NCBI GenBank assembly: GCA_017654855.1
Contig: CM030332.1
Location: 5,766,001 to 5,830,000, forward strand
Direction: 5' to 3'
Length of the DNA: 64,000 nt
Source of the DNA: Podospora anserina
Taxonomy: Eukaryota
Notes under the pieces: generated by a model
What the model was told of the DNA's origin: nothing
The model's input: the letters and a program-made list of their open reading frames with translations, nothing else
The model's database searches: none
Position numbers and translations under genes: made by a program
Shown: piece after piece, positions 1-64,000 of the stretch
Layout: each line of letters starts with the position of its first letter
Position numbering within the stretch: the first letter of the stretch is position 1

Positions 1-494
1 CATGCTGCCTTCAGACTGCACCATTTCCAACCACCAGTCCTACACGATGCAAAACAACCCGCCAAGCCTCCAACCGATCGGTCAAGAAGCCTTTTGGCAG
101 CTGAGATCCAAAACAAGTTACAACTCCATGCACCGAGGCGTTTTTTACAGCTGATGCCCCGTACTACGGAAGTTAACGCGCGCTAGAACGAGTAACTCGA
201 AGCCTAGAGCGCTCTAGGCCAGGGTTTCTACATCTCGACATCAGTATTGGCCCATAAAAATCGCTTCGACGATGAGCTGAACAATCGAACTAACCGATCT
301 TGGTAGTTCAGCTCCATTCATGATGCATTGTTCGCTGGTTCCCTCTCGATATGTTGCATCAACGTCACTTCTGCAAACCCCCAGACATAGACAATGAGAC
401 GAGATAAATCTCTTCCTAGGGGCCAGTCCCTCTTCCAGCTCACTCGTTCTTCCGTCTCCTTCATCCCAATCTGTTGAGCATATCCCTCTGCATC

Positions 495-1632
495 ATGGGC
501 TTCTTTGACTCAATCGCCAACGCCTTCTCCTGTGATGGCATCGCCACCCGCATCCTCGAAAAGGTGCCCGTCGTCGGCTACGGCGTCGCTGGAGTTCAAG
601 CCCTAGCCGGCAACACAGAACATGCCAAACGAGCCCTTGCCACCAGCACCAACAGTCTAATCACCACGGCCGGTGCCGTCGGTGGTATGGTTGTCGGTGG
701 ACCAGCTGGTGCCATAGCAGGTGGTGCAGCAGCGTCCACCATCGGCTTGGGCACTGAGTACGCCATCAGCACCACCATCAACGACAAGGACGTCAAGGGC
801 GATGTTGGGGAGGTTACCGTGCAGAGAGTTGTGACCGACATGGCCATCGGTGGTGTTTCTGGCTTGATTGGCGGCGGAGCTGGTGCCACTGCTGCAGGCA
901 AGGCAGCAGGTAAAGCCGCGATTGAGGCCACGGCGTCGACGTTGGCCAAGACTGGCTTTGAGGGTGCTGCCAAGGTCATCATCACCAATGTTGGAAAGAG
1001 TGCGGCGGGAGCTGTCACAACTGGTAGTTTGGCATCGCTTGTCCAGGGTGCTAGCAAGTAAGTTTGTGTCTCTTGCGATCTTATTGGTCACACCGCTAAC
1101 TCATGGGCTTAGAAACGTCTTCAACAACACCCCCAACGTCAAGGAACCCGAGCCCAAGCCACCCAAAGTGAGAAAGGTGACGCAGAACCAAGACGCCAGG
1201 GCCAAGGATTTGATCCAGGACCTCAAGGCCTTTGTCCTCCAGTACCCTCTCTACTGGCTCAACGACGCCTACGCGCAAGTCCATCTCTACTGGGATCCCG
1301 TTGTCATTGCCGGCTTGCCTTGGGACCCGGCGAATCAAGCTGTGCAGGGACAGTATCAGGCCTTTCAGCAGAAGAAGACAGGGAACCCAGCGTTGAACGA
1401 GAAGCCGTTACGTCAAAAGATCTATGAGGAGCTCAAGCAGATTGTTGATGACCACAACAATGGAGTACAGCTTGGGGGGAACAAGCAGAAGATTCTGGAC
1501 ATGATTATCAAGAAGGAGCCTGGGGGATTTAATGCAGTTTGGGGTGAGGTTGAGTCGGAGATGAATCTGAGGGATCTGAGGCTGCAGAGCTTCAGCGAGC
1601 TGATGATTTTGGAGGTTGAGTTTATGGATTGA
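495..1632 (+). CDS. Glycine-zipper (Gly/Ala-rich membrane-helix) protein with unrelated charged C-terminal domain; 2 exons
   Basis: ATG at 495. Intron 1058-1112 (GTAAGT...GCTAAC...TAG) joins ORF 474-1061 to the frame of ORF 868-1632 (...ASK-NVFNN). GxxxG-rich segment GAVGGMVVGGPAGAIAGGAAA. Confidence 0.8.
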
Positions 1633-2244
1633 GTGTGGAACGAACGGAGGGATTTGCCTGGCGGGCGGGGTTCAAGGTTTGGGATTGTGTTGGCATATCA
1701 TAATATGTATGATAGAAGCAGATGGAAGAAGGCTGTGGTGTGGTGACTTGCTCGGAAGCTGTTGATTATACGTCCTTTGGGTGTCAATATCTAACTGCAA
1801 ATACACAAGAGAACTAGACTTTCTGGCTCAATAGTGATGACCTTGTAATTCACTTGGGCAGATACCAGAAAGAGGTGCGTCGACATACTCTGAGGTGGAA
1901 GAGGAGTACACCCACTTCAGGTTCGAAGGACACTCTTGGAGAGGGAATGATGGGGCAGCATATTCATGGTTGTGAGGTGTGTGTCAGGAGATTGATGCAA
2001 TCACGCGTGTTTTAACCAGACGTAACTCTTGAAGGAGCTGTCACGGAGTGATGTTTAATGGCCACCTACCTTACACAGATACAAGTCACAGTAGCGTCAG
2101 GGCTGGCTGGGGGTTAGCTTTACAGGGGGATTATGTGCTTTTATGCTCGTACATGAAATGATTGAAAGCTATCCAAGTGACTGTACCAACCCCTTTCAAC
2201 ACAAGTCCATCACCACCTCGAATCCTCTCCATGTCTCTCATCCT

Positions 2245-2635
2245 TCATGGAAACTCGTTATCCATCCAGGTCTTGAAGTTGGCGCACATTTCGTCCGTCC
2301 AGAGGGGGTGCGCCGGGTCTGGGTTCTGCTGAGTCCAGGGGGGCATTTGCTTCGGCATAGACTTGTTCTTCACGCGCACATAGATCTTGGTGGCGTTGCC
2401 GGCCACGTCATCCTTGTTGCTCAGATCGAAGCCACCGGCGTTGAGCATGCAATCCACGTCGCTCGGGAGGAAGTAATCCTTGATGGTGCCTTCCCAGGTA
2501 ACAGGAGCGGCGGTCGCTGTTGGCTCAGCTTGGGGCTCGCTGGTAGGTGTCAGCCATGGTGCTTGTTGATGAGGCGTGCAGATCAGATCGAACTTACACT
2601 GGGGGGTTTGTCTCTGGGTTTGTTTCTGAGGCCAT
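2245..2635 (-). CDS. Small (110 aa) hypothetical protein with a TW..IKDYF...D..CM...DLS...MP...W....F..W motif; 2 exons
   Basis: ATG at 2635 (MASETNPETNPP). Intron 2597-2540 (GTAAGT...GCTGAC...CAG) splices in frame into ORF 2245-2715. Confidence 0.75.
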
Positions 2636-3575
2636 GATGCTTTGGATGAGGGCTTTTTGGAATGATAGCTGTTGATGGGGATGTGTTCTTTGTCTCGGTG
2701 TGTGGAGAGATTCAAGTCTGAGAAATCTGAGAAGCTTCCCTGGTAAAATAGTTGTGGCTGTCTGCACTTTAATCATAAAATGTTGAGATATGTTCATGTT
2801 CCGGAGTCAATGCCCCGAGTATCCTTGCTGGATTAGAGTGAACTGAGGCTGGCTGAGAGAGAATGATCTGAGAACATCACAGCGTGCAGCGAAGGCCTAA
2901 ATTCCTCTGGGCCACTGTTGGCCTGGAAGTTGACGCTAGAAGTTGATGTCGGCACACGATAGTAGAAGCCCACAGAGACTTGATAGGGCGCTGCATGGCA
3001 TAGTGGGCCGGGTGAAACGAAAAAGACATAGCATCTTGTCTTGTGTCTAGCTGAGTGTCGGGACGGGCCACTCCCGTGACTGGTGGGTTGACGGATCCGG
3101 TTTTATCACCAGAGTTTGTGGCAATAGTTATCGGGAGCCGTAAACTGCTTTCGTCAGCGGTAATGCCCCCTCTCTCAGTGGCTGTCGTGAGACAAGCTGA
3201 ACATGCAGGGCCGCCCAATCAGAGCTTGACGGGGCATCATACCGACACCAGCAAAGAGCATCTAGACTGCATGTGCTCAATTTTTGTTAATTGAGCTGGA
3301 TTGAAGCGGGCTTTCTCATCATTGTGATGGCGACATGAATCTACGGAACCAACAAAGTAGGTACCTAAGTACCTATGGTATCCAAAGACAGAGTCTGCTG
3401 AAGGTGGGTATCAAGACTTTGAAGACACGGGAATTCTTGTTCTCCTCAGGGTACACAGTGAAGATCCTAGAGCTTTCCTTTGGGAGATAAGAGCAGCATC
3501 TCCCTCGGTTGACTGCTTTGCTTTTGTCTGTCCTCCATGATCCCTCCACAAGCCTTTTGAAACTCGCCACTCATC

Positions 3576-4050
3576 ATGTCAACCTACGATATCACTGGTA
3601 TCCTGCCTAAAGGCCTCTAGGAAGAGGACAAGAAAAATGTTGTCCGTCAAGTTCCCCTGCGCATGGAGCTGGATGACTGGTGAAACTCGACCGACGTGGT
3701 GCACAAGAACCAGCGCGCGTTGTTCTAACCACTTCTGTCAGATGGACCCCAAGAGAAAATCTCGTTCTTCCAGGTCGCTGGCATTCACGGGCAGCCTTTC
3801 GTTCCCTGGGATGAAAATTAGTCCAAGGTGGCATACAAGGGGATTGGATATTGCACCCACAACAGTATTCTCTTCACCACTTGGCACAGACCCTACTTGC
3901 TGCTCTTTGAGCAAGTCCTTTATGAGCTCATGGAAAAGGCTGCAGCTATTTTTTCGGAGGCCTAGCAGCCGGCTATGCTTCAGGCGCTGGAGTCATGGCG
4001 TTTCCCTTACTGGGACTGGGCAATGAAGATGACTGACGAACAACGTATCG
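3576..4050 (+). pseudogene. Tyrosinase pseudogene (N-terminal CuA region only)
   Basis: Reads MSTYDITGI...VPLRMELDDW, then [37 protein letters not shown] and WRFPYWDWA. In-frame stops at 3618, 3681, 3819 and 3963 plus frameshifts. No CuB region recognised. Confidence 0.9.
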
Positions 4051-4553
4051 GTTCACAAAATGTCTAGGACACATGGATCTTCCCAACCTCTCTTGCATGG
4101 CCCTTGGCCTTCTTACCATGCCTCAGATGTCGTCAGAGCTCGAGAGACTGTCCATCCAGGCCAAGCTTCAGGTATGGCCTTCAACGCCATAGACTTTGTG
4201 AGAAAAATATCAAGATGGTGGAGGGCTGGAAGCAGGGGAAGAAGTAAGGCCCCCAACACCATGGATTAACTGTAGATAGTTCGGATATATATCCCCACTT
4301 TGCCGAGATATCGGCTTGGAAAATCAATTTTGCCTCGTCTCGGTGAGACGGTGAGATCGAGCCGAGCTGAGGATGCCTTTGAGCGAGCCAGGCCGTCAAT
4401 TCAGGGAGACAAGCCGAGCCAGACCCCCGGCTGGGTCCATCTCATCTCATTGCCCACCCTGGTGGTGCCGACACATTACGCCAGTCTCCACTCCATTGGC
4501 AAGTTCCCCGGAAGCAAAGAAAAACAATGAGATAACTGCTATTCCATCATCGT

Positions 4554-5400
4554 CTAATAATATATAGAATCCCAGAAACATGAGCCCTGATTCACTCGTT
4601 TGAACGAGCCTCTTCTTTTTTTCCATGCATTCCCAGTGATCTTTGCACTTGCCCTACGAACCCAGCCACTGCGCCGAACTCCATCAACAGCAGCGTTTGA
4701 TGCCTCGTCTACCTTGGGGACCAAACTCTCCCTGACCCTAGCCCTACCCCGTTGTGGAGGATTGCTTCCCCCTTCGGTATACATTGTCGATTTTCTTTGC
4801 GAGCCTGCCCGCCAGAACTTCTTTCCCCCGCGCTCTCGCCTCATCTTCAAGGTCCAGGAAACGATTGATAAGTCGGTGATCCAGGATGCGCTCCTCCTTG
4901 TCGTTCCTGCTCGCCGGCTGGGTCTTGGGCCAGACGTAGCCGTACAGCTTGGAATGACGCTCGCATCGGGGGCAGTTGGCTCTGGTAAAGTAGGCGTCTT
5001 TTTGGACAAATGCTGGATGACTGGAAACTCGTGCGACCTTTGAGGTACTGGGGAGACGGCCTCCGGAAGTTGCTGCACATAGATTTCAGCCGTGGACTGG
5101 TCGTTCTTCAGAATTTCAATCGCCTGCTTGATGAGTGTTGGGTTGGGTGAAAGAATGAGCCCATCTGCCAAGTCTGAAGCGGGTGTCGTGACATGAGTGA
5201 GATCTGCACTCCCAGCTTCGGATGCAAGGAGGGCTGCGTAAAAGTTCCGATTCCGAGCTGCCTCTTGAAATTGGCGAACCGATTATTGTAGGTCCCAAGT
5301 CAAAATGCATATCTTTGAGTCGCTTCGCCTGGGTAATGGGCGGCGGGGTGGCGATGGCTCCCGCAAGTCTTTTTCGAACCTGGCCCGACTGCACTCTGTT
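4554..5400 (-). CDS. Hypothetical protein or remnant (overlapping ORFs 5116-5394 and 4554-5171)
   Basis: Two protein-like ORFs in different frames that may be joined by an intron or frameshift. No motif recognised. Confidence 0.3.
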
Positions 5401-7310
5401 GTAGCCCGTGATTAGACAACTCAGTATTCCTGCGTCTGAATTTCTGTCCTTTTTGCTTCAAACAAATGCTTTTCCGAGCTATGTAAGCAAATACAGCCAT
5501 GTTGCGAGAGCTCCCGGGCGAGCAGCTGCCCGAAGCCATCACCGAGCTTTCAACCCATTATCTCTTTCAGAGGTTCGGATCAGAGGTTCGTCACACTGCC
5601 CAATGTTTGGAAAGTGAAACAAGCAACACGCTATTGGCGGTAACAGCAGCTTACTACTCACAAGTTGAAGAGTACGGATCGAACCAGAGCAACTAGCTGC
5701 TAACTCAACAAAACGAAGACAGCGCGGAGGAAAAAGGTGCGCCCGTAGCAGTCGCCCCAACAGCGCCGGAGAACTCCTATGTGCAGGGACCCCTCGAAAG
5801 TGTACCAGGAAAGGGAGCAGAGGAAGCAGCCGGGGCTGGAAGGTCTGATCAGTTAAAGTCCCCAGAACCCTTGAGCGTCCTCCTGACGCCTTGCCATACA
5901 CCACCTCACGCAGCGTTGTTGATCGGGACACCAACCCTAGGCATCAAACTATCTAAATGGTAGCCCAGGATACTTCAGAAGCCGGATACAACTTCAGAAG
6001 AATACGAAACCGCCACGGGCCATGGGAGGCATCCTTATTGACCGGAAGACAAGCTATCGGGCAAAACTGCTCGCGATCCTTGTCCCTGGGACTGGTGGCT
6101 CTGCCTGCCACTTGTGTTAATCAAATTGATCAGACCTATCGTAACTTGCCTCGATTATCTACCTCCTGTGACAGCCTGGTTCTCGTGGACGCATTCCAGG
6201 TTGTTGTGTGGGTAGCCACAACTGGCTCCACAGGGAGCTTGGATCAACCTGGGCTGGTTTGTTTGGACTTGTAGGATTTCTCGGTTTGACTTTTCCATAC
6301 CTAATATCAATCAGCACTTTTATACCAACACAGGGTGCTTCTCCTGAGGATCACCTCTACCCCCCCGGTTGTGAGTATACATGCCCCGCCCAAGCTTGAT
6401 GCCTGGTGCTCCAATGATGCAGATATGTATGGTGGTGGTCTCATGCTCTTTCTTTTGGTTTCTTTGGGGTTGGTCTTGTTCCCAACCAGGTTTCTGTCCA
6501 GTGATAGGGTTTACTTGGTGCTTGCCTGGCCAGTCGGCCTTTGCCTTCCGATCCAACCCTGATAAGTACACACCTACTTATGAATTATGAATAAATAAAA
6601 TGACTTTTACGGCCGACATGTCCTTATGATACTCACAGTTACTGCATCTTATCTCTGTTGGGCAACAGCCTTTTGGTCCAAATGAGGGAGAGCCATACCC
6701 AGAACCACAACTCTACACTGGGCTCAATTTTGAAACCGAAAACCCGCAAGATCCGAACAAGGAGAGAAGTTGGTGACTCTCCCGAGGAGAATCGAGTGTT
6801 ATCGACTCCTCGCTCTAGACCACCTCAGCCGGGAGGACCTCCCCAAATTGTCACGAGCACAATGTGACCAGACCCAATATCACCCAGCTCCTTGATAGTG
6901 CGACACGCCGACAATCGGATTCCGACTCATGCATGGCCGGACGCGAGGTCTAGAATTGGGTAGAGTCCAATTCCGTTTCCAATAGTTAAGGATTCTGCTA
7001 CAGCTACGCTAACCGTTCCGGCCTTGGCCGCCCGTTCTGGCTGGCTGAATGTACGGCGGGAGCAGAGCTGACAAACGCACATGGCTAGCTCACCGGGTTC
7101 AGCTGGTTGCTTGGGTCATGGCTGACCCCCTTGATGGGCGCGTAAGTCAACACCGTCGACATGCACGGTGCGCCTCAGGGACATGGAGATATCAGAGGCG
7201 ATATGAAATGACCAGCCACATTCTTTTATATGATTTCTCGCCCGGCTCCCGCTGTCACGATTGAGCTCTCAGCAAGATCACAACATTGAACGCAGCACAA
7301 CTTGACCACA

Positions 7311-9339
7311 ATGGGGAGTTTTTGGGTGCTTGTCGCCCGTCTTCTTGGGGTCACGACTCTATCAACCTATGAGGGACTGGACCGCTCTCAATCACCTTTG
7401 CAGCTCACAGATTCACATTCGCACGTTGAGACCAGCTTGGTACCTACCGCAGCCAAAGATCCTCTCCACTTCAGACCACCAGGCCACCGACAAGACAAAG
7501 GTAATGGTTTCGACTTCAAATGCGACTACCGCAAGATGGTAGGATGGGAAAAATGCTCGACTCCTGAAGATCGCTCATGCTGGCTCGTCAACAAGAAGAC
7601 AGGAGAAAGATTCGACATCAACAGCGACTATGAGAATTATTATCCAACCGGTAAAACACGCGAGTACTTCATCACTGTCGACAAGTCGAACATCACCGCC
7701 GACGGCTACACATTTTATGGAGCGACAGTCTTCAATGAAACTTACCCAGGGCCTTGGATCCAAGCATGCTAGGGCGATACTGTCAAGGTCCATGTCCGTA
7801 ATCTCAATCCGGACCGCGGCACCAGCATTCATTGGCACGGCATTAGGCAGCTCAACACCATGCACATGGACGGTGTGAATGGAATCACCCAGTGCCCCAT
7901 CGCACCAGGGAGCACTTTCACCTATGAGTGGAAGGTGATGCAATATGGCTCCTCATGGCCCGAGCAGCGCCCCCTATGATGAGGCGGCAGACATCCCGCT
8001 CCTGATGACAGACTGGAGACATGGCAGCCTATTTCCAGTTGGAAACATGCTCAAGGAAAGATGGATCCAGAGCATCTTGCTGAACGGGATCGGGAACGTG
8101 ACCAAATTTGGGGCAAGGAAAGTTCAAAACACGAGTAAGATTCCGAAACCTTACACTCTTACGTTCACAGCGGACAAAGTGTATGAGGATGAGCCGTCCG
8201 AGCTCGAGGTTCCGAACTCACGTCCCAAACGATACCTGCTGCGACTCATCAACACCTCGATTGGATCCACCTTTATCTTCTCCATCGACAACCACCTGCT
8301 TTCCATTGTCAGTGCTGACTTTGTTCCCATTTACCCCTACCTCAACTCGTCGATTCTGGTTGGAATCGGTCAACGATACAATGTTATTGTCGAAGCAAAT
8401 CCAAGGAACAACACCAAACAGCCCCTTGACAGCAACGGAAACTACTGGATCAGAACGTGGGTCACCCCGGACTGCGGTGCTGGTGTGGCCATCAACAAGG
8501 ACAGCAAGGAGACATACATGCAAACGGGAATTCTGCGTTACAACAAGAGCAGTACGGAGGATCCAGAATCAAAACCATGGGCAGATATTTCCATGGCCTG
8601 CTCGGATGAGACTGCCACCAGCTTGAGGCCCGTGCTGCCCTGGGTTGTTGAGGATCCGATCAATGTCATGTCAACAGAAAGCAAGATTCAGCACATGGCC
8701 GTGATCAGCGGCCCACCGGCTGATCCGATTCCGAGTTTCCCCCAGGCCTCCTATTCTTTCAGAAACGTATCAGGGGGTATCAATGGCCCCAATCCACTCC
8801 AGATCAACTTCAGCGACCCAGTGTTCCTCAACCTGGACAACGACGAGCCATTCAAGAACAAGCTCTGGGAAATCTACCCCGAAGGCCGCCCCAACCAAAC
8901 CGACTGGGTATGGCTAGCCATCACCGTGGACTATTCTCCTTATGGAGATGCCAGTGCCCATCCGATCCACCTGCACGGACATGACTTTGCCATCCTCCAA
9001 CAGGCCGAAAAAACCACCTACGTCCCTGAGAACATCCATCTGAACCTCATCAACCCGCCTCGTCGTGATGTGGTGCTGATGCCTAAGAGCGGCTTCATTA
9101 TCATTGCCTTCAAGGCTGACAACCCGGGCGCGTGGCTCCTTCATTGCCATATCGCCAGTCATGCCTCCCAAGGTCTGGCCCTGCAGATTCTGGAACGTCA
9201 GGCCGATGCTGCTGCCATGTGGCCGAAGGCGAGTCCCGCTGCGCAGACTGCCGCTACGCTGTGCAGCAGTTGGGACTCTTGGGTTGCTGCGTCTTACACG
9301 TCCACGCCGACGCCTTTGCCTGATGATTCCGGAATTTGA
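7311..9339 (+). pseudogene. Secreted multicopper oxidase (laccase-like, AA1) pseudogene
   Basis: Signal-peptide-like start. L1 (HWHG...DG...TQCPI), L3 (HPIHLHGH) and L4 (WLLHCHIASH) are present. TAG at 7770 replaces the W of WIQAC-W-GD. L2 (WYHSH) is deleted with a frameshift at about 7953-7958. Confidence 0.92.
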
Positions 9340-10266
9340 TCCACCATCTATCAACATACGGATCAAGAAGTCAAGGTTGGAAATTATTTTGGATTGTTCG
9401 TCAGTAACTTAGGTCTCTTCTGTGTATGATTAGCAACAGGATCAGTGACTTCGTTGGCAATTTTAATACGTGGTTTTTTCTGCAATTTGTCTTCATTCGG
9501 GGAGCGGTGGGCTGTTTCTGGTAATTGCGCAATTACAGTTTTGACAAACAGGTTGGGGTATATGAATGAAGAGTTGGACTGTAGTGGTTTGAGTATTCCG
9601 CAGTTAATCCCTATATGTCTAGGTTACGAGAAGTCACCTGCAGTGTCGGCCGGCACCGCCTAGGTTCGAATCCACAGAAAAGCTTTTCCTTCTTCTTTTT
9701 TGTTATCGGAGTTTCCGAGTTGAAGCAGCAAGCTGTTTCAACCAAGACCGGTAGATGCACAGCCGTTTAGATGAACAGAAATCCGAGATCATAACATTGA
9801 CTGGAAGAATGGGTAGGTGTTTGTTTGTTTTACCTTCACCTGCCCGCTGCTTGCTGTGTGGGTTTTGCATCATCTGATCAGCTGCATTGCCATTTCGTCA
9901 GCTTCCTGCAGCCTCATTGCAAGCATTTCATTTCAGCCATGCCAAACAAACTGTGCATGGGCCATAAGAGAGTCAAACAGCTGCAGCTCACCTCACAATA
10001 ACGCAGCAAATCTTTCAAAAGTGACGGTCTTTGTCCGAGTCGAAGTGGGGTTTGGGTGGTCGGATCGCGTCCAGACCCCATGCATTTCGCGCCCGTGACG
10101 TTGCGAAGAGGGTCAGCATGACGACACATTCACAATGATGAAGGGGGGAAATGGAGGGGATATTAAAATGAACTTTCAGTGGTAAGGTCGCCTTATGTTC
10201 CTTCATCGTTCGAACTCATCTTCCACCCACCTCTGCAGACGAAACCTCCATCCATCAACCAACACA

Positions 10267-10718
10267 ATGAGCAGCCACCGCGAGAAAGCCCCCCAGAAGA
10301 AGGGTTCCACTCAGCCTCACAAGCACCACGAGCATCATGAGACAGGGTATACAGATGAAGCGGCTGTCGAGTGTCACGATTTGATTGATCGTGCCGAGGA
10401 AGAGGCCCACGTATGTTCTTGGCTCTTTTGTTAGAATCCGAGACATGGCTAACAGCAGCCCCAAAGCTCCACGAGCCCGGATCCATGTACGAGCCAACAA
10501 CTCACCCCGAGAAGGTCCACCTGGCGAATACTAGCTCTTCGGGAAAGAAGAGCTCCTCGTCAAGCATGCCGTCCTCGGGCAGCAAATCGAAGAAGTCCGG
10601 TTTGGAAGGATCCAGCAGCAGCACAAAGGAGAGCATGAAAGAAGGCATGGGGTCGATGAAGGAGGGTATGGGCTCCATGAAGGATACCATGAAGGATGCC
10701 ATGGGCATGAAGAAATAG
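10267..10718 (+). CDS. Small hydrophilic (hydrophilin/LEA-like) protein with MKEGMGS repeats; 2 exons
   Basis: ATG at 10267. Intron 10411-10466 (GTATGT...GCTAAC...AAG) gives an in-frame join. Ser/Lys/Met/His-rich, low complexity. Confidence 0.65.
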
Positions 10719-10866
10719 ATTGGGCACATTCCATTCACACGGGAACTTGCGGAGGTTTGGACATGGTCAAAGTGAATTACCCAATGCCAATCGAATCTAT
10801 TCCCTCTTGCTGTTATCAATTTATGAAGACACTTGTCATACCTGCTCACGTAATCTACACCATTCA

Positions 10867-12876
10867 CTATACCAATGTGAGGGTCGTTTTGTAGTTTTCG
10901 TCTGTGATCTCAGCAAGAAAATCGTCAAAATTCCAAAACTCGAGCTCCTCCTCTTCCTCCTCAGAATCGGGCTGTGGGTCAGATTCGGTGACCCTCACGG
11001 ACCCAATTCTTTCCCACGTCTTTAGGTCACTTGGACACTGTGCCAGAATGAGAAACTCAATAGCCCTGTTTGCTTCATCCACACCCAAGCAGAGCGCTAG
11101 CACAGTCACCTGAGGTCTGAACTCCTCCTCTCCTGGCATCTCCCCTTCTCTGGCTCGCTGGATAGACCACTGCACTTCCCCGTCTGCGTCCACAATCTGA
11201 ACTCTGACAAGCTTGGTGTCGTGACGAACCATGGCGTACCTCCTGGCAATTCTGATGCTGCTCTTGATTCTGACGTCATATTCGAATCCCTCCGCGGTGT
11301 CATCACTGTCCATCAGGGTGGCCGAATGCACATAACCACTGACGGTCAAACTGGCAGCGTTGATCTCCCCAAGGGGATCTTGACCTTTCGGCTCGACAGA
11401 GTACTCCAGCACCTCGACATATCCAGTTAGATAGTCTTCGGGGTCCATGGATATTGGAGAATCTAGAGAAGCCCAGGAGAAAGAGGGCGCTCTGTAGGTG
11501 TCGGGACACGCCCAGACATCGTTCACTTCGCGAGCTACCCAGTTCAGGCTGCGTGTCAGATCTTTTATCCAGATCCCACCAACGTAAGTGGCACCAGTGG
11601 TGTTCTGGATTTCACGGGCCAGACCTGCGATCGCGGGCAGCTTGTCCTTCTGATAGGTGAGACCTCTGCGGCTATAGCCGGAGATCATTTCAGCCCAGAA
11701 AGCAAACGCATCGTCTTGCATGGTGAGGGTGGGAGGTCGGGGACGTAGGCTGCCTCCACTGTCGGGATCAAGTGGTCCGCACTGGCAACCCATGGTGGTC
11801 TTGCAGAGCCATTGTACCTCCCTGCTGGAAAAGCCTATGAACCGGCGAGAGAGTACCTGCTCCTGAAAGCACCATCCTCTTGTTTGCACTGGATCCAAGA
11901 AGTCATCAAAGCTGCCGACACCCGGCCACGGGTTATCGCGGTCCAGACTCTGGGGATGCAAGCCACTTTTTACTCCCTCTTTCCCAACCAGCAGAAACGT
12001 CTCACCATCCTCACCAGCCAACTCCCGGGTCACCACCTGTGGATTTCTTTTCAAGTGAAGAAACCCCTCCGTCACCGTAGACGCAGACAAGGCAGCGAGA
12101 GTAACCCGTGCATTCCCGTACACCTCTGCCATCCTGCCAGCTTCTTGCTCCCACTCAGCTGTGTCGTCTTGGATGATGCAGATTGCATCAATCCAGATGT
12201 GCTCCATCCCTAACTGGCGTGTGACATCTATAGCGTCTTGGAGTGTCTGCGGCAGGGTTTCAAGGTCAAACCCTTCTCTCAACTCGTCGATGTTGTCTAG
12301 GGTGGTTCTGAAGAGACCGTCCGAGCCCCAGCAGTAGCTTAAAGCGATGTATTCAACGTCGCCAATGTCGTCACTGTCCACGAGTTGGAGCTGATCAGCA
12401 CCTTCGGCGCAGTAGATGAGGCGTGTTGGCTGAAGATCTGAGGTGCGGTGGGAACATTCAGGGTGGTTTTCTTCACACTCTTCAAGACATCTTCTTGTGA
12501 ATTCGATTGGATCCTCGGGGGTGAGTCCTGGCTGGTCATGACCTTCATCAGGATCGTAGTCTACAAAGATATTATTAGAATTAGACAATTGTTTGTTTGA
12601 TGAGGAAGAGCAAATGGGAGATATACCGAGCTTGACATAAACCTGCAGGGCATACCCGCCGGAGAAGTCGAAATAGAACCGGTTCTGTCTTTCATCTAGA
12701 CGCACCCATGCTTCAAGGTCGTCGGTTGAGCCTAGATCAGGGTGAATTGATGTCGCGGTGCTACAAATAAACTGACAAATCTCGCAGTCTGTGTCAGATT
12801 CCCAGACCCATCTGTATTGGCTACCGGGAGAGAACTCTGGGTCCTCTGGGATGAGGTTGCGGCAGCTGTCGCACAT
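10867..12876 (-). CDS. HET (heterokaryon incompatibility) domain protein
   Basis: PTRLI, YIALSYCWG, LPQTLQDAI.VTR.LG...IWIDAICIIQDD..EW..E...M..VY.NA, TRGWCFQE..LSRR, DKLPAIAGLA and RAPSFSWAS. Likely ATG at 12876 and an in-frame 66-nt intron at 12626-12561. Confidence 0.93.
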   Translation of the reverse strand: MCDSCRNLIPEDPEFSPGSQYRWVWESDTDCEICQFICSTATSIHPDLGSTDDLEAWVRLDERQNRFYFDFSGGYALQVYVKLGISPICSSSSNKQLSNSNNIFVDYDPDEGHDQPGLTPEDPIEFTRRCLEECEENHPECSHRTSDLQPTRLIYCAEGADQLQLVDSDDIGDVEYIALSYCWGSDGLFRTTLDNIDELREGFDLETLPQTLQDAIDVTRQLGMEHIWIDAICIIQDDTAEWEQEAGRMAEVYGNARVTLAALSASTVTEGFLHLKRNPQVVTRELAGEDGETFLLVGKEGVKSGLHPQSLDRDNPWPGVGSFDDFLDPVQTRGWCFQEQVLSRRFIGFSSREVQWLCKTTMGCQCGPLDPDSGGSLRPRPPTLTMQDDAFAFWAEMISGYSRRGLTYQKDKLPAIAGLAREIQNTTGATYVGGIWIKDLTRSLNWVAREVNDVWACPDTYRAPSFSWASLDSPISMDPEDYLTGYVEVLEYSVEPKGQDPLGEINAASLTVSGYVHSATLMDSDDTAEGFEYDVRIKSSIRIARRYAMVRHDTKLVRVQIVDADGEVQWSIQRAREGEMPGEEEFRPQVTVLALCLGVDEANRAIEFLILAQCPSDLKTWERIGSVRVTESDPQPDSEEEEEELEFWNFDDFLAEITDENYKTTLTLV

Positions 12877-14201
12877 GGTGTTTAACTTGTCGTTGCCGGT
12901 GTGTGAGAAATTAATTACTTGGGACTTTGACTGAGGAAGAGAAGAAGAAAAACTGTCGACGATATAACTGGCGTTTGAGGGCAGTGGTCCGCGTGCGAAG
13001 GAGGTTGGGCAAAGTCCGCTGGTCGTTCTTTGGCAAGTTGGGACTTTATAGGATTCATGAGGCGAGAATATCACCAACGAAAACCAGGGGTTGGTGGTTG
13101 GTGACATGGCGCCATGTGTGTTGGTGCACTGATCTGGTCTCATTCTTCAACCTAAGTCATGCTGTTGGCTCTGTAGTACATGTGGTAGAATCAGGGCTGC
13201 GGTGAGGCTTGGCGATTGTATCACGTGCTCCTATCTTCCACTAGGCCTTGAACCTCATATTGCCCGGTACGGTAAGCATTGAAAGTTCTTTGCGATTATT
13301 AGGTGGGGAGGAGCTGTCCCTGACTGACTTGCTCCAAGTTAAATATCTTCATCGAGTTCTTTGGGGATGTAAATCGAGGTTTTCAAGTATGCAACTTACG
13401 GTGTAACACACATATTTTGGTCAAGAGGAGACCTACCAATACATCATTTATTTTGGAGATACATTAAGATTAATGGCACTATGTAAAATAAAATCAGACC
13501 AAGACAATGGAGGGTTGTTCGTATGTCAAACTCACAGAGTTGCTTAGGCCAAGCAACGCAAGCAACGCAAGCAACAAAGCCCAATCAATCAATGACCATC
13601 GAAGCAAAAGGCCTGCGGTCATCAACGGGCTGTGGAATTCCTCAGAAAGAGTCTTGATGGGCATTAAAAATTGTAACAACGACAGGTGCTATGTAGATGT
13701 GTATTACAGGTTATATTTTCAACAAATCGTCAGATGGCTGGCGGTCTTGAGCGTTCGTCCCGGTTAACCCATAGCATCCATGTTAGGATGGAATTACCTG
13801 CAGCGTTGGCACCGACACTGCCTAGGCTCGAGCCCACAGATCATCATTTCTTTTTACCTTCTAAGCAAATGATGGGTCGGAACAGTTGTGCCAGTGGCTC
13901 TTTCCCCAAACTGGTTGTTGCTTGGAAGACGACTCCTTAGCTTGACGGAGGAAAGAACGATGGAGATATTTGCCCAAAATATTGCCCCACACACACAACA
14001 GATAGAATGTTTTTATTTTTGCCTTGTAGTTCTCGTGGCCCCGTGGTTTCTTTTTTCTTCTTCTTTTTTTTTTCAAATCTCTCCCAGGCGCACTGCTTCC
14101 TCTTACACGCGCCCTTTTCTCGCTCCCAAACGGCCCTCTTTTTATCCCAGCTCCCACAGCAATCTATTTGTACGGACGATCCCAGCTTAGTAGCATTCAC
14201 C

Positions 14202-15207
14202 ATATCCGCCTCCCTCGCCAAGCATACCGAAAGCTTTGATCTCTGTTCCCTTTGGCCTGTTTTTGGTGACCGCAGAGTGTGGGTGAAAAAGGAGCTTGGC
14301 GACTTTTTTGAGAGTCCGGGGTTTTTGCGCCCATGTGATAGTCAAGACACTGTGATACTTCGGAATCAGGCGCTCGTGTTTCGGTGCGTCTACTGGTTTG
14401 TTGATGTTCGGGGTAGCGAGAACACAAGAATTCAAAGGTGGTTGCCCATGCACTGGGCAACCCGCGCCTCTATGCAGGTTTGAAGGGCATTGAGAGAAAC
14501 TTTCTTGCCCACAGGGCTGACTATCTCGATGAAAAGGAGGGTCCGGCATATACTGAAGATTTAACCGATGATCAAGAACTCCTCCTCGAGTTGGTTGACG
14601 GCTTATCAGAGGTGGAAGACGTTGACCCGTCACTTGGCGCATTATATCGACATGCCGAATGCCGCGAAAGATGACATTTGTTCTTCCAGCATGTCAAAGA
14701 CACCGGCGACCTCAGGGCTTGGGACACAGATCCTGATACGACCTTTTGGGAGACTAGCAACGATGCGGTTATGCAAAGCACGAAAGCCAATGTGAATATC
14801 GTCGATACGGATATGGACACAGAGTCTGAAGATAGCGGCGCTATCATTGAGGGCCCCAATGCCAACAACGGTATGAGAAATGTCCTCAGTGCCCTAGCTA
14901 TGTCAGTGCAATAGGCTATAGCTACCATGATTCACTTCCAGGTCACAATACTGCGACATGGATCCCGTACAACGCCGATGTTGCGAGACTCGCGGATGGG
15001 CTGGCAGAGCATCTGCCAGCTATCTTGTAACATTTCGCGGACTTCGACGCCACCGGTAATGTCCTCCCAGACATATTCACGAGGCTTCGCGTTGCAGTGC
15101 GTGATGATCACGAGTTTCTGCAACGGTATGCCACCGCAGCCCAGACAGAGTTTCGGATTGAGGAGGAAGACTCGGACTCGGATGACAGTCTGTTTGTTAC
15201 CCAGTGA
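14202..15207 (+). pseudogene. Degraded paralog of the orphan gene at 22817-23929
   Basis: Translated fragments (DLCSLWP..., ELGDFFESPGF, VILRNQALVF...WF, VAHALGNPRLYA, LADGLAEHLP, DSDDSLFVTQ*) align by eye with the 22817-23929 protein. Start appears mutated (CACC-ATA at 14202). Stops at 14672 and 14912 plus frameshifts. Confidence 0.75.
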
Positions 15208-18200
15208 GACTTTCTCTCGTTTGTTTTCTGGTACACAGTGCTTTCTCTTGTACCAAAAAAGGACAGTCATGCAATAGCGTGACATATTGTGTTGTGTCTC
15301 TGCCGCACGTCAACTTCGTTGTTTAAGAGTTTCATGATTGCTAACTTATATGACATAGGCATCAGATTCTGCAGTTCTGGTTCGTGGTTTGTTTTTAACA
15401 TGGGAAGAATACCGTTTGAGAGAAGTTCGAGTTAGAAAGCATGTCGGCAGTTTGTATCATGAGGAGGATAAGGTACCTAGGTAGCTTTGATATGCACGTG
15501 GGTCTCGTGGTTACTAAGGGAGGTTCCTAATCCAATTAAAAATTACACATTTGGCTGCTGAATTGTCTGATGCCTTGTGAGTGACCAGCGAATGTTGCAA
15601 ACCTAACCCAGATCAACCCCCAGGAACAGGGCAACGACAAGACTATCATGACGCGTAACCACCATTTCGCCTACCCCCACTGTCGATCCAATAGACTGAC
15701 CTGGCCGGAATAGATAGATGTAGGACTGCGGCAGCCGATCTACTTGAAAAATCCACAAAGTCCTTATCAACAAAGCAGTCCATGAGCTTGGCGTCTCCCG
15801 CATGCGTATGGAATTCAACCTCCAGGCATCAAGGGTGGGAAGTCACCTTACAGCTGATAGTACCGAGTCTCGTAGCTGTACCATTCCGTTTCAACACTCC
15901 ATTATCGATCACCAATTCTCAAGGGTGGGATAGCTGTCACTGTGTGTGCCTTGGAGCAGTAATCTTCGCCTCCTCCAACAACGCAGCTGATAGTGGAAGG
16001 ACAACATCAAAATACCAACGATATGAAGAGATGTGTGGGTTTCCCGCTCGTCAGCCAGCCCTGCCAAGGAGTAGCATAGGGCGGTGAATCTTCTGGAAAG
16101 CCAGGCATCCGTCAGCTTTGTAGGACTGTTTAAATTAGCAAGCTGAATACCATCGCTCGGAGCGGTCAAGTCCGGTTTAAACGAGGCAGATTCGTAAACC
16201 CTCTCGTTCTAAAACTAGAGACCAGTTTACCAAGGCGTCATTATGCGAGTCGATATTGACTATCAGAGGAAACCATCACGACGGTGGCTTACTCTTCCTA
16301 ATGATGCCGCGATTCTGGAAGGGCCGCAGGCAAGATCAGTAACAAAACCGAGATCGCTTTCTAGCTGCCTGCTTGCCATGTGCTGATTGCTACAGGGTCG
16401 ACATGGCGTTTATACAAGCCCCTTCCAAGCCTTCACCATCCGAACCCCATCACGAGACATTATGGGTAATCCTCACAATGTCAACGAGGAGGGACGGAAG
16501 AGGAAGCAATGTAATGTTACATGTCTTCCCCAAGTCCGCGTATTCCGCCGAGCCGCTGTCTCTCGCTTCTGCTGCCCATAGATTGCTTAGACGGATAGTG
16601 GATGACTGAAAGTTCTGGTGAATGTATGATGGGGTACAGCCGGGTGAAGCTCCCCGGTGGGCGCAGCTGCGTCTGATTGAAGCGCTTGTGACACATGCTT
16701 GTCGTCGAGGATGGTGCTGAATGGGGATCACCACCACCTGCTATATCCATTGAAAAAACCAAGCATGTGTACATGCCATCGTTTCGGGCCTGACGCACAG
16801 AGACCGAGACATCCTCAAACAGCCCCAATTGGGAAGGGGTTTGTAAGGCTTACCACATACAGGATACCCAGAAAGTTAAATTGTTGCTGTTGCAATATGT
16901 ATATGACCGTTGGCGTCATTACACACGGCCACATGTTGACGTTCCCTTGCCGGATTTTGATCCCTACCTCAAAGAGACAATGGCTCCTTTTACCTTCCTA
17001 GAGAGTCAGTTGTTCGTTGACACATTTCTTGGCTTGAGAGATCATGGTGGTCAACCGCTTTGAGCTGCATCAGTAGGTTTCCTCGTAGAGCAGCCGTCTC
17101 ACCAGTCCATCGGATGGACTCCATCCCCCACTAAACAACCATCTCAATAGTGCGAGCCACACCCGTTGCTAACGGAGAGTATAGACCGCGGAGACAACAC
17201 CCGAGAGAGAATCCAGAAAATAGATGCAAAATGATGCAAGAGAGATATATGGCCCCAAGCGCAGGCCTTGAATGCCGCGTGATCTCCGCAAAACATGTCG
17301 CCGGGCATCTCGGGCGCGAACCGCAACGAAACTCAGCCCGGAAAGCGGCACCATCGTCGGCAAATAATGACACGAGTTGGAGTAGGTTACATCAACCTCT
17401 TTTCTCTGGGGAAGTGCTTCCTGCCAAGAGACGGTTTGCTTGTTAGCGAGGAGAGAATTCAATTTAGCCTGGGCCGTGTCGCTGTTCACCTTCCCGCCTT
17501 TTTAGCCTGTCCACAGCTTCCAATTTTGGCATCGACGCAGTTGCAGTTACCTGCTGGGGGTGCGCAGCAGGCGGGCTCTGACCGATAAGACGAACTGACT
17601 GGGGCTGCATGGCAGACTGGTATTGCGAACCAAAAGAAAAACAAGTCGGGAAATAGGCCCACGACGACGACGGCTTGGCTCTGTCTTGGCTGCTTTCCAT
17701 CCCACGCCCGCCATATTCTTTTGACGTTGGAGGGGGAGGTCCTCATCGTGGTCGGTCTCGTCCCAAGGGTTCGGTGCCCGCTCGGGAGGATCTGGTGATC
17801 GCAATGGTGGGCGGGCGTCGGCGGGCTGGCTGCTGGCTGCTGGCTGCTGGCTGGACCTGGTGAGCGGGATGTGGGCATAGAAGTTGGCTCCGATAATTTC
17901 CCCAGTAGGTACTCCGTACACACCAACATAAAGTTGCTCGTCTCGCTACGCTTAACCACCGAATACCCTTTTCTGCCGAAAGAGCACAACCCGCTCTTTT
18001 CTCTGCGCCCCTGCAAGAACCTTGATGGATCATATGGGGATGGCTATGGCGAGGAACTAAGTGAGGAACAACTCGCTGACAGTCAGTTCCTCACAGCTGA
18101 GGTCATCCATGTCGCTGTCGGGAAACTCGGGATGTCAGGGAAGGGGAAGTTGTGCATTGGATGGTCCGTGGACTGGACGAGGTGCTCTTGCTGCATGTTC

Positions 18201-19565
18201 TCGAAATTGAAAGTGTGGGAACCGCTTTATTAGAACGTGCTCACCTGGACAGGAAACGGCTGCATGACATTTTGCTGTTGAGGTTGCGCCCCCATCCAGC
18301 ATCGGCAGGCACATCTCCCGGCTATTCTGGCCGAGCACTACCCAGCATTAACTTAGCAAACCCCTCGCATGCTCGCACCATACACGGGCGCGGCAATCAA
18401 TCTGATCAATCACAGCTCTGCGTTAGCTGCGCAGGTTTCGGTCTCGCAAGAAAAAAGACGGGGGGACAACACGGTCCTTTATTGCAAAGCCGCCCATTCA
18501 CTCTCTTGTCATCTAAACCTGAAGCAACCAACTTAATATCGCTGTCCAACCGTTTTCGTCTGCCAAACACCTCACCCGAGTCCGATCACAACTTCCAGTG
18601 CCCATCGGAGCCAGGTTGCATTTTATTCCACGATACAGAGTCGATGCCAAGTCCACCAACCAGTCGCTAGTAGTAGTCCCCATCTCCCCGCCGTCATACC
18701 TCCTCGCCTGTCCCACCTCACCAACCCACACACATCACAATTGGCCCAGCAACATCCCAGCGAGAGGGGCTCTTTCTATCTGCGACTTCTTTGTCCAGTT
18801 TTTCTCTGCTTGGCTATGCTCTTGAGGCTTACTACATACTTACAGATTCCGTTGTCCCCCAACCCCTCAGCCCCCTTTTCTTACTCGCTGCCTCTCTGGC
18901 CCCCTTTTCTCCACATTCAATACACTCTCGATACAGTTTCCACTCTCCTCCATATACACCAGGCCCTTCCCGCGATAGCTACGTACCTCCCGGTCTTCAT
19001 CTGCCAAATTTGGGTCAAATCCATCGGATTGATTGTATGGCAATCTAGATGAATTGACGTCAATTCCGCTAGTTGACCTCAGCGGCCAGCCCCGACATCC
19101 ACTGGTCCTCTGTCACTTCTGTGCTGGGACGACTTGACAGCAGGTGGCAGAGGTGCAGAGTTGCAGAGCACCAGACTTGACACTGGGGCTGCTCCAGTGG
19201 TGGTACGCTGCGCACCTGGTTTTGGCCGCCGCTCCTGACGGCGGGTACTACACTGTCAACACAACTGCCGCGCCTGTCTGGGGGGGTGTCTGGTACTGTC
19301 TGTTGTGTGCATCCAGAACAGCGGGAGCCGTCCGTGGAGAACGTGGAGAACAAGAAGGCCCTTTCTCCCGTGGCGTTGTACCTTGTGCGACTCTACACTG
19401 CCTTTCTCCCCCTCGTCCGTGTTCTCAAGGCGCTCCTGATCCCCTAAAAGGCCGAGACACGACCCTCTACCTTTCCTCTCTGGGATCCCGCTAGTCTGGT
19501 CTGGTTCCACGATGCAGTGATGCAGCCTATGCACCCCGCGAGCCAGCCACGTTGCGCCTGCTCCC

Positions 19566-21492
19566 ATGTCGGATTTTCAACATCGAGCAATGCACCATGA
19601 CGGACTCTACTCGACGGCAGCTATACACGCTGGCCATCACCATCACCAACATCACCATGCCATGCATCCTCCACAAACACAGCCGCCGATGATGGATCAC
19701 TGCGTGACGACTTGCCCGTAAGTGACCGTCTCCCTTGCTCGCCGTTTGTCCTCGACGCCCTGACAGAACTAACTTGCACCCACCGTCTAGGTATGAGGAA
19801 AAGATAATACAGAATGGCGCAGTGGCACGTATGGTGCTCATGTTCATTCGGGAACTCGTCGAGCATTCCTCTCATCAACCACGGCAGAGTTATGCATGCC
19901 CCATGACGAGGTGCCACAGGCCCTTCCCCGGGCCGCTCCAACTCATTCAACACCTCCTATCCTGCTCGGAGATTTCGACCGGCGAGTTCACCTGCGACAA
20001 GTGTAACCATTGGCACACATTTCCCACCAGCGATAAGGAATGGGAACAATGGGCGGCCGTGAAGTCACAGCAAGCTTCTGGGAATGAGCAAGGGCAGGTG
20101 CGGAGAAAGCGGAGTCTTGGTTCGAAAATCAAGGGTTTTGCTACTCTGACCAAAAGAGATCCGCGCAAACAAAATCCCGCCCCGGATATCCATTTCAAGA
20201 ACGAGTACTCGATGGACAGTCGGCCGAGTACCGCGGCGTCCTCAACCCCAAGCACCACATTTACAAGCCGATGTTCTGAGCATCATCTGCATTACCAAAC
20301 CCATGGCCACGGAAATCCCACGGCCTTTTCCACTCACCATAAGCCACCGTTGCTACCTGCGGGTGTACCAGCAATCGATGGCAATGGTTTGTTTTGGCCA
20401 GGGTTTAGTGCTGACCAACTTGGGAACATGCCTTCTAGTGTTCCATCTGTCACACCTTCATCTACACTGGACACCGGTTCTTCGAAGGCGATCTCCCAAA
20501 ACACTTCTCAGACCACGCTGTTCACACCTAGCTTGAACGGATTCCCACCTCCTGTGGCGTCGGTCCAGGTCCCAACAACTATGGAACAGCAACAGCAGTA
20601 TATGTTTGGCACACACGCATCGTTTAATGGAATACCATCTCCAGTATCCGCCCAGCCACCACCCTCCGCAATGGTGTTGGATGAACCCATAAACATGAAC
20701 GGGGCAGACCTAACACCAACCGAACTTCGCTCGCCGGTATCAAATGAAAGCCTGAACCACGGCTGGTGGGGAAACAAGCTTGGAATCGAAACAGCCCGAG
20801 CAGTGCCTACTACCACAGGATCGGGTACCTGCTTCCAGATGCAGTCTCCGATTGGTGTCATTGATGGGATGATGACTAGAGACGTCACAAGCGGTCTTAC
20901 AACGCCCACCTCGCCATGTCGACACGCATCACCGTTCTTCCCGATCCCGCAATCCTCCGCCCATCCGATGTCACGAGCTCTCAGCCACGAATCGATGCAA
21001 GCAGGCATGACGCCGGTTTACAACTCACCAGGGACAAACGCCAGCCATGTAGATTCCCTGTCACCGCAGACAGACCACGATCCTCACTCTCTGTCGCTCC
21101 GAACACCCTTTGAGCCGGCACCGGAGGATCTAGTCTGTGATGAGTGTCAATGGAAGCCCCGAGGCGTGAGGGAGAACCTGAAGGGGTATTTACGGAAGCA
21201 TAAAAACACACACAAAGGGTTGAGGTTGTCGTGTGATGTGGTGGGTTGCACGAAGACGTTTAGTCGATTGGATAATCTCAAGAAACATAAGAAGGATAAG
21301 CATGGGATCGAAGACTTGGCTACGGGGGCGACTTGTGCGCAACCACCTCCAAAGCAGATGGTGGAGGAGTTTCATGGGCAACATCAGCATGTGGAGGATG
21401 AGGCGGAGCATAAGCGGCCGGGAACGGTGGACTCGGAGGTACGGGATATGTCGGGAGATTATTCGATGCTTTGGCCGGCATTGCACTTTTGA
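19566..21492 (+). CDS. C2H2 zinc-finger transcription factor; 2 exons
   Basis: ATG at 19566 with a His-rich exon 1. Intron 19718-19790 (GTAAGT...CTAAC...TAG). C-terminal fingers CDEC...HKNTH and CDVVGC.KTFSRLDNL.KH...KH, plus an N-terminal CPMTRC...HLLSC/CDKC motif. Confidence 0.88.
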
Positions 21493-22816
21493 GGGTGTGA
21501 CAAATGGACGAGAGAGATATTGCACATTCTGAATTGGACACCCGCCATACACGCTCATCAGCGTTTTCTTTTCTTTGAATATGTTTTGTTGAGTTGGGCT
21601 GGAAAATAATGGCCTTGCCCTCCGGCGGGGTTTGGCAGGAATGGGAATGGGAACGGACAGCAAAACGCATTTTCTTTTTCACTTTACATACATGTCCTCT
21701 TGCAGATACCCAACAGTCTTTGATGGATTTGGGGTGAGATCCCCGACCGCAAAGTACTACTTACCTTACTGTTCTATTTTCTTTGATCTATGGCGTCAGC
21801 CTAGTTGTCATCGTTTGGTGGCGGATTGTCTCATCTCAGCTCTATGTGTTGGTTGTCTGTTTGATACCTACAAGCCGAACAAGTAAACGGCTTTGGATTT
21901 ATCAAAATATAATAGGATATATGTTCTCTGAAAGGCATAAATCGTTGCTTGTTCATCCTGATTTAACTTTGAAGACGTTTATGATAGGCCCCTGGCCCCT
22001 AGCATAACCGCCACGCTGAGAACAGATGTCTCTAGATTGAGGCTCAAAAGGTTTCACCTCCCAGCACTGCTCCCTTGGGATTGGTGGTTTATGAAGATAT
22101 ATGCTTGGAGATCGTTCAAGTTTGATCCAGCCAAAGCAAATCGACAATGAAGACCAAGGTGCAGTAGTCCGGTCGGCGACTAGCTCCGGAAGGTATAGGG
22201 GTAGCTGGGGAAGCTTTTGATATTATCTACCCTTTTATTCATGTTGCCATCACGCTTGAGGTCACCTTTCTGCATCCGCTTGGGATTGGCTGCAAAGGAC
22301 TTGAGGCCAAGGTTGTGGCAAGTGCCCTTGGGTATTAGGATTCTGTTATCAAATTAATTGAAAATTAAGTTTTGCTCATGATGGTTCCCAAGGTATAACG
22401 GCTTGTTCTAGAGTAATCGTTAGCTTGGGTTAACTAAAAAAGAATTCAAAATAATTAGCTGTGGCCAACGACTTAAAGGTACGGGGATGGGGGTGACTAA
22501 TGATATTATTAGTTGTTACAAAATATTGAATGACAAACGAAAAGGCGATATTGAATAGATAATTCGATCTTTGACTGTAAATTGGTGAAATTTCCAGCCC
22601 TTCTTTTACTACAATTCAAGTTGACTATCTTGACCTTGGCCGAATCAAATTGACAATAATCTTCCAAAGCCCCCAAATCCCCAGGCCCAATCGTCCTCAC
22701 TACTGGACTGCTTAAATCGTTGGTTGCTGCTTATCGAGTCAGCATCTTGCAAACCGAAACCAATACAAAGATACATACAAAAGAAAAGCAAATAGCAAAA
22801 CAAAGAAAGGCCGGTC

Positions 22817-23929
22817 TTACGGTGTGACGAAAAGACTATCGTGATCGGAGTCCCCCGCATCTTCTCCACTGCTCATCAAGTTATCCTGGACTTGGCCGGG
22901 ACCTTCATGGCGGGGCCACTCTTCCAAGACAACACAGCAATCCCGAAAGGTCGCAACCACATCGGTGACCGACCTGGGAAGCTGCTCACCGGCTTCTTCA
23001 AACTCCCTCACCAGTCGCAACATCATCGGCAAGTTGGCCTCTAACCCGTCGGCGAAGGCAAGGATACCCGCGCCAGGCACAAGCCGATTACGGGTGGCTT
23101 TGGGGGTGGCCGGCTCAACCACCCCGCCTGGACCGGGGTCGGGACCGGAGGCAGGGTCATCGGGAGAAGAAGCTGCATCCACGTGGCTCAAATCGGCACC
23201 GAGGCCGGGCCGGAAACCAAGGATTCTGACTGGGTGCTCCGCTAGCCGAGCTGGTCGGATCATCAGCTGAACGGGGAATCTGGTGACAAGTCCAGTCATG
23301 TGTTAATTAGCTTCCCCTGAGTGATTGGAAAGCTGATGTAAACACATACCTCTACCGAGATCGCTCTCCTCCTCAGACCCAGATGTCCAGTCCGAGTCAC
23401 TATCCCCGACGGTCATATCTCCGGTGACTTTCAACTCCTTCAAAAAGTCCTGCCATCTCTCTTTGCAGTCCGCAAGACGATAGTTGGCGCCGAGTAATGA
23501 TCCAACCCTGCCAAACTTGAGGGTGTCGTCAATGATCCTCAACATATACACCTGTGTGGACCTCGCATTCAGCGGAAACCGGGGGCATTCGTTGCTGGCC
23601 AAGTAAAGCTTCCGATTGGTGAGAAATTTATCAAAAATCGAGCTAAACCTGGCGTATAAGCGCGAGTACCCCAGCGTTGCTGCCACAATCTTGGAATGCC
23701 TTCTGTTCCCAAGTAACTCAATGAACCAATGATGGGCTTTGAATAGCAGAGTCAGGTTATTCAAAATAACCTCATTGGCCTGGTAAATTTGGGGGAAGAA
23801 AGACGGATCCTCAAAAAACTGACGAAGGTCATGATCATCTGCTTTCACAAACACCAGACGACCGCGACTGAACCCCGGGCAAACGGAAGAAAGGTCCAGC
23901 CAAATCGTGCTTGGATCGGCGAGAGGCAT
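22817..23929 (-). CDS. Hypothetical (orphan) protein; 2 exons, acceptor site uncertain
   Basis: ORF 23303-23929 has a GTATGT donor at 23349 and ORF 22817-23299 supplies the C-terminus. Both halves have homologous counterparts in the 14202-15207 pseudogene. Confidence 0.65.
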
Positions 23930-24649
23930 CTTTCGAGTCGGGAAACTGGCGATCGACAGGAAAGGGGAAATACGGGGTCTGGAAAGTACCTAGTCAGCCA
24001 AATACCAAAGCAATCAGGCTAGTCGAGATTAAAACTGTGTATACATACATATACACGCTGGCAGGTGCCCAGGTGATCAGGAGAACACACACTGCGAATC
24101 GATTTGGTGGCGGGCTTTGGAGTCGTGAAACTGAGAAATAAATAAGAACAAAAGGCCTCTCGTTTGAAAGTGGGTTAAAAGAATGGGAAGCAAATAGGAG
24201 AAAAGAGTTTTCATCAATTCCATTGAAGAAATGTGTGGAAAGGCAGAGATAACCAGTAAGATCAAAGGGAGATAAGCAAAGAGGAAGGAGGAGGGCGACA
24301 CAAGCTGAACTCTACGGAAAGAACCATGGAGGGCCACATCACCAAGGTCATTGTCGTCAGTTGCTCTTGGTTGCTGTTATGGGGTCCTTGGGGTCGTGTT
24401 TCAAGTGTCACTCACATAATACATGCCGGTTTGCTGCCTCTGGTGTCGATTTGTCTGCTTGTAAGCCATCACAGTACGGGTAGCACCATCTCTGGACCGG
24501 CCATGCCACAAAACGATTGGAGATATTTCCGTGCGAGGAATATTGCCCAAACGTAAGTTAGAAGATACATATTGGGTCTGGAAGAATACTTAGGTAGTCG
24601 GTCTCTAAAAACTTTTCTGTCTCGTCCGAGAACGGTTAGCCCAAAATCA

Positions 24650-24716
24650 GGCTCGCTTCACCCTCGGCTCACCCTCGGCTCACCTTGAGCTCACCACCGC
24701 TCACCCTACGCTCGCC
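24650..24716. repeat. Degenerate ~11-bp tandem repeat (GCTCACCCTCG-like, about 5-6 units)
   Basis: ggctcgcttcaccctcggctcaccctcggctcaccttgagctcaccaccgctcaccctacgctcgcc. Confidence 0.75.
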
Positions 24717-24846
24717 ATTCTCCAAAAACGACAACTTTACGCGACGCTCTCATAGTCCAAATTTGGAGCCTCCCTCTCGAAAATGGGCCCGGATAGGGAG
24801 GGTCCCATTTTTGACCCCCAAACAACTCCACCAAAACGGGGACCAA

Positions 24847-25143
24847 GAAATGGGCTCGCCAGCGTATTTACTCTCCGTTTTAGGGGACTCTGGGTCGTGG
24901 TGGCCATTTTGACATAACAAAATCCGTCACTCCCTACCTGCCTACTGTGCGACTTTTCTTCTCATGAAATGGGATTGCCAGCATACTGCTCTCCGTTTTA
25001 GGGGACTTTGGGTCGTACCCATTTTGACATGAAAAAATCCGTCACTCCCTACCTGCCTACTGCGCGACTTTTTTTCTTCTAGTTCTGGCTATATAAAGAG
25101 GCCATTCCATCCGTCCTACCACCTACTGCACGACTCTTCTCTC
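24847..25143. repeat. ~119-bp direct tandem duplication plus partial third copy upstream of the captain
   Basis: GAAATGGG..GCCAGC..CTCTCCGTTTTAGGGGACT.TGGGTCGT..CCATTTTGACAT..AAAATCCGTCACTCCCTACCTGCCTACTG.GCGACTTTT occurs at 24847 and 24966, with a partial copy at about 25110-25143. Confidence 0.9.
25089..25098 (+). promoter_or_regulatory. Probable TATA box of the captain gene
   Basis: CTATATAAAG about 160 bp upstream of the ATG at 25249, followed by a pyrimidine-rich leader. Confidence 0.5.
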
Positions 25144-25248
25144 CCATCTCCCCGTGTCTATATCACTGCCGCAAAACCTTTCTTTCCACACTTCATCGTT
25201 ATCGGCCTCACATTTTCGCCACACTAGCTCTCTACTGTGCCTTCTACA

Positions 25249-28200
25249 ATGCCGAGAAAGAAGAGCCCTCAAGAGTTCTTTCGCCGGGGAAAAGACAGGG
25301 GCTCAGAAAATTGCACGGAGGGAATAGACGGCTCCGCAGTTCACAAAAAGATCACGGACAAAGTCATGAAAGGTTACCAGCGCATGGTTGATCTGTGGAG
25401 CCAGTGAGGTCCTCAAACTCCTACTAACTGTCCGCTTCTAATATCCGTTTCAGATATGCCAAAGACCACCCCGGTGCGAGCCCTTACGACCTCAAGACTC
25501 TGAAGGACTTTGTGAAAGATATTGCATTTGGTATTGATGGTGCGGAAGACAACTCAGACCCAGCGGAAGGGACTGTCATGGTGTATTGGAAACAGTTTAT
25601 GGCGGGCTGGCGTCGTGAAAATGATGCTATTCCCAAAAATATCACACTCTCGGTTACGAATGTATGTATATGCACCATTTCTTTAATCGACTGGCCTAAG
25701 CTAAATGGTTTGATGGCAGTTCATTAAGTACGAGTTACCCGACATACTCAGGACAGAGGGCAAGGAGATCTTGAAAAATAAGCGGCCAAGAAGATTCGGT
25801 ACCAAAAACCACTTTCTTCACTTGGGGAGGCAATTATGGGGGAACGATTGGGTGGTGTGCGACAAGCCAGCGACGAGGGTGTACGACTGGGCGGATTTGC
25901 TTGCAATTGTGTGTTCCTCTGCACGCGTCGGTGAATACATCGAGTCTACTTGCCGGGCGGGATCTGGCCGTGGTTTATATTACAGGGTAAGCATTACCGA
26001 GTATCCGCATTGTCGTGTAATCGTACAAGCTGACGAAGAAATACCTCAGAATGTGACTTTTGGAGTCTTTCTCAACGAACATGGCAACGCGGAGTTTGCC
26101 GTTCAGCTAGTTCGAGATGCAAAGGGTATGACGGATAACCCTGCTAAAAGGTGAGAGACTGGCTGCCCGGCTTCGCTGACGGAAACGATCCCTCTAATCA
26201 AGTTCTGTAGGCCCGAGCACTCACTCTATGAAGGACTAGGAGAGATGCCACTTATCTGTAACCCCATGCTCCCGATATTGGCCATTCTCATTGGCACAAA
26301 GGCTTTCAAGGATTACGAAACCATAGAAGATCTACTCAACATACAACCATCAGAAGGAGAGATGATCCACTTACAGTGGAAGGAAAGCGTCCTTGACTTG
26401 CCCTTTTTCAAGAGCATGTCTGCAAGAGGTACGCCGGGAAAGATAGAAACGGCGACTGCATTCAGCAAGCGCCTTAGGCTCCTGGGTTTCCGCGCTGGGT
26501 ATTCACGTCCTCCCACAATTCACGACTTCAGAGCTGAGGGGCTATACTGGATTGGTACGTATATGGAGGTCCTCTTCCCAGTCCGACATACTAACCCTTT
26601 CACACAGATAAGTTATACAGCGTTGCCCAGAGAATGAAGCATGCCGGCCAGAAAGACCCCAACACGTACAACAACCATTATCAGCCCAATAATAGCGGTA
26701 CAGATGGCCAGGGCAGCTATTTCGGCCTTGATGTGCGCAACATCGCCAACGATCTCTTCCGCGGCTTAACACTTGCGCGCAACCCACAGCTGTGGCAGAC
26801 TCTCCCAGCAGAAAAGCAAGAAGAATTCCAAAATAGCCCTGAGTTTTCCAAAATAGAGAACAAGCTTGCAACTCTGCAGGGACAGCGAGACACGGACTCA
26901 GTCACACGCCGTAGGAACCTTTACGCCGAAAGACGAAGGCTGACTGAGAAAGAAGTCCGAAAGTACCAGAAAGCTCAGACGCTCCGTCCCAGCGGAGACA
27001 GGTTCCTGCAATGCTACCACCGATGTATATTCGACCGCGTCCGATTTCTTATGCCCGAACGCGACCGCCTCGCATCTACTCTTTTCGAGATTCATGCATT
27101 ACGGAGTCCAACTGGCCTCAGCGCCCTACGGGATATGGTTGCACTGTGTGAGAAAGATGCCGAAGTAGAGTTCCGACCTGGTTTAGAGCCGGAGAAATGC
27201 CACTGCTCTAGTAGGCCACACCAACGGAAACTAGTCAAATCAACCGATAGCAACATCAAAACACAATCTTTCTACGACTGGAAACACATATACCGTTGCT
27301 ATAAGAACAGTCACACCGACTTTGCGGAGCTTTGTTTCTTGTGCAACAATTGGTTTTTCGGGGAGGCACAATGGAGCAGTCATTGCCAAGCACATCTAAA
27401 CTGTCCGGAGACTCTGCCCATCCAATGCGATCCTCTCATATACGGCAACGTCCTCGCCGCTGCAGGATACTGTTTGTTCTGTATGGCGGATGTTTCATTA
27501 CCGCCTGAGGAGCGACTGCGTCAGTTTCTGGACAAATATCTGTGGAAGGATCATGTTCACGACCACTACGAGAAATACGTCCAGATGACTGCTGATGAGG
27601 AGAAATCGATCGAATGCCCACATATTGGAGGACGATGCGGTTCAGCATTTGAATCCGTTAAGCATTTCAGATATCATCTTCTAGATGTTCATTGCCCCGG
27701 CTTTACCAAAGAATCGAGCGTGTTGGAGATGGCTACGAAGGAAGATAACGAGGACCGCACCAGAGCCAAGATACCGAAAAGAAGCAAGGGAAGCAAACCT
27801 AGCACGGAAGATGGTATCAAAACAGGATTTCATTTTATCGACGAAACGGCCGAAATCGTATGCGGAAACCGTCCAACTGTCATACCCAAAGTGCCCTCCA
27901 ACCGTTCCGTGTTACCTCTTAATAGTCCTCGGGGCTGGGTCTGGACCGATGAAGCCGCTATGAGCGTTGAGACACTGTCATTGCCGATAAACAGCGGTAC
28001 GATTGAAGCCGATTTAGGGTTGCTCTTTGAAGAGACAAGCTGCCCTGATGCGTTCGGGCCCCGGTTGACGCTTGACACAATGGACCGCGGTATGCTCTCA
28101 AACGTTGAAAGCGACGTGAGCTCTCTCACTTCAATTCAAACCGCAGCCTGTTCACCTCCCCCTGTACAAGCGGGCCGACCATGGCTCTCTAGTAACGAGG

Positions 28201-28682
28201 AGTCGTGCGATCTCACCGCCCCAGATTTAGAGACTCCAGATCTGTCGCCGATATATTCAGCTTCGCAGCAGCGCCCACCAATAATTGAAGATCACAACTG
28301 CATATCAAAAGCAGGTCCGGAACCGGTTGCGGCTGTAGAGTCATCTAGTGATTTGGACGACGAGCCTGCTCATGCTCCAGACGGTAAGCACTATACCGTT
28401 GACCGCTTACTGGATAGGTGGAAAGGCTGGTTTTACGTGAAATGGTTTGATGGAAGCTGCAGTTGGGAGCCTCGCAAGAATATCCTAGACCCCGGGCTTA
28501 TCGAGGATCTTGAGAGGAATCATAGAGGGCTTCATTTGGGGGTGGAGGTCATACGGCCCCGTTCGACTAAAGGTCGCAAAACAGAATATCGGGTACATTT
28601 TAAAGGTCGCCCTAAGGAAGAGGATACTTGGGTGGCAGAAAAGTACATGAGCCCCAAGCTGATAGTGAAGAGATTAGTTTAG
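25249..28682 (+). CDS. tyrR: Starship captain: DUF3435 tyrosine recombinase with zinc-finger-like region and C-terminal tandem chromodomain-like units (1049 aa, 6 exons)
   Basis: Introns 25404-25453, 25662-25719, 25987-26049, 26151-26210 and 26555-26607 splice to one open 3150-nt CDS. YR catalytic-type motifs SSARVGE, TIHDFR and MKHAGQKD..TY..HY. Also CFLC...W..HC..H, GYCLFC and CPH...C......F.YHL.DVH. Confidence 0.92.
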
Positions 28683-28991
28683 TTAGATGCGGTTCTGGGA
28701 TTTATAGTTGCACTGGATACTTTCCTATATAACCAACAGTTGCTCACACTGCTTTTGAAGGATATTATCTTCTGTAAATATCCAGCACTCACTTCCGAAC
28801 CTCTGAAACTGACACCTGCGACGACTGCTGCAGTTCTGAGGCTTGTCGCCCTCATCTGTCATCAGGTCAGTGTTTAGTATGGATCCTATTCACTGGGCAG
28901 GTACCCCACCTTCATAAGAGAAATTATCCCAGTGCACACCCTTGCTGGGGGATAGGGTCGCATGTGGCGTTGCTGCAATAGCTAGGAGAGA

Positions 28992-29140
28992 TTTCTGCCA
29001 GGCAGAAAAGATATGTACCGATCATCGCAGCAAAGATACGTGCTTTTTCTGCCAGGCAGAAAAGATACGTACCGATCATCACAGCAGACATACGTGTTCT
29101 TTCTGCCTGGCAGAAAATCTCCGTACCGACCATCGCAGTA
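28992..29140. repeat. Three 54-bp tandem units, each headed by the palindrome TTTCTGCC(A/T)GGCAGAAA
   Basis: Units start at 28992, 29046 and 29100 and share the tail GTACCGAYCATCRCAG. Confidence 0.9.
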
Positions 29141-29903
29141 GCACTCTTTTTGGGGCCATCACAATGGTTTCAAGAGCTAGCCCCCTTGATTTCCTACTGG
29201 GCCTTGAAAGCGTTCGTTATAGCGCAATATAAAATTTATGACGCTTTAACTTTAGAGAGAATAAAGAAAGATAACTGTTTGCCCTTGAGTTTGTCAAATA
29301 TGTGAGGTGGACTTCGGGTGCTAGAAACAAAAGTCGTTTGCTCGTCTAAGCTAGGATGAGGGTCACTCGCGGAAAAACTCAAAACCTTAGCTCCACCTTC
29401 CACGCAGTGGTGTGGCACACGCCTCAAACCAGCATCAGTCTAGTTACAAACAATATCGGAATCCCGACATCAACAGTTTCCATTTCCGTTCTTGGACCTG
29501 AGCACTTGCCGCTTTAACCTGAGCGGAAGTGGAGAAGCCCTGAGCATGGCGAGAAAGGCCCAGCAGGGTGAGCAATGAGTAAATTTACGTGACACAAGGT
29601 TATTCCAGAGCTGTTTCTGGAGCGTAGAACGTTTGGTCAAGCAGGTAGGAATTGTGACAGGCAACCGCTGCCTTCGCCAGAGCCAGAAGCAGCGTGGTAT
29701 GTCCAAGCCAGAATCAGTTTCTGAATTCGTCCAAATCAGGCAAATCATCTCCCTCCAAACATTGTTCATCCCGGTTCACCGAAACTTTGGATAGTTTCTA
29801 ACTTGATCAGGCATGTAAGATTGCATTTTTACGCTAGTTCATACTCACCTCACGGAGCCGCCAGCCATCGAATGCTACCTTTTGAGTGGGTCTGTTTGAT
29901 TCC

Positions 29904-29992
29904 AAGAGCCATTTTTGGAGCAGAGCATTTTTGGAGTAGAGCCTTTGGAGCAGAGCCATTTTTGGAGCAGAGCCATTTTTGGAGCATAGCCA
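29904..29992. repeat. ~17-bp minisatellite (AGAGCCATTTTTGGAGC, about 5 units)
   Basis: Directly visible tandem units with small indels. Confidence 0.85.
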
Positions 29993-30073
29993 GTTGGCTT
30001 GACAATATAAAAAGGAACTTCTGCCCTCTGCAGAGCCAAAAACAGCTTCCACATAATTACAACGCAAACCATT

Positions 30074-30212
30074 AAGCCTAAGGCAGCGCTAGGATCATGA
30101 CATGATATCTCAGCCTCTGCTAAAGCCAGAAACGGCTTTTTTCATTTTATCTGTGTAGGCAGCGGTGGTCTGCCTTTGCTAGAACCAGAAACAGCTTCTA
30201 TATTTTGGCCTA
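30074..30212 (+). repeat. ~135-bp dispersed repeat, copy 1 (copy 2 at 56022-56152)
   Basis: AGCCTAAGGCAGCGCTAGGATCAT.ACATGA...AAAGC.AGAAACGGCTTTTT...TGTGTAGG...TCTGCCTTTGC...CCAGAAACA.CTTCTAT...TTGGCCTA. Confidence 0.85.
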
Positions 30213-30759
30213 ATGTCACAACCCTGATGTGGGATCAGAACGGACTTGGTTAGGAAAGCAACCAATGAGGAACGGATCATTGGGTCTTGGCAATGATCCT
30301 GAGGTCGCCAATGATCCATCTCCTGGATCGTTGGATCATCTTCCCAGTCTCTTCCTGTCGTTTGGAGATGGAACAGTAAGAAAGATCACTCGCACGGCCA
30401 CTCGCTCTGCAGCTGACATTTATATCAGCCCAGTTACAGTAAGAAAAGATGGGAGCATATATTTCGATGCTACAAGAAGTATTGCAAGGCAGAATCTAGC
30501 TTCGCTCGATTCTTACAATACTTAGCAAACCAGCGAGACAGAGTAGGAGGCCCATTGTCAAGGTCATATCGACAATAAGAGGCATATCCACGACTGCATT
30601 CTGAATTACATCCAAGCCCAGCATGACTCAAGGCTGGTACTCTTAGTACTCTCCAGTAGAAATTACTAGAAAAGTGACCTGGAAAGGACTGATAAAGAGA
30701 AAAGGATTGGTAAGGTGGAAAGACGAGAAGGATTCACGATTGCCCCGCTTTTCACTCTT

Positions 30760-31330
30760 CCGAGCCCTTGCAACCGGGCCAACGCGCAGAGAGCCGAGTA
30801 TCTACTCCTTCGATCACAGGAGTGAATTGAGCATGATGATCTTTCCAGTGCCTGGGGCTTCCTACAACAATGGACTCCCTGTTATGCAGCGCAGCCCTCG
30901 GCTCTCGGGAGCATCCTGAGCTCCGTATTAACCTTCTGAAGGGAAAGATTCTGAGATTTTGGGGCAAATTTGACGATTCGCGCCAGTACCTGGAGCCTCT
31001 TGTGGCTCGCAATTTTTATCATGGATTCACCACATCGCTGTATACTCTGAACTTGATTTCTGGGGGAAGGTATATGTAAACTTGGAGTCGACAGTGGTAA
31101 ATACCGAACAGCAGTAGCGGATGCTTCAGCTATCAAAGGCTGAATATCATCTAGCACGTGAACTCTCGATCGACTCTTATGACGACGATTTCAACACCGC
31201 GAGGGACCTTTTTATTGGGCTTTCACAAAAGTATATGGCACTGGAACCATGCAGTCAAGCCAGGAAGCGCAACTATTTCGTATTTGCGAAGGACTTGCCG
31301 TGGCTTACTATATGCAACTACGTCAACTAA
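30760..31330 (+). pseudogene. TPR/helical-repeat protein remnant
   Basis: Frameshifted fragments LRINLLKGKILRFWGKFDDSRQYL and DFNTARDLFIGLSQKY resemble TPR-like helices. Multiple stops. Confidence 0.4.
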
Positions 31331-31526
31331 ACGGTCTCTAAATCTGACCTTAACAAGCCCTGGAAAACTAACAGCCGTATATGATGTCTTCACTGCTTAG
31401 TGGCGCCAATCCGCTGCGCCCATCTCCATCATCATCTAGGCAACCTCCTCGTGCCTCCCCAGTCGAGTGACCTAAAGACCGTTTCCATAGGTGCCGTCTT
31501 GTACAAGGGGGTACTCGTCGTTGGCA

Positions 31527-31955
31527 TTAATTTAAGGGCTCTGCCATGCCGCCGGCGTTGAAGACCTTGCTGGGAGCCCTCGTCGTACACGAGCTTGGGG
31601 GGTCGGGCGTGAACAAGGAGCCTCCGGTTGGTTTATAGCGGAAGGGAGAGCCCAATACCTTCGAGCTCCTATCATGGTGGACGCGGAGAGGAGGAAGCTT
31701 ATGATTGTCTGAGCTTTTTTGAGGAAATAAATATTGTATAGGAGGCCCTGAGCTGATAGGGAAGAGGGCCGAGCTGTCCTCGAGACCCAAGGAGCGAGGA
31801 GAGGTTATAAACGGTTGGTATTGGAAAGGAGAGCCCAAGGCCGTACAATCTTGGTTGTTGCGGTGTGGTTTCTGAGGTGTATGATCGATGGAAATGCAGT
31901 CCTGCAGTCTCAAACTTGCATTCATAACACTTCCGAGATTTTCTCGCTGACTCAT
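31527..31955 (-). CDS. Hypothetical 142-aa protein with an internal LGSPF(Q/R)Y repeat
   Basis: ATG at 31955 within ORF 31527-32054, with a TATA-like TATAA upstream on the minus strand. The motif occurs twice. Confidence 0.4.
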   Translation of the reverse strand: MSQRENLGSVMNASLRLQDCISIDHTPQKPHRNNQDCTALGSPFQYQPFITSPRSLGLEDSSALFPISSGPPIQYLFPQKSSDNHKLPPLRVHHDRSSKVLGSPFRYKPTGGSLFTPDPPSSCTTRAPSKVFNAGGMAEPLN

Positions 31956-32439
31956 TGTATCGTAGTTGCTTTTGAGCGCTCTGTAAGTGTGAATGGACTT
32001 TGGTGGGTGTAATCTTGGTATCTTGAGCGGTTTACCTGCGGTGTGCAGATGCATTATATATTATGGAGCTGCAGGTTAAGGAGCTATATGTGGGTAATCA
32101 ATACTATAAGCCCCAAGCAATAGGTCTAAATACAAAATGGGCTAAGGAATAACATATTGCCTTTGCATCTCTGTCAAGGGTCACTTGTGCTCGGCTAGCG
32201 CAACTTGGATCCAGCCATCTGTTTCGCCGCGTGAACAGATTGAGTGGGAGAGGACAGGTCCAGGTACCCCGTCCGAGACAAGTTGGTGACGACTCACAGG
32301 TGTTTCCTATTCTAAATTAAGAACTAGGCGTCTACAGCTTTACCTATTTCCCAATATTAGGCAGCTCGAACCTCAAGGTACCTTCGGCCACAATGCGTGG
32401 CATAATGAGTCCTTTAAGCATATCTCGAGCTTGCGAATC

Positions 32440-32652
32440 AAACCATTCCTTGTCCAAGACGCCCAAGGTAGGAGAAATGCACTTCATGAGTCGGCACAAC
32501 ATGCTGTCCCTCAGCCACGTGTACTTGACAACAGGTCATGGATTCAAATATACGCCTGCGTTGAGTTATACCGACCCAGTCTCAAGGTTACAGCCCAGGC
32601 ATTAGACTCGCACTGTGCTTGGTGGAATGCTTGGCTGGATACGGAGGCTTGA
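32440..32652 (+). pseudogene. Gene fragment paralogous to the fragment at 63796-64000 (-)
   Basis: FMSRHNMLS..HVYLTTG/SWIQIYACVELYRPSLKV..QALDSH versus FMTRHKLLS...QVYLTTGSWVQIYRYIELYRPSLCV..HALNSH. 1-nt frameshift at about 32535. Confidence 0.7.
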
Positions 32653-33435
32653 TGTGTTGGATGGTGTGGTTCTCTGCATAAACTTAAGACACTAGGTGTT
32701 GAATAGATGACGAGTAATTAAGGAGATAATTAAGAGCAATGATCGTACAGCGTTTAAGAATTCTTTTCTCAATTCCGTGATTGCATCTACCAGAAGTCAC
32801 CACTTGCCTGTTACTGCCAAGCACATCAAGCTTCGAAGTACATGATCCCTAGACACCTTAAGCGCCTCCCGCTCAACAGGATCGATTCCGCTAAAACAAC
32901 CCATGCTATCGTCCCAAGAAATAACCAAGCTTGTACCAAAGCGTCTAAATTGCGGAGGAGCGACGTGAAAGCACACGCCAATGGCACTTACCGGCCAAAA
33001 GCCAGAAACGGGAGACTGTTACACAACTTCTAACACATAGCGGTCCCCAAGAGTGAGCTGAACGCTGAGCTGGAACAATTGTCATTATGTTGACCGCTCG
33101 GCGTTGGGTATCCAGCAGGGAACTCAACTATCGGCTGTCTGCAGGGCTATAAGTGGCATTGGCTGGATACTGGTAGCCTTGTCTGGTAGGTGTAAGCCGC
33201 TGGTAGCCTCGCGGGAATGGCTGGTAGGTCTGGCGCGGTCGGAACCGGCTGGCGGGACTCACTGGAATCTGCTGGTGCCTCTGAAACCGGCCCAGAGCAA
33301 GGGAACTGCTCTGGTAGCGATGAGGTAATGAGAGGTCGTACTACAGGACGATTCGGGTGCTGGGCACCAAGTTGTCAGACAAGCTGTGGGTGTTGTTGGT
33401 TGATTCCATGAAAGTATCTGTGGGGCTATGGTACA

Positions 33436-33601
33436 TGTAAGATATCTGAGTGTCTGTCTGTTCCGTCACGTGCCAAGCCAACCCTAACCCTGCCAATACC
33501 TAACATGGAGGAACTGGCTGGCGTAGATAGACAGTTCCGCAGTATGCAATAAAAGTCACAATCGTTGGTATCTTAGCCATTGTGTATAGGGGTTCGTCAC
33601 A
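33436..33601 (+). mobile_element. Short LTR-derived remnant related to the solo LTR at 45777-46220
   Basis: Shares GGAGGAACTGGCTGG.GTAGATAGACAGTTCCGCAGTATGCAAT and the terminal TAGGGGTTCGTCACA. No TSD seen, and the left end is uncertain. Confidence 0.65.
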
Positions 33602-34299
33602 TCGCCCGGTCCAGCCCTGAATGGTCCCTTACGTCTCCCCTATCTTCCAAACCGTGACACCGTGCCAATTCTATACTGCTGTTCCGCCACAAAGAAAGTG
33701 GATAGGCACCCCACACTTTTGCATGTGACACCCTGTGGCGTGCTGCCATCTGCAGCTAGCCTTCTCGGCGGTCTGGAAGAGCATGACGTCACCCCTGCCT
33801 GGACCACCTGACCGTCCCTCGGTTTTCTGCTACCACCAAATGTTTCCCCGACAACAAGGCAAAAGGCGCAGGCATCCTCGCCACCACGAATAACGAACAG
33901 CCTTTCCATCACCACTTTTTCCTCGACTTTCTTGATAAACACCGACAACGCTTACCTATCGGTCAGACCTGCGCAGACGATTTCCTGTACGTTAGCCGAA
34001 TCGAGCAGCGGGCGCCAGGCAGGCCGGCTCTGTCAACCTCAGCACGCCCTCTACGCAAGTAACCAAATGCTAATCGAGCGACCATACAGTGAACAGCAGC
34101 ACCAAGCAAGCCCGTCCCGCCAATCCCAGCAGACTCTTACGCAGGCAGCTCGGTTTGGCGATTACCTGTCCAGGTGAGCCAGTCCCGCTAGCCTCAACAA
34201 GCTCTTGCGCAGGCGACCAGACGCTGATTGAGCGATCGTATAGTTTGCTACGCAAAGTCCAGCCGGAATGCCACGCATACCCATCCTCTTTCACCCAAC

Positions 34300-37200
34300 A
34301 TGGATGATCGATCGGGAGGCGAAGGTACAAAGCGACCGGCGCCGAGCCTCTGCCTGATTGATACCGACACGACTATCACGAAGCGCAGGCGGATGACGCT
34401 CGAATACCTACACCAGCGCCCTTTAACGGGCGGAAAATGCGTTAATCTGCGAGACGTCCAAGTGCTACTGCGGCAGGACGGCAGCCGGCAGACGCTGTAC
34501 ACCGACATCGTGGCCCATTGGGCTACGGATTACGCCACGGCGACCACGGACGGCCGGCTCCAGCCAGAGCACATCGATTGCGATAAGATGTTCCGCGATC
34601 TCAAGCTCTATGCCGGTATCCAGGAACACAGTGACGCCGAGGTCAAGAGTCAAGTCCTGGCAGCGTATGTGGAGTCGGCAGCCGGTAGCAGTGACCACGA
34701 AGACTACGTCCGCGATGACGAGAGCCAGGACAGCAGTATCGCCTCAGGTCGGTACGACATCCGAACGGCCGGGGACCTGCGGGTCTTGTTTCTCCACCTC
34801 AGCAAGTGCGCAGCTGCCCGATAGGACGGGAGCCCAGACTTACCCTTGCTGGAACTCGTCGTACGGAATGTTGAAGCAGCGACCACCGAGACAGGCCCCG
34901 CAGCTAACGTCGCCGAGGTCGACAAGGTCGCAGCACCCACCGCAGACAGAGATAAAGAAGAGCCGCCTAGTCCACAGTACGAGCCCGACCAACCACCCAC
35001 GCCTCAAGATATAACCCCCATCTACGCCACAGCTATCAACGAGGACGGTAACGACGTCGCAGAAGATGTCGACAATATATACGGCAATATCAGCGAGAGT
35101 GTCAGCGAGGCGGCCAAGACGGGCTGTGAGTTTAGCGACAATACTCGGACGATAACTCGGTGGTGTTTATATCCGAGCGGTCCCTTGCGTTGACGGATAA
35201 TGACCAAGCATCGCCGGGATTATACGACAGTGAGGCGGACAGTGAATACGGAACCGCCGCCTCCGTAGCGAATTCTCTGCAGAGTCTCAGCGCGGCTCTC
35301 TGCACTATAGATGACACAGAGCGCTGGGAAGCCACGTGCAGGCTCTTCTGCCACAACCAGGCACACACCGCACACGACCAGGGCGCCAAGCTGCTAGGGA
35401 CGAAACGCCGCCTCCGCCCTTACCAGATGGAGGCGGCCTACGAGCTACTACAGCGGAGCTTTGGCGGGCAGTTCGACGGCGGCATCATGGCGCTCGGCAC
35501 CGGGCTGGGAAAGACTGTCGCCAGCCTGGCCGCAATCGCCATCATGAGGCTAGTGGAGCTTAACAATTCCGAGGTCAAACAGGACTGGGACATCGGAGTC
35601 ACCGCCAACCGTCGGCACAACGGCCCGGGGATGATGGGACCTTGCCCATCAGGCAACCCGTGGAGCATTGAGTGCTGCTGCGTAGCCGGCTCGCTCAGTT
35701 CCAAAATCGCCCTCCAGCTGGGACCCGGCCCGTCGCTCATCCTCACCCCGGCCGGCATCACCAGCCAGTTCGCCGGGGAGGCTACCAACTACCTAGAGAA
35801 GCAGGTCCAGCGGCCGGAATCGGACACTTGCATCCCATTTGTGGACACGATTGACGTGAGCGCTAACTCTACCCTCGCACGCGACATCCGAGATGACATC
35901 CTGACGGGCTTTATCGGGGACCAACCAATCTACATGGCACCAAAGAAGGGGGGACCTGCAGGCAGTGCCTGCATTTGTGCAGGGCTCGGGGTCCCAGATG
36001 GGATACACGGCGGGCCAGGTGCAACAGCTCTTCTGCAAGCACCGGCTCCTGGTCGTCAGCAGCAGCCCTCTCTCGCGCTCTTGGCAAAGGGGGAGGACTA
36101 CCGCTCAGGCTTTGCCCAGGCCTACGACTTGCAGCAGCAGCAGAGAAGGGCGGCTAAGCGGTACATTGCTCGGTGGGCAGTGGCGCCGAGGTTTGTTATC
36201 CTGGACGAGTTTCACACCGTCAAGGACAAGGCGACCGTCGTGTACAAAACACTGCAGCAGATCCGGAGCCAGGCCGCTCCCGGCCATAGCTTCAAGCTCG
36301 CGGCGTTAAGCGCGACGCCGATCTCCGTGTCGCTGCAGCGGAGCCTGAGCTCGGTACTGTCGCTCATCTTGCCCGGCGGCGTGGACGCGTTCTGCGGGGC
36401 CGCACAGATTATCGACTCTGCAACAAAGGCCGGCAAGCCCAAGGACGTGGACAAGTACAATGACGCCATCACCACATGCTGCAAGCTGCTCGGGAGCATC
36501 ATGACGCTCCGTACAACGAGGAGCCTCTTCCATGGCAACGTGCTGGTACCGCTCCCCAAGCTCCATTCCAGACAGATCCCCTGCAGATCTGAGAGGGCGC
36601 AGAGGGACGACTTCCGGCGTAGGTTGGGCGAGCTGACGGCGGCATGGAGCCAGGAGATCCGCGCCAGTCTCCGGAACCAAGCGCCCGAGAGCGACGACGC
36701 GCTGCAGGACCGCTTCTTCAACTTCGTCCGTTACAACCCGTCATTCATGCTAACACTCTGGCTTGCATCATTCCCAGGCATTGTTGACCTGCCCGACGAG
36801 CTTTCGTCCAACCCGGGCGAATGGCTGAATAGCGACAAGCTCGGCAATACCGTCGCTACAAGTGAGGGACGCGCCGACCATACCGTCGGCCGGTATATCG
36901 ACATCATCACGGGCGGGAGCGGGAAGATAGAGCAGCTCAGTCAGTGCCTGGGTCGGGCCCGCAAGGACCTCCACCGCAGTTGCGCAGGGGACGACGGCCA
37001 ACCGGCCCCGGTGCTCAAGAAGCACGCCTGCGTCTTCGCCTCGCGGCCGGGCATCGCACTCATCGTCGCTGCATACGCAGACAAGCACTGGGCCTCGGAG
37101 TGGGAGGTCGTCATGGTTCTCTCGGCCACCCCGGAGGGGAAGAAGGCGATCGGCGGAGCCTTCCATGACATCCCGATCGGCAGCGTAGAGAAGCCCACGC

Positions 37201-37490
37201 TCTTTATCGCCACCGTCGGTACGTGCGGTACCGGTCTCGACAGCCTCCAGAAGGCGAACCACGCTGTCCTCTTTGACCTGCCCTTTGTCGAGTCCGAGAG
37301 AAAACAGGCCAGAGGTCGCATCTGGAGGTCTGGACAGCGGTTTCCCTGCTACTGGACCGAACTCTGGGCGGCCGATAGCGACGCTGAGGTCCTGATTAAC
37401 GACCGCCACGAGAGACGTATGGAGGTATTCAACCGGGTCCTGAGTTGCCACAGCGGCGACGGCAGTCGGGCAGGAGGGAGTGAGCAGTGA
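34300..37490 (+). CDS. Divergent SNF2-family (SF2) ATPase/helicase; probably disrupted
   Basis: Motifs GGIMALGTGLGKT (I), SLILTP (Ia), VILDEFH (II), LSATPI (III), SGKI, GTGLD.LQKAN and QARGRIWRSGQ (V/VI). In-frame TAG at 34822 in the N-terminal extension. Possible intron 35126-35208. Apparent compensated frameshift at about 35965-36150. Confidence 0.8.
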
Positions 37491-37797
37491 CGGGTCCGAG
37501 AGGGTGCGTTGGAGGAACGTTTAGGGCCTGTAAGAACTGTCATGAGAGGGATGGCGAAAACTGTCCGGTCGTTCATATAAAGTGGTAGGTTGAGATTGAC
37601 GAGGAGAGTTTATCGGTATTCGATATAAGGAGAACTTTGTTGTAAAGATACTGTTTGAGAATACTTTTGTCGGATTTTTATTAGTTCTCTCTATACTCGG
37701 CTTACGGTAGCCTAACACTGCTCTTGAATAATTCTATATCGTCTGCCGATACCCATCCCCACCCCCTTCCACATCCTCGTCTTCGTTAGACCGATCC

Positions 37798-39270
37798 TCA
37801 GTAACCACTCCGAGTTCTTCCGTATGGTGGTGATGGGACAGATACGCTGTCGGGCTGATAAAGGCGGGATTGCAAAAGGCGTTGAAGGTAGAACAACCGA
37901 AGAGAAAGCGGGTCTAGCATCATTGCTGATCGTGTCCCAAGGTACCTAGCTAAAGCATCACAACACCGAAAGGCGCAGGTGTTACCGGTATAGTCCTGGA
38001 GAGGATGTAAAGTTGCCTCAAGGGGGCTAACTTGAAGTGCATCTTGATAGGCTACTTTGTACTCGTTCAGCATATCCTCGGTCATACCGTAAGCGATAAA
38101 CGTCTTTCGTTTCTTATCAATAATGGCAATAACCCAGTGATTATCGTTAACGTTATATGGCATGACAATACTGACAATACTGCCTCCTGCCGTGGCCTTT
38201 GCCGCCCTCTGAGGTGGGACTCCCAAAGTGTATTCTCCGAACTGTTCTAGTTCCAAACTCAACAGCTCATATAGGATACGTCCCGTAATCATTTTCCCGG
38301 ATTTAAACTGAAGCAAGTCGTCTCGAGGCCAGTGAGAGGCGCCAAACTTGATCAAAGTTGCGAGTTGCTCTCCAATAGTCCCAGAAAGCTCTGGTAAAGT
38401 GAGTCCCATAACCACTTCGTCAGTTTGCAAGGGTGGAGAAGAGATGTGGATCGGGTCGCCCGGATTGTCCCCACACCTCACTCGGTTGGGCGGGCTATCA
38501 GGAGAAAGATCCGTGACTGTGTGGCCGTATTCCCGCTCCGCTGCTATGTCTTGTCCATGATTGCTCGGGCGCATCGAGTCATCCCCGCCGTCGGATCTGG
38601 TACCGCGGATCAACGAATCGCTCGTAGAACCGAGCCGTCCGATGCCTTGCACGTCTGGTCCAGTCGGGACTTTGTTAGGCACCAAGGTAGGTTCACTGTG
38701 CCGACTGGAATTGAGCGAATTTCCTGTTTCCCACGAGTTTGCCGCGCTCGAGTTACTATGTCGAGACTCCTCCTTTCCGTCTCTGTAGTCCGTACGACCA
38801 ACAACCTGTTGTTTGGCTATCAGGCTATTGGGCAAGTGCGGCGGACTGTGCAAGGTGTGTTGGCTACTGGTTTGCCGGGAGCCATTGGGGGGATTGGCAG
38901 GTTCCGGGAGGTCTGCGGTCTCCGAGCAGTGCTGCGCGTTGTTGGAAGGCAAGTTGACGCTGGGTGGATTTACCCTCGATAGTTTTGGACTCGGTCCTAC
39001 AGTCGCATTCTGTGGTGAAGTAGAGGCTGCCGGGGCGTTGCTAGGCAGCGAGGCCCTACGTTCGCTGTGTTGGCTGGCACCGTTGCCTTCGTGTCTCGGC
39101 CGCTTAAGTCTTTCGGCCGCGTTGGGGTCTCCACATCGTTTCTTGCGGGGGTCTCGATTAGGTCTGGGTCGGAGCTGTTCTGTTGTTGTTTCGCCCGGGC
39201 AAAATGCCTGTCTGTTCCTGTCGTGGTTTACCGCCGTCAACTGTGTACCAGGCCCGCCCTGAGAAGCCAT
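37798..39270 (-). CDS. Ulp1/C48-like (SUMO-protease fold) protein with long disordered N-terminus
   Basis: IVMPYNVNDNHWVIAII (catalytic His) and LQDYTGNTCAF (Gln/Cys). The expected Asp position reads AYG, so activity is uncertain. Confidence 0.7.
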   Translation of the reverse strand: MASQGGPGTQLTAVNHDRNRQAFCPGETTTEQLRPRPNRDPRKKRCGDPNAAERLKRPRHEGNGASQHSERRASLPSNAPAASTSPQNATVGPSPKLSRVNPPSVNLPSNNAQHCSETADLPEPANPPNGSRQTSSQHTLHSPPHLPNSLIAKQQVVGRTDYRDGKEESRHSNSSAANSWETGNSLNSSRHSEPTLVPNKVPTGPDVQGIGRLGSTSDSLIRGTRSDGGDDSMRPSNHGQDIAAEREYGHTVTDLSPDSPPNRVRCGDNPGDPIHISSPPLQTDEVVMGLTLPELSGTIGEQLATLIKFGASHWPRDDLLQFKSGKMITGRILYELLSLELEQFGEYTLGVPPQRAAKATAGGSIVSIVMPYNVNDNHWVIAIIDKKRKTFIAYGMTEDMLNEYKVAYQDALQVSPLEATLHPLQDYTGNTCAFRCCDALARYLGTRSAMMLDPLSLRLFYLQRLLQSRLYQPDSVSVPSPPYGRTRSGY

Positions 39271-39684
39271 TGGCAACTCTTCACTTATCCCGTCGCTGTA
39301 TTGCGTGTCGTCTGCCTTGATGCCAGGAGAGGGAGCTGGTAGGCCGTGTGCAGATGTTAGTCTAGAAATATTAATAACATAACGAGTTTCCTAACCTTGG
39401 ACTTAAATAGGGGGAGTTTGTGGTAAGAAATGGATATTCAGCTTCCCATTCTTCAACCTCCTCAACGTTCTCCCTCCTTTCGTGCCGACCTCTTTGCCCA
39501 GGAGTGCAGATAATGGAATTTGTCCGGAGTTTATTTCGAGTTTCGGTATCTCATCTTTAAGTGTATTGTTATTTCTTCTCGATGAAAGTCGCGAGTAAGG
39601 TTTATCGTTCGTGAAGCCAGTTTTTGTGAGTCTGGCTCGCTATAAAGCTATGCACCAGAAACCGCTATTGCGACTTGCTATGCT

Positions 39685-40215
39685 GTGTCCGGTTATCTGG
39701 GGATCGAAAGGGGTCAAAGTCTGGTGCTCCAGAAGCACGTTGAACGAAAACGCCATAACCGAAAAGGGTCAAGCCACGGGCTACCACTGCGGGTTATTCT
39801 AGCTAGAATGACCCGCAGGGTCTTTGCAATCTTCGACTCGCGTGCAACCAATCCCATCCCCGCGGGATGCCCACTTTGCTATCCTGCACAGGAGAATAAA
39901 TGCCAATCCAACCAATCACCTGTGCCACTCAGGACCGGATTTGATAGATATCGACCAACGTCGTTCACTGGCGATATGCTTATCGGCCATATCAACCTCG
40001 TCAAAGTGCAGGCACCGCAGGACTACCAGATTGGATTCCAATCATACATTGAGGCTATGGCGGCTATTGCGCTCGGGAAGGCACCTGCATTGGAAGTGGT
40101 GGAACGGTTGGATCAAGCTGTCCAACTCCGCCAAGCAGCTCTCCGTTTGTTGAACGGCAAACCACCAATCACCTTCAACGCGGAGTCAAAATTTCTCGAT
40201 CGTGGCAGCTTCTAG
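39685..40215 (+). CDS. Hypothetical protein or remnant
   Basis: 176-codon ORF with a helical-looking C-terminal half. No motif recognised and the start is uncertain. Confidence 0.25.
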   Translation: MSGYLGIERGQSLVLQKHVERKRHNRKGSSHGLPLRVILARMTRRVFAIFDSRATNPIPAGCPLCYPAQENKCQSNQSPVPLRTGFDRYRPTSFTGDMLIGHINLVKVQAPQDYQIGFQSYIEAMAAIALGKAPALEVVERLDQAVQLRQAALRLLNGKPPITFNAESKFLDRGSF

Positions 40216-40634
40216 ACCAATGGGACACCCGCCTATGTAGCACAGCCCTCTCTCCTTGAAAGCATCATGAGCTTCCGCTTTGACCTGATGAGGGGGAAGT
40301 CGACAGCCGAAGCTAGCGTATACGTGACTTGAAGCGAGGCTGCATTCAATTCTTTGTGCATTTGCTAGAACAGCTAGGCCGGATATTCCGGCTAGGCTGC
40401 CTAACTTACCCAAAGCGGAGTACTGTAAATATTGAGAGCAGAGGTTACATTCTCAAGCCGGAGGTCGGCCTTGCCTGGCATGCGATTTGACTAAGGGAGA
40501 AGAGCTAAACGACAGATAAGTCCGGCCGCCCGGCTCCTACATAGAAACCCCTCCCACTCCCGTCAGTGCCCATCCATCCTTCCCGAGTGCACCCCCCACG
40601 TCTCACCATCGGCTAATAAACCAGAAGAGGACCG

Positions 40635-41641
40635 ATGGACCGGTGCGTGGAGACAGCAGCCGACTCTATGTCTCTCCTACAATCCACTTGTCCAAGTCTC
40701 TTCTACCTGGCTTGGAGAACCTGCTGCTCCGTCTGATCAGGTGGTCGACGATCTCACTACCCAGATATCCACAACCTCTTTTACCAAGAAACTTCCCAGT
40801 CGGGTCGAGGGAGTCCTTGACCTTGCAGCGTACGACTGGTCCGAGGTTGCCATAGACTCTACTCAAGAGCGTTTGCTTGCTACCCTCACTCATCGTCCCA
40901 CCGACCTCACCCGTGCTCCCAATAATCAAGGCGTTGCCTACAAGAGGCACGTCTGGGTCCGACGTCCTGCTTGTGTTCACGACTCCACCATGCCCAAAGG
41001 AGCTAATGCTTATTACGACATCTCTCTCCCATCAGGCTGCTCTTTGGTACCTCAAAATTTCCCCTCTAGATCCCAACCACGTGGCGGCTCCCCTATACCT
41101 TGAATGGTTCCTCCCTGATCTGACGAAGAAGGGGGGTAAGAAAGAGTGGCAGATGCTTTTCAAGGACATTGGTGCGGACAGGACTGTCACTGATCACATC
41201 TCCAAAGTGTTATCGACCAGTTCAGTTCGGCGGATTTTTGTCGAACGGTCCAATGGGTGGTTCTTCGGGCGCTGGCTCTTCGAAATCGTCAAGCGGGCTC
41301 ATCGCTCAAAAGGTTTATTTGTCCAGGCCACCGGGTTGCTGTAAGTACTGCCCTTCTGATCAGACTCAGGCTGACACTAACATGTGGGATTCAGTCATGC
41401 CAATCCATGTGATGAGTGCGATCAGAGCTATTGCCGGTCTTTCGTGACGTTTCCCGATGGAACCAAGACTGAGGTGATGTGGCCATACTTTGGTTGCGTG
41501 GGAAGAAAAGACTTCGATTGGAAATGTGGGAATTGCTAGCATAAGGGTATCCATTGCTCATGGTCCAGTGTCGATGAGGACAGCTATTACTTCGAGGATC
41601 TCGGCAGTGGTGGATTATCGAAATTGGATCGTGGTTCGTGA
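40635..41641 (+). pseudogene. Cys-cluster (DUF3716-like) protein pseudogene
   Basis: Intron 41341-41394 joins LFVQATGLL to HANPCDEC...WPYFGCV...KCGNC*HKGIHCSW, a DUF3716-like cysteine pattern. TAG at 41537 and upstream frameshifts. Confidence 0.6.
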
Positions 41642-42059
41642 GCCTGATTCCTGGTGGTGAGAAAGTCGATTGGGACCAGGAGTGGGAAGAACAGCGGGCT
41701 GAGTACAAAGCGCTTAGGAAACAGCAGCTGGATAAGAAGAAGGAGAGAAAAGAAAAGGAATAATCTTCCTCTACCTCTGATTAGAGGGAGGAGTATAAAG
41801 AGAAGAGAAGATAGGAAAAAAAGAAATAATAAGAAAAGAAAAAAATAAAACCAGAAAAATATAATACAATGATCTTTACCCCAAACAATCACCTCCCTTA
41901 GTGTCTTTCCTCCCTTTGAGAACAGACAGCTCCAACAGCTCTGTTCTCACAACACAAGCTTCAGTACCCTCTCAAAGAATAGCATGTGGCTGTGTAGCGA
42001 AGAGGCTGCGTTAATCTGGTTAAGTAAGAGACTAGTTAAATATTAGGATCCCAACACCC

Positions 42060-43225
42060 CGCTCAGCGAAGACGAACAAAACCTCCTCCGATCGATCCGC
42101 AAGGAATTCACAGTCGACGACGGTGTCATCTTCCCATCGAAAATTACGAACGATGCCCACGGCTCGTCAAAGCCTTCAAGTCCGTGATGTTCTCACATCG
42201 AGTCCCGAGGTTCTGGGAGAATTGGAGAGCTCTCTGTAGATTCTTCCACGATCAACAAGCTGTCATCGATTACGTTTAGAAGACGTGGATGCCATTCAAG
42301 GATCAGTGGGCTCAGTACGCCATCAAGCGCTACTTCAATTGCCGCGCCCGTACGACCTCACCTTCGGAGTCGACGAACATGAACATCAAGAGCTTCCTGG
42401 TCCACGGAAGAAGCGATCTCTTGCGCTTGTACTTTTGCGTTGAACAAATGGCTTCTGAGCAGCTTCGTTTGTATCGAACGGAAGTCGCCAATCAAGAAGT
42501 CAAAGTCCGCTACGATATGGTGAATCGCGAGTGGTTGGGACCTCTCCCTCGATTGATCTCTCTGAAGGCCTTGGAATTGCTGGTGAAGGAGTACCAGTAT
42601 GCCCTCGGCGGTCGCTCAATCAACAACCAACCTCCGCAAAAGCCACTTCAACCGTGCGATCGCGATTATTGTGTGGCCGAGCAGTACGGGCTTCCTTGCC
42701 GCCACGAGCTACTTCAATTGATGGAAGATGGCGGGAAACCTCTTGAACTGTGGGACATCCACCACGTGTGGCATCTTCATCGACCGGCAAGCTCACAACT
42801 CCCTGTTTACAGTGGTAGAATACAGCTAACCTTCTTGTTCACAGATCGCGGATCCATACTTGAAATTGAAGAACCCTCGAATGGCAGTTCCCAAAGGCAG
42901 ACCGAGGAATGGGCCTGACGGGGTTCCTGTTCGCTCAACACCACGGTCAACGCCGAATCAGCGGCAAACTACTACAACCCCGAAGGCCCCGCGCAAGAAG
43001 AAGACCAAATTACCGAAAATCCACGAGAAAGCGCCTCGCCGGCTTACGAGCAGTATACGGCGCCGGCTCTCCGAATTCGAACAAGACGTGAATGAAGAAC
43101 CCGCTCCTCAAGCCGCTGCCAACGAAACCGCCGAAGTAATCGAGATCTCCGAGAGCTCCAAGCCCTCTTTTCTCGTGATGACCGACTTCTTAACCTCGCA
43201 TTTTGATTTCAGAAGCACCACCTGA
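42060..43225 (+). mobile_element. MULE (Mutator-like) transposase remnant, C-terminal half
   Basis: WMPFKDQWA...YFN...TTSPSES.N..IKSFL, PC....C...YGLPCRH (SWIM-like), IHHVWHL and PKGRP. Frameshifts and stops upstream. Confidence 0.8.
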
Positions 43226-43410
43226 AGGGAGGGCTAACTCCCAGGCCACTATAGCGCGGGATATGGGTTTAGGCGTGGTTGCTTTTTGGTTTATTAATAT
43301 TATTTAACTTGGAAACTATCTCCCGCCCCAATCTAAGAACGCCTCCGGGGCCAACGATATGTTACCTTTCACATGGGAGATGGAACAATACGGCCACAAC
43401 CGCCACACTT

Positions 43411-43572
43411 CAGGATGTTGACATCAGACGGAATTCGTGATGTCCTTGTCGGATTTGGGTATGGGAGTCTGCTGATCCTGGACAGCGACTTTCCTCAACA
43501 ACAAACATATCAAGACTCCCATACCGAAGTCCCACGAGGGCATCGAGGATGCCGTCTGATGTCGACATCCTG
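43411..43572 (+). ncRNA. Candidate hairpin RNA (pre-milRNA/hpRNA-like): 60-nt arms, 42-nt loop
   Basis: 43411-43470 is the reverse complement of 43513-43572 at 50/60 positions, and 6 of the 10 differences form U:G pairs on the + strand. The inverted repeat is certain, whereas RNA function is inference. Confidence 0.45.
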
Positions 43573-44149
43573 TTGTCGCTGGTTACCGAAAGCAGATATA
43601 CTGAGTAACCTACTCCAGGCAAAATAAAATGGCGGCATCGTCCAGCAGCTCAACGAAATCTGGGGACTTTTGTTTCGATTAAGAAGGCGTCCTCCCGCTT
43701 AGGGGGCAGCGCGCCTTTCAAGAGAAGCTGGACATGGCAAGGAGGCGCGGAACATGAGAAGAACCTACCGGCTAGATGTGATGACCAACACAGGTCTGTA
43801 CAGTACTGTACTGTAAGAATCCGGAAGTGTGGTTTCATCTACAATCGCCTAAAGTGGGAGTGAACGTAGGGCATCGACCGTCCTGGTTGGCATCCAATAT
43901 TGGAGCTGGCTTGTAGCTGTACGCAGTGCCCGTGCGGAGACAGTTTGAACATTGAAATCATGGACACTGATTTCTGTCAAATCGTATATGGGGTCCAAAA
44001 AGGTGTCAATTCTGGTGTTGTACGAAGGTGAGTTGCCCGGGTGGCTGGAAAAGGCCGAACCCAGTGGCTCAGGTCCCACTGCCAAGATTCCTTAACAGTG
44101 AGCCCAATTGACTATTTTGACAATTTCGGTCCTACTGCCAAAAACGGCT

Positions 44150-44250
44150 TTTACATTTTGCTTGGCAGCCATATTGCCTCTCCGGCTTGCCTCTTCGCTC
44201 TGCCACAAATTCGAATCGGGCTCTTAGTGGGGATCGGAGGCGGCGTCCTT
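44150..44250 (+). pseudogene. PNP_UDP (purine nucleoside phosphorylase-like, NLR N-terminal) fragment
   Basis: LPQIRIGLLVGIGGGV matches the hallmark F..IR.GL.VGIGGGVP motif. Confidence 0.6.
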
Positions 44251-45776
44251 CCTTCCTGTATCTAACATATTGATGCTGCCTTTCCAATGGGCCTATTTGG
44301 CTCTAAGATTTAAGGCCCTGTCCATGTTAAAGGTCGTGAATCACGGGAGGAGACAGTTCATTTAGATAGCCCGCGGTCCAATAAGATCATGTTTCAGAGG
44401 TTCTGGGGGGATCGTCACAGAAATCCACAGGAATCAGCAACACATCCTTCGTATGGTATGCGCGGCACTATGCCTGGGGCCTGGGGTCGGTTTTGGATCC
44501 CAACATGCGAAATGAGCTCGTATTAACTCTCCGGCAAACTACCTGGTGTCTTCGTTCAAATACGACAATGAAAGCACAGAATGTCAAATTTCTAACCTAT
44601 AATTCTATAAGCACCAAACTGGTCCCCTAACACCTACTTTGATAACAACCCACGCAAGATCATGACGCCGCAAACGGCCAGTCCCGACCCCGGCGTGCAG
44701 CATGTTTGTGCCAGATGTCATAAATCTCTGGAGGAGCGAAAGGCCCCTTATGTTTTGTCGAAATGCTCATGTGTGAGTCTGAAGCACCTTCCTGAGCCAA
44801 GCTACTAACCAGATCCGCTAGGTAATCTGTTCCGAGTGCCGAGTGAGTTATAGGAGATTCTGTGGCCGGCAAAATATTATCTGCAACCTTTACGACCATT
44901 GTCAACACCAAGAGCAAAGTCCATTAATAATTTACGGAACGCAGTGCGCGATCTGCTGGGATCAGAAGCTGGATGACATCCTTGGTCGGCTGATCTGTGG
45001 TATGAAAACCAGTGGCTTCTTTGTTTACTCAGCTAACAATTTTAGGTCATGTATTCCACCCAGGATGCTTGCGTCAAGCCGCCAAATATGGTACTAGGTC
45101 TTGCGCGATGTGCAGGGACAGTTTTCAAGCCAAGGAGATTATGGTCCGGCCCACTGGGAGCGTGCTTAACCAGCAAAATAACACACAGCCTCATAGGCCG
45201 GCGATGGGGAAGGTCCGGGGGAAACTGACTGCCTAAATTTTGCCGCTTTGAAAGATAGTGAGGTGTCTGTATTAAGGTATCTTTTTGCCAAGAGAATGGG
45301 ATGTTGAGCTAGCCGGTACTGCTTCTTTAGGTCCTCGCGTACTAAGGCATATCTAATTTTAAAAACCCTTCAGCCCGCTCGTTATTATCGCCTTTAAAAT
45401 ATTCGTCGCACCATTTAGCGGCCCACCTCTCGATTATTTATAGTGAGTTGGTAAGACAGAGGCTGGCTCCAGACAACTCCTCAGATGTCCGGTACCAAAC
45501 AGCCTTAATGTTTAGGCGTTTGGCCGGATGCAGCTCATACCACAGTTTACGTTGGAGTGATTTGAGCACATCTTTAATCCTCGATTTGCTGCTCAGGCCC
45601 GACTCATGATCACAGTCCCAAACGATCTCTTGGCAGTGCACCCGAGATTGGCATGCTTACGTTATTGCCTTTATAAGTAACGCTCCCAAGGAGGGCAAAT
45701 AGATGTAGGTCTTGGTTTTCGGGTGGTATTTGTTATTTAATACCCAGTTGACCATGTAATCGGCACAGAGTGCCAC

Positions 45777-46220
45777 TGTCACAGTTAACCCAACAACAGG
45801 TCGCGCCACATGTGGGGTGCAGGACGTCCCTAGCCAATCATTAGAGAGGTCAGGAGACAGCCAATCAGGGCTGGACGAAAGTGCTATGGCGCCAAGACAC
45901 ACGAGCACTCTGCAGGATGCAAGATGCTACGAGTGATCAGAGGCATAGCACGACGAGCACTTCGCAGGATGCAATGTGCTATGGGTGATCGGGGCCGTAG
46001 CAGGGCGAGCACCTCATGGTCCCGAGGTCTATATATACGGAGGAACTGGCTGGTGTAGATAGACAGTTCCGCAGTATGCAATTCAAGCTTGTATTCACGA
46101 TATCTAGTGTTTACATTGAGACATCTTGTTGTGCACTGTTTAGCTGCACCGAGCCACGATTATTCAGAAGTGCCTTCGACCAGTATCCCTTTCAGAGGTT
46201 CTGGATAGGGGTTCGTCACA
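45777..46220 (+). mobile_element. Solo LTR (444 bp) with 5-bp target-site duplication GCCAC
   Basis: GCCAC|TGTCACAG...GTTCGTCACA|GCCAC, with TG...CA ends, internal CCAAT boxes and a TATATATA. Confidence 0.9.
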
Positions 46221-46669
46221 GCCACCCAAACGTTTTTGCTACCCTCTTTCGCAATCTCGAACCCTTTCAAGGTATCTATCGCTCACCAATCTTCCTTATC
46301 GGTCCAATCAGACCATTCCTTCCAGTTACGTCGTATCTGAGCGCTCCCGAAAACTAAAACAAGCGGGTGTATGTATATCTCCTTTGGACGAACGGTCTGT
46401 AGAAAGACCGCTGTCTTGTTAAAGGATGTGTAGGAAGTGGTCTGAAGAGGAAGAAATAACCGGCGGTTTTCGCTGACGATCTTATATGTCCCGGAGTTCC
46501 TTAAGAAGGAGAGGATTATTTAGGTCTTTAATTGGGATGGTGTAGCGATACTCCTTGGACGTTTTTGAGGAGGATGGCAGGAGTAGGTCGCTTGCTGAAC
46601 TAGTATTTCCTCTGCTGCTGAGTGGGTGCCGCTGAGATATGGCGTCCACTCCTCGAATGCCTCAATGTT

Positions 46670-46860
46670 CCCTTCGAGGCCTGGTACTACATGATCAACA
46701 CAAGTTGAAAGTGAACGGCTACCCTACCGACCAGAGTCGCACCGCGTACATCCGAATGAGGTTGGCTAGCGAGGCCGCCACGAACCCCATGCCCTATATG
46801 CGTGAGGGCCACCCCGACAGAATCACCACCTCCAACCAGCTTTTGCAGCACCTGAAAAGG
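46670..46860 (+). mobile_element. Ty3/Gypsy gag remnant
   Basis: FEAWYY.../KLKVN..YPTDQSRTAYI..RL..EAA....PY...HP...TTSNQLLQHL resembles fungal Gypsy Gag. Confidence 0.6.
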
Positions 46861-48250
46861 AGAGAGAGGCCAAGATTAACAATATCGTGGCCAACTGTGC
46901 GAGCAAGTCTGACAAGGAGAACGACGCCGCGACCACGCCCGTCACCTAACCCCTCCAGGGTCTGAATCTGTGATGGTCAGTGCACTTGATCAGAAAGAGA
47001 GTGAAGATAGTTATCTGGACAATTATCTGGGCGGAAAATCATTCGTAACGCCATGTACAATCGCTCTCTCTAACCACATGTGATGCTCTTCAAGATTCGG
47101 GAGCAAACGGAAACCTGTTCATGAGTGAACTATTTTCCAAGAGGATAAAGGACAACCTTCATGTCCAGGAAAAAAGAAACTTCGTGCCTAGCCCTGTCAA
47201 GTCCTTCGAGGGAAAGACGGTCCAAGATATCTGTGACAAGGGCTGGAGTGCAGGGCTTGGAACATAGGTTCAATTTCATTTCAATAATCTCCAGTAGCCT
47301 CAAGACCCTTGATGAGGAATCTTGTCATCCCACTGCTCTGCTCTTCCGCTCATGTAGTTATCTCTTTCATTGTAGTCCGTGCTTGTGATGACATTAGGTA
47401 TCTGCCAAGTTCAGCACATCCCTCCGATTATATATAAGCCAATGATGCCCTTGCTGCTAACGCTTGTAGCCTGTTGCTTGTTTCACTTCCCAACGAAGCC
47501 TTTGAGTGCTGTAAGCCACGATAAAGAACATACTGTATAAGTGCTGTATTTCAACAGGTACCTTAAGACAAGAGTCTTATATCGAGCTAGGCTCCTTTAA
47601 AATAAGATCTCGGGGAGCTGCGGTAGGGGTAGCTTGTGTTATACCGTGTTTATGCGAGAACGGACTGTTGCAACGGAACGGAGACTTTCCTTGCGTACGG
47701 GTGCTTGGGGACACTACGTTTCGATATTGATCGTTGGCGGCCTGCAGCCTCTCGGTGAACTGCATGCTTTCTGAAGATCGTGTAGCGCAGTTTGCTCGTG
47801 GTGTCGAGTCGGAGCAAATATTGAAGCCCGGGCGATAGAGTACGTCACCATAGATGTCACCAATAGCGCGGCGAACAGGATAATCGTCCATAACGAACCC
47901 CGAATCAATGAATAATGTAAATACTTTAATATTTTCGCGTAGGTTGCTAGTATTCCGTCATTTTAAATACTGCCTTCCCGGCAGGCGCAGAGAGCCGTTT
48001 CTAGAACCAGTTTGCCTGGGCAGAGAGGCAAGTCACGAGGTGATAGTCTTGATGCCGTCCGTGCCTACTCTAGCAGAAGCGCCTATCATGGCTCCCTTGG
48101 ATTGCATCGTGCACTACTGCAATTATATCCAGTTTGCCGCTCCGGTAAGGGCCCAGGGAACGTGGAGCTAAAAGTAAAGCTAGTAAAATTATATAAGCCT
48201 GGTCTCATTCTCTTAAGACAATGAGACCATCAGCCGGCTATCCAGGAAAA

Positions 48251-49236
48251 ATGACCTCGAAATCGTTGCCACAGCCTACTTACAGTGAATATCAGTTAAA
48301 CTTTCTCCGAAAAAACCCTAGTACCCGGGGGGCCGTAGGTCGTCTTCTCAAGCTCCAAGCGCGATACCATGCTCTCAATCAACAATACCAAGATAATATA
48401 TGGACAGTGGAGCAGTATCATTACGGCCGCTGCCAGGCTATCTTTCGTGATCGTCAGGCAATCATCAACGAAACAATAATCGGCTATCGGCAGAATAGTA
48501 GGACCACTTCATCAGGTTCGGCAGCAGGGTTATCCCGTTTCTGGCTTCGAGCATTGAAGCGTCATCCGACAGTTTCCCAATGGGTGCAGGCCAGTGATGA
48601 ACTAGCTCTCAGTTACCTCTGTGAAGTGCGAATCGAGTTTGTGAACTCGACGGATAGCAAAAGCTTTAGAATCTTATTCGATTTCACCGAGAACCCTTTC
48701 TTCCACAATCCCACCTTAACGAAGCAGTTTATCTATAAGAATGACTCTTCCAAGGACAACATCTACGGTGGGCTGTTGTATAGCAAAGCACCTGGGTGCG
48801 ATATTAACTGGAAACCTGGCCAGGACCTGACAAACGCTTCTAGTAGGTCAAGCCCTTTTCAGAGGACGCTTTTGTTCTGATCTTTACCTATGCAGATCTC
48901 AAGTCCTTCTTCGAGTTCTTTAAATCTACTTCCTTCGAAGTTGAGGAGAGCGAAGGTAATAGTGACGTGGAAGACGATGATAGCGATGGTACCTATGTGG
49001 ATACTGCGTACTCCGACGATGAGGACCAAGAATATGAGGACGATGATTCTGATAGCGACTTAGACTACGTAGACGAGCAGTCGACTTTGTATGAAGACTT
49101 CGAGCTTGGTGAGGAGATTAAGAATAGCCTTGTTCCGTACGCGGTTCACTGGTACACGGGAGAGGCACTTCTTTTTGAGGATGATGAGGGCGAAAATGAA
49201 GATGAAAGTGATATGGAGGAAGATAAAGTTGAATAA
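48251..49236 (+). CDS. NAP1: Nucleosome assembly protein (NAP1-family histone chaperone), divergent paralog; 2 exons
   Basis: FWL.AL..HP, FDF.ENPFF.N..LTK, GCDINWKPG.DLT, SFFEFF, DFELGEEIK..LVP.AV.WYTGEAL and acidic tracts. Intron 48843-48895 gives an open frame. Alternative ATG at 48221. Confidence 0.9.
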
Positions 49237-49668
49237 TTCCAGGGAACTACTCCTGTCCCAAGCTTGCGGGAGGAAGTATATCTTGATGTTAGTGTGGCGA
49301 AATCTGAAAAGGAGTAATGAGACGCCAGGGAAACATCAATATAATAATAACAATAATAATTTATTAACGCTCAGCGGCTAAGCCAAAAGGGAAAATCTTG
49401 CCGATTGAAGCATACATTCCCCAAGATATGCCCTGATCTCATTAAAGCCCATACAAAGTCCATTCTAGATGATGCACTCTCTACGGATTCTCGTGGGTTA
49501 GTAGGATTGTTGGTAGGCTGGCTTGAAGTCGGTTCTTCAAGTGTTCAACGTCCTATCTTCGGCGGCTGTGCCAGCTGTCCGTGGCACGAGGTGATATACC
49601 TGGGCGAGATCATTCGCATACCCCTTATATCGGGCCCGAGCTGCACCATATTGGCTCCGCTCAGGCCG

Positions 49669-49708
49669 ACCTGTCACGGGTAGCACAGGTTGACAGGTTA
49701 ATGACAGT
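49669..49708 (+). repeat. 40-bp inverted repeat, left copy (right copy 56724-56763)
   Basis: ACCTGTCACGGGTAGCACAGGTTGACAGGTTAATGACAGT is 37/40 identical to the reverse complement of 56724-56763. Confidence 0.85.
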
Positions 49709-50589
49709 CAGCTAAGCTACAGTCTTGGTTCTATTCCGTCGGTTACGGGCAGGGATGCGAAAAGCCAAGATGGCCGCCAAAGTGGCGCAGATTAAGCGGT
49801 TGAGTGATGAGCCCAGCACAACCAGCTTAGAAGACGGCGTGAAGAAGGAACCTGTGTAATCGTGTCCTTCACCACCAAGCTGTGACAATAGGCAAACATA
49901 GATTTGAATCGTATTAAACTACAAAGAATTATGTGACTTAGTATTGCTGCAAAGAAAATTCAGTAATAATAGATCCAAAGGACCCATTAACACATTTAAC
50001 AATTAACCAAGCTAGCCCGTTCTGTTCGAGTGTCAGGCATTGTGGAATGATGTAAATCTCTACCATGATAGGCTCCACGCCATACACGCTATAAAAGCGC
50101 AGAGAAGACCTCCTCCATTCCGGACAGATGTACTAGTCGACTTTGAGGGTTTTGGCATTAATGCAGTGAGCAAATATGTTTGAGAAGAATTGTTTGCGAT
50201 GGTTTGAGGTCCATGTAGAGAGTTTATGTGATTAGTGATGGTTGGTACGACAACATTATGGCCAAATAAGCATGTTTTAGTAGTATTTAACAGACCAACT
50301 GACCAGGACTCGAGGCTGGAAGATGGTGCCACCTTGATGGAATCGTTACCGACAGAAGATGGCAGCTGAACCAGAGTATATGTGGACTCTCCACCGCAGA
50401 TCTCAACAGTGACTACAGCAGTGCATGAAGCCATTGATCTAAAAGCTGCTAGAAGTGTTTGGCAACATACCTACGGATCAGGCATTGACCGGTTTAAATA
50501 CTGGCAGTAAGATCTGAACAGCTTCCAAAACTGGCCAGCAACATTTTTCGGCAACTGCCGTCCGATCTCTTGCCTCCTCCGACGATTGC

Positions 50590-50973
50590 CCACTGCCCCT
50601 CGCTATATTTGTCTCAGCATAGAAACACTGGTATTTACGGTTGTGTACCTCGCTCGTCTCCGAAACCGTTTGTGATCGGTTACTGTACGGTGCTCCGTAC
50701 AAATACACCCACGATAATAACCCAACTAGCAAGATGTGTGGAGATGGCAAAGTAGGCTGCATTTTGAGCCCTGCTAAGATCGTGGAAATGGAGGTGCAAG
50801 CACTTCTCCTGCTGGACTGGAACCTTAGTCTTCCCGAATACGAATTTTACACCGAGCTAGAGCCTCTTTCAGAGCCAATACGGAACCAGCTTTTCTGGCT
50901 TCAAACTCGGCGTCAGTTGCCGCTCCCTGATTTTTCAGGACTAGTGGAGAATGATGTTACTTGTAATGGGTAA
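50590..50973 (+). pseudogene. Pho85-type (Pcl-like) cyclin pseudogene
   Basis: TLVFTVVYLARLRNRL (from 50625), then after a deletion or frameshift KYTH...EME.Q.L.LLDWNL......Y.ELEP...PIR. These match Pcl1/2 cyclin-box segments. Confidence 0.75.
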
Positions 50974-51230
50974 TATGTACAGTAAACCGAGGTTCCCAAA
51001 CAGTAACACACAAACAAGCCTGAGTCTTGGAATACTCTAGTATAGTGAAAAAAACAAACTTTCTAATTGGTACTGTACAGTATCAACGCTGGCCTCGCTC
51101 ATCGGAAGCCAAGTTAGCGAGAGGCAGCACATAATTTCCAACATCCAGGGATTGACGTACTCCTCCAAATATGGAGCTTAGAGTCATGTTATATAAGGGA
51201 AGCGGCATGAGTGATAAGCGTTAACTAAAC

Positions 51231-52790
51231 ATGGATCAATTCGCTATATTCCGGGAGCTCGCGTCTACTCCACTCTCTTCCCATTCTATTTGTATGCTTC
51301 GAGCTGCAGTGCAAATTATACTGGCCAGGTATCCAAAATGCATAAGCGCAATCGAGGCATCAGATAGCTTTGTCTTTCCATCTCAGCATTCTTTTCATAC
51401 GCCGAGTAACGGTATCCATGTAGACGAAAGGTGGACAGCGTACGCCGATCGTATATCGCAGCGACAAGAACCGGGTGAACATGACGAGATATCTCCGTCA
51501 TTATGGCGAGTTGCCCGAGGAGATTTTCTTGATATGATTGTTGTCAAGTCCTATTTACAGTTGCTGAGAGATAGATATTCTACTATTGAGATCGCCGAAC
51601 CCCGTGAGCTAGGGTTAGACTTCGGACAACTCATAGCCAACACGAGCGGAAAGACCACCGTCTTGCCGATTAAAGATGACGGGCAATGGTTATTCGCGGT
51701 GGTATATCCAGACTGTGTTCATTGGTTTGACAGTAGGCCAAATAGTATCGTCCCCCAATGTATTTCGTCCAACGGGAACAATTTCCCCAGCTGGACCGGC
51801 CCAAAACAGACTCGGCCGGAAGATTCAGGGCTGTTCATGTTGCTAGGAATACGGCTCCTCACTGAAGGCGCTGCCCATTTAAGCCAGCAAGAGGCTAATG
51901 CAGTTATCCCAAGCTTCCGTTCCACAATACTCGTTGAACTCCTCTCCATGATATTAGATCCTGGAGATAGGGAATTTGAAGGCTTGTTACGACGAGAGAA
52001 TGAGCAAGATTCGCTCTTCTTTAACGAGGCAATTTGGTCACCGACGCTCCGAGAACCAACAGTAGAAAGTACGCTAGTAGTTTCGGCACCGGTCGGACCG
52101 GCATCCGCTGCGCCCTATGCGGTACCGCCCGTTTCTAGCTTGCAACCCGTGCCAAAAGCTGTTCTCGCCCGCTCTATCCTTCCGAATGACCGTAAGACTA
52201 TTCTTGAGGTGTTGAGCGGCGCCGTTGCGGCTAGCCGATCTATAAGAATGACTTCAGACACGGCTCTCGCGGTAATCTGGTCATCGATTAAAAATGGCAC
52301 GGTGGTGAGCGAGTTTCATAAGCGGTATAATGGTGTACTATTTTATGAGAAAATGGAGCAGGTAAATCAGATGGATCCCTTATTGCTTGATATCGATCCT
52401 TCTATTTTAAGGGAAATGAAGACCATGCGACCAAGGTTTCGATTCTGGGCGGAATTATGCAGACTTTATCGCGGCCAGGGATTAGCCAGATATACACTGT
52501 TATGTGCTCTGCCAAAGGGATATCGCGTCCCGAATCAGCGTAACCTGCAAGTCACAAAGCTCTCTGAGATTCAATCACGTCTCTCAGACGAGAACGACAC
52601 CCTGCGGCGCAATCTTGCGGAAGCAGAGAACCTCTGTAAAGCAATCCTCCAGTCTTCTCTTCCGGTGGAGCGTTTGATGATCGACTTTTACCTATTTAGA
52701 GCGGGCGAGCCCCTCACAGACGAGTCTTACAATGCCTACTTGAGCTTGAATCCTCATGAAAGGATTCGGATCCCGAGGCAATCATTATAA
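51231..52790 (+). CDS. Ulp1/C48-like pseudo-protease (519 aa, catalytic residues substituted)
   Basis: FLD.IVV.SYLQLL, VLPI....QW..AVV, WFDS and GPKQ....DSGLFML give C48 topology with His->Gln and Cys->Ser. Intact single ORF with TATA-like TATATAA upstream. Confidence 0.7.
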   Translation: MDQFAIFRELASTPLSSHSICMLRAAVQIILARYPKCISAIEASDSFVFPSQHSFHTPSNGIHVDERWTAYADRISQRQEPGEHDEISPSLWRVARGDFLDMIVVKSYLQLLRDRYSTIEIAEPRELGLDFGQLIANTSGKTTVLPIKDDGQWLFAVVYPDCVHWFDSRPNSIVPQCISSNGNNFPSWTGPKQTRPEDSGLFMLLGIRLLTEGAAHLSQQEANAVIPSFRSTILVELLSMILDPGDREFEGLLRRENEQDSLFFNEAIWSPTLREPTVESTLVVSAPVGPASAAPYAVPPVSSLQPVPKAVLARSILPNDRKTILEVLSGAVAASRSIRMTSDTALAVIWSSIKNGTVVSEFHKRYNGVLFYEKMEQVNQMDPLLLDIDPSILREMKTMRPRFRFWAELCRLYRGQGLARYTLLCALPKGYRVPNQRNLQVTKLSEIQSRLSDENDTLRRNLAEAENLCKAILQSSLPVERLMIDFYLFRAGEPLTDESYNAYLSLNPHERIRIPRQSL

Positions 52791-54714
52791 CCACAGCTAC
52801 CACGTTGTGTTAGAATACGTCGCCGGTAGACCAGTAAATAGAATGATAAGCACTGGTTCGAAGGCAGCTAGCCAGCTGTGACTTGCTCCAAGACAAGCAA
52901 CCAATTGACTAAGTGTTGAAATACAGCACTTATTTGTGGATTTTACAGTATGTTTTGGTTTGTGTCTCCGAGTCCTCACAGCGGGCACCATCAATGGCCC
53001 GGAGTCCAGGAAACTGCGTATATTATGAAGAACCCGGAACCGATAGTCCGAAACCGCGGGAACTGCGGCAGTGAAGGAATTGGAGAAAGCAAATACGAGG
53101 ACTGGATGCTGTATTTCAACAGTAACCTGGGCTGCTGATCTTCAACACCGGTATTCACGGCCCAGGAGCGGAGCAAGAAGATGGAGTTGCAGGCCCACAC
53201 TCCGTTTCTTCTTCATCTTACGAGTACACTGATATTAGCCTTTGACTTAAGCCCCTCATTCGTGCCAGCAATCTACCCGTTCAAAAAACATGGAGTGTCT
53301 TCTGCGCCGATTTAACGCCACCTAGGTGCCCTACTCTTCGCCAAAACTTCCACCGCCCCATGTTTTTTTAAGCTATTCTTCACCCTAGATGTTAGCCTGA
53401 AATATATCCATCGAGGAATAATAGTTGTATGTACAATAAGGTAGGCTTTAACGGCTAGGTTGCAACCTTGGAAAAGAGAGTCACCTACACTGGCAAGACT
53501 TAGTTATTTGCTTACTTCTACGGGATTGCCGGTCTCTTCTTCGCCTCCTTCTTCAATTGTCGACAATACCTGCTGAATGGACGGGAATTGTGTAAATGCT
53601 GCTCTTTCAGTTGACTTTGGGGGAGCGGCCCGCGTTTGCAGCGGTATTCATGCTATGGTGAGAACTGCGTGGCAAATCTCGGTGAAAGAGTGTCTTGTTC
53701 CCGTCTTTCGGCCGATCCATGTTCGCTAATAACGAACCAAAGGTTTTTGCAGAATCGTGCCGGTGACTAAGCGTCGGCAAGAGAACAACTCCTGAAAAGG
53801 ATACAGCATTGTCTATATTCCGTAATCCGTATAGTAGGCCAGGAACTAGCACAGGTTGCCGCCGGAACTAAAACAGGCTCCTGCAATTCGTAACCTCAGG
53901 GTACACCTTGTTTAGCAAAGCCCGTTTTGGCGGCTAAAACCCAGTAAATCTCTGAACCAACCCATTAGCCGGTTTCCCTGCAGCCATGGTGCTGTGCTGT
54001 AAGGTTTGCCAAGTCAATAACACTATTTAGTTCCCACTGTTGCCAAGGTATGGAAATGTCAAACTAGCTTCCATTTGTCCATTAATGACGACATGGATTC
54101 GGACCAAGAGTGAATCGCAAAGTCAATGTCGAACTCCACCAATGGGAGGCTAGACCACCCCCCTCTTTTCGATCTTCATGACAACCAACTACCCGGATCA
54201 GTGATGGCGCTCTCGTTCGCCCCGGACGGGTCGACCTCAAGATCGAGCTCCCCAACCCAAACCGAGAAGTCATCCGTCACATGTTTACATTATGGTAAAG
54301 GTGGCGAAAAAAGAGCACGATTTCGAAACACTAGTTCGGTGGCTGTCAGTAGTCATCATGTCGATGTCTGGCAGGGAAGGCCACCTGCAGATAGCTGCCC
54401 TCGCTCATGCATAGTTTTGATGAGCCAGGATCAAATTAGTCCAGTGGGCTTTTGGCAACTATGAGTACTCCAGGATAACAGCAGGCTCCAAAATAATAAG
54501 GACCTGTATTTTTGCATCAAAGTTATTCATGCCTTTCGGCCACTGAGGGTAATGGTTGGAGGGCAGGCTGTCATCGTAAGGGATGTTCGAGAATTGTGCT
54601 GGGTGTGCGCTCCACTAACGCAACAGAGCCAACACCTCAGGTAGGAACCTTCCCTTTAGGCCAAGCCATGAAAAGCGGCCTGACGGGCGGAGCGGCTGAC
54701 TGTCCCGAAAGCTT

Positions 54715-54935
54715 GTGAAGAGGGGTCAAAGTGGACGACAATGGGAGGATCTTCTCCACAGATGGCTTCTTGACAGAGTCAAAAGGATTCCAATTCCTCC
54801 GGAGTTGGCTCAAAGAAAGTCTTTGCACAGTAGTGAGCTCGCTTACTCTTATTGCCGTTGACTATGTTGCCGGATTCTCGTCCTTGCTTGAGGAGTGCGA
54901 TCTTGCGTCTGTGCAATGGCCCAATTATTTAGGTG
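54715..54935 (-). mobile_element. Gypsy pol (RT/RNase H linker) remnant
   Basis: IIGPLHRRKIALLKQG...KRAHYCAKTFFEPTPEELESF / AIC....IVVHFDP. Confidence 0.65.
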
Positions 54936-55137
54936 TGATATGGAAGCAAGTGGCGAAGAAAACCTGCAGCTCCGACATATTATATGATGTGATAAATGTG
55001 TTGTATTGACTAGTAGGAAGATACTCCACAAAGCAGCTAAGGCTGTGCCCAAGCTCCCAGAGCGAGGTGGTCTGGCCGTCTAGAAGCCTTCCGCATCTTG
55101 AGTTTCCCAATTCCCTCAAAAGCAGTTGAGCAAACAA

Positions 55138-55292
55138 GAGCCCAGGTCTGTCTTGGTCATGGACAATGCGTCATTTCATCATACGTCTTCAGCTCTCCAA
55201 AGAACTCCTTGATCGGGCTCAACTAGGGTGAGTAGGGCGGTAAGTAGAGCAATACTCCCGCATCGTCACACAACTGCTACATTTTCTGCGAA
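55138..55292. mobile_element. Tc1/IS630-type DDE transposase fragment with internal inversion
   Basis: EPRSVLVMDNASFHH lies on + (55138-55182). The directly following segment QLCDDAGVLLYLPPYSP*LSPIKEFFGELK lies on - (55292-55183). Confidence 0.8.
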
Positions 55293-55534
55293 TACTGTAC
55301 TAGACGGAAAGCTTTCTCTAACCAGGCAGCCCAACTGTAAGCACGAGCCACATACCCTACCTTAGGTGCTTGAAGATGCTCTGCGCCAAAAGCCGATGTA
55401 ATCCGACCCAAGAAGTTACGCTAAAGTTGTCACATAACAGAAGTGGCCTATACCTCTCATTCGCGATAATTTGCTTCGTCTACCTACTCTGCCCCCGTTC
55501 TTAGACGATACGGTAAAAAGGTATAAAATATTAC

Positions 55535-55894
55535 TTAGCTACTAGTAGTGCTAGCAATCTGCCGCAATATGTCTGAAGTATAACAACCGTCTATTGTAGC
55601 AAATACTAGGTACTTTAACGACGCGAATTTATCAGACTGCTGGCCGTGCTTACGCTCTTTAGTGGCCGGATCAATGTATTGACCGTCGCTTTGGTCTAGA
55701 AAGGCTGCGTCCCGGATAGATTGCCTGAACCACAACTCTTGTTCCCACTCAGCGCTTATAAGGGCAGCTATGAGTGAGTCAAGGAGGTTAATATGGCCAA
55801 TAAGGATGCGGAGGTTGTAGTTGGGGCGGTTAAGATTGGATAATAGCTTCGCCCGAGCGATCTGTGCTAGGATGCAGGATTGTGTCACTGACAT
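55535..55894 (-). CDS. Ecm13-like small protein, divergent copy
   Basis: MSVTQ..ILA.IARAKL......YNLRILIGH.NLLDSL...L..AE.EQE.WF.QSIR matches the conserved fungal Ecm13-type N-terminal motif. Confidence 0.7.
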   Translation of the reverse strand: MSVTQSCILAQIARAKLLSNLNRPNYNLRILIGHINLLDSLIAALISAEWEQELWFRQSIRDAAFLDQSDGQYIDPATKERKHGQQSDKFASLKYLVFATIDGCYTSDILRQIASTTSS

Positions 55895-56021
55895 CTTTGT
55901 AGAAGCTTAGACAAAAAAAACGGCAAAAGGCGGAATAAGCAGCGCTTCAACGCTACAGATAGTTGGAGGAGGACAGACAATTTTTCCTATTCAGTAGCCT
56001 TCCTACTATATGCAAATCATT

Positions 56022-56152
56022 TAGCCTAAGGCAGCGCTAGGATCATAACATGAAATTTTTGCTTCTGGTAAAGCTAGAAACGGCTTTTTGTATTTTACCT
56101 GTGTAGGTCTGCCTTTGCCGGAGCCAGAAACATCTTCTATTTGTTGGCCTAG
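56022..56152 (+). repeat. ~130-bp dispersed repeat, copy 2 (copy 1 at 30074-30212)
   Basis: Same orientation as copy 1, with an internal deletion of about 10 bp. Confidence 0.85.
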
Positions 56153-56723
56153 GCAACAAGGTATAGGGAATTGCTGACTCTACCAAAGCCATGAATGGCT
56201 TCTAATAGTAATCATCCGTTCCGGTTTCATTAGCGGGGGGATAGTGCTCGGGACGTTAGGGGGCCGTTGACAGTCGGATCGCCTGACACTTCATTGGGCT
56301 CCAATGCCGCTGGTTGCAATGATCTCCGCGAGATTAGGCACGAAGGATTCCCAGATGTTGTTTGCCTGCTCTCCATGGCGGACTTCAAAATGGAGAGCAA
56401 TGAAGCAGGCATTGCAGACAAAATATCTGCCATAAGGACGAAGCTGCAATGGTCAGGTACACTAAATCCCTCTTACGGCCCGCTATTGTAAAACTAACAA
56501 TCTAGGCAGGTCTGTAAGAAAGTTCAGGAACACAGAAGTATGATTCAATGTGTTTACCTTCCGTGAGAGGCGATCATAGTGCAACCGCCATGACCATTAC
56601 CTAAAGTCATCGCCTTTACTAGACTCGAGCTTGGCACGTGCTCAGCACGGGCCAATGCGACTACAAAGACTCTGCTTCTCGCTGCCGCGAGATCTGTTTG
56701 TAGCTCTTTGAGCTACGTCTACC

Positions 56724-56763
56724 ACTGCCATTGACCTGTCAACCTGTGCCACCCGTGACAGGT
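56724..56763 (-). repeat. 40-bp inverted repeat, right copy (left copy 49669-49708)
   Basis: See the left copy. Confidence 0.85.
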
Positions 56764-56989
56764 AAACCCTTAGCAGCTATTAGTGGAGGCCGCCGGGGAT
56801 CCAGTTTATAGTATATTAGTAGGATTATCCATTTATGGAGACGGATAGTACTCGGTTTTCCTGTTAGTCTTATTTTACTGAAGGCCATCTGCCACTTTTA
56901 GAAGGTAATTTGGTAGTAGCCTTAGCCGGATATACAAAGTTAGAATATCATTTCTACCAGCAACTATGGGCGAGATAGGCTTAAAAGCG

Positions 56990-57130
56990 ACAGTCTTACG
57001 GATCGGCTGCCTCCGATGTGCCAAATGGGTCGAGATCACCTCGACGGATACTTTACACGCGTTTGATATGATGAGAATTGGATACAACTTGTATTACTGT
57101 CTCCGCTGCGCTAGGGCTACTGGATACCTC
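56990..57130 (+). pseudogene. Fragment with CxxC...CxxC zinc-ribbon motif
   Basis: GCLRCAKWVEI.STD.....M.RIGYNLYYCLRCA...GY resembles the C-terminus of a conserved fungal hypothetical protein family (recalled, not searched). Confidence 0.45.
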
Positions 57131-57167
57131 GATATCTCTACATGGCAAGGGAGGGTCCTGCAACCTA

Positions 57168-58910
57168 CTATCTCCGAGCCCGTTTCCATTCCACCCCGCC
57201 ACCCCCTTGATCCAGTAGCTTCCTCTTCCGGTGGTCTATCGTCCCAAACCGGCTATTCAAGCTCTGCGCGTTAATAAGGGACTCTGGGGTGAAAGGCGAG
57301 CCGCTTATCGGGGAAGTGGCGTCCCCCTCTCTAAGCGATATTTTGAACGGCTCCGTCCGACTAGTCGTATGGAAACTGACCTCTTTAACAAAGTTTCCAT
57401 CGTCCCCCTTAGCAGACCGGTCTTGGAAGCCCCCGGGTAGAATCCGGTCGTCCACTAGGAAAGAGGCCGACGCTTGGTCAAGCTGTGAAACGAGGGCGTC
57501 AAATTCAGGGGTCCTTACCCGTAGCCGACAAAGGATCCTACAGGCGCACTGATACGTCCCGTTTACGAACTGGAATGGGCGGCCGGGATCGAGCTCGAAG
57601 AGAAACGTTGCCAAAACGCTCGGAAGAGTCGTAGAGGGAAAGAGTGTGGGACTCTGAAGGGCCTGGCTTTTCCCAGACCCACACCGGTTTTGCTCTTGGG
57701 GCTGGATTTTCTTACTTTTTCCTTTTAACCAACAACAAACAACGGTAATACTAATTTGTTTACTATTTTCTGGCCAATTTTGGCCTCACTTTCGCAGCCA
57801 GTGACTTTCCTAGGTCACCAGCCCAACAAAGAGTCCCTCCATAAATGTCGATACCTCGTCCGGGCGGCCGCCGCGGGCAGAGCCTGTCCCAAGTGACACC
57901 ACCAGGCTTGGGTCTGGCGTGTCTGGGAACAGGGCGGCAACTTCCAGGAGGGCTATAGATGCGGAAGGAGAATTCGTGAATGGTTCTTGGCCTTGCTGAC
58001 CAGGAAGACAGGCAGCGCTGTGGGGCAGGCTAAGCCACGAAATAGTTAACATATCTCGCCTGGCAAGGCAGGCCCGACAAAGGGCAAATTGTTTGTTTTC
58101 TGCACGCCACCTCGCGGGCTTCCTCCAGCATTCTACGGTTCGTACCACGGAGGCGCCTCGGGAACCATTCGACTTCGTTCTCACGTCACGGTTGGGAAAC
58201 CCGATCGCACCAGATCTAGAAATACACCTTTCGCGATTTTTAGAGCATTTCCGGTCGTCTGATTCTCTCAAAAGATTCGCGATACCTGTGATCGCGTCAT
58301 CATTCATCCTAGACCATTATCCACCCGGAATGCATCGTAGGTAGACGCCTAGCACATACCAGTCTGAGCCAGCTAATTCTTCGCAGGTTTTCACCCTCGT
58401 ACTATCTTCGGTGCCCTATATAAACGAATATGCCATTCCATAGCTAAAAGCTCGATCCTGGCCTACCAAGGATTAAGGCATATGATTCTACCATCGGCTT
58501 TTGCCAGTCTGGTCGAGGAGGAGATGAATCAGCAATTTGCACAATATACATTACATGGCTCCTCGGAGGCTCTTCACCGCCAGCGGATGAATGGCTTTCG
58601 GCGCGAGAGAGTCTTTGGGTGCCTAAGTCCTACAGACCCCTGGTTATTTCATATCGACGCTTGCTTCCTTTGTCAGGCGGAGTCGGGTGTCCCGGATTAG
58701 GGTGAAGCCAGATACGGCGAGTGTCCGAGTGCTTAGTGTCAACGGCGGGGGGACAAGAGGGCTGTCCCCTTAGAATTCATCCAAGTGCTGCAAAACTGTA
58801 TCGGGCTGCCTTATCCGGTACAACAGCATTTTGATGTAATTTATGGAACAAGTTCTGGTAAATCCACACCCGGCCGCGCGGCCCAGAGCTGTTGGTATTC
58901 TTGCAGGCGC
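57168..58910. pseudogene. Patatin-like phospholipase pseudogene split by an inversion
   Basis: The + strand at about 58050-58910 carries the N-part (IASSFILDHYPPGMH, RVLSVNGGGTRG, FDVIYGTSSG). The - strand at about 57990-57168 carries the C-part (ALLEVAALFP...VVSLGTGS, ISGSPFT...Q.L...FG..DHRKRK). Confidence 0.82.
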
Positions 58911-59489
58911 CATAAGGATTAGCTGAGTTCCAGACATCATTTTCTGCTAGGCACTTACAAGCTCTCGTATTCCATCATCAAAGATTAGGCGTGATATGAG
59001 GTAGGATTAGCTAGGTTGGATGACCAGTAAATGGACCACATGTGGATCTGGTCCACCACCACCACACCAGCCACACAACCTTGTTGAGATTACCCCTGAA
59101 TGCTCACACTGGCCACAACAAGACTAATACTGGGTCAATTTCTATGGGAGTCATACCAAAATGTAGCTCATTCACTGTCAGAGTCAGAAATTGCATCTGC
59201 TTCTCGCTTGCGCCTCGTTTGAACACGATGACGTGCGCTGCGCCGCACAGGGTGGGCTGGCTCTTGCTGCTCCACATCCTCCTTGGCTACCACTTCTTCC
59301 TCCACCACCCTCCCTTCACAACTGCCTGAATTGCGTGTGCTGCTTTATCTGCAAGATGTGCTTCCTCAGTCGTTCTTGGTGAGGCTTCTCGCGACATGCC
59401 AACCCAACCAGGAAGCACGGGAAAAGTAGAAGAAAAAAGTTGTTGTAGGGTCCAGAGGCAAAGTACGTTTGCTTTGCTTTTAAGTGGTC

Positions 59490-59810
59490 CATTGAGATGT
59501 GGAAGAAATATTGGCGCATCCTTACAGCTGATTGCACCCACGACATGACCATCCATAAGATGAAGCTTTGCCAGGCCGTTGGTAGGACCTCTGTCAAGTC
59601 TCACTTCCCGATCTTCTACGCCATAGGTACCGAAGAAAGCAACGATTTCATGGACTGGGCAATGGGACTTCTGCGCAACCTGGCCGATGAGAACGATATT
59701 CCACCCCCTCACCTCTACATTACCGATTACTCTGATGCCGAGCGGCACGGCCTTGGCTTGGCCTTCCCTGAGAGTGACCGTTAACTCTGTCAATTCCATA
59801 TTAAGAAAGG
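59490..59810 (+). mobile_element. MULE transposase DDE-domain remnant
   Basis: ILTADCTH....KM.L...VG, E....WA...L, YITD and AFPES..*LCQFHIKK (D, D and CxxH motifs). Confidence 0.78.
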
Positions 59811-60607
59811 TTTTCTCCGCTACCTTAGGATGGGCGAGCCGATAGGAGTCCCAGAAATGGGAGTTCCCAAGGTAACAGTGGGACACCATTTAACTACGTG
59901 CGGTACATTAGCTAGTGCTACTGTCATAGACCAATCGGCCGGGTTGTTGAAAGCGGGGATGCAACCCTTAACAAGGCCAGCATTATCAGTTTCTTCTTTG
60001 AACGTCAGTCCTTCCCGGTCGAGGGAAATGCGTTGCCCCTTTTGAATTTTGGTGGGGTGTGTGCCTAGACTGCCTCTGCCACCCTACCCCCCTGTCAGCA
60101 GAGGCTAGAATTGCATTTTAGAATGTCCAAATTAAACAGTTTAATTGGAATCATTCGCAAATGAAACAGACGGTCTAATCGTCACATAAAACACCTACTC
60201 AGCATGAGATTCAGACCCGTCTTACATAGGTACCTTATCTCATATCATCAAGACTCATGGCCTCATACCTTCCTAGTTCCTTGACATCAGCTGCCGCTCT
60301 CGCGGGTAGTTACTGCAGCAGCGTGTGCTGAAGGATCATGCCAATGAAATTAACACCAGACTTCGCAGGGCTTTGCAAGATGGCAGAATTTCTCATCAAA
60401 GCTACAACTTTTGGAAGAAAAAAGTCTTTGGTTGTGGTCTGGGAATAGGACCGTACGTTAAGTATACTCAAAATATGGAGTCCAGATCCGTCTGCTTACC
60501 GTAAAATCTACGTGCCGCCCTGCTTGACATAAAGTCTTACTTATGTTGGGATTGAGTTGGATAGGCTGAAGCTTTTTGGTAAATGCAGAGTAGTCTTAGT
60601 TCTGTTC

Positions 60608-60752
60608 AATATATATATCGTTTTTGTGTCTAGCTCGATCTCTTAAAACCCCTCATGTGTTCCCCCGGTAACAGAAGTTGAATATATGTATCGTTTTTGT
60701 GTCCGGCTCGATCTCTCAAAATCCTTTATATGCTCCCCGGTAAGAGAAGTTA
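60608..60752. repeat. ~73-bp tandem duplication overlapping the stop codon of the RING gene
   Basis: AATATAT.TATCGTTTTTGTGTC..GCTCGATCTCT.AAAA.CC.T.AT.TG.T.CCCCGGTAA.AGAAGTT at 60608 and 60681. Confidence 0.85.
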
Positions 60753-61273
60753 ACCGCAATAAAGTCCATTTTGATTGCGCGTATTCTACATGACGGGCAC
60801 CGATCATACTTCATTCTCTCCCAATCGCTAAGACAAGAACCACATAGAACGTGGCCTTGAAATCCAATATTAGCAAAGCTGCGCGTTTGATATCCACTTG
60901 ATCACGTACCACATTTAGATGTAAAAATATGCTTTCCAACTACGTATCCATCGAAGCAGACAGAACAGTCTGTTGCATAAAGACGCAGTGGCATCGGGCT
61001 ACATACTCTGCCCTGACGAGAAGTGTGAGGCAGAAAATGGCACGCATGACAAGTAAGACATCCACAAGAAATGCAGACCATGATCTTGTCAATCCAGGTG
61101 CTGTTTTGGAGAACGGCTGAACAGACATAACAGTTATGAACTGCATCGTCGGTAAGGTCTATGCTAGCCTTATGTGGTGTCTGGTAAACCGACAGTTGAT
61201 CGTTGGCTTCCTCGGTAAGGTCGATCACTTCATGTTGCCGGGCCTGTGATTCACGGTTGAGGTTGATGTGCAT
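60716..61273 (-). CDS. Small SIM + RING-finger protein (SUMO-targeted ubiquitin ligase-like), 167 aa; 2 exons
   Basis: ATG at 61273. Intron 60909-60856 (GTACGT...GCTAAT...AAG) completes a C3HC4 RING: CSVC...KCGHVLCGSC...CPSC. N-terminal EVIDLTEE and SIDLTDD, and a second Cys cluster CYVC...CGCLTCHAC. Confidence 0.82.
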
Positions 61274-62047
61274 CTTTCTGGATCCAAGAATTATGAGGAA
61301 GTAAAAAATTAGGTACACATTAGTTAAAGAGAGGGGAGAGAGACACCCGATTTTATACTTTTCTTACCTTAGTCACCAAACTACTCAACCATCGTACTGG
61401 GGTCTTCCGCCCATCAAATAGAAACACGACCATGCACCCGAGAGAGCACCACGGGCCAAAGCTCTGACGTATCCTGCGTGTTCACGCGTCGAAACAGGTG
61501 AACGAAATGAGATTGTCCCGCTCCACGCCTAGTGCTTGGTCACAAGTACATCGCCAAACACCCAAGCATACCGCTATCACATACAGTTCGCAGTACATTG
61601 TACCTTCCTTCCGGACGATCCGTCCCTCGGTGTATCAGCACGCGCTCTCGGCAGGAACTGTCACATGGAGGAAGCACTGCCATCGAATCACGCCCAGGAT
61701 GATGCGATCAGCTGCAAGGCAGTCACATCGTGATACGAAGTTCTGGGACCGTCACTGGCTTTTCTGTCTCCATGTTTGCCATCCAAGCTCAGGCGCTTCG
61801 GTGGAGAGCGAGGGAGACTAACCAGTGCCATGATGGGTATAAGAAGCCATCTGTCCTCTCTCATGCTCGACTTTCCCGTTTTCTCGCTCTCTCCCTCTCT
61901 CTCTCTTCATCACGCCCTATTGACAATTCACCGCCAATTTGATATTCATTCTTATACTTTTAGAGTTTCGACGTCTGCTGTCTTGCCGTCGTGCTTTCTT
62001 CTTAAGTGCCAGGAGCAACCCAACCCTCCGTCGTTAGTATCGACACT

Positions 62048-63676
62048 ATGGTCAACTGTTCGACTGTTCCTCAGTGGACTTCTTCACCGGGTCACGGCCC
62101 CGAAATAGAGCTTCATGATTCCACGGACCATGACCCTCATTTCAACCACGCGATTGGCATAAATGCACCCGCTCCCTTAACTCAACCTCCCCAGATCATC
62201 CCTGATGGTGAAATGGAGTCCATGTTGTATTTCGATGTCGCCATAGCGCCTGGGCTCCAAGCGTTGGACAACCTTAACTGGCCCATTGAGCTCACATATC
62301 AGGACCCTGTGGTTCTCAAAGGACTGGCTGAACTGTTTAGTCTCGATGGTCCCGATGATCCCTCGCTGAACCAGGCTGTCACCCCCTCCGAGGTGGAGCC
62401 TTCTGTCGACGGCGCGCCCACCACCCACAACAACATCCCGTGCGATCAGTCAGGGGATGATCTTCGGGATGACCTAGGGTCTTGCGCTGCTGGAAGTGAA
62501 AGCACGCCAGGCATTGATTTGCCCTGGGACGACTCCTGGACGGACGGGTTGTCGTTCAATATGGAGAATCCAAGAAGTATGTTCCTTGATCAGGGAATCG
62601 CCGACGTCGCCATGCTTGCGCCATGCCTCGCCCTACCTGAGTCGCCTTTTCCCGCTCGCTATTCGACAGATCAGCTGAACGAGACGTGTCCGTTCTCCCT
62701 GTTCTCAATGAGTCCAATCATGGACAGTCAACACGACACCTCCGTCGATGAAACTGACAGGACATCCATCGATTCTCAGCTCAAACAGTCGCCTGATACG
62801 TCTTTTAGTGATGGCGGAGTCGATGCGGCAATGCCACCACTTAGCAGGACTGGCGTCACCGATGACAACATGAGGGAAACCCAAGCGCCGTCACTGAAGC
62901 TCAAGCTGGAGGATCAGGAGTCCACAGATGCAGGAACGCTGGTATGCAAATATGATGCCTTGGAATGCATTTCCAACAACTCTACGGATAACCATCAAGT
63001 TACGATCACCCCTACTCGAAAGGATCTAAAAAGGAGGAAGGCCAGTCTCGACCCCGACGGCAGCGACTCGCCGCGAGGAAAGCGACTATGTATCGAGACA
63101 TTCCCAGACCTCACGGTTTATTCTGAGGGCAAATCGGCAGGTGTTAACACGAATAGCAGCCAACTTCAGGATCACATACATCCACTGGACACCAAGATGT
63201 CTTGCACGCCAAAGCGCCAACATCGTAGCCCGTTGCGTAAGCATGTGGAACCGAAGTTCGTCACACTCAGAGATATTGCCAAACCAAATGGATATATCAA
63301 GGGCTCGTTTCCTCTACACATTCACAGTCTGGACATGTACCCTGACCCGACCGACTCTTTCATGCTCCACTACCGCTGGGATCGTCGGGAGAAGGTTTGG
63401 GTTACCAATGCTCCAGAGGATGGGAGTGTCTCTCAAGAGGTCCTTCCTGACCGAGTGATGACGGCAGATCAGATGTGTGGCTTGGTGGACAATGTCCCTA
63501 CATTGTTCAATATCTATCTTCGGGTTGGCTGCAGTATGAATTTCGTCATGGAATGGGACGACTCCAAAAACTCCTTCATCATTGACGACCCTATTGTATG
63601 GGAGCCATTCAGCGTATCTAGAAAACACGTGTCTAACAGTTTCAACGCGTTAAATGACAGCGGCAAGCGGCGGTAG
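62048..63676 (+). CDS. Hypothetical acidic protein (542 aa) with NLS-like basic patch
   Basis: Long intact ORF with ATG at 62048. Asp/Pro/Ser-rich N-half, KRRKAS...KRL, and a globular-looking aromatic-rich C-terminus. Confidence 0.7.
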   Translation: MVNCSTVPQWTSSPGHGPEIELHDSTDHDPHFNHAIGINAPAPLTQPPQIIPDGEMESMLYFDVAIAPGLQALDNLNWPIELTYQDPVVLKGLAELFSLDGPDDPSLNQAVTPSEVEPSVDGAPTTHNNIPCDQSGDDLRDDLGSCAAGSESTPGIDLPWDDSWTDGLSFNMENPRSMFLDQGIADVAMLAPCLALPESPFPARYSTDQLNETCPFSLFSMSPIMDSQHDTSVDETDRTSIDSQLKQSPDTSFSDGGVDAAMPPLSRTGVTDDNMRETQAPSLKLKLEDQESTDAGTLVCKYDALECISNNSTDNHQVTITPTRKDLKRRKASLDPDGSDSPRGKRLCIETFPDLTVYSEGKSAGVNTNSSQLQDHIHPLDTKMSCTPKRQHRSPLRKHVEPKFVTLRDIAKPNGYIKGSFPLHIHSLDMYPDPTDSFMLHYRWDRREKVWVTNAPEDGSVSQEVLPDRVMTADQMCGLVDNVPTLFNIYLRVGCSMNFVMEWDDSKNSFIIDDPIVWEPFSVSRKHVSNSFNALNDSGKRR

Positions 63677-63795
63677 GATGGTGGGGACATAAGCTGTGTC
63701 ATTGATCAAATGTATATATTTATGTAAAGAGCTACTCTCCCATCACATTCACCATGAGATTCCAGAACTTCTGCCCGGTGAAACGGCAAGCATTC

Positions 63796-64000
63796 TCAAG
63801 ACCGATGCGAGTTCAATGCGTGGGATTTCACACACAGACTGGGACGGTATAGTTCGATGTAGCGGTATATCTGAACCCATGACCCAGTTGTCAAGTACAC
63901 CTGACGTAGTATCATAGTAGACAGTAGCTTGTGTCGGGTCATGAAACTAATCATAGCGTCGTGCTTGGTTACGGCGTTTTGGATCTCGAGGTCTTCCAAG
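63796..64000 (-). pseudogene. 3' part of a gene running off the window edge, paralogous to 32440-32652
   Basis: Protein-level similarity described under 32440-32652. The TGA at 63796 appears premature relative to the paralog. Confidence 0.5.

What the first reader, a model, noticed from the sequence alone, without database searches (positions are those of the whole stretch)
25249..28682. Intact Starship captain fused to tandem chromodomain-like units
Seen: five canonical introns yield a 1049-aa open frame with YR motifs. After a Ser/Pro-rich linker come YTVDRLLDRW...FYVKWFDGSCSWEPRKNILDPGLI and EYRVHFKGRPKEEDTWVAEKYMSPKLI (28389-28679). Established knowledge: chromodomains on chromoviral integrases bias insertion to heterochromatin. 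Inference: this recombinase may read methyl-lysine marks and steer a giant element into heterochromatic accessory regions like the pseudogene-rich flank seen here.
Basis: partly seen in the sequence, partly recalled or inferred. Interest (0 to 1): 0.8.

Follow-up and report, generated by a model that had tools for sequence, protein, structure and literature searches.

The report
Kirc-type Starship captain with double chromodomain
This fungal gene encodes an intact mobile-element recombinase that ends in two chromatin-reader-like domains, but the same design and the same targeting idea have already been published for the Enterprise transposon of Podospora.

Summary
Five GT..AG introns (50-63 nt) join six exons (25249-28682, +) into a 1049-aa frame. 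It is collinear with five fungal homologues at every junction. The protein has a DUF3435 tyrosine-recombinase core with R-K-H-R-Y, three C2H2-like Cys/His motifs, a Ser/Pro-rich linker and a C-terminal Pfam Chromo match (39.9 bits, cut-off 25.1, two stretches). AlphaFold2 folds the last 102 residues into two chromo units (pLDDT 92.9). These match HP1/Polycomb and CHD/cpSRP43 chromodomains.

It is not new. Vogan et al. 2021 (PMC8092012) describe Kirc, the Enterprise captain, as recombinase + Zn finger + C-terminal chromodomain. Gluck-Thaler & Vogan 2024 (PMC11162782) already propose heterochromatin targeting. ATACTT|AGGTAG lies 657 bp upstream of the ATG, matching the published Enterprise target motif. 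Contigs of all four runs laid break or start at 24586-24614.

The cage is incomplete by the recalled HP1 pattern: unit 1 keeps two of three aromatic positions, unit 2 one. The 5' flank is neither AT-rich nor RIP-like. The 3' end and size of the element, and transcription in this organism, remain unshown.

The parts
24586..24597 (+). ATACTT|AGGTAG: putative 5' junction and target-site repeat of the element
   Evidence: Sequence read and RGGTAG scan. It has the same form as the Enterprise site ATACYT||AGGTAG in PMC8092012 section 5. Loose ends 'before' lie at 24586 (X17, 3 contigs with differing flanks) and 24587 (X22). Pieces start at 24586-24587 in X19 and X22 and at 24614 in X21.
24587..24778 (+). 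Multi-copy 5'-terminal segment, dispersed as solo copies (bufo-like behaviour)
   Evidence: pieces 24587-24778 in X19 and X22 and 24614-24778 in X21 sit inside contigs of 261-1989 nt that continue unlike the window. X17 depth is 165 in this bin against about 28-29 over the captain body.
24847..25077 (+). 115-bp subterminal tandem repeat (2 copies), each copy carrying CTACCT, the reverse complement of AGGTAG
   Evidence: TRF (86% matches), self-BLAST, motif positions 24934 and 25049 on the minus strand. Organism-B contigs skip 116-118 nt here (table 5).
25249..28682 (+). Captain gene: six exons (25249-25403, 25454-25661, 25720-25986, 26050-26150, 26211-26554, 26608-28682), 1049 aa
25924..26681 (+). 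Tyrosine-recombinase catalytic region (R190 25924-25926, K235 26122-26124, H348 26521-26523, R351 26530-26532, Y383 26679-26681) within the DUF3435 match
   Evidence: Pfam, motifs and coordinates, conservation. The residue roles are inferred from motif resemblance.
27333..27692 (+). Cys/His-rich region with three C2H2-like motifs (residues 601-621, 647-678, 695-720)
   Evidence: Regex and coordinates. Sources name the homologues 'C2H2-type domain-containing protein'. No Pfam zinc-finger hit at E<=1.
27693..28373 (+). Linker rich in Ser and Pro, poorly conserved
   Evidence: Composition of residues 761-950. The best core homologues cover only 55-66% of exon 6.
28386..28523 (+). Chromo unit 1 (module residues 5-50; Tyr954, Trp971)
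   Evidence: AF2 model. dHP1 chromodomain Z 7.5, rmsd 1.2 A over 46 residues; Polycomb Z 7.3. Conservation.
28536..28679 (+). Chromo unit 2 (module residues 55-102; Phe1023)
   Evidence: Best Pfam Chromo stretch. PDB phmmer hits CDYL and CBX7 at E about 1e-3. CHD1, CHD4 and cpSRP43 chromodomains at Z 5.6-6.0.

Best explanation
This is a Kirc-type (Enterprise-family) Starship captain. It is an intron-containing gene for a DUF3435 tyrosine recombinase and sits about 0.66 kb inside the 5' end of a mobile element that inserted at ATACTT|AGGTAG. The recombinase core would do the cutting and joining. The Cys/His region most likely helps DNA or site recognition. The conserved C-terminal double chromodomain most likely tethers the enzyme to chromatin and adds a regional bias on top of the sequence-specific target. 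What is shown: the gene structure, the domains, the chromo fold of both units, the conservation of the double module at the C-terminus of related proteins, and the 5' boundary. What is inferred: catalysis, what the chromo module binds, any effect on targeting, and the size of the element. The architecture and the heterochromatin-targeting hypothesis are already published.
For: Gene model. Domains: one search gives Chromo at 39.9 bits against a cut-off of 25.1, and DUF3435 at 29.1 against 25.8. Candidate R-K-H-R-Y residues. The H-to-Y span is 36 residues, the same length as the published Kirc span 309-344, and it would carry the same numbers if that model starts at this protein's Met40. C2H2-like motifs. 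Fold: pLDDT 92.9 and pTM 0.82 with two beta-beta-beta-alpha units. Foldseek's top rows are cpSRP43 CD2-CD3, CHD4/CHD5 tandem chromodomains and Polycomb/HP1/CBX7. VIA gives Z 7.5 and 7.3 for unit 1 and about 6 for unit 2. Module conservation: 186 representative proteins at E<=1e-3 and 77 at E<=1e-10. Of the 150 listed, 89 match both units in one stretch, and 84 of those 89 end within 30 residues of the C-terminus. In one search, 8 of 54 homologues carry PF00385, and a ninth (P0001) has the same module. Boundary. Literature: PMC8092012 (sections 5 and 7 read) gives Kirc as DUF3435/YR + Zn finger + CHROMO, as the first ORF, with TSD RGGTAG. [quoted passage not shown] Preprint 10.64898/2026.01.28.702382 (passages) reports Enterprise-family elements in Pyricularia more covered by H3K9me3 and H3K27me3 than Arwing elements.
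Against: No transcript evidence exists for this gene in organism A. The canonical aromatic cage is incomplete in both units, so methyl-lysine reading is not assured. The closest core homologues (Gaeumannomyces, Tolypocladium, Xylogone and Verticillium proteins, 42-60% identical over 60-66% of exon 6) end without a chromodomain, so the module is dispensable in some lineages. The 5' flank is GC-normal and not RIP-like. The 3' end of the element was not found, so 'giant element' is unproven. The only hint is a TpA/ApT step from 0.60 to 0.85 between about 24 kb and about 61 kb. I could not compare the gene with the published Kirc sequence. The heterochromatic state of Enterprise elements in Pyricularia may be a consequence of silencing and not of targeting.
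Confidence: 0.8

Rival explanations
1. The double chromo module is not a methyl-lysine reader. It binds DNA or RNA, or another protein or peptide motif, as the tandem chromodomains of CHD remodellers and cpSRP43 CD2-CD3 do. It would serve assembly of the recombination complex or nucleosome and DNA contact, not heterochromatin recognition.
For: The cage is incomplete. In unit 1 the third aromatic position is replaced by Asp-Gly, each conserved in 28 of 37 sequences. Unit 2 keeps one aromatic position (Trp in 16 and Phe in 14 of 37) and has Arg (28 of 37) where the canonical Tyr would be. The best whole-module Foldseek matches are cpSRP43 CD2-CD3 with the Alb3 tail (E 7e-4) and the CHD4/CHD5 tandem chromodomains. 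pTM 0.82 suggests that the two units pack as one body.
Against: Unit 1 superposes on the HP1 and Polycomb chromodomains solved with H3K9me3 and H3K27me3 peptides (rmsd 1.2 A, Z 7.3-7.5). It keeps the first two cage positions in most relatives: Tyr or Phe in 23 of 26, Trp in 32 of 34. From recall, two-aromatic cages can bind methyl-lysine, as in CHD1.
Confidence: 0.3
2. The locus is a solitary or minimal captain unit of about 5-6 kb, or a stranded captain, and not the head of a giant cargo-carrying Starship. The element would end in the repeated block at 29.2-30.4 kb, for example at AGGTAG 29643-29648.
For: In organism B the depth is multi-copy at 24.4-25.6 kb and again at 29.2-30.4 kb, but single-copy over the captain body. 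One contig joins 24706 to 29325 (side 30 nt). A plus-strand AGGTAG lies at 29643. No crew genes or Spok genes were identified downstream.
Against: An organism-B contig runs on across 29648, from 29477 to 29775. The dinucleotide signature stays shifted to about 61 kb. RGGTAG occurs at chance frequency: 53 seen against 46 expected. The joint rests on one contig with 30 nt on its shorter side.
Confidence: 0.25
3. The chromo module is a separate downstream gene and not part of the captain, as the split annotations in a close relative suggest.
For: In Apiosordaria backusii the 92%-identical core (P0021, 517 aa, partial) and the 96%-identical module (P0055, 100 aa partial; P0205, 107 aa) are filed as separate proteins on one contig.
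Against: In the window one frame stays open for 695 codons, from the recombinase C-terminus through the module. P0001 (592 aa) and longer relatives (P0085 1043 aa, P0104 914 aa, P0156 930 aa) carry core or Zn region and module in one protein. Four of the six shorter 'chromo-only' hits that I read begin within the captain's last Cys/His motif, as truncated models would (by eye).
Confidence: 0.07

Closest known systems
Kirc, captain of Enterprise / the Spok block of Podospora (Vogan et al. 2021, Genome Res, PMC8092012; sections 5 and 7 and passages read)
   Same: The domain order is the same: tyrosine recombinase/DUF3435, then central Zn finger, then C-terminal chromodomain. It is the first gene at the 5' end. 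The target motif is RGGTAG in the context ATACYT||AGGTAG. The 5'-terminal segment also occurs as dispersed solo copies, as 'bufo' does. The H-to-Y catalytic span is 36 residues.
   Different: I could not align it to the Kirc sequence, so identity, orthology or paralogy is open. The paper speaks of one chromodomain; here there are two packed units. No Spok gene was identified in the window, but only ORFs of 150 aa or more were scanned, and only with Pfam. The 3' end (schoutedenella-like) was not identified.
Enterprise-family Starship captains with CHROMO domains (Gluck-Thaler & Vogan 2024, NAR, PMC11162782; passages read)
   Same: The same fusion and the same hypothesis that the domain biases insertion towards heterochromatin.
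   Different: That paper gives no structural or cage analysis in the passages I saw. Its supplements were not seen and may list this very captain.
Chromoviral (Ty3/Gypsy, e.g. MAGGY) integrase chromodomains (Gao et al. 2008, cited in PMC11162782; not read here)
   Same: A C-terminal chromodomain on a mobile-element integration enzyme, proposed or shown to direct integration to H3K9-methylated chromatin.
   Different: The enzyme class differs (DDE integrase against tyrosine recombinase). Those have a single chromodomain. Here there is a double module with an incomplete cage and a sequence-specific target site.
Tandem chromodomains of CHD1/CHD4/CHD5 and cpSRP43 CD2-CD3 (PDB 2h1e, 4o9i, 6guu, 5e4w)
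   Same: Two adjacent chromo units. These are the best whole-module Foldseek rows.
   Different: TM-scores normalised to the query are at most 0.42 and rmsd is 9-18 A over both units, so the mutual arrangement is not matched. The linker here is about 5 residues, with no inserted helices.

Membership tests
Starship captain (DUF3435 tyrosine recombinase) | Pfam PF11917 match above the gathering score | tested here: met
   29.1 bits against a cut-off of 25.8 on exon 5 alone, plus 19.3 bits on the start of exon 6. The spliced protein could not be handed to the tool whole.
Starship captain (DUF3435 tyrosine recombinase) | Catalytic R-K-H-R-Y pentad | tested here: met
   R190, K235, H348, R351 and Y383 sit in motifs that are the same in the homologues whose models cover them: all five for the R, H and R motifs, four of five for K (P0014 is gapped there). 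The Y motif is NHY in three and KHY in two. Assignment is by motif resemblance, not by structural superposition.
Starship captain (DUF3435 tyrosine recombinase) | First gene at the 5' end of the element, transcribed inward | tested here: met
   The boundary at 24586-24597 is supported by loose ends or piece starts in all 4 runs laid. The ATG lies 657 bp downstream on the same strand.
Starship captain (DUF3435 tyrosine recombinase) | Large cargo-carrying element with both ends and an empty site defined | tested here: inconclusive
   The 3' end was not found. There is only a compositional step from about 24 to about 61 kb. No whole genome is held, and the single read-laying run covered 22001-34000.
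Enterprise family / Kirc | Domain order YR, then Zn finger, then chromodomain | tested here: met
   compared with PMC8092012 Fig. 4A legend.
Enterprise family / Kirc | RGGTAG target-site repeat at the element's 5' end, in the context ATACYT||AGGTAG | tested here: met
   ATACTTAGGTAG at 24586-24597, compared. The matching 3' repeat was not identified.
Enterprise family / Kirc | Phylogenetic placement of the captain with Kirc | not tested
   No Kirc sequence was available in the tools. Only the numbering coincidence H348-Y383 against 309-344 bears on it.
Chromodomain (PF00385) | Profile match above the gathering score | tested here: met
   39.9 bits against 25.1, two stretches.
Chromodomain (PF00385) | Three-stranded antiparallel sheet packed by a C-terminal helix | tested here: met
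   AF2 gives strands 9-16, 19-24 and 29-33 with helix 40-49, then strands 57-65, 69-76 and 85-88 with helix 94-101, at pLDDT 92.9.
Chromodomain (PF00385) | Three-residue aromatic cage (HP1 Y24/W45/Y48 pattern; positions recalled) | tested here: not met
   Unit 1 has Tyr954 and Trp971 but Asp-Gly at the third position. Unit 2 has Leu, Phe and Arg (with the alignments).
Chromodomain (PF00385) | Binding of methylated histone lysine | not testable with these tools
   Needs peptide or nucleosome binding assays.

The most novel reading that the evidence does not exclude
The compact double chromodomain is a distinct, conserved subfamily that occurs mostly at the C-terminus of Kirc-type captains. It has a two-aromatic half-cage plus a conserved Asp in unit 1 and a cage-less unit 2. 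It would read something other than H3K9me3, for example a lower methylation state, H3K27me or H4K20me, nucleosomal DNA, or a host heterochromatin protein. That reading would explain why Enterprise-family elements sit in heterochromatic compartments while other Starship families do not.
Probability: 0.2. Interest if true: 0.55.

Novelty: already known. Interest (0 to 1): 0.25.

Why it matters
If captains really use chromodomains to choose chromatin neighbourhoods, that would help explain where giant cargo-carrying transposons land in fungal genomes, and why some Starship families stay silent in accessory compartments. That question is already posed in the literature for exactly this kind of captain. 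This locus adds a clean, apparently intact example.

Tried and rejected
(1) Whole genome: none is held for this window, so copy number, the empty site and the 3' end could not be searched.

(2) RNA evidence: no RNA holder is listed for the stretch. The two organism-A runs guessed to be RNA (X21, X22) gave no contig over the captain CDS, which says nothing either way. X19 (organism C, RNA only as a guess) has short pieces on 27600-27791, 28029-28329 and 28343-28668, the last with 24 extra letters, an in-frame length. None crosses an intron, so splicing is not confirmed.

(3) Global MAFFT of the 102-aa module with full-length captains scattered the fragment (A1). I dropped it and used short hits instead (A3).

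(4) Self-BLAST of the window found no second copy of the 5' end and no terminal inverted repeats.

(5) RGGTAG count: 53 seen against 46 expected, so it is not enriched. The plus-strand candidates for a 3' repeat at 29643, 58339, 58999 and 60304 cannot be told apart.

(6) Pfam on 20 further ORFs gave HET, multicopper oxidase, NAP, a weak SNF2/helicase match and a weak Ulp1 match, but no kinase and nothing that names Enterprise crew genes or Spok.

(7) Earlier notes of this scan: nothing on this genome or this sequence. Three unrelated captain notes were not used.

(8) Whether the module also exists as a stand-alone protein family: 4 of 6 'chromo-only' sequences that I read look like truncated captain models. 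P0081 does not. This was left open.

(9) Supplements of the papers were closed. They may hold the Kirc sequence and lists of captains with CHROMO domains.
Full report
**Observation.** I read the region and rebuilt the model. Six exons are joined by five GT..AG introns of 50, 58, 63, 60 and 53 nt: 25249-25403, 25454-25661, 25720-25986, 26050-26150, 26211-26554 and 26608-28682. A MAFFT alignment with five fungal homologues (P0002, P0005, P0014, P0021, P0043) shows no gain or loss of residues in the window's protein at any of the five junctions, and it shares the N-terminal residues. Three of those homologues' own models have a gap or an insert beside a junction. In the contigs of a sister organism, the only indel listed inside 25550-27929 is a 1-nt deletion at 26024, inside intron 3.

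**Domains.**
- Pfam gives DUF3435 (PF11917) at 29.1 bits on exon 5 alone (cut-off 25.8), and 19.3 bits on the start of exon 6.
- Pfam gives Chromo (PF00385) at 39.9 bits (cut-off 25.1) with two stretches on 28389-28679.
- Candidate catalytic residues are R190, K235, H348, R351 and Y383. They lie in motifs that are conserved in the homologues whose models cover them. Their roles are inferred.
- Residues 601-621, 647-678 and 695-720 form three C2H2-like Cys/His motifs. Pfam reports no zinc-finger family there, although sources name the homologues 'C2H2-type domain-containing protein'.
- A linker follows that is rich in Ser (12%) and Pro (11%).

**The chromo module.**
- A HMMER search with the last 102 residues against 1.84 billion representatives found 186 proteins at E<=1e-3 and 77 at E<=1e-10.
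- Of the 150 listed, 89 match both units in one stretch. In 84 of those 89 the match ends within 30 residues of the C-terminus.
- I scanned the 63 listed hits of 304 aa or more with Pfam. 49 carry Chromo and 4 carry DUF3435.
- 12 of the 150 match the captain's non-chromo part by BLASTP, and 12 of 150 match its Cys/His region by phmmer.
- Four of six shorter hits that I read begin inside the captain's last Cys/His motif and look like truncated models. One (P0081) does not (by eye).
- AlphaFold2 on an alignment of 37 sequences (A3) gave pLDDT 92.9 and pTM 0.82, with two beta-beta-beta-alpha units.
- Foldseek against the PDB ranks cpSRP43 CD2-CD3, the CHD4/CHD5 tandem chromodomains and single Polycomb, HP1, CBX7 and CDYL chromodomains highest.
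- The search that does not lean on Foldseek aligns unit 1 to the dHP1 chromodomain (Z 7.5, rmsd 1.2 A, 46 residues) and to Polycomb (Z 7.3). It aligns unit 2 to CHD1, CHD4 and cpSRP43 chromodomains (Z 5.6-6.0).
- No solved tandem reproduces the mutual arrangement: TM-scores normalised to the query are at most 0.42.

**Aromatic cage.** I used the HP1 pattern (Y24/W45/Y48), which I recall and did not take from a call.
- Unit 1 keeps the first position, Tyr954 (Tyr in 19 and Phe in 4 of 26 aligned sequences).
- Unit 1 keeps the second position, Trp971 (32 of 34).
- At the third position unit 1 has a shortened loop with Asp-Gly, each conserved in 28 of 37.
- Unit 2 has Leu, Phe1023 (Trp in 16 and Phe in 14 of 37) and Arg (28 of 37).

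So the fold is confirmed, but a canonical trimethyl-lysine cage is not.

**Element context.**
- ATACTT|AGGTAG lies at 24586-24597, 657 bp upstream of the ATG.
- Vogan et al. 2021 (PMC8092012; sections 5 and 7 read) report that Enterprise and the Spok block insert at RGGTAG, in the context ATACYT||AGGTAG. They report that Kirc is the first ORF, and that the first 463 bp ('bufo') also occur as solo remnants.
- I laid contigs of four runs on 22001-34000. Contigs of three of them break or start at 24586-24587, and the fourth (X21) starts at 24614.
- X17 shows three contigs whose upstream parts differ from one another (agreement 0.6).
- A segment at 24587-24778 recurs inside otherwise unlike contigs in organisms A and C, and the bin that holds it has multi-copy depth in organism B.
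- In organism B, depth is about 165 at the 5' end against about 29 over the captain body. That body is covered at about 98% identity, chromo exon included: 38 differences over 25550-27929, and 27 differences plus 17 gap letters over 27907-29501.
- The 5' boundary is therefore well supported and matches the published Enterprise site.

**What is not settled about the element.**
- The 3' end was not found. No genome is held, and self-BLAST shows no terminal repeats.
- RGGTAG is not enriched: 53 seen against 46 expected.
- A hint of a large element comes from TpA/ApT. It steps from 0.60 (sd 0.09) left of 22.6 kb to 0.85 (sd 0.12) between 24.6 and 58 kb, and falls back to about 0.5 at 61 kb (Mann-Whitney p 2.6e-5).
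- A hint of a small one: repeated sequence at 29.2-30.4 kb, and one contig joining 24706 to 29325.
- The flank to the left is GC-normal with no RIP signature. Its nearest gene appears as a spliced contig in a run guessed to be RNA. That does not fit 'heterochromatic, pseudogene-rich flank'.

**Comparison with what is known.**
- Kirc is described as tyrosine recombinase/DUF3435 + central Zn finger + C-terminal chromodomain. Its chromodomain logo was drawn from 279 homologues (legend of Fig. 4).
[quoted passage not shown] They cite the MAGGY chromodomain precedent.
- A 2026 preprint (10.64898/2026.01.28.702382; passages) finds Enterprise-family elements of Pyricularia heterochromatic. The word 'chromodomain' does not occur in it.
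- Two searches, 'DUF3435' + 'chromodomain' and 'Starship' + 'tyrosine recombinase' + 'chromo' + 'heterochromatin', found no paper whose listing pointed to a tandem or cage analysis of captain chromodomains. I read only the listings, apart from the passages cited above.
- The H-to-Y span here (348-383, 36 residues) has the same length as Kirc's 309-344. It would have the same numbers if Kirc's model starts at this protein's Met40, as the Apiosordaria model P0021 does. That is a coincidence worth checking, not proof.

**Distribution of the fusion.**
- Among the 54 homologues, 8 carry PF00385. A ninth (P0001) has the same module at 65% identity.
- The closest core relatives that I read in full (P0002, P0005, P0014, P0019, P0043) end without a chromodomain.
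- The Fusarium and Monosporascus relatives carry a different tandem. By eye it is canonical, with Phe/Trp/Tyr in its first unit. It is only 29-31% identical to this module over 42-54 residues.
- Three others carry a single chromodomain. The fusion is therefore recurrent or labile within the family.

**Verdict.** The locus is an apparently intact Kirc-type captain.

Noticed in passing
window 24847-25077: A 115-bp tandem repeat (2 copies, 86% matches) lies between the element's 5' end and the captain ATG. Each copy holds CTACCT, the reverse complement of the AGGTAG target motif. Organism-B contigs skip 116-118 nt here, so copy number varies. These could be recombinase binding sites.
   Followed up: partly
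window 22817-23989 (minus strand): The gene just outside the 5' boundary appears as a contig of run X22 (RNA only as a guess) that skips 23280-23349. This is a 70-nt intron with one differing letter. Pfam finds no family for ORF 23303-23989.
   Followed up: partly
window ~24000-61000: TpA/ApT rises from about 0.60 to about 0.85 at about 24 kb and returns to about 0.5 at about 61 kb, while GC stays near 50%. This may mark a block of about 36 kb of foreign or mildly mutated origin that starts at the captain.
   Followed up: partly
window 33507-33584 and 46039-46082: A very short, very high-copy repeat. Depth is about 1377 in organism B against about 28 for single-copy sequence, and it is present in all four runs laid. 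A 44-bp second copy (98% identical) lies at 46039-46082.
   Followed up: no
window 28856-29072: A contig of X19 (organism C) skips 217 nt whose ends read CT..AC, that is GT..AG on the minus strand, just 3' of the captain's stop codon. This is either a minus-strand intron of a convergent transcript or a deletion. It runs into the 54-bp tandem repeat at 28992-29138.
   Followed up: no
window 35136-37490 (+), 37798-39390 (-), 48197-48880 (+), 10867-13146 (-), 7939-9339 (+): Neighbouring ORFs and their Pfam matches: weak SNF2/ResIII/DEAD-type helicase (it may correspond to the DEAD-like helicase gene Uhera of Enterprise; untested), weak Ulp1 protease, NAP nucleosome-assembly protein (128.8 bits), HET domain (103.5 bits), multicopper oxidase.
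   Followed up: no
P0021, P0055, P0205 (Apiosordaria backusii records): The closest named relative has the captain filed in pieces on one contig: a 517-aa partial core (92% identical) and 100-aa and 107-aa 'chromo domain' proteins (96% identical). Public annotations therefore under-report this fusion.
   Followed up: partly
P0081, P0113 (hits): Some proteins with the same double chromo module have a different, Ser/Arg-rich N-terminal part with no captain similarity. The module may also exist outside captains.
   Followed up: no

Follow-up and report, generated by a model that had tools for sequence, protein, structure and literature searches.

A probable 5′ part of an Enterprise-family Starship in the Podospora anserina group, with Ulp1-fold, RING and NAP passenger genes

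The captain and the probable 5′ boundary

The DNA analysed here is a 64-kb stretch of Podospora anserina, referred to as the window, and all positions are counted from its first letter. It contains a genuine Starship captain followed downstream by an SNF2-like ATPase gene, two genes for Ulp1-fold proteins, a NAP-family paralog and a SIM+RING gene, with transposon fragments between them. An earlier sequence-only reading had placed these genes downstream of a captain, as they are, and had proposed that they form a coherent module acting on the SUMO and chromatin state of the host. Each of the six features it listed was found at or close to the positions it gave. At the captain end lie:

24586–24597, plus strand: target motif ATACTT|AGGTAG (published Enterprise palindrome and RGGTAG direct repeat)
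25428–28682, plus strand: captain, a Kirc-like tyrosine recombinase (DUF3435) with a central Cys/His zinc-finger region and a C-terminal chromodomain, from Pfam and reading by eye

The captain is matched by the DUF3435 profile at 28.6 bits against a Pfam cutoff of 25.8, with a second match at 19.9 bits, and ends in a chromodomain (PF00385, E 2.2e-8), as the earlier reading had it. Its Cys/His-rich middle was read by eye from the translation. The gene is interrupted by several short GT..AG introns, with candidates at 25662–25719, 26151–26210 and 26555–26607, and its start codon was not located. The same architecture of tyrosine recombinase, zinc finger and chromodomain is described for Kirc, the captain of Enterprise (PMC8092012).

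The Enterprise target, in which a palindrome and an RGGTAG direct repeat combine as ATACYT|AGGTAG (PMC8092012), has a single exact match in the 64-kb window, where 0.21 matches are expected at up to one mismatch. It lies ~0.8 kb upstream of the captain and is the probable 5′ boundary of the element. No long ORF separates the two, which makes the captain the first gene at the 5′ end, as in Enterprise. Among the 12 RGGTAG sites downstream on the plus strand none was singled out as a 3′ boundary and the Enterprise 3′ end, a schoutedenella repeat with RGGTAG, was not identified in the window. The element may extend beyond the window edge.

The Uhera helicase

34300–37490, plus strand: Uhera homolog, an SNF2-like SF2 ATPase, tail-to-tail with C48-1, from Pfam and protein comparison

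This gene had been read as an SNF2 ATPase lying tail-to-tail with the first C48-like gene, and both points hold. SNF2-rel_dom matches at 29.8 bits against a cutoff of 24.9, Helicase_C reaches 17.7 bits, under its cutoff of 23.5, and Rad54-like motifs V–VI are matched at E 0.0025. Judged by protein comparison, the ATPase is Uhera, the published crew helicase of Enterprise. Residues 1–174 and 176–275 are identical (174/174 and 100/100) to P0124, deposited as 'putative helicase [Podospora anserina]', and the remainder shows 93% identity (735/787). An in-frame TAG at 34822–34824 stands where P0124 has Trp. Ten homologs were found; PF00176 is matched on 6 of the 10 and all named ones belong to Sordariales (Achaetomium, Chaetomium, Collariella, Diplogelasinospora and Apiosordaria). 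Read depth over the gene is roughly doubled in other strains, from which extra copies were judged to be present. The published account of Uhera is of a 'DEAD-like helicase' present in multiple copies, with few homologs and an early stop that is edited (PMC8092012), which fits the identity to P0124, the TAG/Trp position, the few homologs and the extra copies seen here. The SNF2-rel_dom match is more specific than the published label and allows Uhera to be assigned to the SNF2 family.

The TAG position is common to the window and P0124; the frame breaks, however, belong to the window copy. Its frame breaks near 35135–35142, and a conserved stretch of 39 residues (~35954–36074) is read out of frame relative to seven homologs. 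The copy thus appears to depart from the conserved frame at two places, for which an assembly error is possible. The listed differences between runs comprise 13 synonymous and 12 non-synonymous changes, a split that points to stronger constraint than expected for neutral decay.

Two Ulp1-fold proteins

37798–39270, minus strand: C48-1, a disordered N-terminal region and a Ulp1-fold C-terminal domain (~37798–38400), from Pfam, PDB and an AF2 model
51231–52790, plus strand: C48-2, a Ulp1-fold pseudo-protease with a conserved helical C-terminal domain, from a structure model and family alignment

Both proteins had been described as Ulp1/C48-like, C48-1 with His and Cys retained and C48-2 with catalytic substitutions, and the structural comparisons confirm this. 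The Pfam Peptidase_C48 profile (PF02902) matches C48-1 at E 0.002 and 18.4 bits, under the cutoff of 20.7, and its sequence matches Ulp1 1euv at E 0.011. The AF2 model (pLDDT 77.5) matches Ulp1 2hkp at E 1.6e-8 with a TM of 0.56. C48-1 shares with Ulp1/SENP proteases (Peptidase C48, CE clan) the fold and, at Ulp1-like spacing, the catalytic His ('NHW') and Gln...Cys ('QDYTGNTC'). It differs from them in missing the Pfam cutoff and in the canonical Asp position, which is Gly ('YGM') in all five of five family members. C48-1 probably acts as a Cys protease on some ubiquitin-like modifier. Its homologs occur in the named genera Echria, Lasiosphaeria and Apiosordaria. CE-clan structures in the match lists also act on ubiquitin or Nedd8, and some are acetyltransferases.

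The Pfam search of C48-2 gave no match. Its model (pLDDT 86.8) aligns with SENP1 over 177 residues (Z 14.9, rmsd 3.6) and matches SENP2 at E 1.8e-5. The fold is that of Ulp1/SENP, but Gln stands in place of the catalytic His ('GQW') and Ser in place of the Cys ('DSG'), and a further conserved C-terminal domain, unrelated to transposases, is present. Loss of His and Cys is common to the whole C48-2 subfamily. Conservation of the family spans the whole protein, 45 of 103 matches having E ≤1e-30, and PF02902 is matched by 10 of the 48 aligned members. Three of the 48, distant members in which His and Cys are retained, are fused to SIR2. When clusters of family members were looked up, 9 of 10 had a single member. 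C48-2 would be at most a non-catalytic binder, and it is putative cargo of an element for which no 3′ end was located. The two ORFs fall below the Pfam C48 cutoff, C48-2 with no match at all, and can now be annotated as Ulp1-fold proteins. C48-2 is thereby placed in a conserved pseudo-protease family with SIR2-fused distant members.

RING, NAP and cyclin genes

48221–49236, plus strand: divergent NAP-family paralog in two exons, GT..AG intron 48843–48895, from Pfam
~50498–50973, plus strand: Pho80/Pcl-type cyclin remnant in two frames, from a protein-atlas lead and likeness by eye
60716–61273, minus strand: orphan SIM+RING gene in two exons, by direct reading

The SIM+RING gene is present, as had been claimed, and is an intact two-exon gene. 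It runs from an ATG at 61273 through exon 1 to 60910, a GT..AG intron (60909–60856) and exon 2 to a TGA at 60716. By eye it carries two SIM-like motifs, VIDLTEE and SIDLTDD, which agree with the general SIM consensus, and a C3HC4 pattern that is complete once read across the intron that splits it. By itself, exon 2 aligns to the latter half of RING profiles, with zf-RING_2 at E 1.8e-4 and 22.2 bits, under the cutoff of 27.3. Searched against the PDB, this RING half gives Cbl (E 6.5e-4) and RNF4 (E 1.2e-3), the latter within its three best matches. The protein resembles the SUMO-targeted ubiquitin ligases RNF4 and Slx8 in being short, with VIDLT-type motifs near the N-terminus and a putative C3HC4 RING near the C-terminus. 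However, no orthology to them is detectable, and the protein contains an additional Cys-rich stretch resembling half a RING. One homolog was found, a partial one. The gene is putative cargo of an element for which no 3′ end was located, and any role in SUMO binding or ligation is putative.

The NAP paralog is intact, in agreement with the earlier claim. PF00956 is matched in both exons, which cover profile positions 3–188 (E 2.9e-37) and 209–266 (E 5e-9). The full NAP domain is shared with the histone chaperones Nap1 and Vps75; the weak matches to yeast Nap1 (E 5.3e-13) and Vps75 (E 2.2e-4), however, mark the protein as a divergent paralog and the core ortholog of neither. The proposed Pcl-cyclin remnant stands in part. 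A protein-atlas lead to PF08613-bearing clusters (score 0.85) and the likeness by eye favour it, whereas there is no Pfam match up to E 10 and no PDB match. It appears to be decayed debris, and the lack of a domain match fits decay.

Repeats and transposon debris

40617–46535, no strand: repeat-rich segment, from read depth, joints and loose ends
49669–49708, no strand: left arm of a 40-nt inverted repeat (93% complementary)
56724–56763, no strand: right arm of the same repeat
59449–59784, plus strand: MULE transposase domain fragment, transposon debris (PF10551, E 8.8e-10, 39.3 bits against a cutoff of 27.6)

The repeat-rich segment includes a multi-copy stretch at 40.7–42.0 kb and a very high-copy repeat at ~45.6–46.3 kb (~45768–46220), where depth reaches ~18,000 against ~55 on long near-identical contigs. 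The inverted-repeat pair brackets the cyclin remnant and C48-2, and no target-site duplication was found at its arms. A C-terminal ORF that looks MULE/SWIM-like by eye (42280–42918) adjoins C48-1; Pfam gave it no support.

Linkage of the cargo genes in relatives

In the closest named relative, Apiosordaria backusii, three different contigs carry the homologs: that of C48-1 is on one of 2,878,263 bases, that of SNF2 on one of 5,306,650 and that of C48-2 on one of 3,879,361, size serving here as a proxy for location. The three genes thus appear unlinked in this relative. The species sets of the C48-1 and SNF2 homologs barely overlap, Apiosordaria being common to both among the few relatives examined. 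Matches to contigs of two other organisms end at 37713–37723, between Uhera and C48-1. Beyond this point the contig of one continues for at least 255 letters unlike the window, while that of the other ends after a further 86 letters, also unmatched. Divergence of intergenic DNA could account for the lack of a match past 37713. Taken together, the spread over three contigs, the barely overlapping species sets and the interspersed transposon fragments do not support a coherent module.

Placement in the Enterprise family

The captain architecture, the target motif upstream of it and the identity of Uhera place the window in a published element family, Enterprise. The region probably represents the 5′ part of a Starship of the Enterprise family, from the Podospora anserina group, whose passengers would have been collected separately and would form no working toolkit. 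The kind of element is known and not new, being the giant fungal transposon described in Podospora by Vogan 2021 (PMC8092012), which includes the Spok block. Many pseudogenes and fragments, and a normal GC content with no RIP-like drop, are further features that Enterprise and the window share. However, no Spok-like or kinase (Chekof) gene was found anywhere in the window. The cargo emphasised in the main text on Enterprise is also different, comprising metabolic, metal tolerance and antimicrobial resistance genes and not Ulp1-like, RING or NAP genes (PMC8092012). The Spok block is reported to hold many pseudogenes and gene fragments from all chromosomes, accreted in many separate events (PMC8092012).

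In line with the literature, the Kirc-like captain would mobilise the element through site-specific recombination, with an ATACYT|AGGTAG-type sequence as its target, and its chromodomain would plausibly steer the element to marked chromatin. Downstream of it would follow a mosaic of the frame-disrupted, lineage-restricted Uhera and then of transposon fragments and pseudogenes between passengers. C48-1, C48-2, SIM+RING and the divergent NAP paralog would be orphan or patchy genes collected one at a time, and nothing requires the two C48 proteins to cooperate or to serve the element. The nuclear and ubiquitin-like theme may simply reflect that such protein types recur with mobile DNA; we do not take it as a sign of a selected module.

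Alternative explanations

A selected and cooperating module, in which C48 desumoylase(s), a SUMO-targeted RING ligase, an SNF2 remodeler and a NAP chaperone alter the host SUMO/chromatin state to evade silencing or aid excision and integration, would make this the first giant eukaryotic transposon with its own SUMO/chromatin machinery and offer a handle on how Starships evade silencing. All of these domain types are present downstream of a captain that reads chromatin through a chromodomain, and four of the genes are intact. In addition, those who described Enterprise speculate that crew genes have accessory roles, possibly as helpers of transposition (PMC8092012). Several points nonetheless count against the claim: the genes are unlinked in A. 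backusii and their homologs otherwise occupy species sets without overlap, the RING protein has a single partial homolog, C48-2 lacks His and Cys, the Uhera copy is frame-disrupted and of the cyclin only a remnant is left. The genes are interspersed with transposon debris, accretion of Enterprise cargo is published as piecemeal, the SUMO specificity of each protein is putative and no 3′ end of the element was located. Such a module is accordingly unlikely. A narrower form, in which the C48-1 protease, the SIM+RING ligase and Uhera act for the element, for example by removing factors of SUMO-dependent silencing or repair from the site where it excises or integrates, with C48-2 as a non-catalytic decoy, is similarly improbable.

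Plant MULE and CACTA elements bearing Ulp1 are a parallel to C48 domains in mobile DNA. The C48-like genes could have come with cut-and-paste DNA transposons (MULE-like or of another type) nested in the Starship, as their accessory genes or remains, and would then not be Starship cargo as such. The MULE fragment at 59449–59784, the MULE/SWIM-like ORF beside C48-1 and the inverted repeats around C48-2 are consistent with this. Some tyrosine-recombinase Cryptons carry a C48 peptidase gene (PMC3212892), and fungal DNA transposons have been recognised with C48 as an accessory-domain marker (PMC5751038). CryptonF-2_PS and CryptonS pair a tyrosine-recombinase mobile element with a Ulp1-like peptidase, as does the window; in Kojima and Jurka 2011 (PMC3212892), however, they are small oomycete or diatom elements with the peptidase as a regular component, whereas here it is patchy cargo of a giant element. 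The missing target-site duplication, the lack of an intact transposase beside either C48 gene, the small clusters of the C48-2 family and its transposase-unrelated second domain all argue against nesting, to which we give a low probability. An origin of the C48-like and RING genes in fungal conflict systems (allorecognition, defence or meiotic drive accessories), which Starships often carry, with ubiquitin-like signalling in cell death or immunity and not in chromatin, would suit the SIR2 fusions in the distant members that keep His and Cys, the patchy distribution, a nearby HET-domain gene and the carriage of Spok drivers by Enterprise in Podospora (PMC8092012). It is an argument by analogy, however; the element part of the window has no NLR, HeLo or similar partner, and the HET gene is upstream of the probable 5′ boundary. 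This origin is doubtful to about the same degree.

Under the preferred reading, that of separately collected passengers, the new annotations are candidates for accessory functions and by themselves leave the picture of accretion unchanged. Counted against that reading are the occurrence of five domain types touching SUMO, ubiquitin or chromatin within 27 kb, a notable theme, the crew-gene suggestion of the Enterprise authors, and the state of C48-1, C48-2, NAP and RING, which are intact ORFs with canonical introns and not debris.

The Enterprise element and its captain

The element in the window is an Enterprise-family Starship, a giant fungal transposon, and both it and its helicase Uhera are already described. 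The sequence-only reading held that the cargo forms a coherent SUMO/chromatin module. The features on which it drew are sound, but the comparisons of the genes do not back a coherent module. The features that matter most are as follows.

24586-24597, captain's strand: probable 5' end of the element
25428-28682, plus strand: captain ORFs
34300-37490, plus strand: Uhera, an SNF2-like gene published as an Enterprise "crew" helicase
37798-39270, minus strand: C48-1, a Ulp1/C48-like ORF tail-to-tail with Uhera, the stops 307 bases apart
51231-52790, plus strand: C48-2, a second Ulp1/C48-like ORF

The captain ORFs match DUF3435 in Pfam at 28.6 bits (cutoff 25.8), with a second piece at 19.9 bits, and their 3' end encodes a chromodomain (PF00385 at E 2.2e-8). 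Read in translation, the segment separating these two domains is rich in Cys and His, and canonical introns at 25662-25719, 26151-26210 and 26555-26607 can bridge the changes of frame; a search for the start codon of the captain did not locate it. The architecture is the same as that of Kirc, the Podospora captain found in Enterprise and in the Spok block, which combines a tyrosine recombinase/DUF3435, a zinc finger and a CHROMO domain (PMC8092012). CHROMO domains are also found on several Enterprise-family captains, according to the starfish paper (PMC11162782).

Enterprise insertion is marked by an RGGTAG duplication inside ATACYT||AGGTAG (PMC8092012). The sequence ATACTTAGGTAG occurs once in the window, at 24586-24597, about 0.8 kb upstream of the captain coding sequence. 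With up to one mismatch the target motif is found twice against 0.21 expected in the window, a count reached in 0 of 100 shuffles. [quoted passage not shown] Downstream of it the plus strand has 12 RGGTAG sites, no single one of which stands out as the 3' end. Published elements measure 39-247 kb (PMC8092012), so this one may extend beyond the window.

After the probable 5' end and before the captain, a sequence of ~115 bases is repeated in tandem (24844-25077), its two copies being 86% identical. Upstream of that end are a multicopper oxidase gene (7939-9339) and a HET-domain gene (10867-13146). A near-perfect Enterprise-type palindromic target, GTACCTAGGTAG, is found at 15473-15484, 9 kb before the start of the element; it differs from ATACYTAGGTAG at one position and appears not to be occupied. 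The GC content is about 0.47-0.53 across the window with the exception of 34-38 kb (0.59-0.60), and the GC profile contains no AT-rich, RIP-like block. A Sordariales source is indicated by the nearest protein relatives and by the gene structure, with long ORFs and short GT..AG introns.

Uhera

Within the SNF2-like gene, the ORF at 35136-37490 matches SNF2-rel_dom at 29.8 bits (cutoff 24.9) and ResIII at 27.4 in Pfam, with Helicase_C at just 17.7. Rad54-like motifs V-VI are matched at E 0.0025, and the translation shows motifs I, II (DEFH), III, V and VI. Of 8000 candidates scored in a word-based search, 10 are homologs; every named one comes from the Sordariales, and PF00176 is present on 6. 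The closest of them shares its 90% cluster with a 1071-aa "putative helicase [Podospora anserina]" (P0124). Its residues 1-174 are identical to window 34300-34821 (174/174) and its residues 176-275 to 34825-35124 (100/100). Between them, residue 175 is Trp and the window codon (34822-34824) is an in-frame TAG. A TAG opposite Trp fits the stop-codon A-to-I editing reported in PMC8092012. In that paper's description, Uhera is a DEAD-like helicase for which very few homologs exist and of which the block contains several copies; its apparent early stop, which undergoes RNA editing, is conserved beyond Podospora as well. Given the identity to P0124, the TAG/Trp site and this description, the identification of the SNF2 gene as Uhera is close to certain. 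The names Uhera, Scoty and Chekof were found in this sense in the 2021 paper alone (PMC8092012).

Over the remainder the identity to P0124 is 93% (735/787), and most of the shortfall stems from an out-of-frame stretch at ~35954-36074. After "CEFSDNT", P0124 reads on as "EGKQQDSDDNS..." where the window copy shifts frame. The open frame lacks the stretch "...GSGS.MGYT...HRL.VVSS..." kept in 7/7 aligned homologs, which is encoded by an alternative frame. At 36074, contigs from three runs are 2 letters shorter than the window, and one of these is also 1 letter shorter at 35954. The copy in the window is either decaying or carries indel errors of assembly. Substitutions were counted from 40 single-letter differences, with 665 more beyond this set; 4 that fall in the 3' UTR and 11 located past 40 kb were set aside. 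The 25 in the gene frames used comprise 13 synonymous and 12 non-synonymous differences, with 1/25 in the out-of-frame stretch, a rough sign pointing to past constraint.

The two Ulp1-like proteins

C48 peptidases have been described on tyrosine-recombinase transposons, namely CryptonF-2_PS and CryptonS (PMC3212892). For fungal DNA transposons, C48 is in use as an accessory-domain marker (PMC5751038). C48-1 matches Pfam C48 at E 0.002, below cutoff, and Ulp1 at E 0.011 around the His box. Its homologs number 4 among 1430 candidates, including those of Echria macrotheca, Lasiosphaeria hispida and Apiosordaria backusii. Across the five aligned sequences the C-terminal domain is conserved and "HW" is invariant, "QDYTGNTC" is kept in every sequence reaching that point, and "YGM" occupies the position of Ulp1's Asp. 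An AF2 model built from this shallow alignment (pLDDT 77.5) has Ulp1 as its top structural match (2hkp, E 1.6e-8, TM 0.56); the other matches listed are CE-clan enzymes, Nedd8 and ubiquitin proteases among them. The family profile is weak against PDB (Ulp1, E 0.18). Compared with the C48-2 family profile it gives 43% probability (E 2.5e-4) in the correct register. The two boxes and the Ulp1-first model match bear out the proposal of a Ulp1-like protein with His and Cys. In the disordered N-terminal part, a contig of run X15, which carries the organism label of the window, skips 717 bases (38522-39238), a multiple of three that suggests a length polymorphism.

C48-2 had been read as a relative with catalytic substitutions, and a Ulp1-fold pseudo-protease is indeed what its conserved family, its structural matches and "DSG" in place of "DCG" support. 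It has no match in Pfam and no sequence match in PDB. In the protein atlas, 27/30 of its nearest clusters carry C48 (score 0.94). An exhaustive HMMER search returned 103 cluster representatives at E <=0.001, 45 of them at <=1e-30, and 47 of the 103 were aligned with the window protein (48 sequences). Close members have two conserved domains in common and mostly show ".W.FAV" and "DSG.FMLLG", whereas distant members show "HW" and "DCG". Pfam C48 is matched by 10 of the 48 (best E 2.3e-11). The family profile matches SENP1 at E 3.8e-7, a score helped by active members in the profile. The model (pLDDT 86.8) matches SENP2 and SENP1 in Foldseek at E ~2e-5 (TM ~0.56-0.59 on target). A separate, non-Foldseek structure search gives a Z of 14.9 for SENP1, with 177 residues aligned at rmsd 3.6, and one of 14.7 for Ulp1. 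For the helical C-terminal domain (residues 320-519) this full-model structure search found nothing above Z 5.

An N-terminal SIR2 domain is present on 3/48 aligned sequences. These fusions (P0079, P0087, P0094) are distant relatives of C48-2 with an intact catalytic site. Pseudogymnoascus australis has three SIR2-fused relatives, on three contigs.

RING, NAP and cyclin-like genes

The RING gene reads cleanly with one canonical intron and encodes VIDLTEE, SIDLTDD, a Cys-rich stretch resembling half a RING and, near the C-terminus, a C3HC4 RING, half of which is covered by profile and PDB matches. With exon 1 as query a single partial homolog was found, a 92-aa protein that aligns to 36% of the query and is 67% identical there. 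By sequence the gene is an orphan, distinct from the conserved Slx8-type gene of the host. The NAP gene is intact and, from its matches to yeast Nap1 (E 5.3e-13) and Vps75 (E 2.2e-4), is a divergent paralog. The cyclin remnant has no match in Pfam or PDB, and its sole lead is a set of Pho80-type cyclin clusters in the protein atlas (0.85).

No Pfam family was found for the ORFs at 39646-40215, 40495-41103, 57168-58316 (minus) and 62006-63676. By eye alone, 57810-58316 (minus) appears patatin-like. The last of the four is a 556-aa open frame, which might be a domain-less Enterprise crew gene such as Scoty.

Do the cargo genes form a module?

A selected, cooperating SUMO/chromatin module in the cargo is suggested by the theme common to the genes and by the fact that four of them are intact. 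The Enterprise authors, moreover, propose that crew genes may assist transposition (PMC8092012). Chromatin is not among the cargo categories given as enriched in the accessible part of PMC11162782. Within the literature available, no publication was found that connects genes of the SUMO pathway with Starships or with the Spok block, although Supplemental Table S2 of PMC8092012 may list the ORFs. A literature search for "starship", "captain" and "SUMO" together returned, in the text available, a DNA-repair review.

The distribution of homologs argues against a module. Apiosordaria backusii is the closest named relative for C48-1, the SNF2 gene and C48-2, but there the three lie on separate contigs (2,878,263, 5,306,650 and 3,879,361 bases, respectively). 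A. backusii is the one named species common to the C48-1 and the SNF2 homolog sets, and named C48-2 relatives are in other genera again (Pleurostoma, Cosmosporella, Pseudogymnoascus). In two further organisms, B and C, the Uhera segment is covered at ~95-97% likeness, but the match ends at 37713-37723, between Uhera and C48-1. Past this point the organism C contig continues for at least 255 letters with no likeness to the window, and that of organism B ends after 86 further letters, all unmatched; diverged intergenic DNA could account for the loss. Two intervals, 38302-38968 and 50308-52308, are not covered by organism B (run X17) at 90% likeness; these holes are not counted as evidence. In X15, the Uhera segment has a depth ~2x that of long near-identical contigs nearby, which, with the 717-base skip inside C48-1, also weighs against a unit. 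Run X21, presumed to be RNA, covers repeat-like stretches and none of the SNF2, C48-1, NAP or C48-2 genes, and is uninformative on expression.

The setting of the genes points the same way. They are interleaved with a MULE fragment (Pfam match), multi-copy stretches at 40.7-42.0 kb and a repeat at 45.6-46.3 kb, whose depth is ~18,000 against ~55 on long near-identical contigs of the same run, with pieces spanning ~45768-46220. The cyclin remnant and C48-2 are bracketed by 40-nt inverted repeats (49669-49708 and 56724-56763), which were rejected as transposon ends for want of a target-site duplication. This agrees with the published account of the Spok block as rich in pseudogenes and fragments, accreted over many events from all chromosomes (PMC8092012). 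The SUMO/chromatin module, attractive as the pattern is, finds no support in the available comparisons.

Other repeats of the element

The high-copy repeat stops sharply at 46220, with many loose ends, and a 44-base piece of it recurs at 33507-33550 with 98% identity. The short pieces that are abundant at 40483-40616 and 46536-46616 were considered as a split 5S or small RNA gene and Starship target; this was rejected because Rfam and tRNA scans of the window are empty and the sequence is unlike 5S. Contigs of X15 and X21 joining 40616 to 46536 match for ~230 letters and then continue unlike the window, so the joint was rejected as an allele and read as a related repeat. Direct repeats of ~149 bases, 81% identical, are found 26 kb apart inside the element, at 30064-30212 and 56012-56151.

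Follow-up and report, generated by a model that had tools for sequence, protein, structure and literature searches.

An apparent local inverted duplication with hairpin-RNA potential near a Mutator-like transposase relic in accessory-looking fungal DNA

A hairpin of 162 bases, situated in a 64-kb window (the whole stretch of DNA analysed here, to which all positions refer), appears to be a local inverted duplication with the potential to give a hairpin RNA (hpRNA), and it is not a chance feature. Our leading interpretation, held tentatively and with a little less than even confidence, is that it represents a genuine single-locus inverted duplication of a short module resembling the start of a gene, partly decayed, whose arms have come to differ largely through neutral changes. 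The locus apparently lies in single-copy, non-coding, transposon-rich DNA of an accessory-looking kind.

Results

Architecture and folding of the hairpin

The geometry described in an earlier note on this DNA (60-nt arms, a 42-nt loop and 50 of 60 Watson-Crick pairs) was reproduced at identical coordinates by a repeat search, the arms being 83% complementary (Table 1). Base-by-base comparison resolved the ten differences between the arms into six transitions, at arm positions 9, 25, 28, 33, 37 and 44, and four transversions, at arm positions 22, 27, 40 and 47. At each of the transitions the left arm carries T and the reverse complement of the right arm carries C, so that a U:G pair is formed in RNA of the + strand and an A.C mismatch in RNA of the - strand; the transversions (A.G, G.A, C.C and G.G) are true mismatches on both strands. 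This assignment of six U:G pairs and four true mismatches had also been made in the earlier note and was recovered base by base.

The same note had proposed that both strands be folded. The + strand RNA folded at -100.9 kcal/mol (z -12.6) and the - strand RNA at -79.4 kcal/mol (z -7.7), none of 200 shuffles being as good in either case, which leaves the + strand fold more stable by 21.5 kcal/mol. The stem was kept on folding 535 nt of context. Moreover, an exhaustive ungapped local anti-diagonal scan returned the hairpin as the sole inverted repeat with a score of at least 22 in the window, and the stable stem-loop by which fungal milRNA/hpRNA loci are characterised is present on both strands.

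At the outer end of each arm, spanning the ATG, lies a 12-nt palindrome, GATGTCGACATC (43557-43568 and 43415-43426), which is perfect in the right arm, carries one C-to-T change in the left arm, and could be a protein-binding site. A 21-nt inverted match between 43403-43423 and 43812-43832 was judged to be due to chance, about nine such 9-mer seeds being expected in 2.2 kb.

Table 1. Position of the hairpin, its parts and the neighbouring features in the 64-kb window
Feature	Position	Strand	Basis or remark
Low-copy repeated unit	39561-43152		Also in organism B; similarity to other copies ends at about 43152, 259 nt before the hairpin
MULE (Mutator-like) transposase relic, C-terminal third	42115-42990	+	tblastn with 15 relatives
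Left (5') arm of the inverted repeat	43411-43470	+	Repeat search and base-by-base comparison
Loop/spacer, 42 nt	43471-43512		Small internal stem of 4 bp in the fold; no similarity to the X17 contig
Right (3') arm of the inverted repeat	43513-43572	-	Repeat search and base-by-base comparison
9 nt outside the right arm	43573-43581		Still matched by the X17 contig; similarity ends at 43581

Copy number and distribution of the hairpin locus

The hairpin appears to occupy a single locus and not to belong to a multicopy MITE. No third copy of the arms was detected in the 64-kb window in either orientation, whether by blastn or with an nhmmer profile of both arms (best other E = 12). The flanks CCACACTT and TTGTCGCT, compared as an 8-bp duplication, match at one of eight bases, so the absence of a target-site duplication (TSD), already reported in the earlier note, holds. 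When contigs of four runs were aligned to 33000-50000 at 80% likeness, the interval 41943-44003 was covered without differences by one contig of the source-like run X1 at a depth of 109, the neighbours having depths of about 107-116. In the bin of X1 containing the hairpin the depth was 155 versus 109, and about half of this excess is attributable, by arithmetic, to the arms being overlaid on each other. Hence, the many copies that mark a MITE/TIR pair were found neither in the 64-kb window nor in X1, where the contig has single-copy depth. This depth, together with a repeated unit ending at 43152, argues against both a multicopy MITE and a hairpin encoded by an element.

Part of the interval 43000-44000 was present in 16 runs from five studies, 15 of them labelled organism A and one labelled organism B, a sister organism; eight are possibly the source itself, and no run is recorded as RNA. 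Fourteen of the 16 runs, all of organism A and thus of one species, contained half or more of the words sampled from this interval (13 at 0.97 and one at 1.00), the share in organism B being 0.06. In the organism B run (X16), the depth in the hairpin bin suffices for about 48 nt only. Degenerate patterns of the arms, used in two exact-pattern scans of metagenome contigs, gave no match in either.

Genomic setting

A stop at 43225 closes the stop-to-stop frame of the MULE relic and leaves about 185 nt up to the hairpin. The ORF 42280-42915 (+) had 318 relatives at E <= 1e-3 in a library of representatives, and the Pfam MULE family PF10551 was identified in eight of the ten long relatives scanned; the two exceptions were P0001, to which no family was assigned, and P0052, which contains FAR1 and Tc5 HTH but no MULE domain. 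A tblastn search with 15 relatives located no MULE catalytic domain upstream of the relic, and comparison of the relic ORF with longer proteins yielded 635 candidates, none at E <= 0.001. The adjoining MULE transposase gene is present, but truncated at its 5' end. At 59452-59853 (+) there is a second MULE fragment, which matches the MULE catalytic domain of these relatives (E down to 8e-13); its order relative to the relic at 42115-42990 is wrong for a single gene.

A contig of organism B (X16) is 98.6% identical to the window over 42042-43152 (15 other letters and four gaps in 1,111 bases) and continues beyond 43152 with about 900 nt unlike the window, so that the repeated unit containing the MULE relic ends there. 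The hairpin is located within the single-copy stretch 43153-45473, which is bounded by this unit and by a repeat of very high copy number (45474-46607). It had been described in the earlier note as element-encoded, which is doubtful, since it lies outside the repeated unit as defined by contig depth and by the organism B contig.

Several further repeats surround the locus. A larger low-copy repeated unit extends over 33726-43152, with pieces 95-99% identical in organism B; its portion 33726-37440 is found on source-run contigs at two to three times single-copy depth with 0-3 differences, and 40872-41503 on an X1 contig of about four times single-copy depth. Inside the repeated unit lies a GC-rich (0.59-0.60) SNF2/ResIII/DEAD ORF (35136-37487), and a weak Ulp1/C48-like ORF, under the Pfam cut-off (E 0.002), is located at 37801-39390 (-). 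The very high-copy repeat, which also occurs at 33000-33571 and 43975-44122, was present in all four runs compared and reached a summed contig depth of up to 26,810 versus about 108 for single copy. The hairpin also falls within a 12.5-kb stretch delimited by 49-nt direct repeats (33507-33555 and 46039-46087, 94-98%).

In the window, 79 stop-to-stop frames reach 120 aa or more, and among these a Pfam survey identified HET, multicopper oxidase, NAP, SNF2/ResIII/DEAD, and DUF3435 plus chromodomain frames, a gene content that appears to be of the filamentous ascomycete type. Both the HET-domain ORF (10870-13146, -; E 1.7e-29) and the multicopper oxidase (7939-9336, +; E 2.8e-30) are ordinary for these fungi. 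The DUF3435 ORFs (26155-28679, +, and 25714-26151; E 8.8e-07 and 4e-04), with a C-terminal chromodomain, presumably belong to the tyrosine-recombinase-like proteins known from Cryptons and Starship 'captains'; if such an ORF is a captain, the hairpin could sit within a giant cargo element. Two 40-nt inverted repeats (49669-49708 and 56724-56763), 93% complementary and 7.0 kb apart, enclose a 521-aa ORF (51225-52787) without a Pfam match and constitute a candidate DNA transposon, with no obvious TSD in the flanks. Additionally, in both organism B and run X17, the gene for a nucleosome assembly protein (NAP; 48197-49233, +; E 2.9e-37) had no contig depth across the two bins that cover its beginning (47742-48875) and only trace depth over its last part; the same runs do share transposon copies that are 95-99% identical. 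This NAP gene may be an accessory paralogue and not the housekeeping copy.

A related module in run X17

Run X17 carries the organism A species label, and its kind, 'RNA', is only a guess. One of its contigs matches the window at 43534-43581 only, with 255 or more unmatched letters before and 29 after. The 21 nt ahead of 43534 in this contig align without gaps to the rest of the right arm with 14 of 21 positions identical, none of 500 shuffles scoring as well, and this identity explains why the segment was clipped by the 80% aligner. An exact 8-nt run, AGACTCCC, is common to X17 and the inner end of the arm. Similarity to X17 was found neither past the arm inner end nor past 43581 (296 of 1000 shuffles as good). 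Since the match runs through 43581, the common module measures about 69 nt (43513-43581), and it is found in at least three contexts with different flanks, namely the left arm, the right arm and the X17 contig, all of which stop resembling one another at the same inner end (..GGGAGTCT, +/- 2 nt). Contig depth suggests, by arithmetic, that organism B has about one such module piece and that X1 has one or two further ones. Besides its piece of about 48 nt, X17 covers nothing of the hairpin, and it has no cover over the NAP gene (48.2-49.2 kb), so this run cannot serve as an expression control.

The recurrence of the same inner end in three copies led us to keep facing transposon ends as a serious, if on balance unlikely, rival explanation. 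Under this explanation, each arm would be a 60-nt terminal inverted repeat whose inner end (AGACTCCC...) marks the terminus of an element. An element on the left would have its right end in the left arm and a second one, truncated, would have its left end in the right arm, with 42 nt of DNA separating the two insertions. Two copies of one non-autonomous-family end would lose similarity at one inner end, as the left arm, the right arm and X17 do, and would share additional sequence on the opposite side, where the right arm and X17 have 9 nt more in common; yet neither putative element has a partner TIR in the window. A MULE transposase relic does lie just leftward on the + strand, but the repeated unit to which it belongs ends at 43152 and not at 43470, the left edge of that unit (about 39561) shows no similarity, and the matching inverted copy at the other end that defines a MULE TIR was not found in the window. 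Furthermore, there is no transposase homology rightward, the excess depth of the X1 hairpin bin is small (155 vs 109, with about half of it possibly due to arms overlaid on each other), and facing ends leave unexplained both the ATG and the third-codon-position pattern described below.

Coding character of the arms

On the - strand, the right arm reads ATG (43568-43566) followed by MSTSDGILDALVGLRYGSL, and on the + strand the left arm reads ATG (43415) followed by MLTSDGIRDVLVGFGYGSL, so the layout of the module is a few leader bases, the ATG and 19 codons. The letters of X17 in the ATG frame read ..V-A-F-R-Y-G-S-L, and three of its changed codons are synonymous (GTG/GTT, CGG/CGC and TAT/TAC). 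In this frame, five of the seven differences between X17 and the right arm fall at third codon positions (p = 0.045), compared with five of ten between the left and right arms (p = 0.21) and nine of the 15 sites that vary over the three copies (p = 0.031), the source of this coding-phase signal being one 30-letter loose-end consensus of one contig in a run of guessed kind. Since the 60-nt arms are open in all three frames, openness is uninformative as to coding.

Protein searches yielded one candidate for the 96-aa + strand frame across the hairpin and, against longer proteins, two for the 52-aa - strand ORF, none of them at E <= 10. Pfam searches with these two hairpin ORFs and seven neighbouring short ORFs gave nothing better than E = 0.08, and the two 19-aa peptides, searched against the window by tblastn, matched the arms themselves only. 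When 43226-43700 was compared by blastx with 150 MULE relatives, the best match had E = 0.89; hence, the arms are not recognisable as the N-terminus of those transposases, which are distant (most of them 27-45% identical to the query ORF, with four short fragments at 54-85%).

Taken as a whole, this evidence weakly supports an origin of the arms from the 5' end of a gene. The earlier note had read the arms as plausible coding sequence, and its peptide reading is correct and could be extended. Its further proposal, that they were derived from a target gene, has gained the third-position pattern with X17 (p = 0.045 and 0.031), and neither a parent protein nor a Pfam family was found for it.

Meaning of the G:U bias

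Under symmetric mutation, in which each transition has a chance of 1/2 of giving a wobble pair on a given strand, the wobble compatibility of six of six transitions on the + strand has p = 0.016 one-sided and 0.031 two-sided. All six U's, however, are located in one arm, the 5' arm, a distribution that is not predicted by selection on pairing and is expected from a directional change in one arm. Thus, one directional process acting on one arm would produce both regularities, the G:U pairs and their restriction to a single arm, at once. With four of the ten differences being pair-breaking transversions, transversions are not depleted.

If the C is taken as the older base, the transition sites are CpG in three cases, CpC in two and CpT in one. 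The earlier note had stated that none is in CpA context, which is the case (0 of 6), and had made no mention of the three CpG sites. These do not represent an enrichment, given that five of the 16 C's in the right-arm version are in CpG. The X17 letters allow a single transition site, arm position 44, to be polarised, and X17 agrees there with the left arm, so the change apparently took place in the right arm (A-to-G on the + strand) and a single event of six C-to-T changes in the left arm does not fit cleanly. If position 44 were typical, the differences would be a mix of C-to-T and A-to-G, which would favour either selection on the + strand fold or a transcription-associated asymmetry of the + strand, for which one site is insufficient. 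The G:U bias is weak evidence, and the selection on RNA structure that the earlier note deduced from it is not borne out by six transitions at p = 0.016, U's confined to one arm, four transversions among ten changes and a - strand that still folds at z -7.7.

A functional hairpin-RNA gene (a proto-milRNA or hpRNA locus), in which the 5' end of a gene would have been duplicated in inverted orientation, the + transcript diced, a parent or paralogue silenced in trans and the stem selected, seems to us quite improbable. The + strand is the one on which all six transitions are wobble-compatible (p = 0.016, one-sided), the one with the fold more stable by 21.5 kcal/mol, and the sense strand of the upstream MULE relic, but the transitions number only six, the placement of every U in the 5' arm is not a prediction of pairing selection, four of the ten changes break pairs and the - strand remains a strong hairpin (z -7.7). 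The apparent A-to-G change in the right arm at position 44 implies that the six changes were maybe not one deamination event, and the arms look gene-derived, with a related module in X17, a run guessed to be RNA; organism B, in contrast, shows a piece of about 48 nt of the hairpin locus only and offers no conservation on which such a gene could rest. Nor is there an Rfam match: the 64-kb window contained none at the gathering score and no tRNAs either, and the search at E <= 10 over 43200-43800 returned one chance-level match to a bacterial sRNA, outside the hairpin (E = 7.5).

The dinucleotide preferred by RIP in most fungi is CpA. Canonical RIP was rejected, in agreement with the earlier note, because none of the six transitions is at CpA and the arms, with 60 nt, compare with a described threshold of about 400 bp. 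RIP is described as requiring a repeat longer than about 400 bp with an identity above about 80% (PMC2621366); the identity of the arms (83%) lies above the latter value, their length lies below the former, and the dominance of C:G to T:A changes with a CpN preference was not observed (six transitions and four transversions). As with RIP in that account, one-direction C-to-T differences are found between ascomycete repeat copies, and CpG accounts for half of them, as is the case for some Aspergillus elements; unlike RIP as described there, they occur in arms far under the length threshold, with 40% transversions and none at CpA (PMC2621366).

A footprint of directional mutation could still underlie the G:U bias, in the form of RIP-like or CpG-biased cytosine deamination confined to one strand of one arm, or of transcription-associated strand asymmetry, and we likewise regard this as improbable. 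The six T's of the left arm opposed to C amount to one arm, one strand and one direction, although position 44 polarises the opposite way and transversions make up four of the ten changes. Three of the six sites are CpG, and CpG-to-TpG-biased RIP-like mutation is described for the Aspergillus nidulans MATE and the Microbotryum Ty1 elements, but CpG is not enriched (3 of 6 vs 5 of 16 C's), and RIP, by the same account, would need more than about 400 bp and not 60 nt (PMC2621366). The window, moreover, has a GC content of about 0.50 and no AT-rich RIP signature at this place.

Finally, the geometry of two 60-nt inverted arms around a short core would fit a MITE or foldback element with the outer arm ends as termini (CAGGATG...CATCCTG), whose initial CAGG presumably recalls, loosely, hAT-type termini, but with no TSD of usual length (1/8 flanking bases), one copy only in the window, a contig sequence that is unique in the source run and an X17 match that extends 9 nt beyond the outer end, so that similarity does not stop at the outer ends, this reading is largely refuted and scarcely credible.

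Discussion

A decayed inverted duplication, the reading that we tentatively prefer, would have originated in an accident at the DNA level, such as fold-back break repair or a transposon-associated rearrangement. Such an accident would have duplicated a short gene fragment in inverted orientation, leaving two facing modules of 60-70 nt at a distance of 42 nt, and the ten differences between the arms would then have accrued, mostly by neutral drift. If either strand were transcribed, the near-perfect stem of about 60 bp could become a Dicer substrate and give rise to siRNAs, and those from the 3' arm would be antisense to the start-codon region of related copies of the module. Against the decayed duplication stands the inner end shared by the three copies, which a mobile-element terminus would predict and a random duplication of a gene fragment would not. 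Furthermore, if the hairpin is a neutral relic, the 6/6 G:U pattern remains a coincidence or a mutational bias, and the coding-phase signal (p of about 0.03-0.05) is weak.

Silencing RNAs born by inverted duplication of their own target are well documented in plants, the original of this model reportedly being a 2004 Arabidopsis paper; to our knowledge, the same route is poorly documented in fungi. Inverted duplication of the target gene is the model for young plant MIR/hpRNA genes (PMC3237417). The hairpin analysed here resembles such proto-MIR genes in the apparent local inverted duplication of a short fragment, the near-perfect foldback and arms that may resemble a gene elsewhere, and differs from them in that the organism is a fungus, the candidate is known from its sequence alone, and the arms correspond to a start codon and not to an internal target site. 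A young fungal hairpin-RNA gene in the style of plant MIR genes, derived from the first 60-70 nt of a gene, with its + strand stem selected and its parent family silenced in trans, would be more doubtful still than the functional gene considered above.

In maize, Mu killer consists of an inverted duplication of about 4 kb of a Mutator element (TIRA and part of mudrA), and read-through from a flanking gene is proposed to give a hairpin RNA and siRNA production (PMC3440606). Both loci share an inverted duplication associated with a Mutator-family element. In contrast to Mu killer, the arms here measure 60 nt, lack similarity to 150 MULE relatives (best E = 0.89) and lie outside the repeated unit.

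Fungal mi/milRNA loci were defined by Johnson et al. 2022 (PMC9757828) by small-RNA abundance and at least 80% strandedness, and ranked by replication and conservation, with overlap with transposons or coding sequence as an exclusion criterion; most reported fungal milRNA loci fail basic criteria, according to the same paper. Those loci and the present hairpin are alike in having a stem-loop close to genes and transposons, but the former are defined by small-RNA reads and the latter comes from DNA letters. A hairpin miRNA gene derived from a MITE is exemplified by hsa-mir-548, from Made1 (PMC1784062), to which the present locus is similar in its two inverted arms with a short core forming a near-perfect hairpin; unlike that example, it shows no multicopy family, no TSD, and outer ends beyond which similarity continues.

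The hairpin is a well-formed palindrome of the kind that transposon-rich regions yield as by-products, and the G:U argument is by itself not sufficient to give it a higher standing. Its significance is modest unless small-RNA data reveal processing of the hairpin. If it were transcribed and diced, however, it would provide a clean fungal case of a silencing RNA that arose from its own target by inverted duplication, and such an RNA would be located in accessory DNA in which close relatives are unlike one another.
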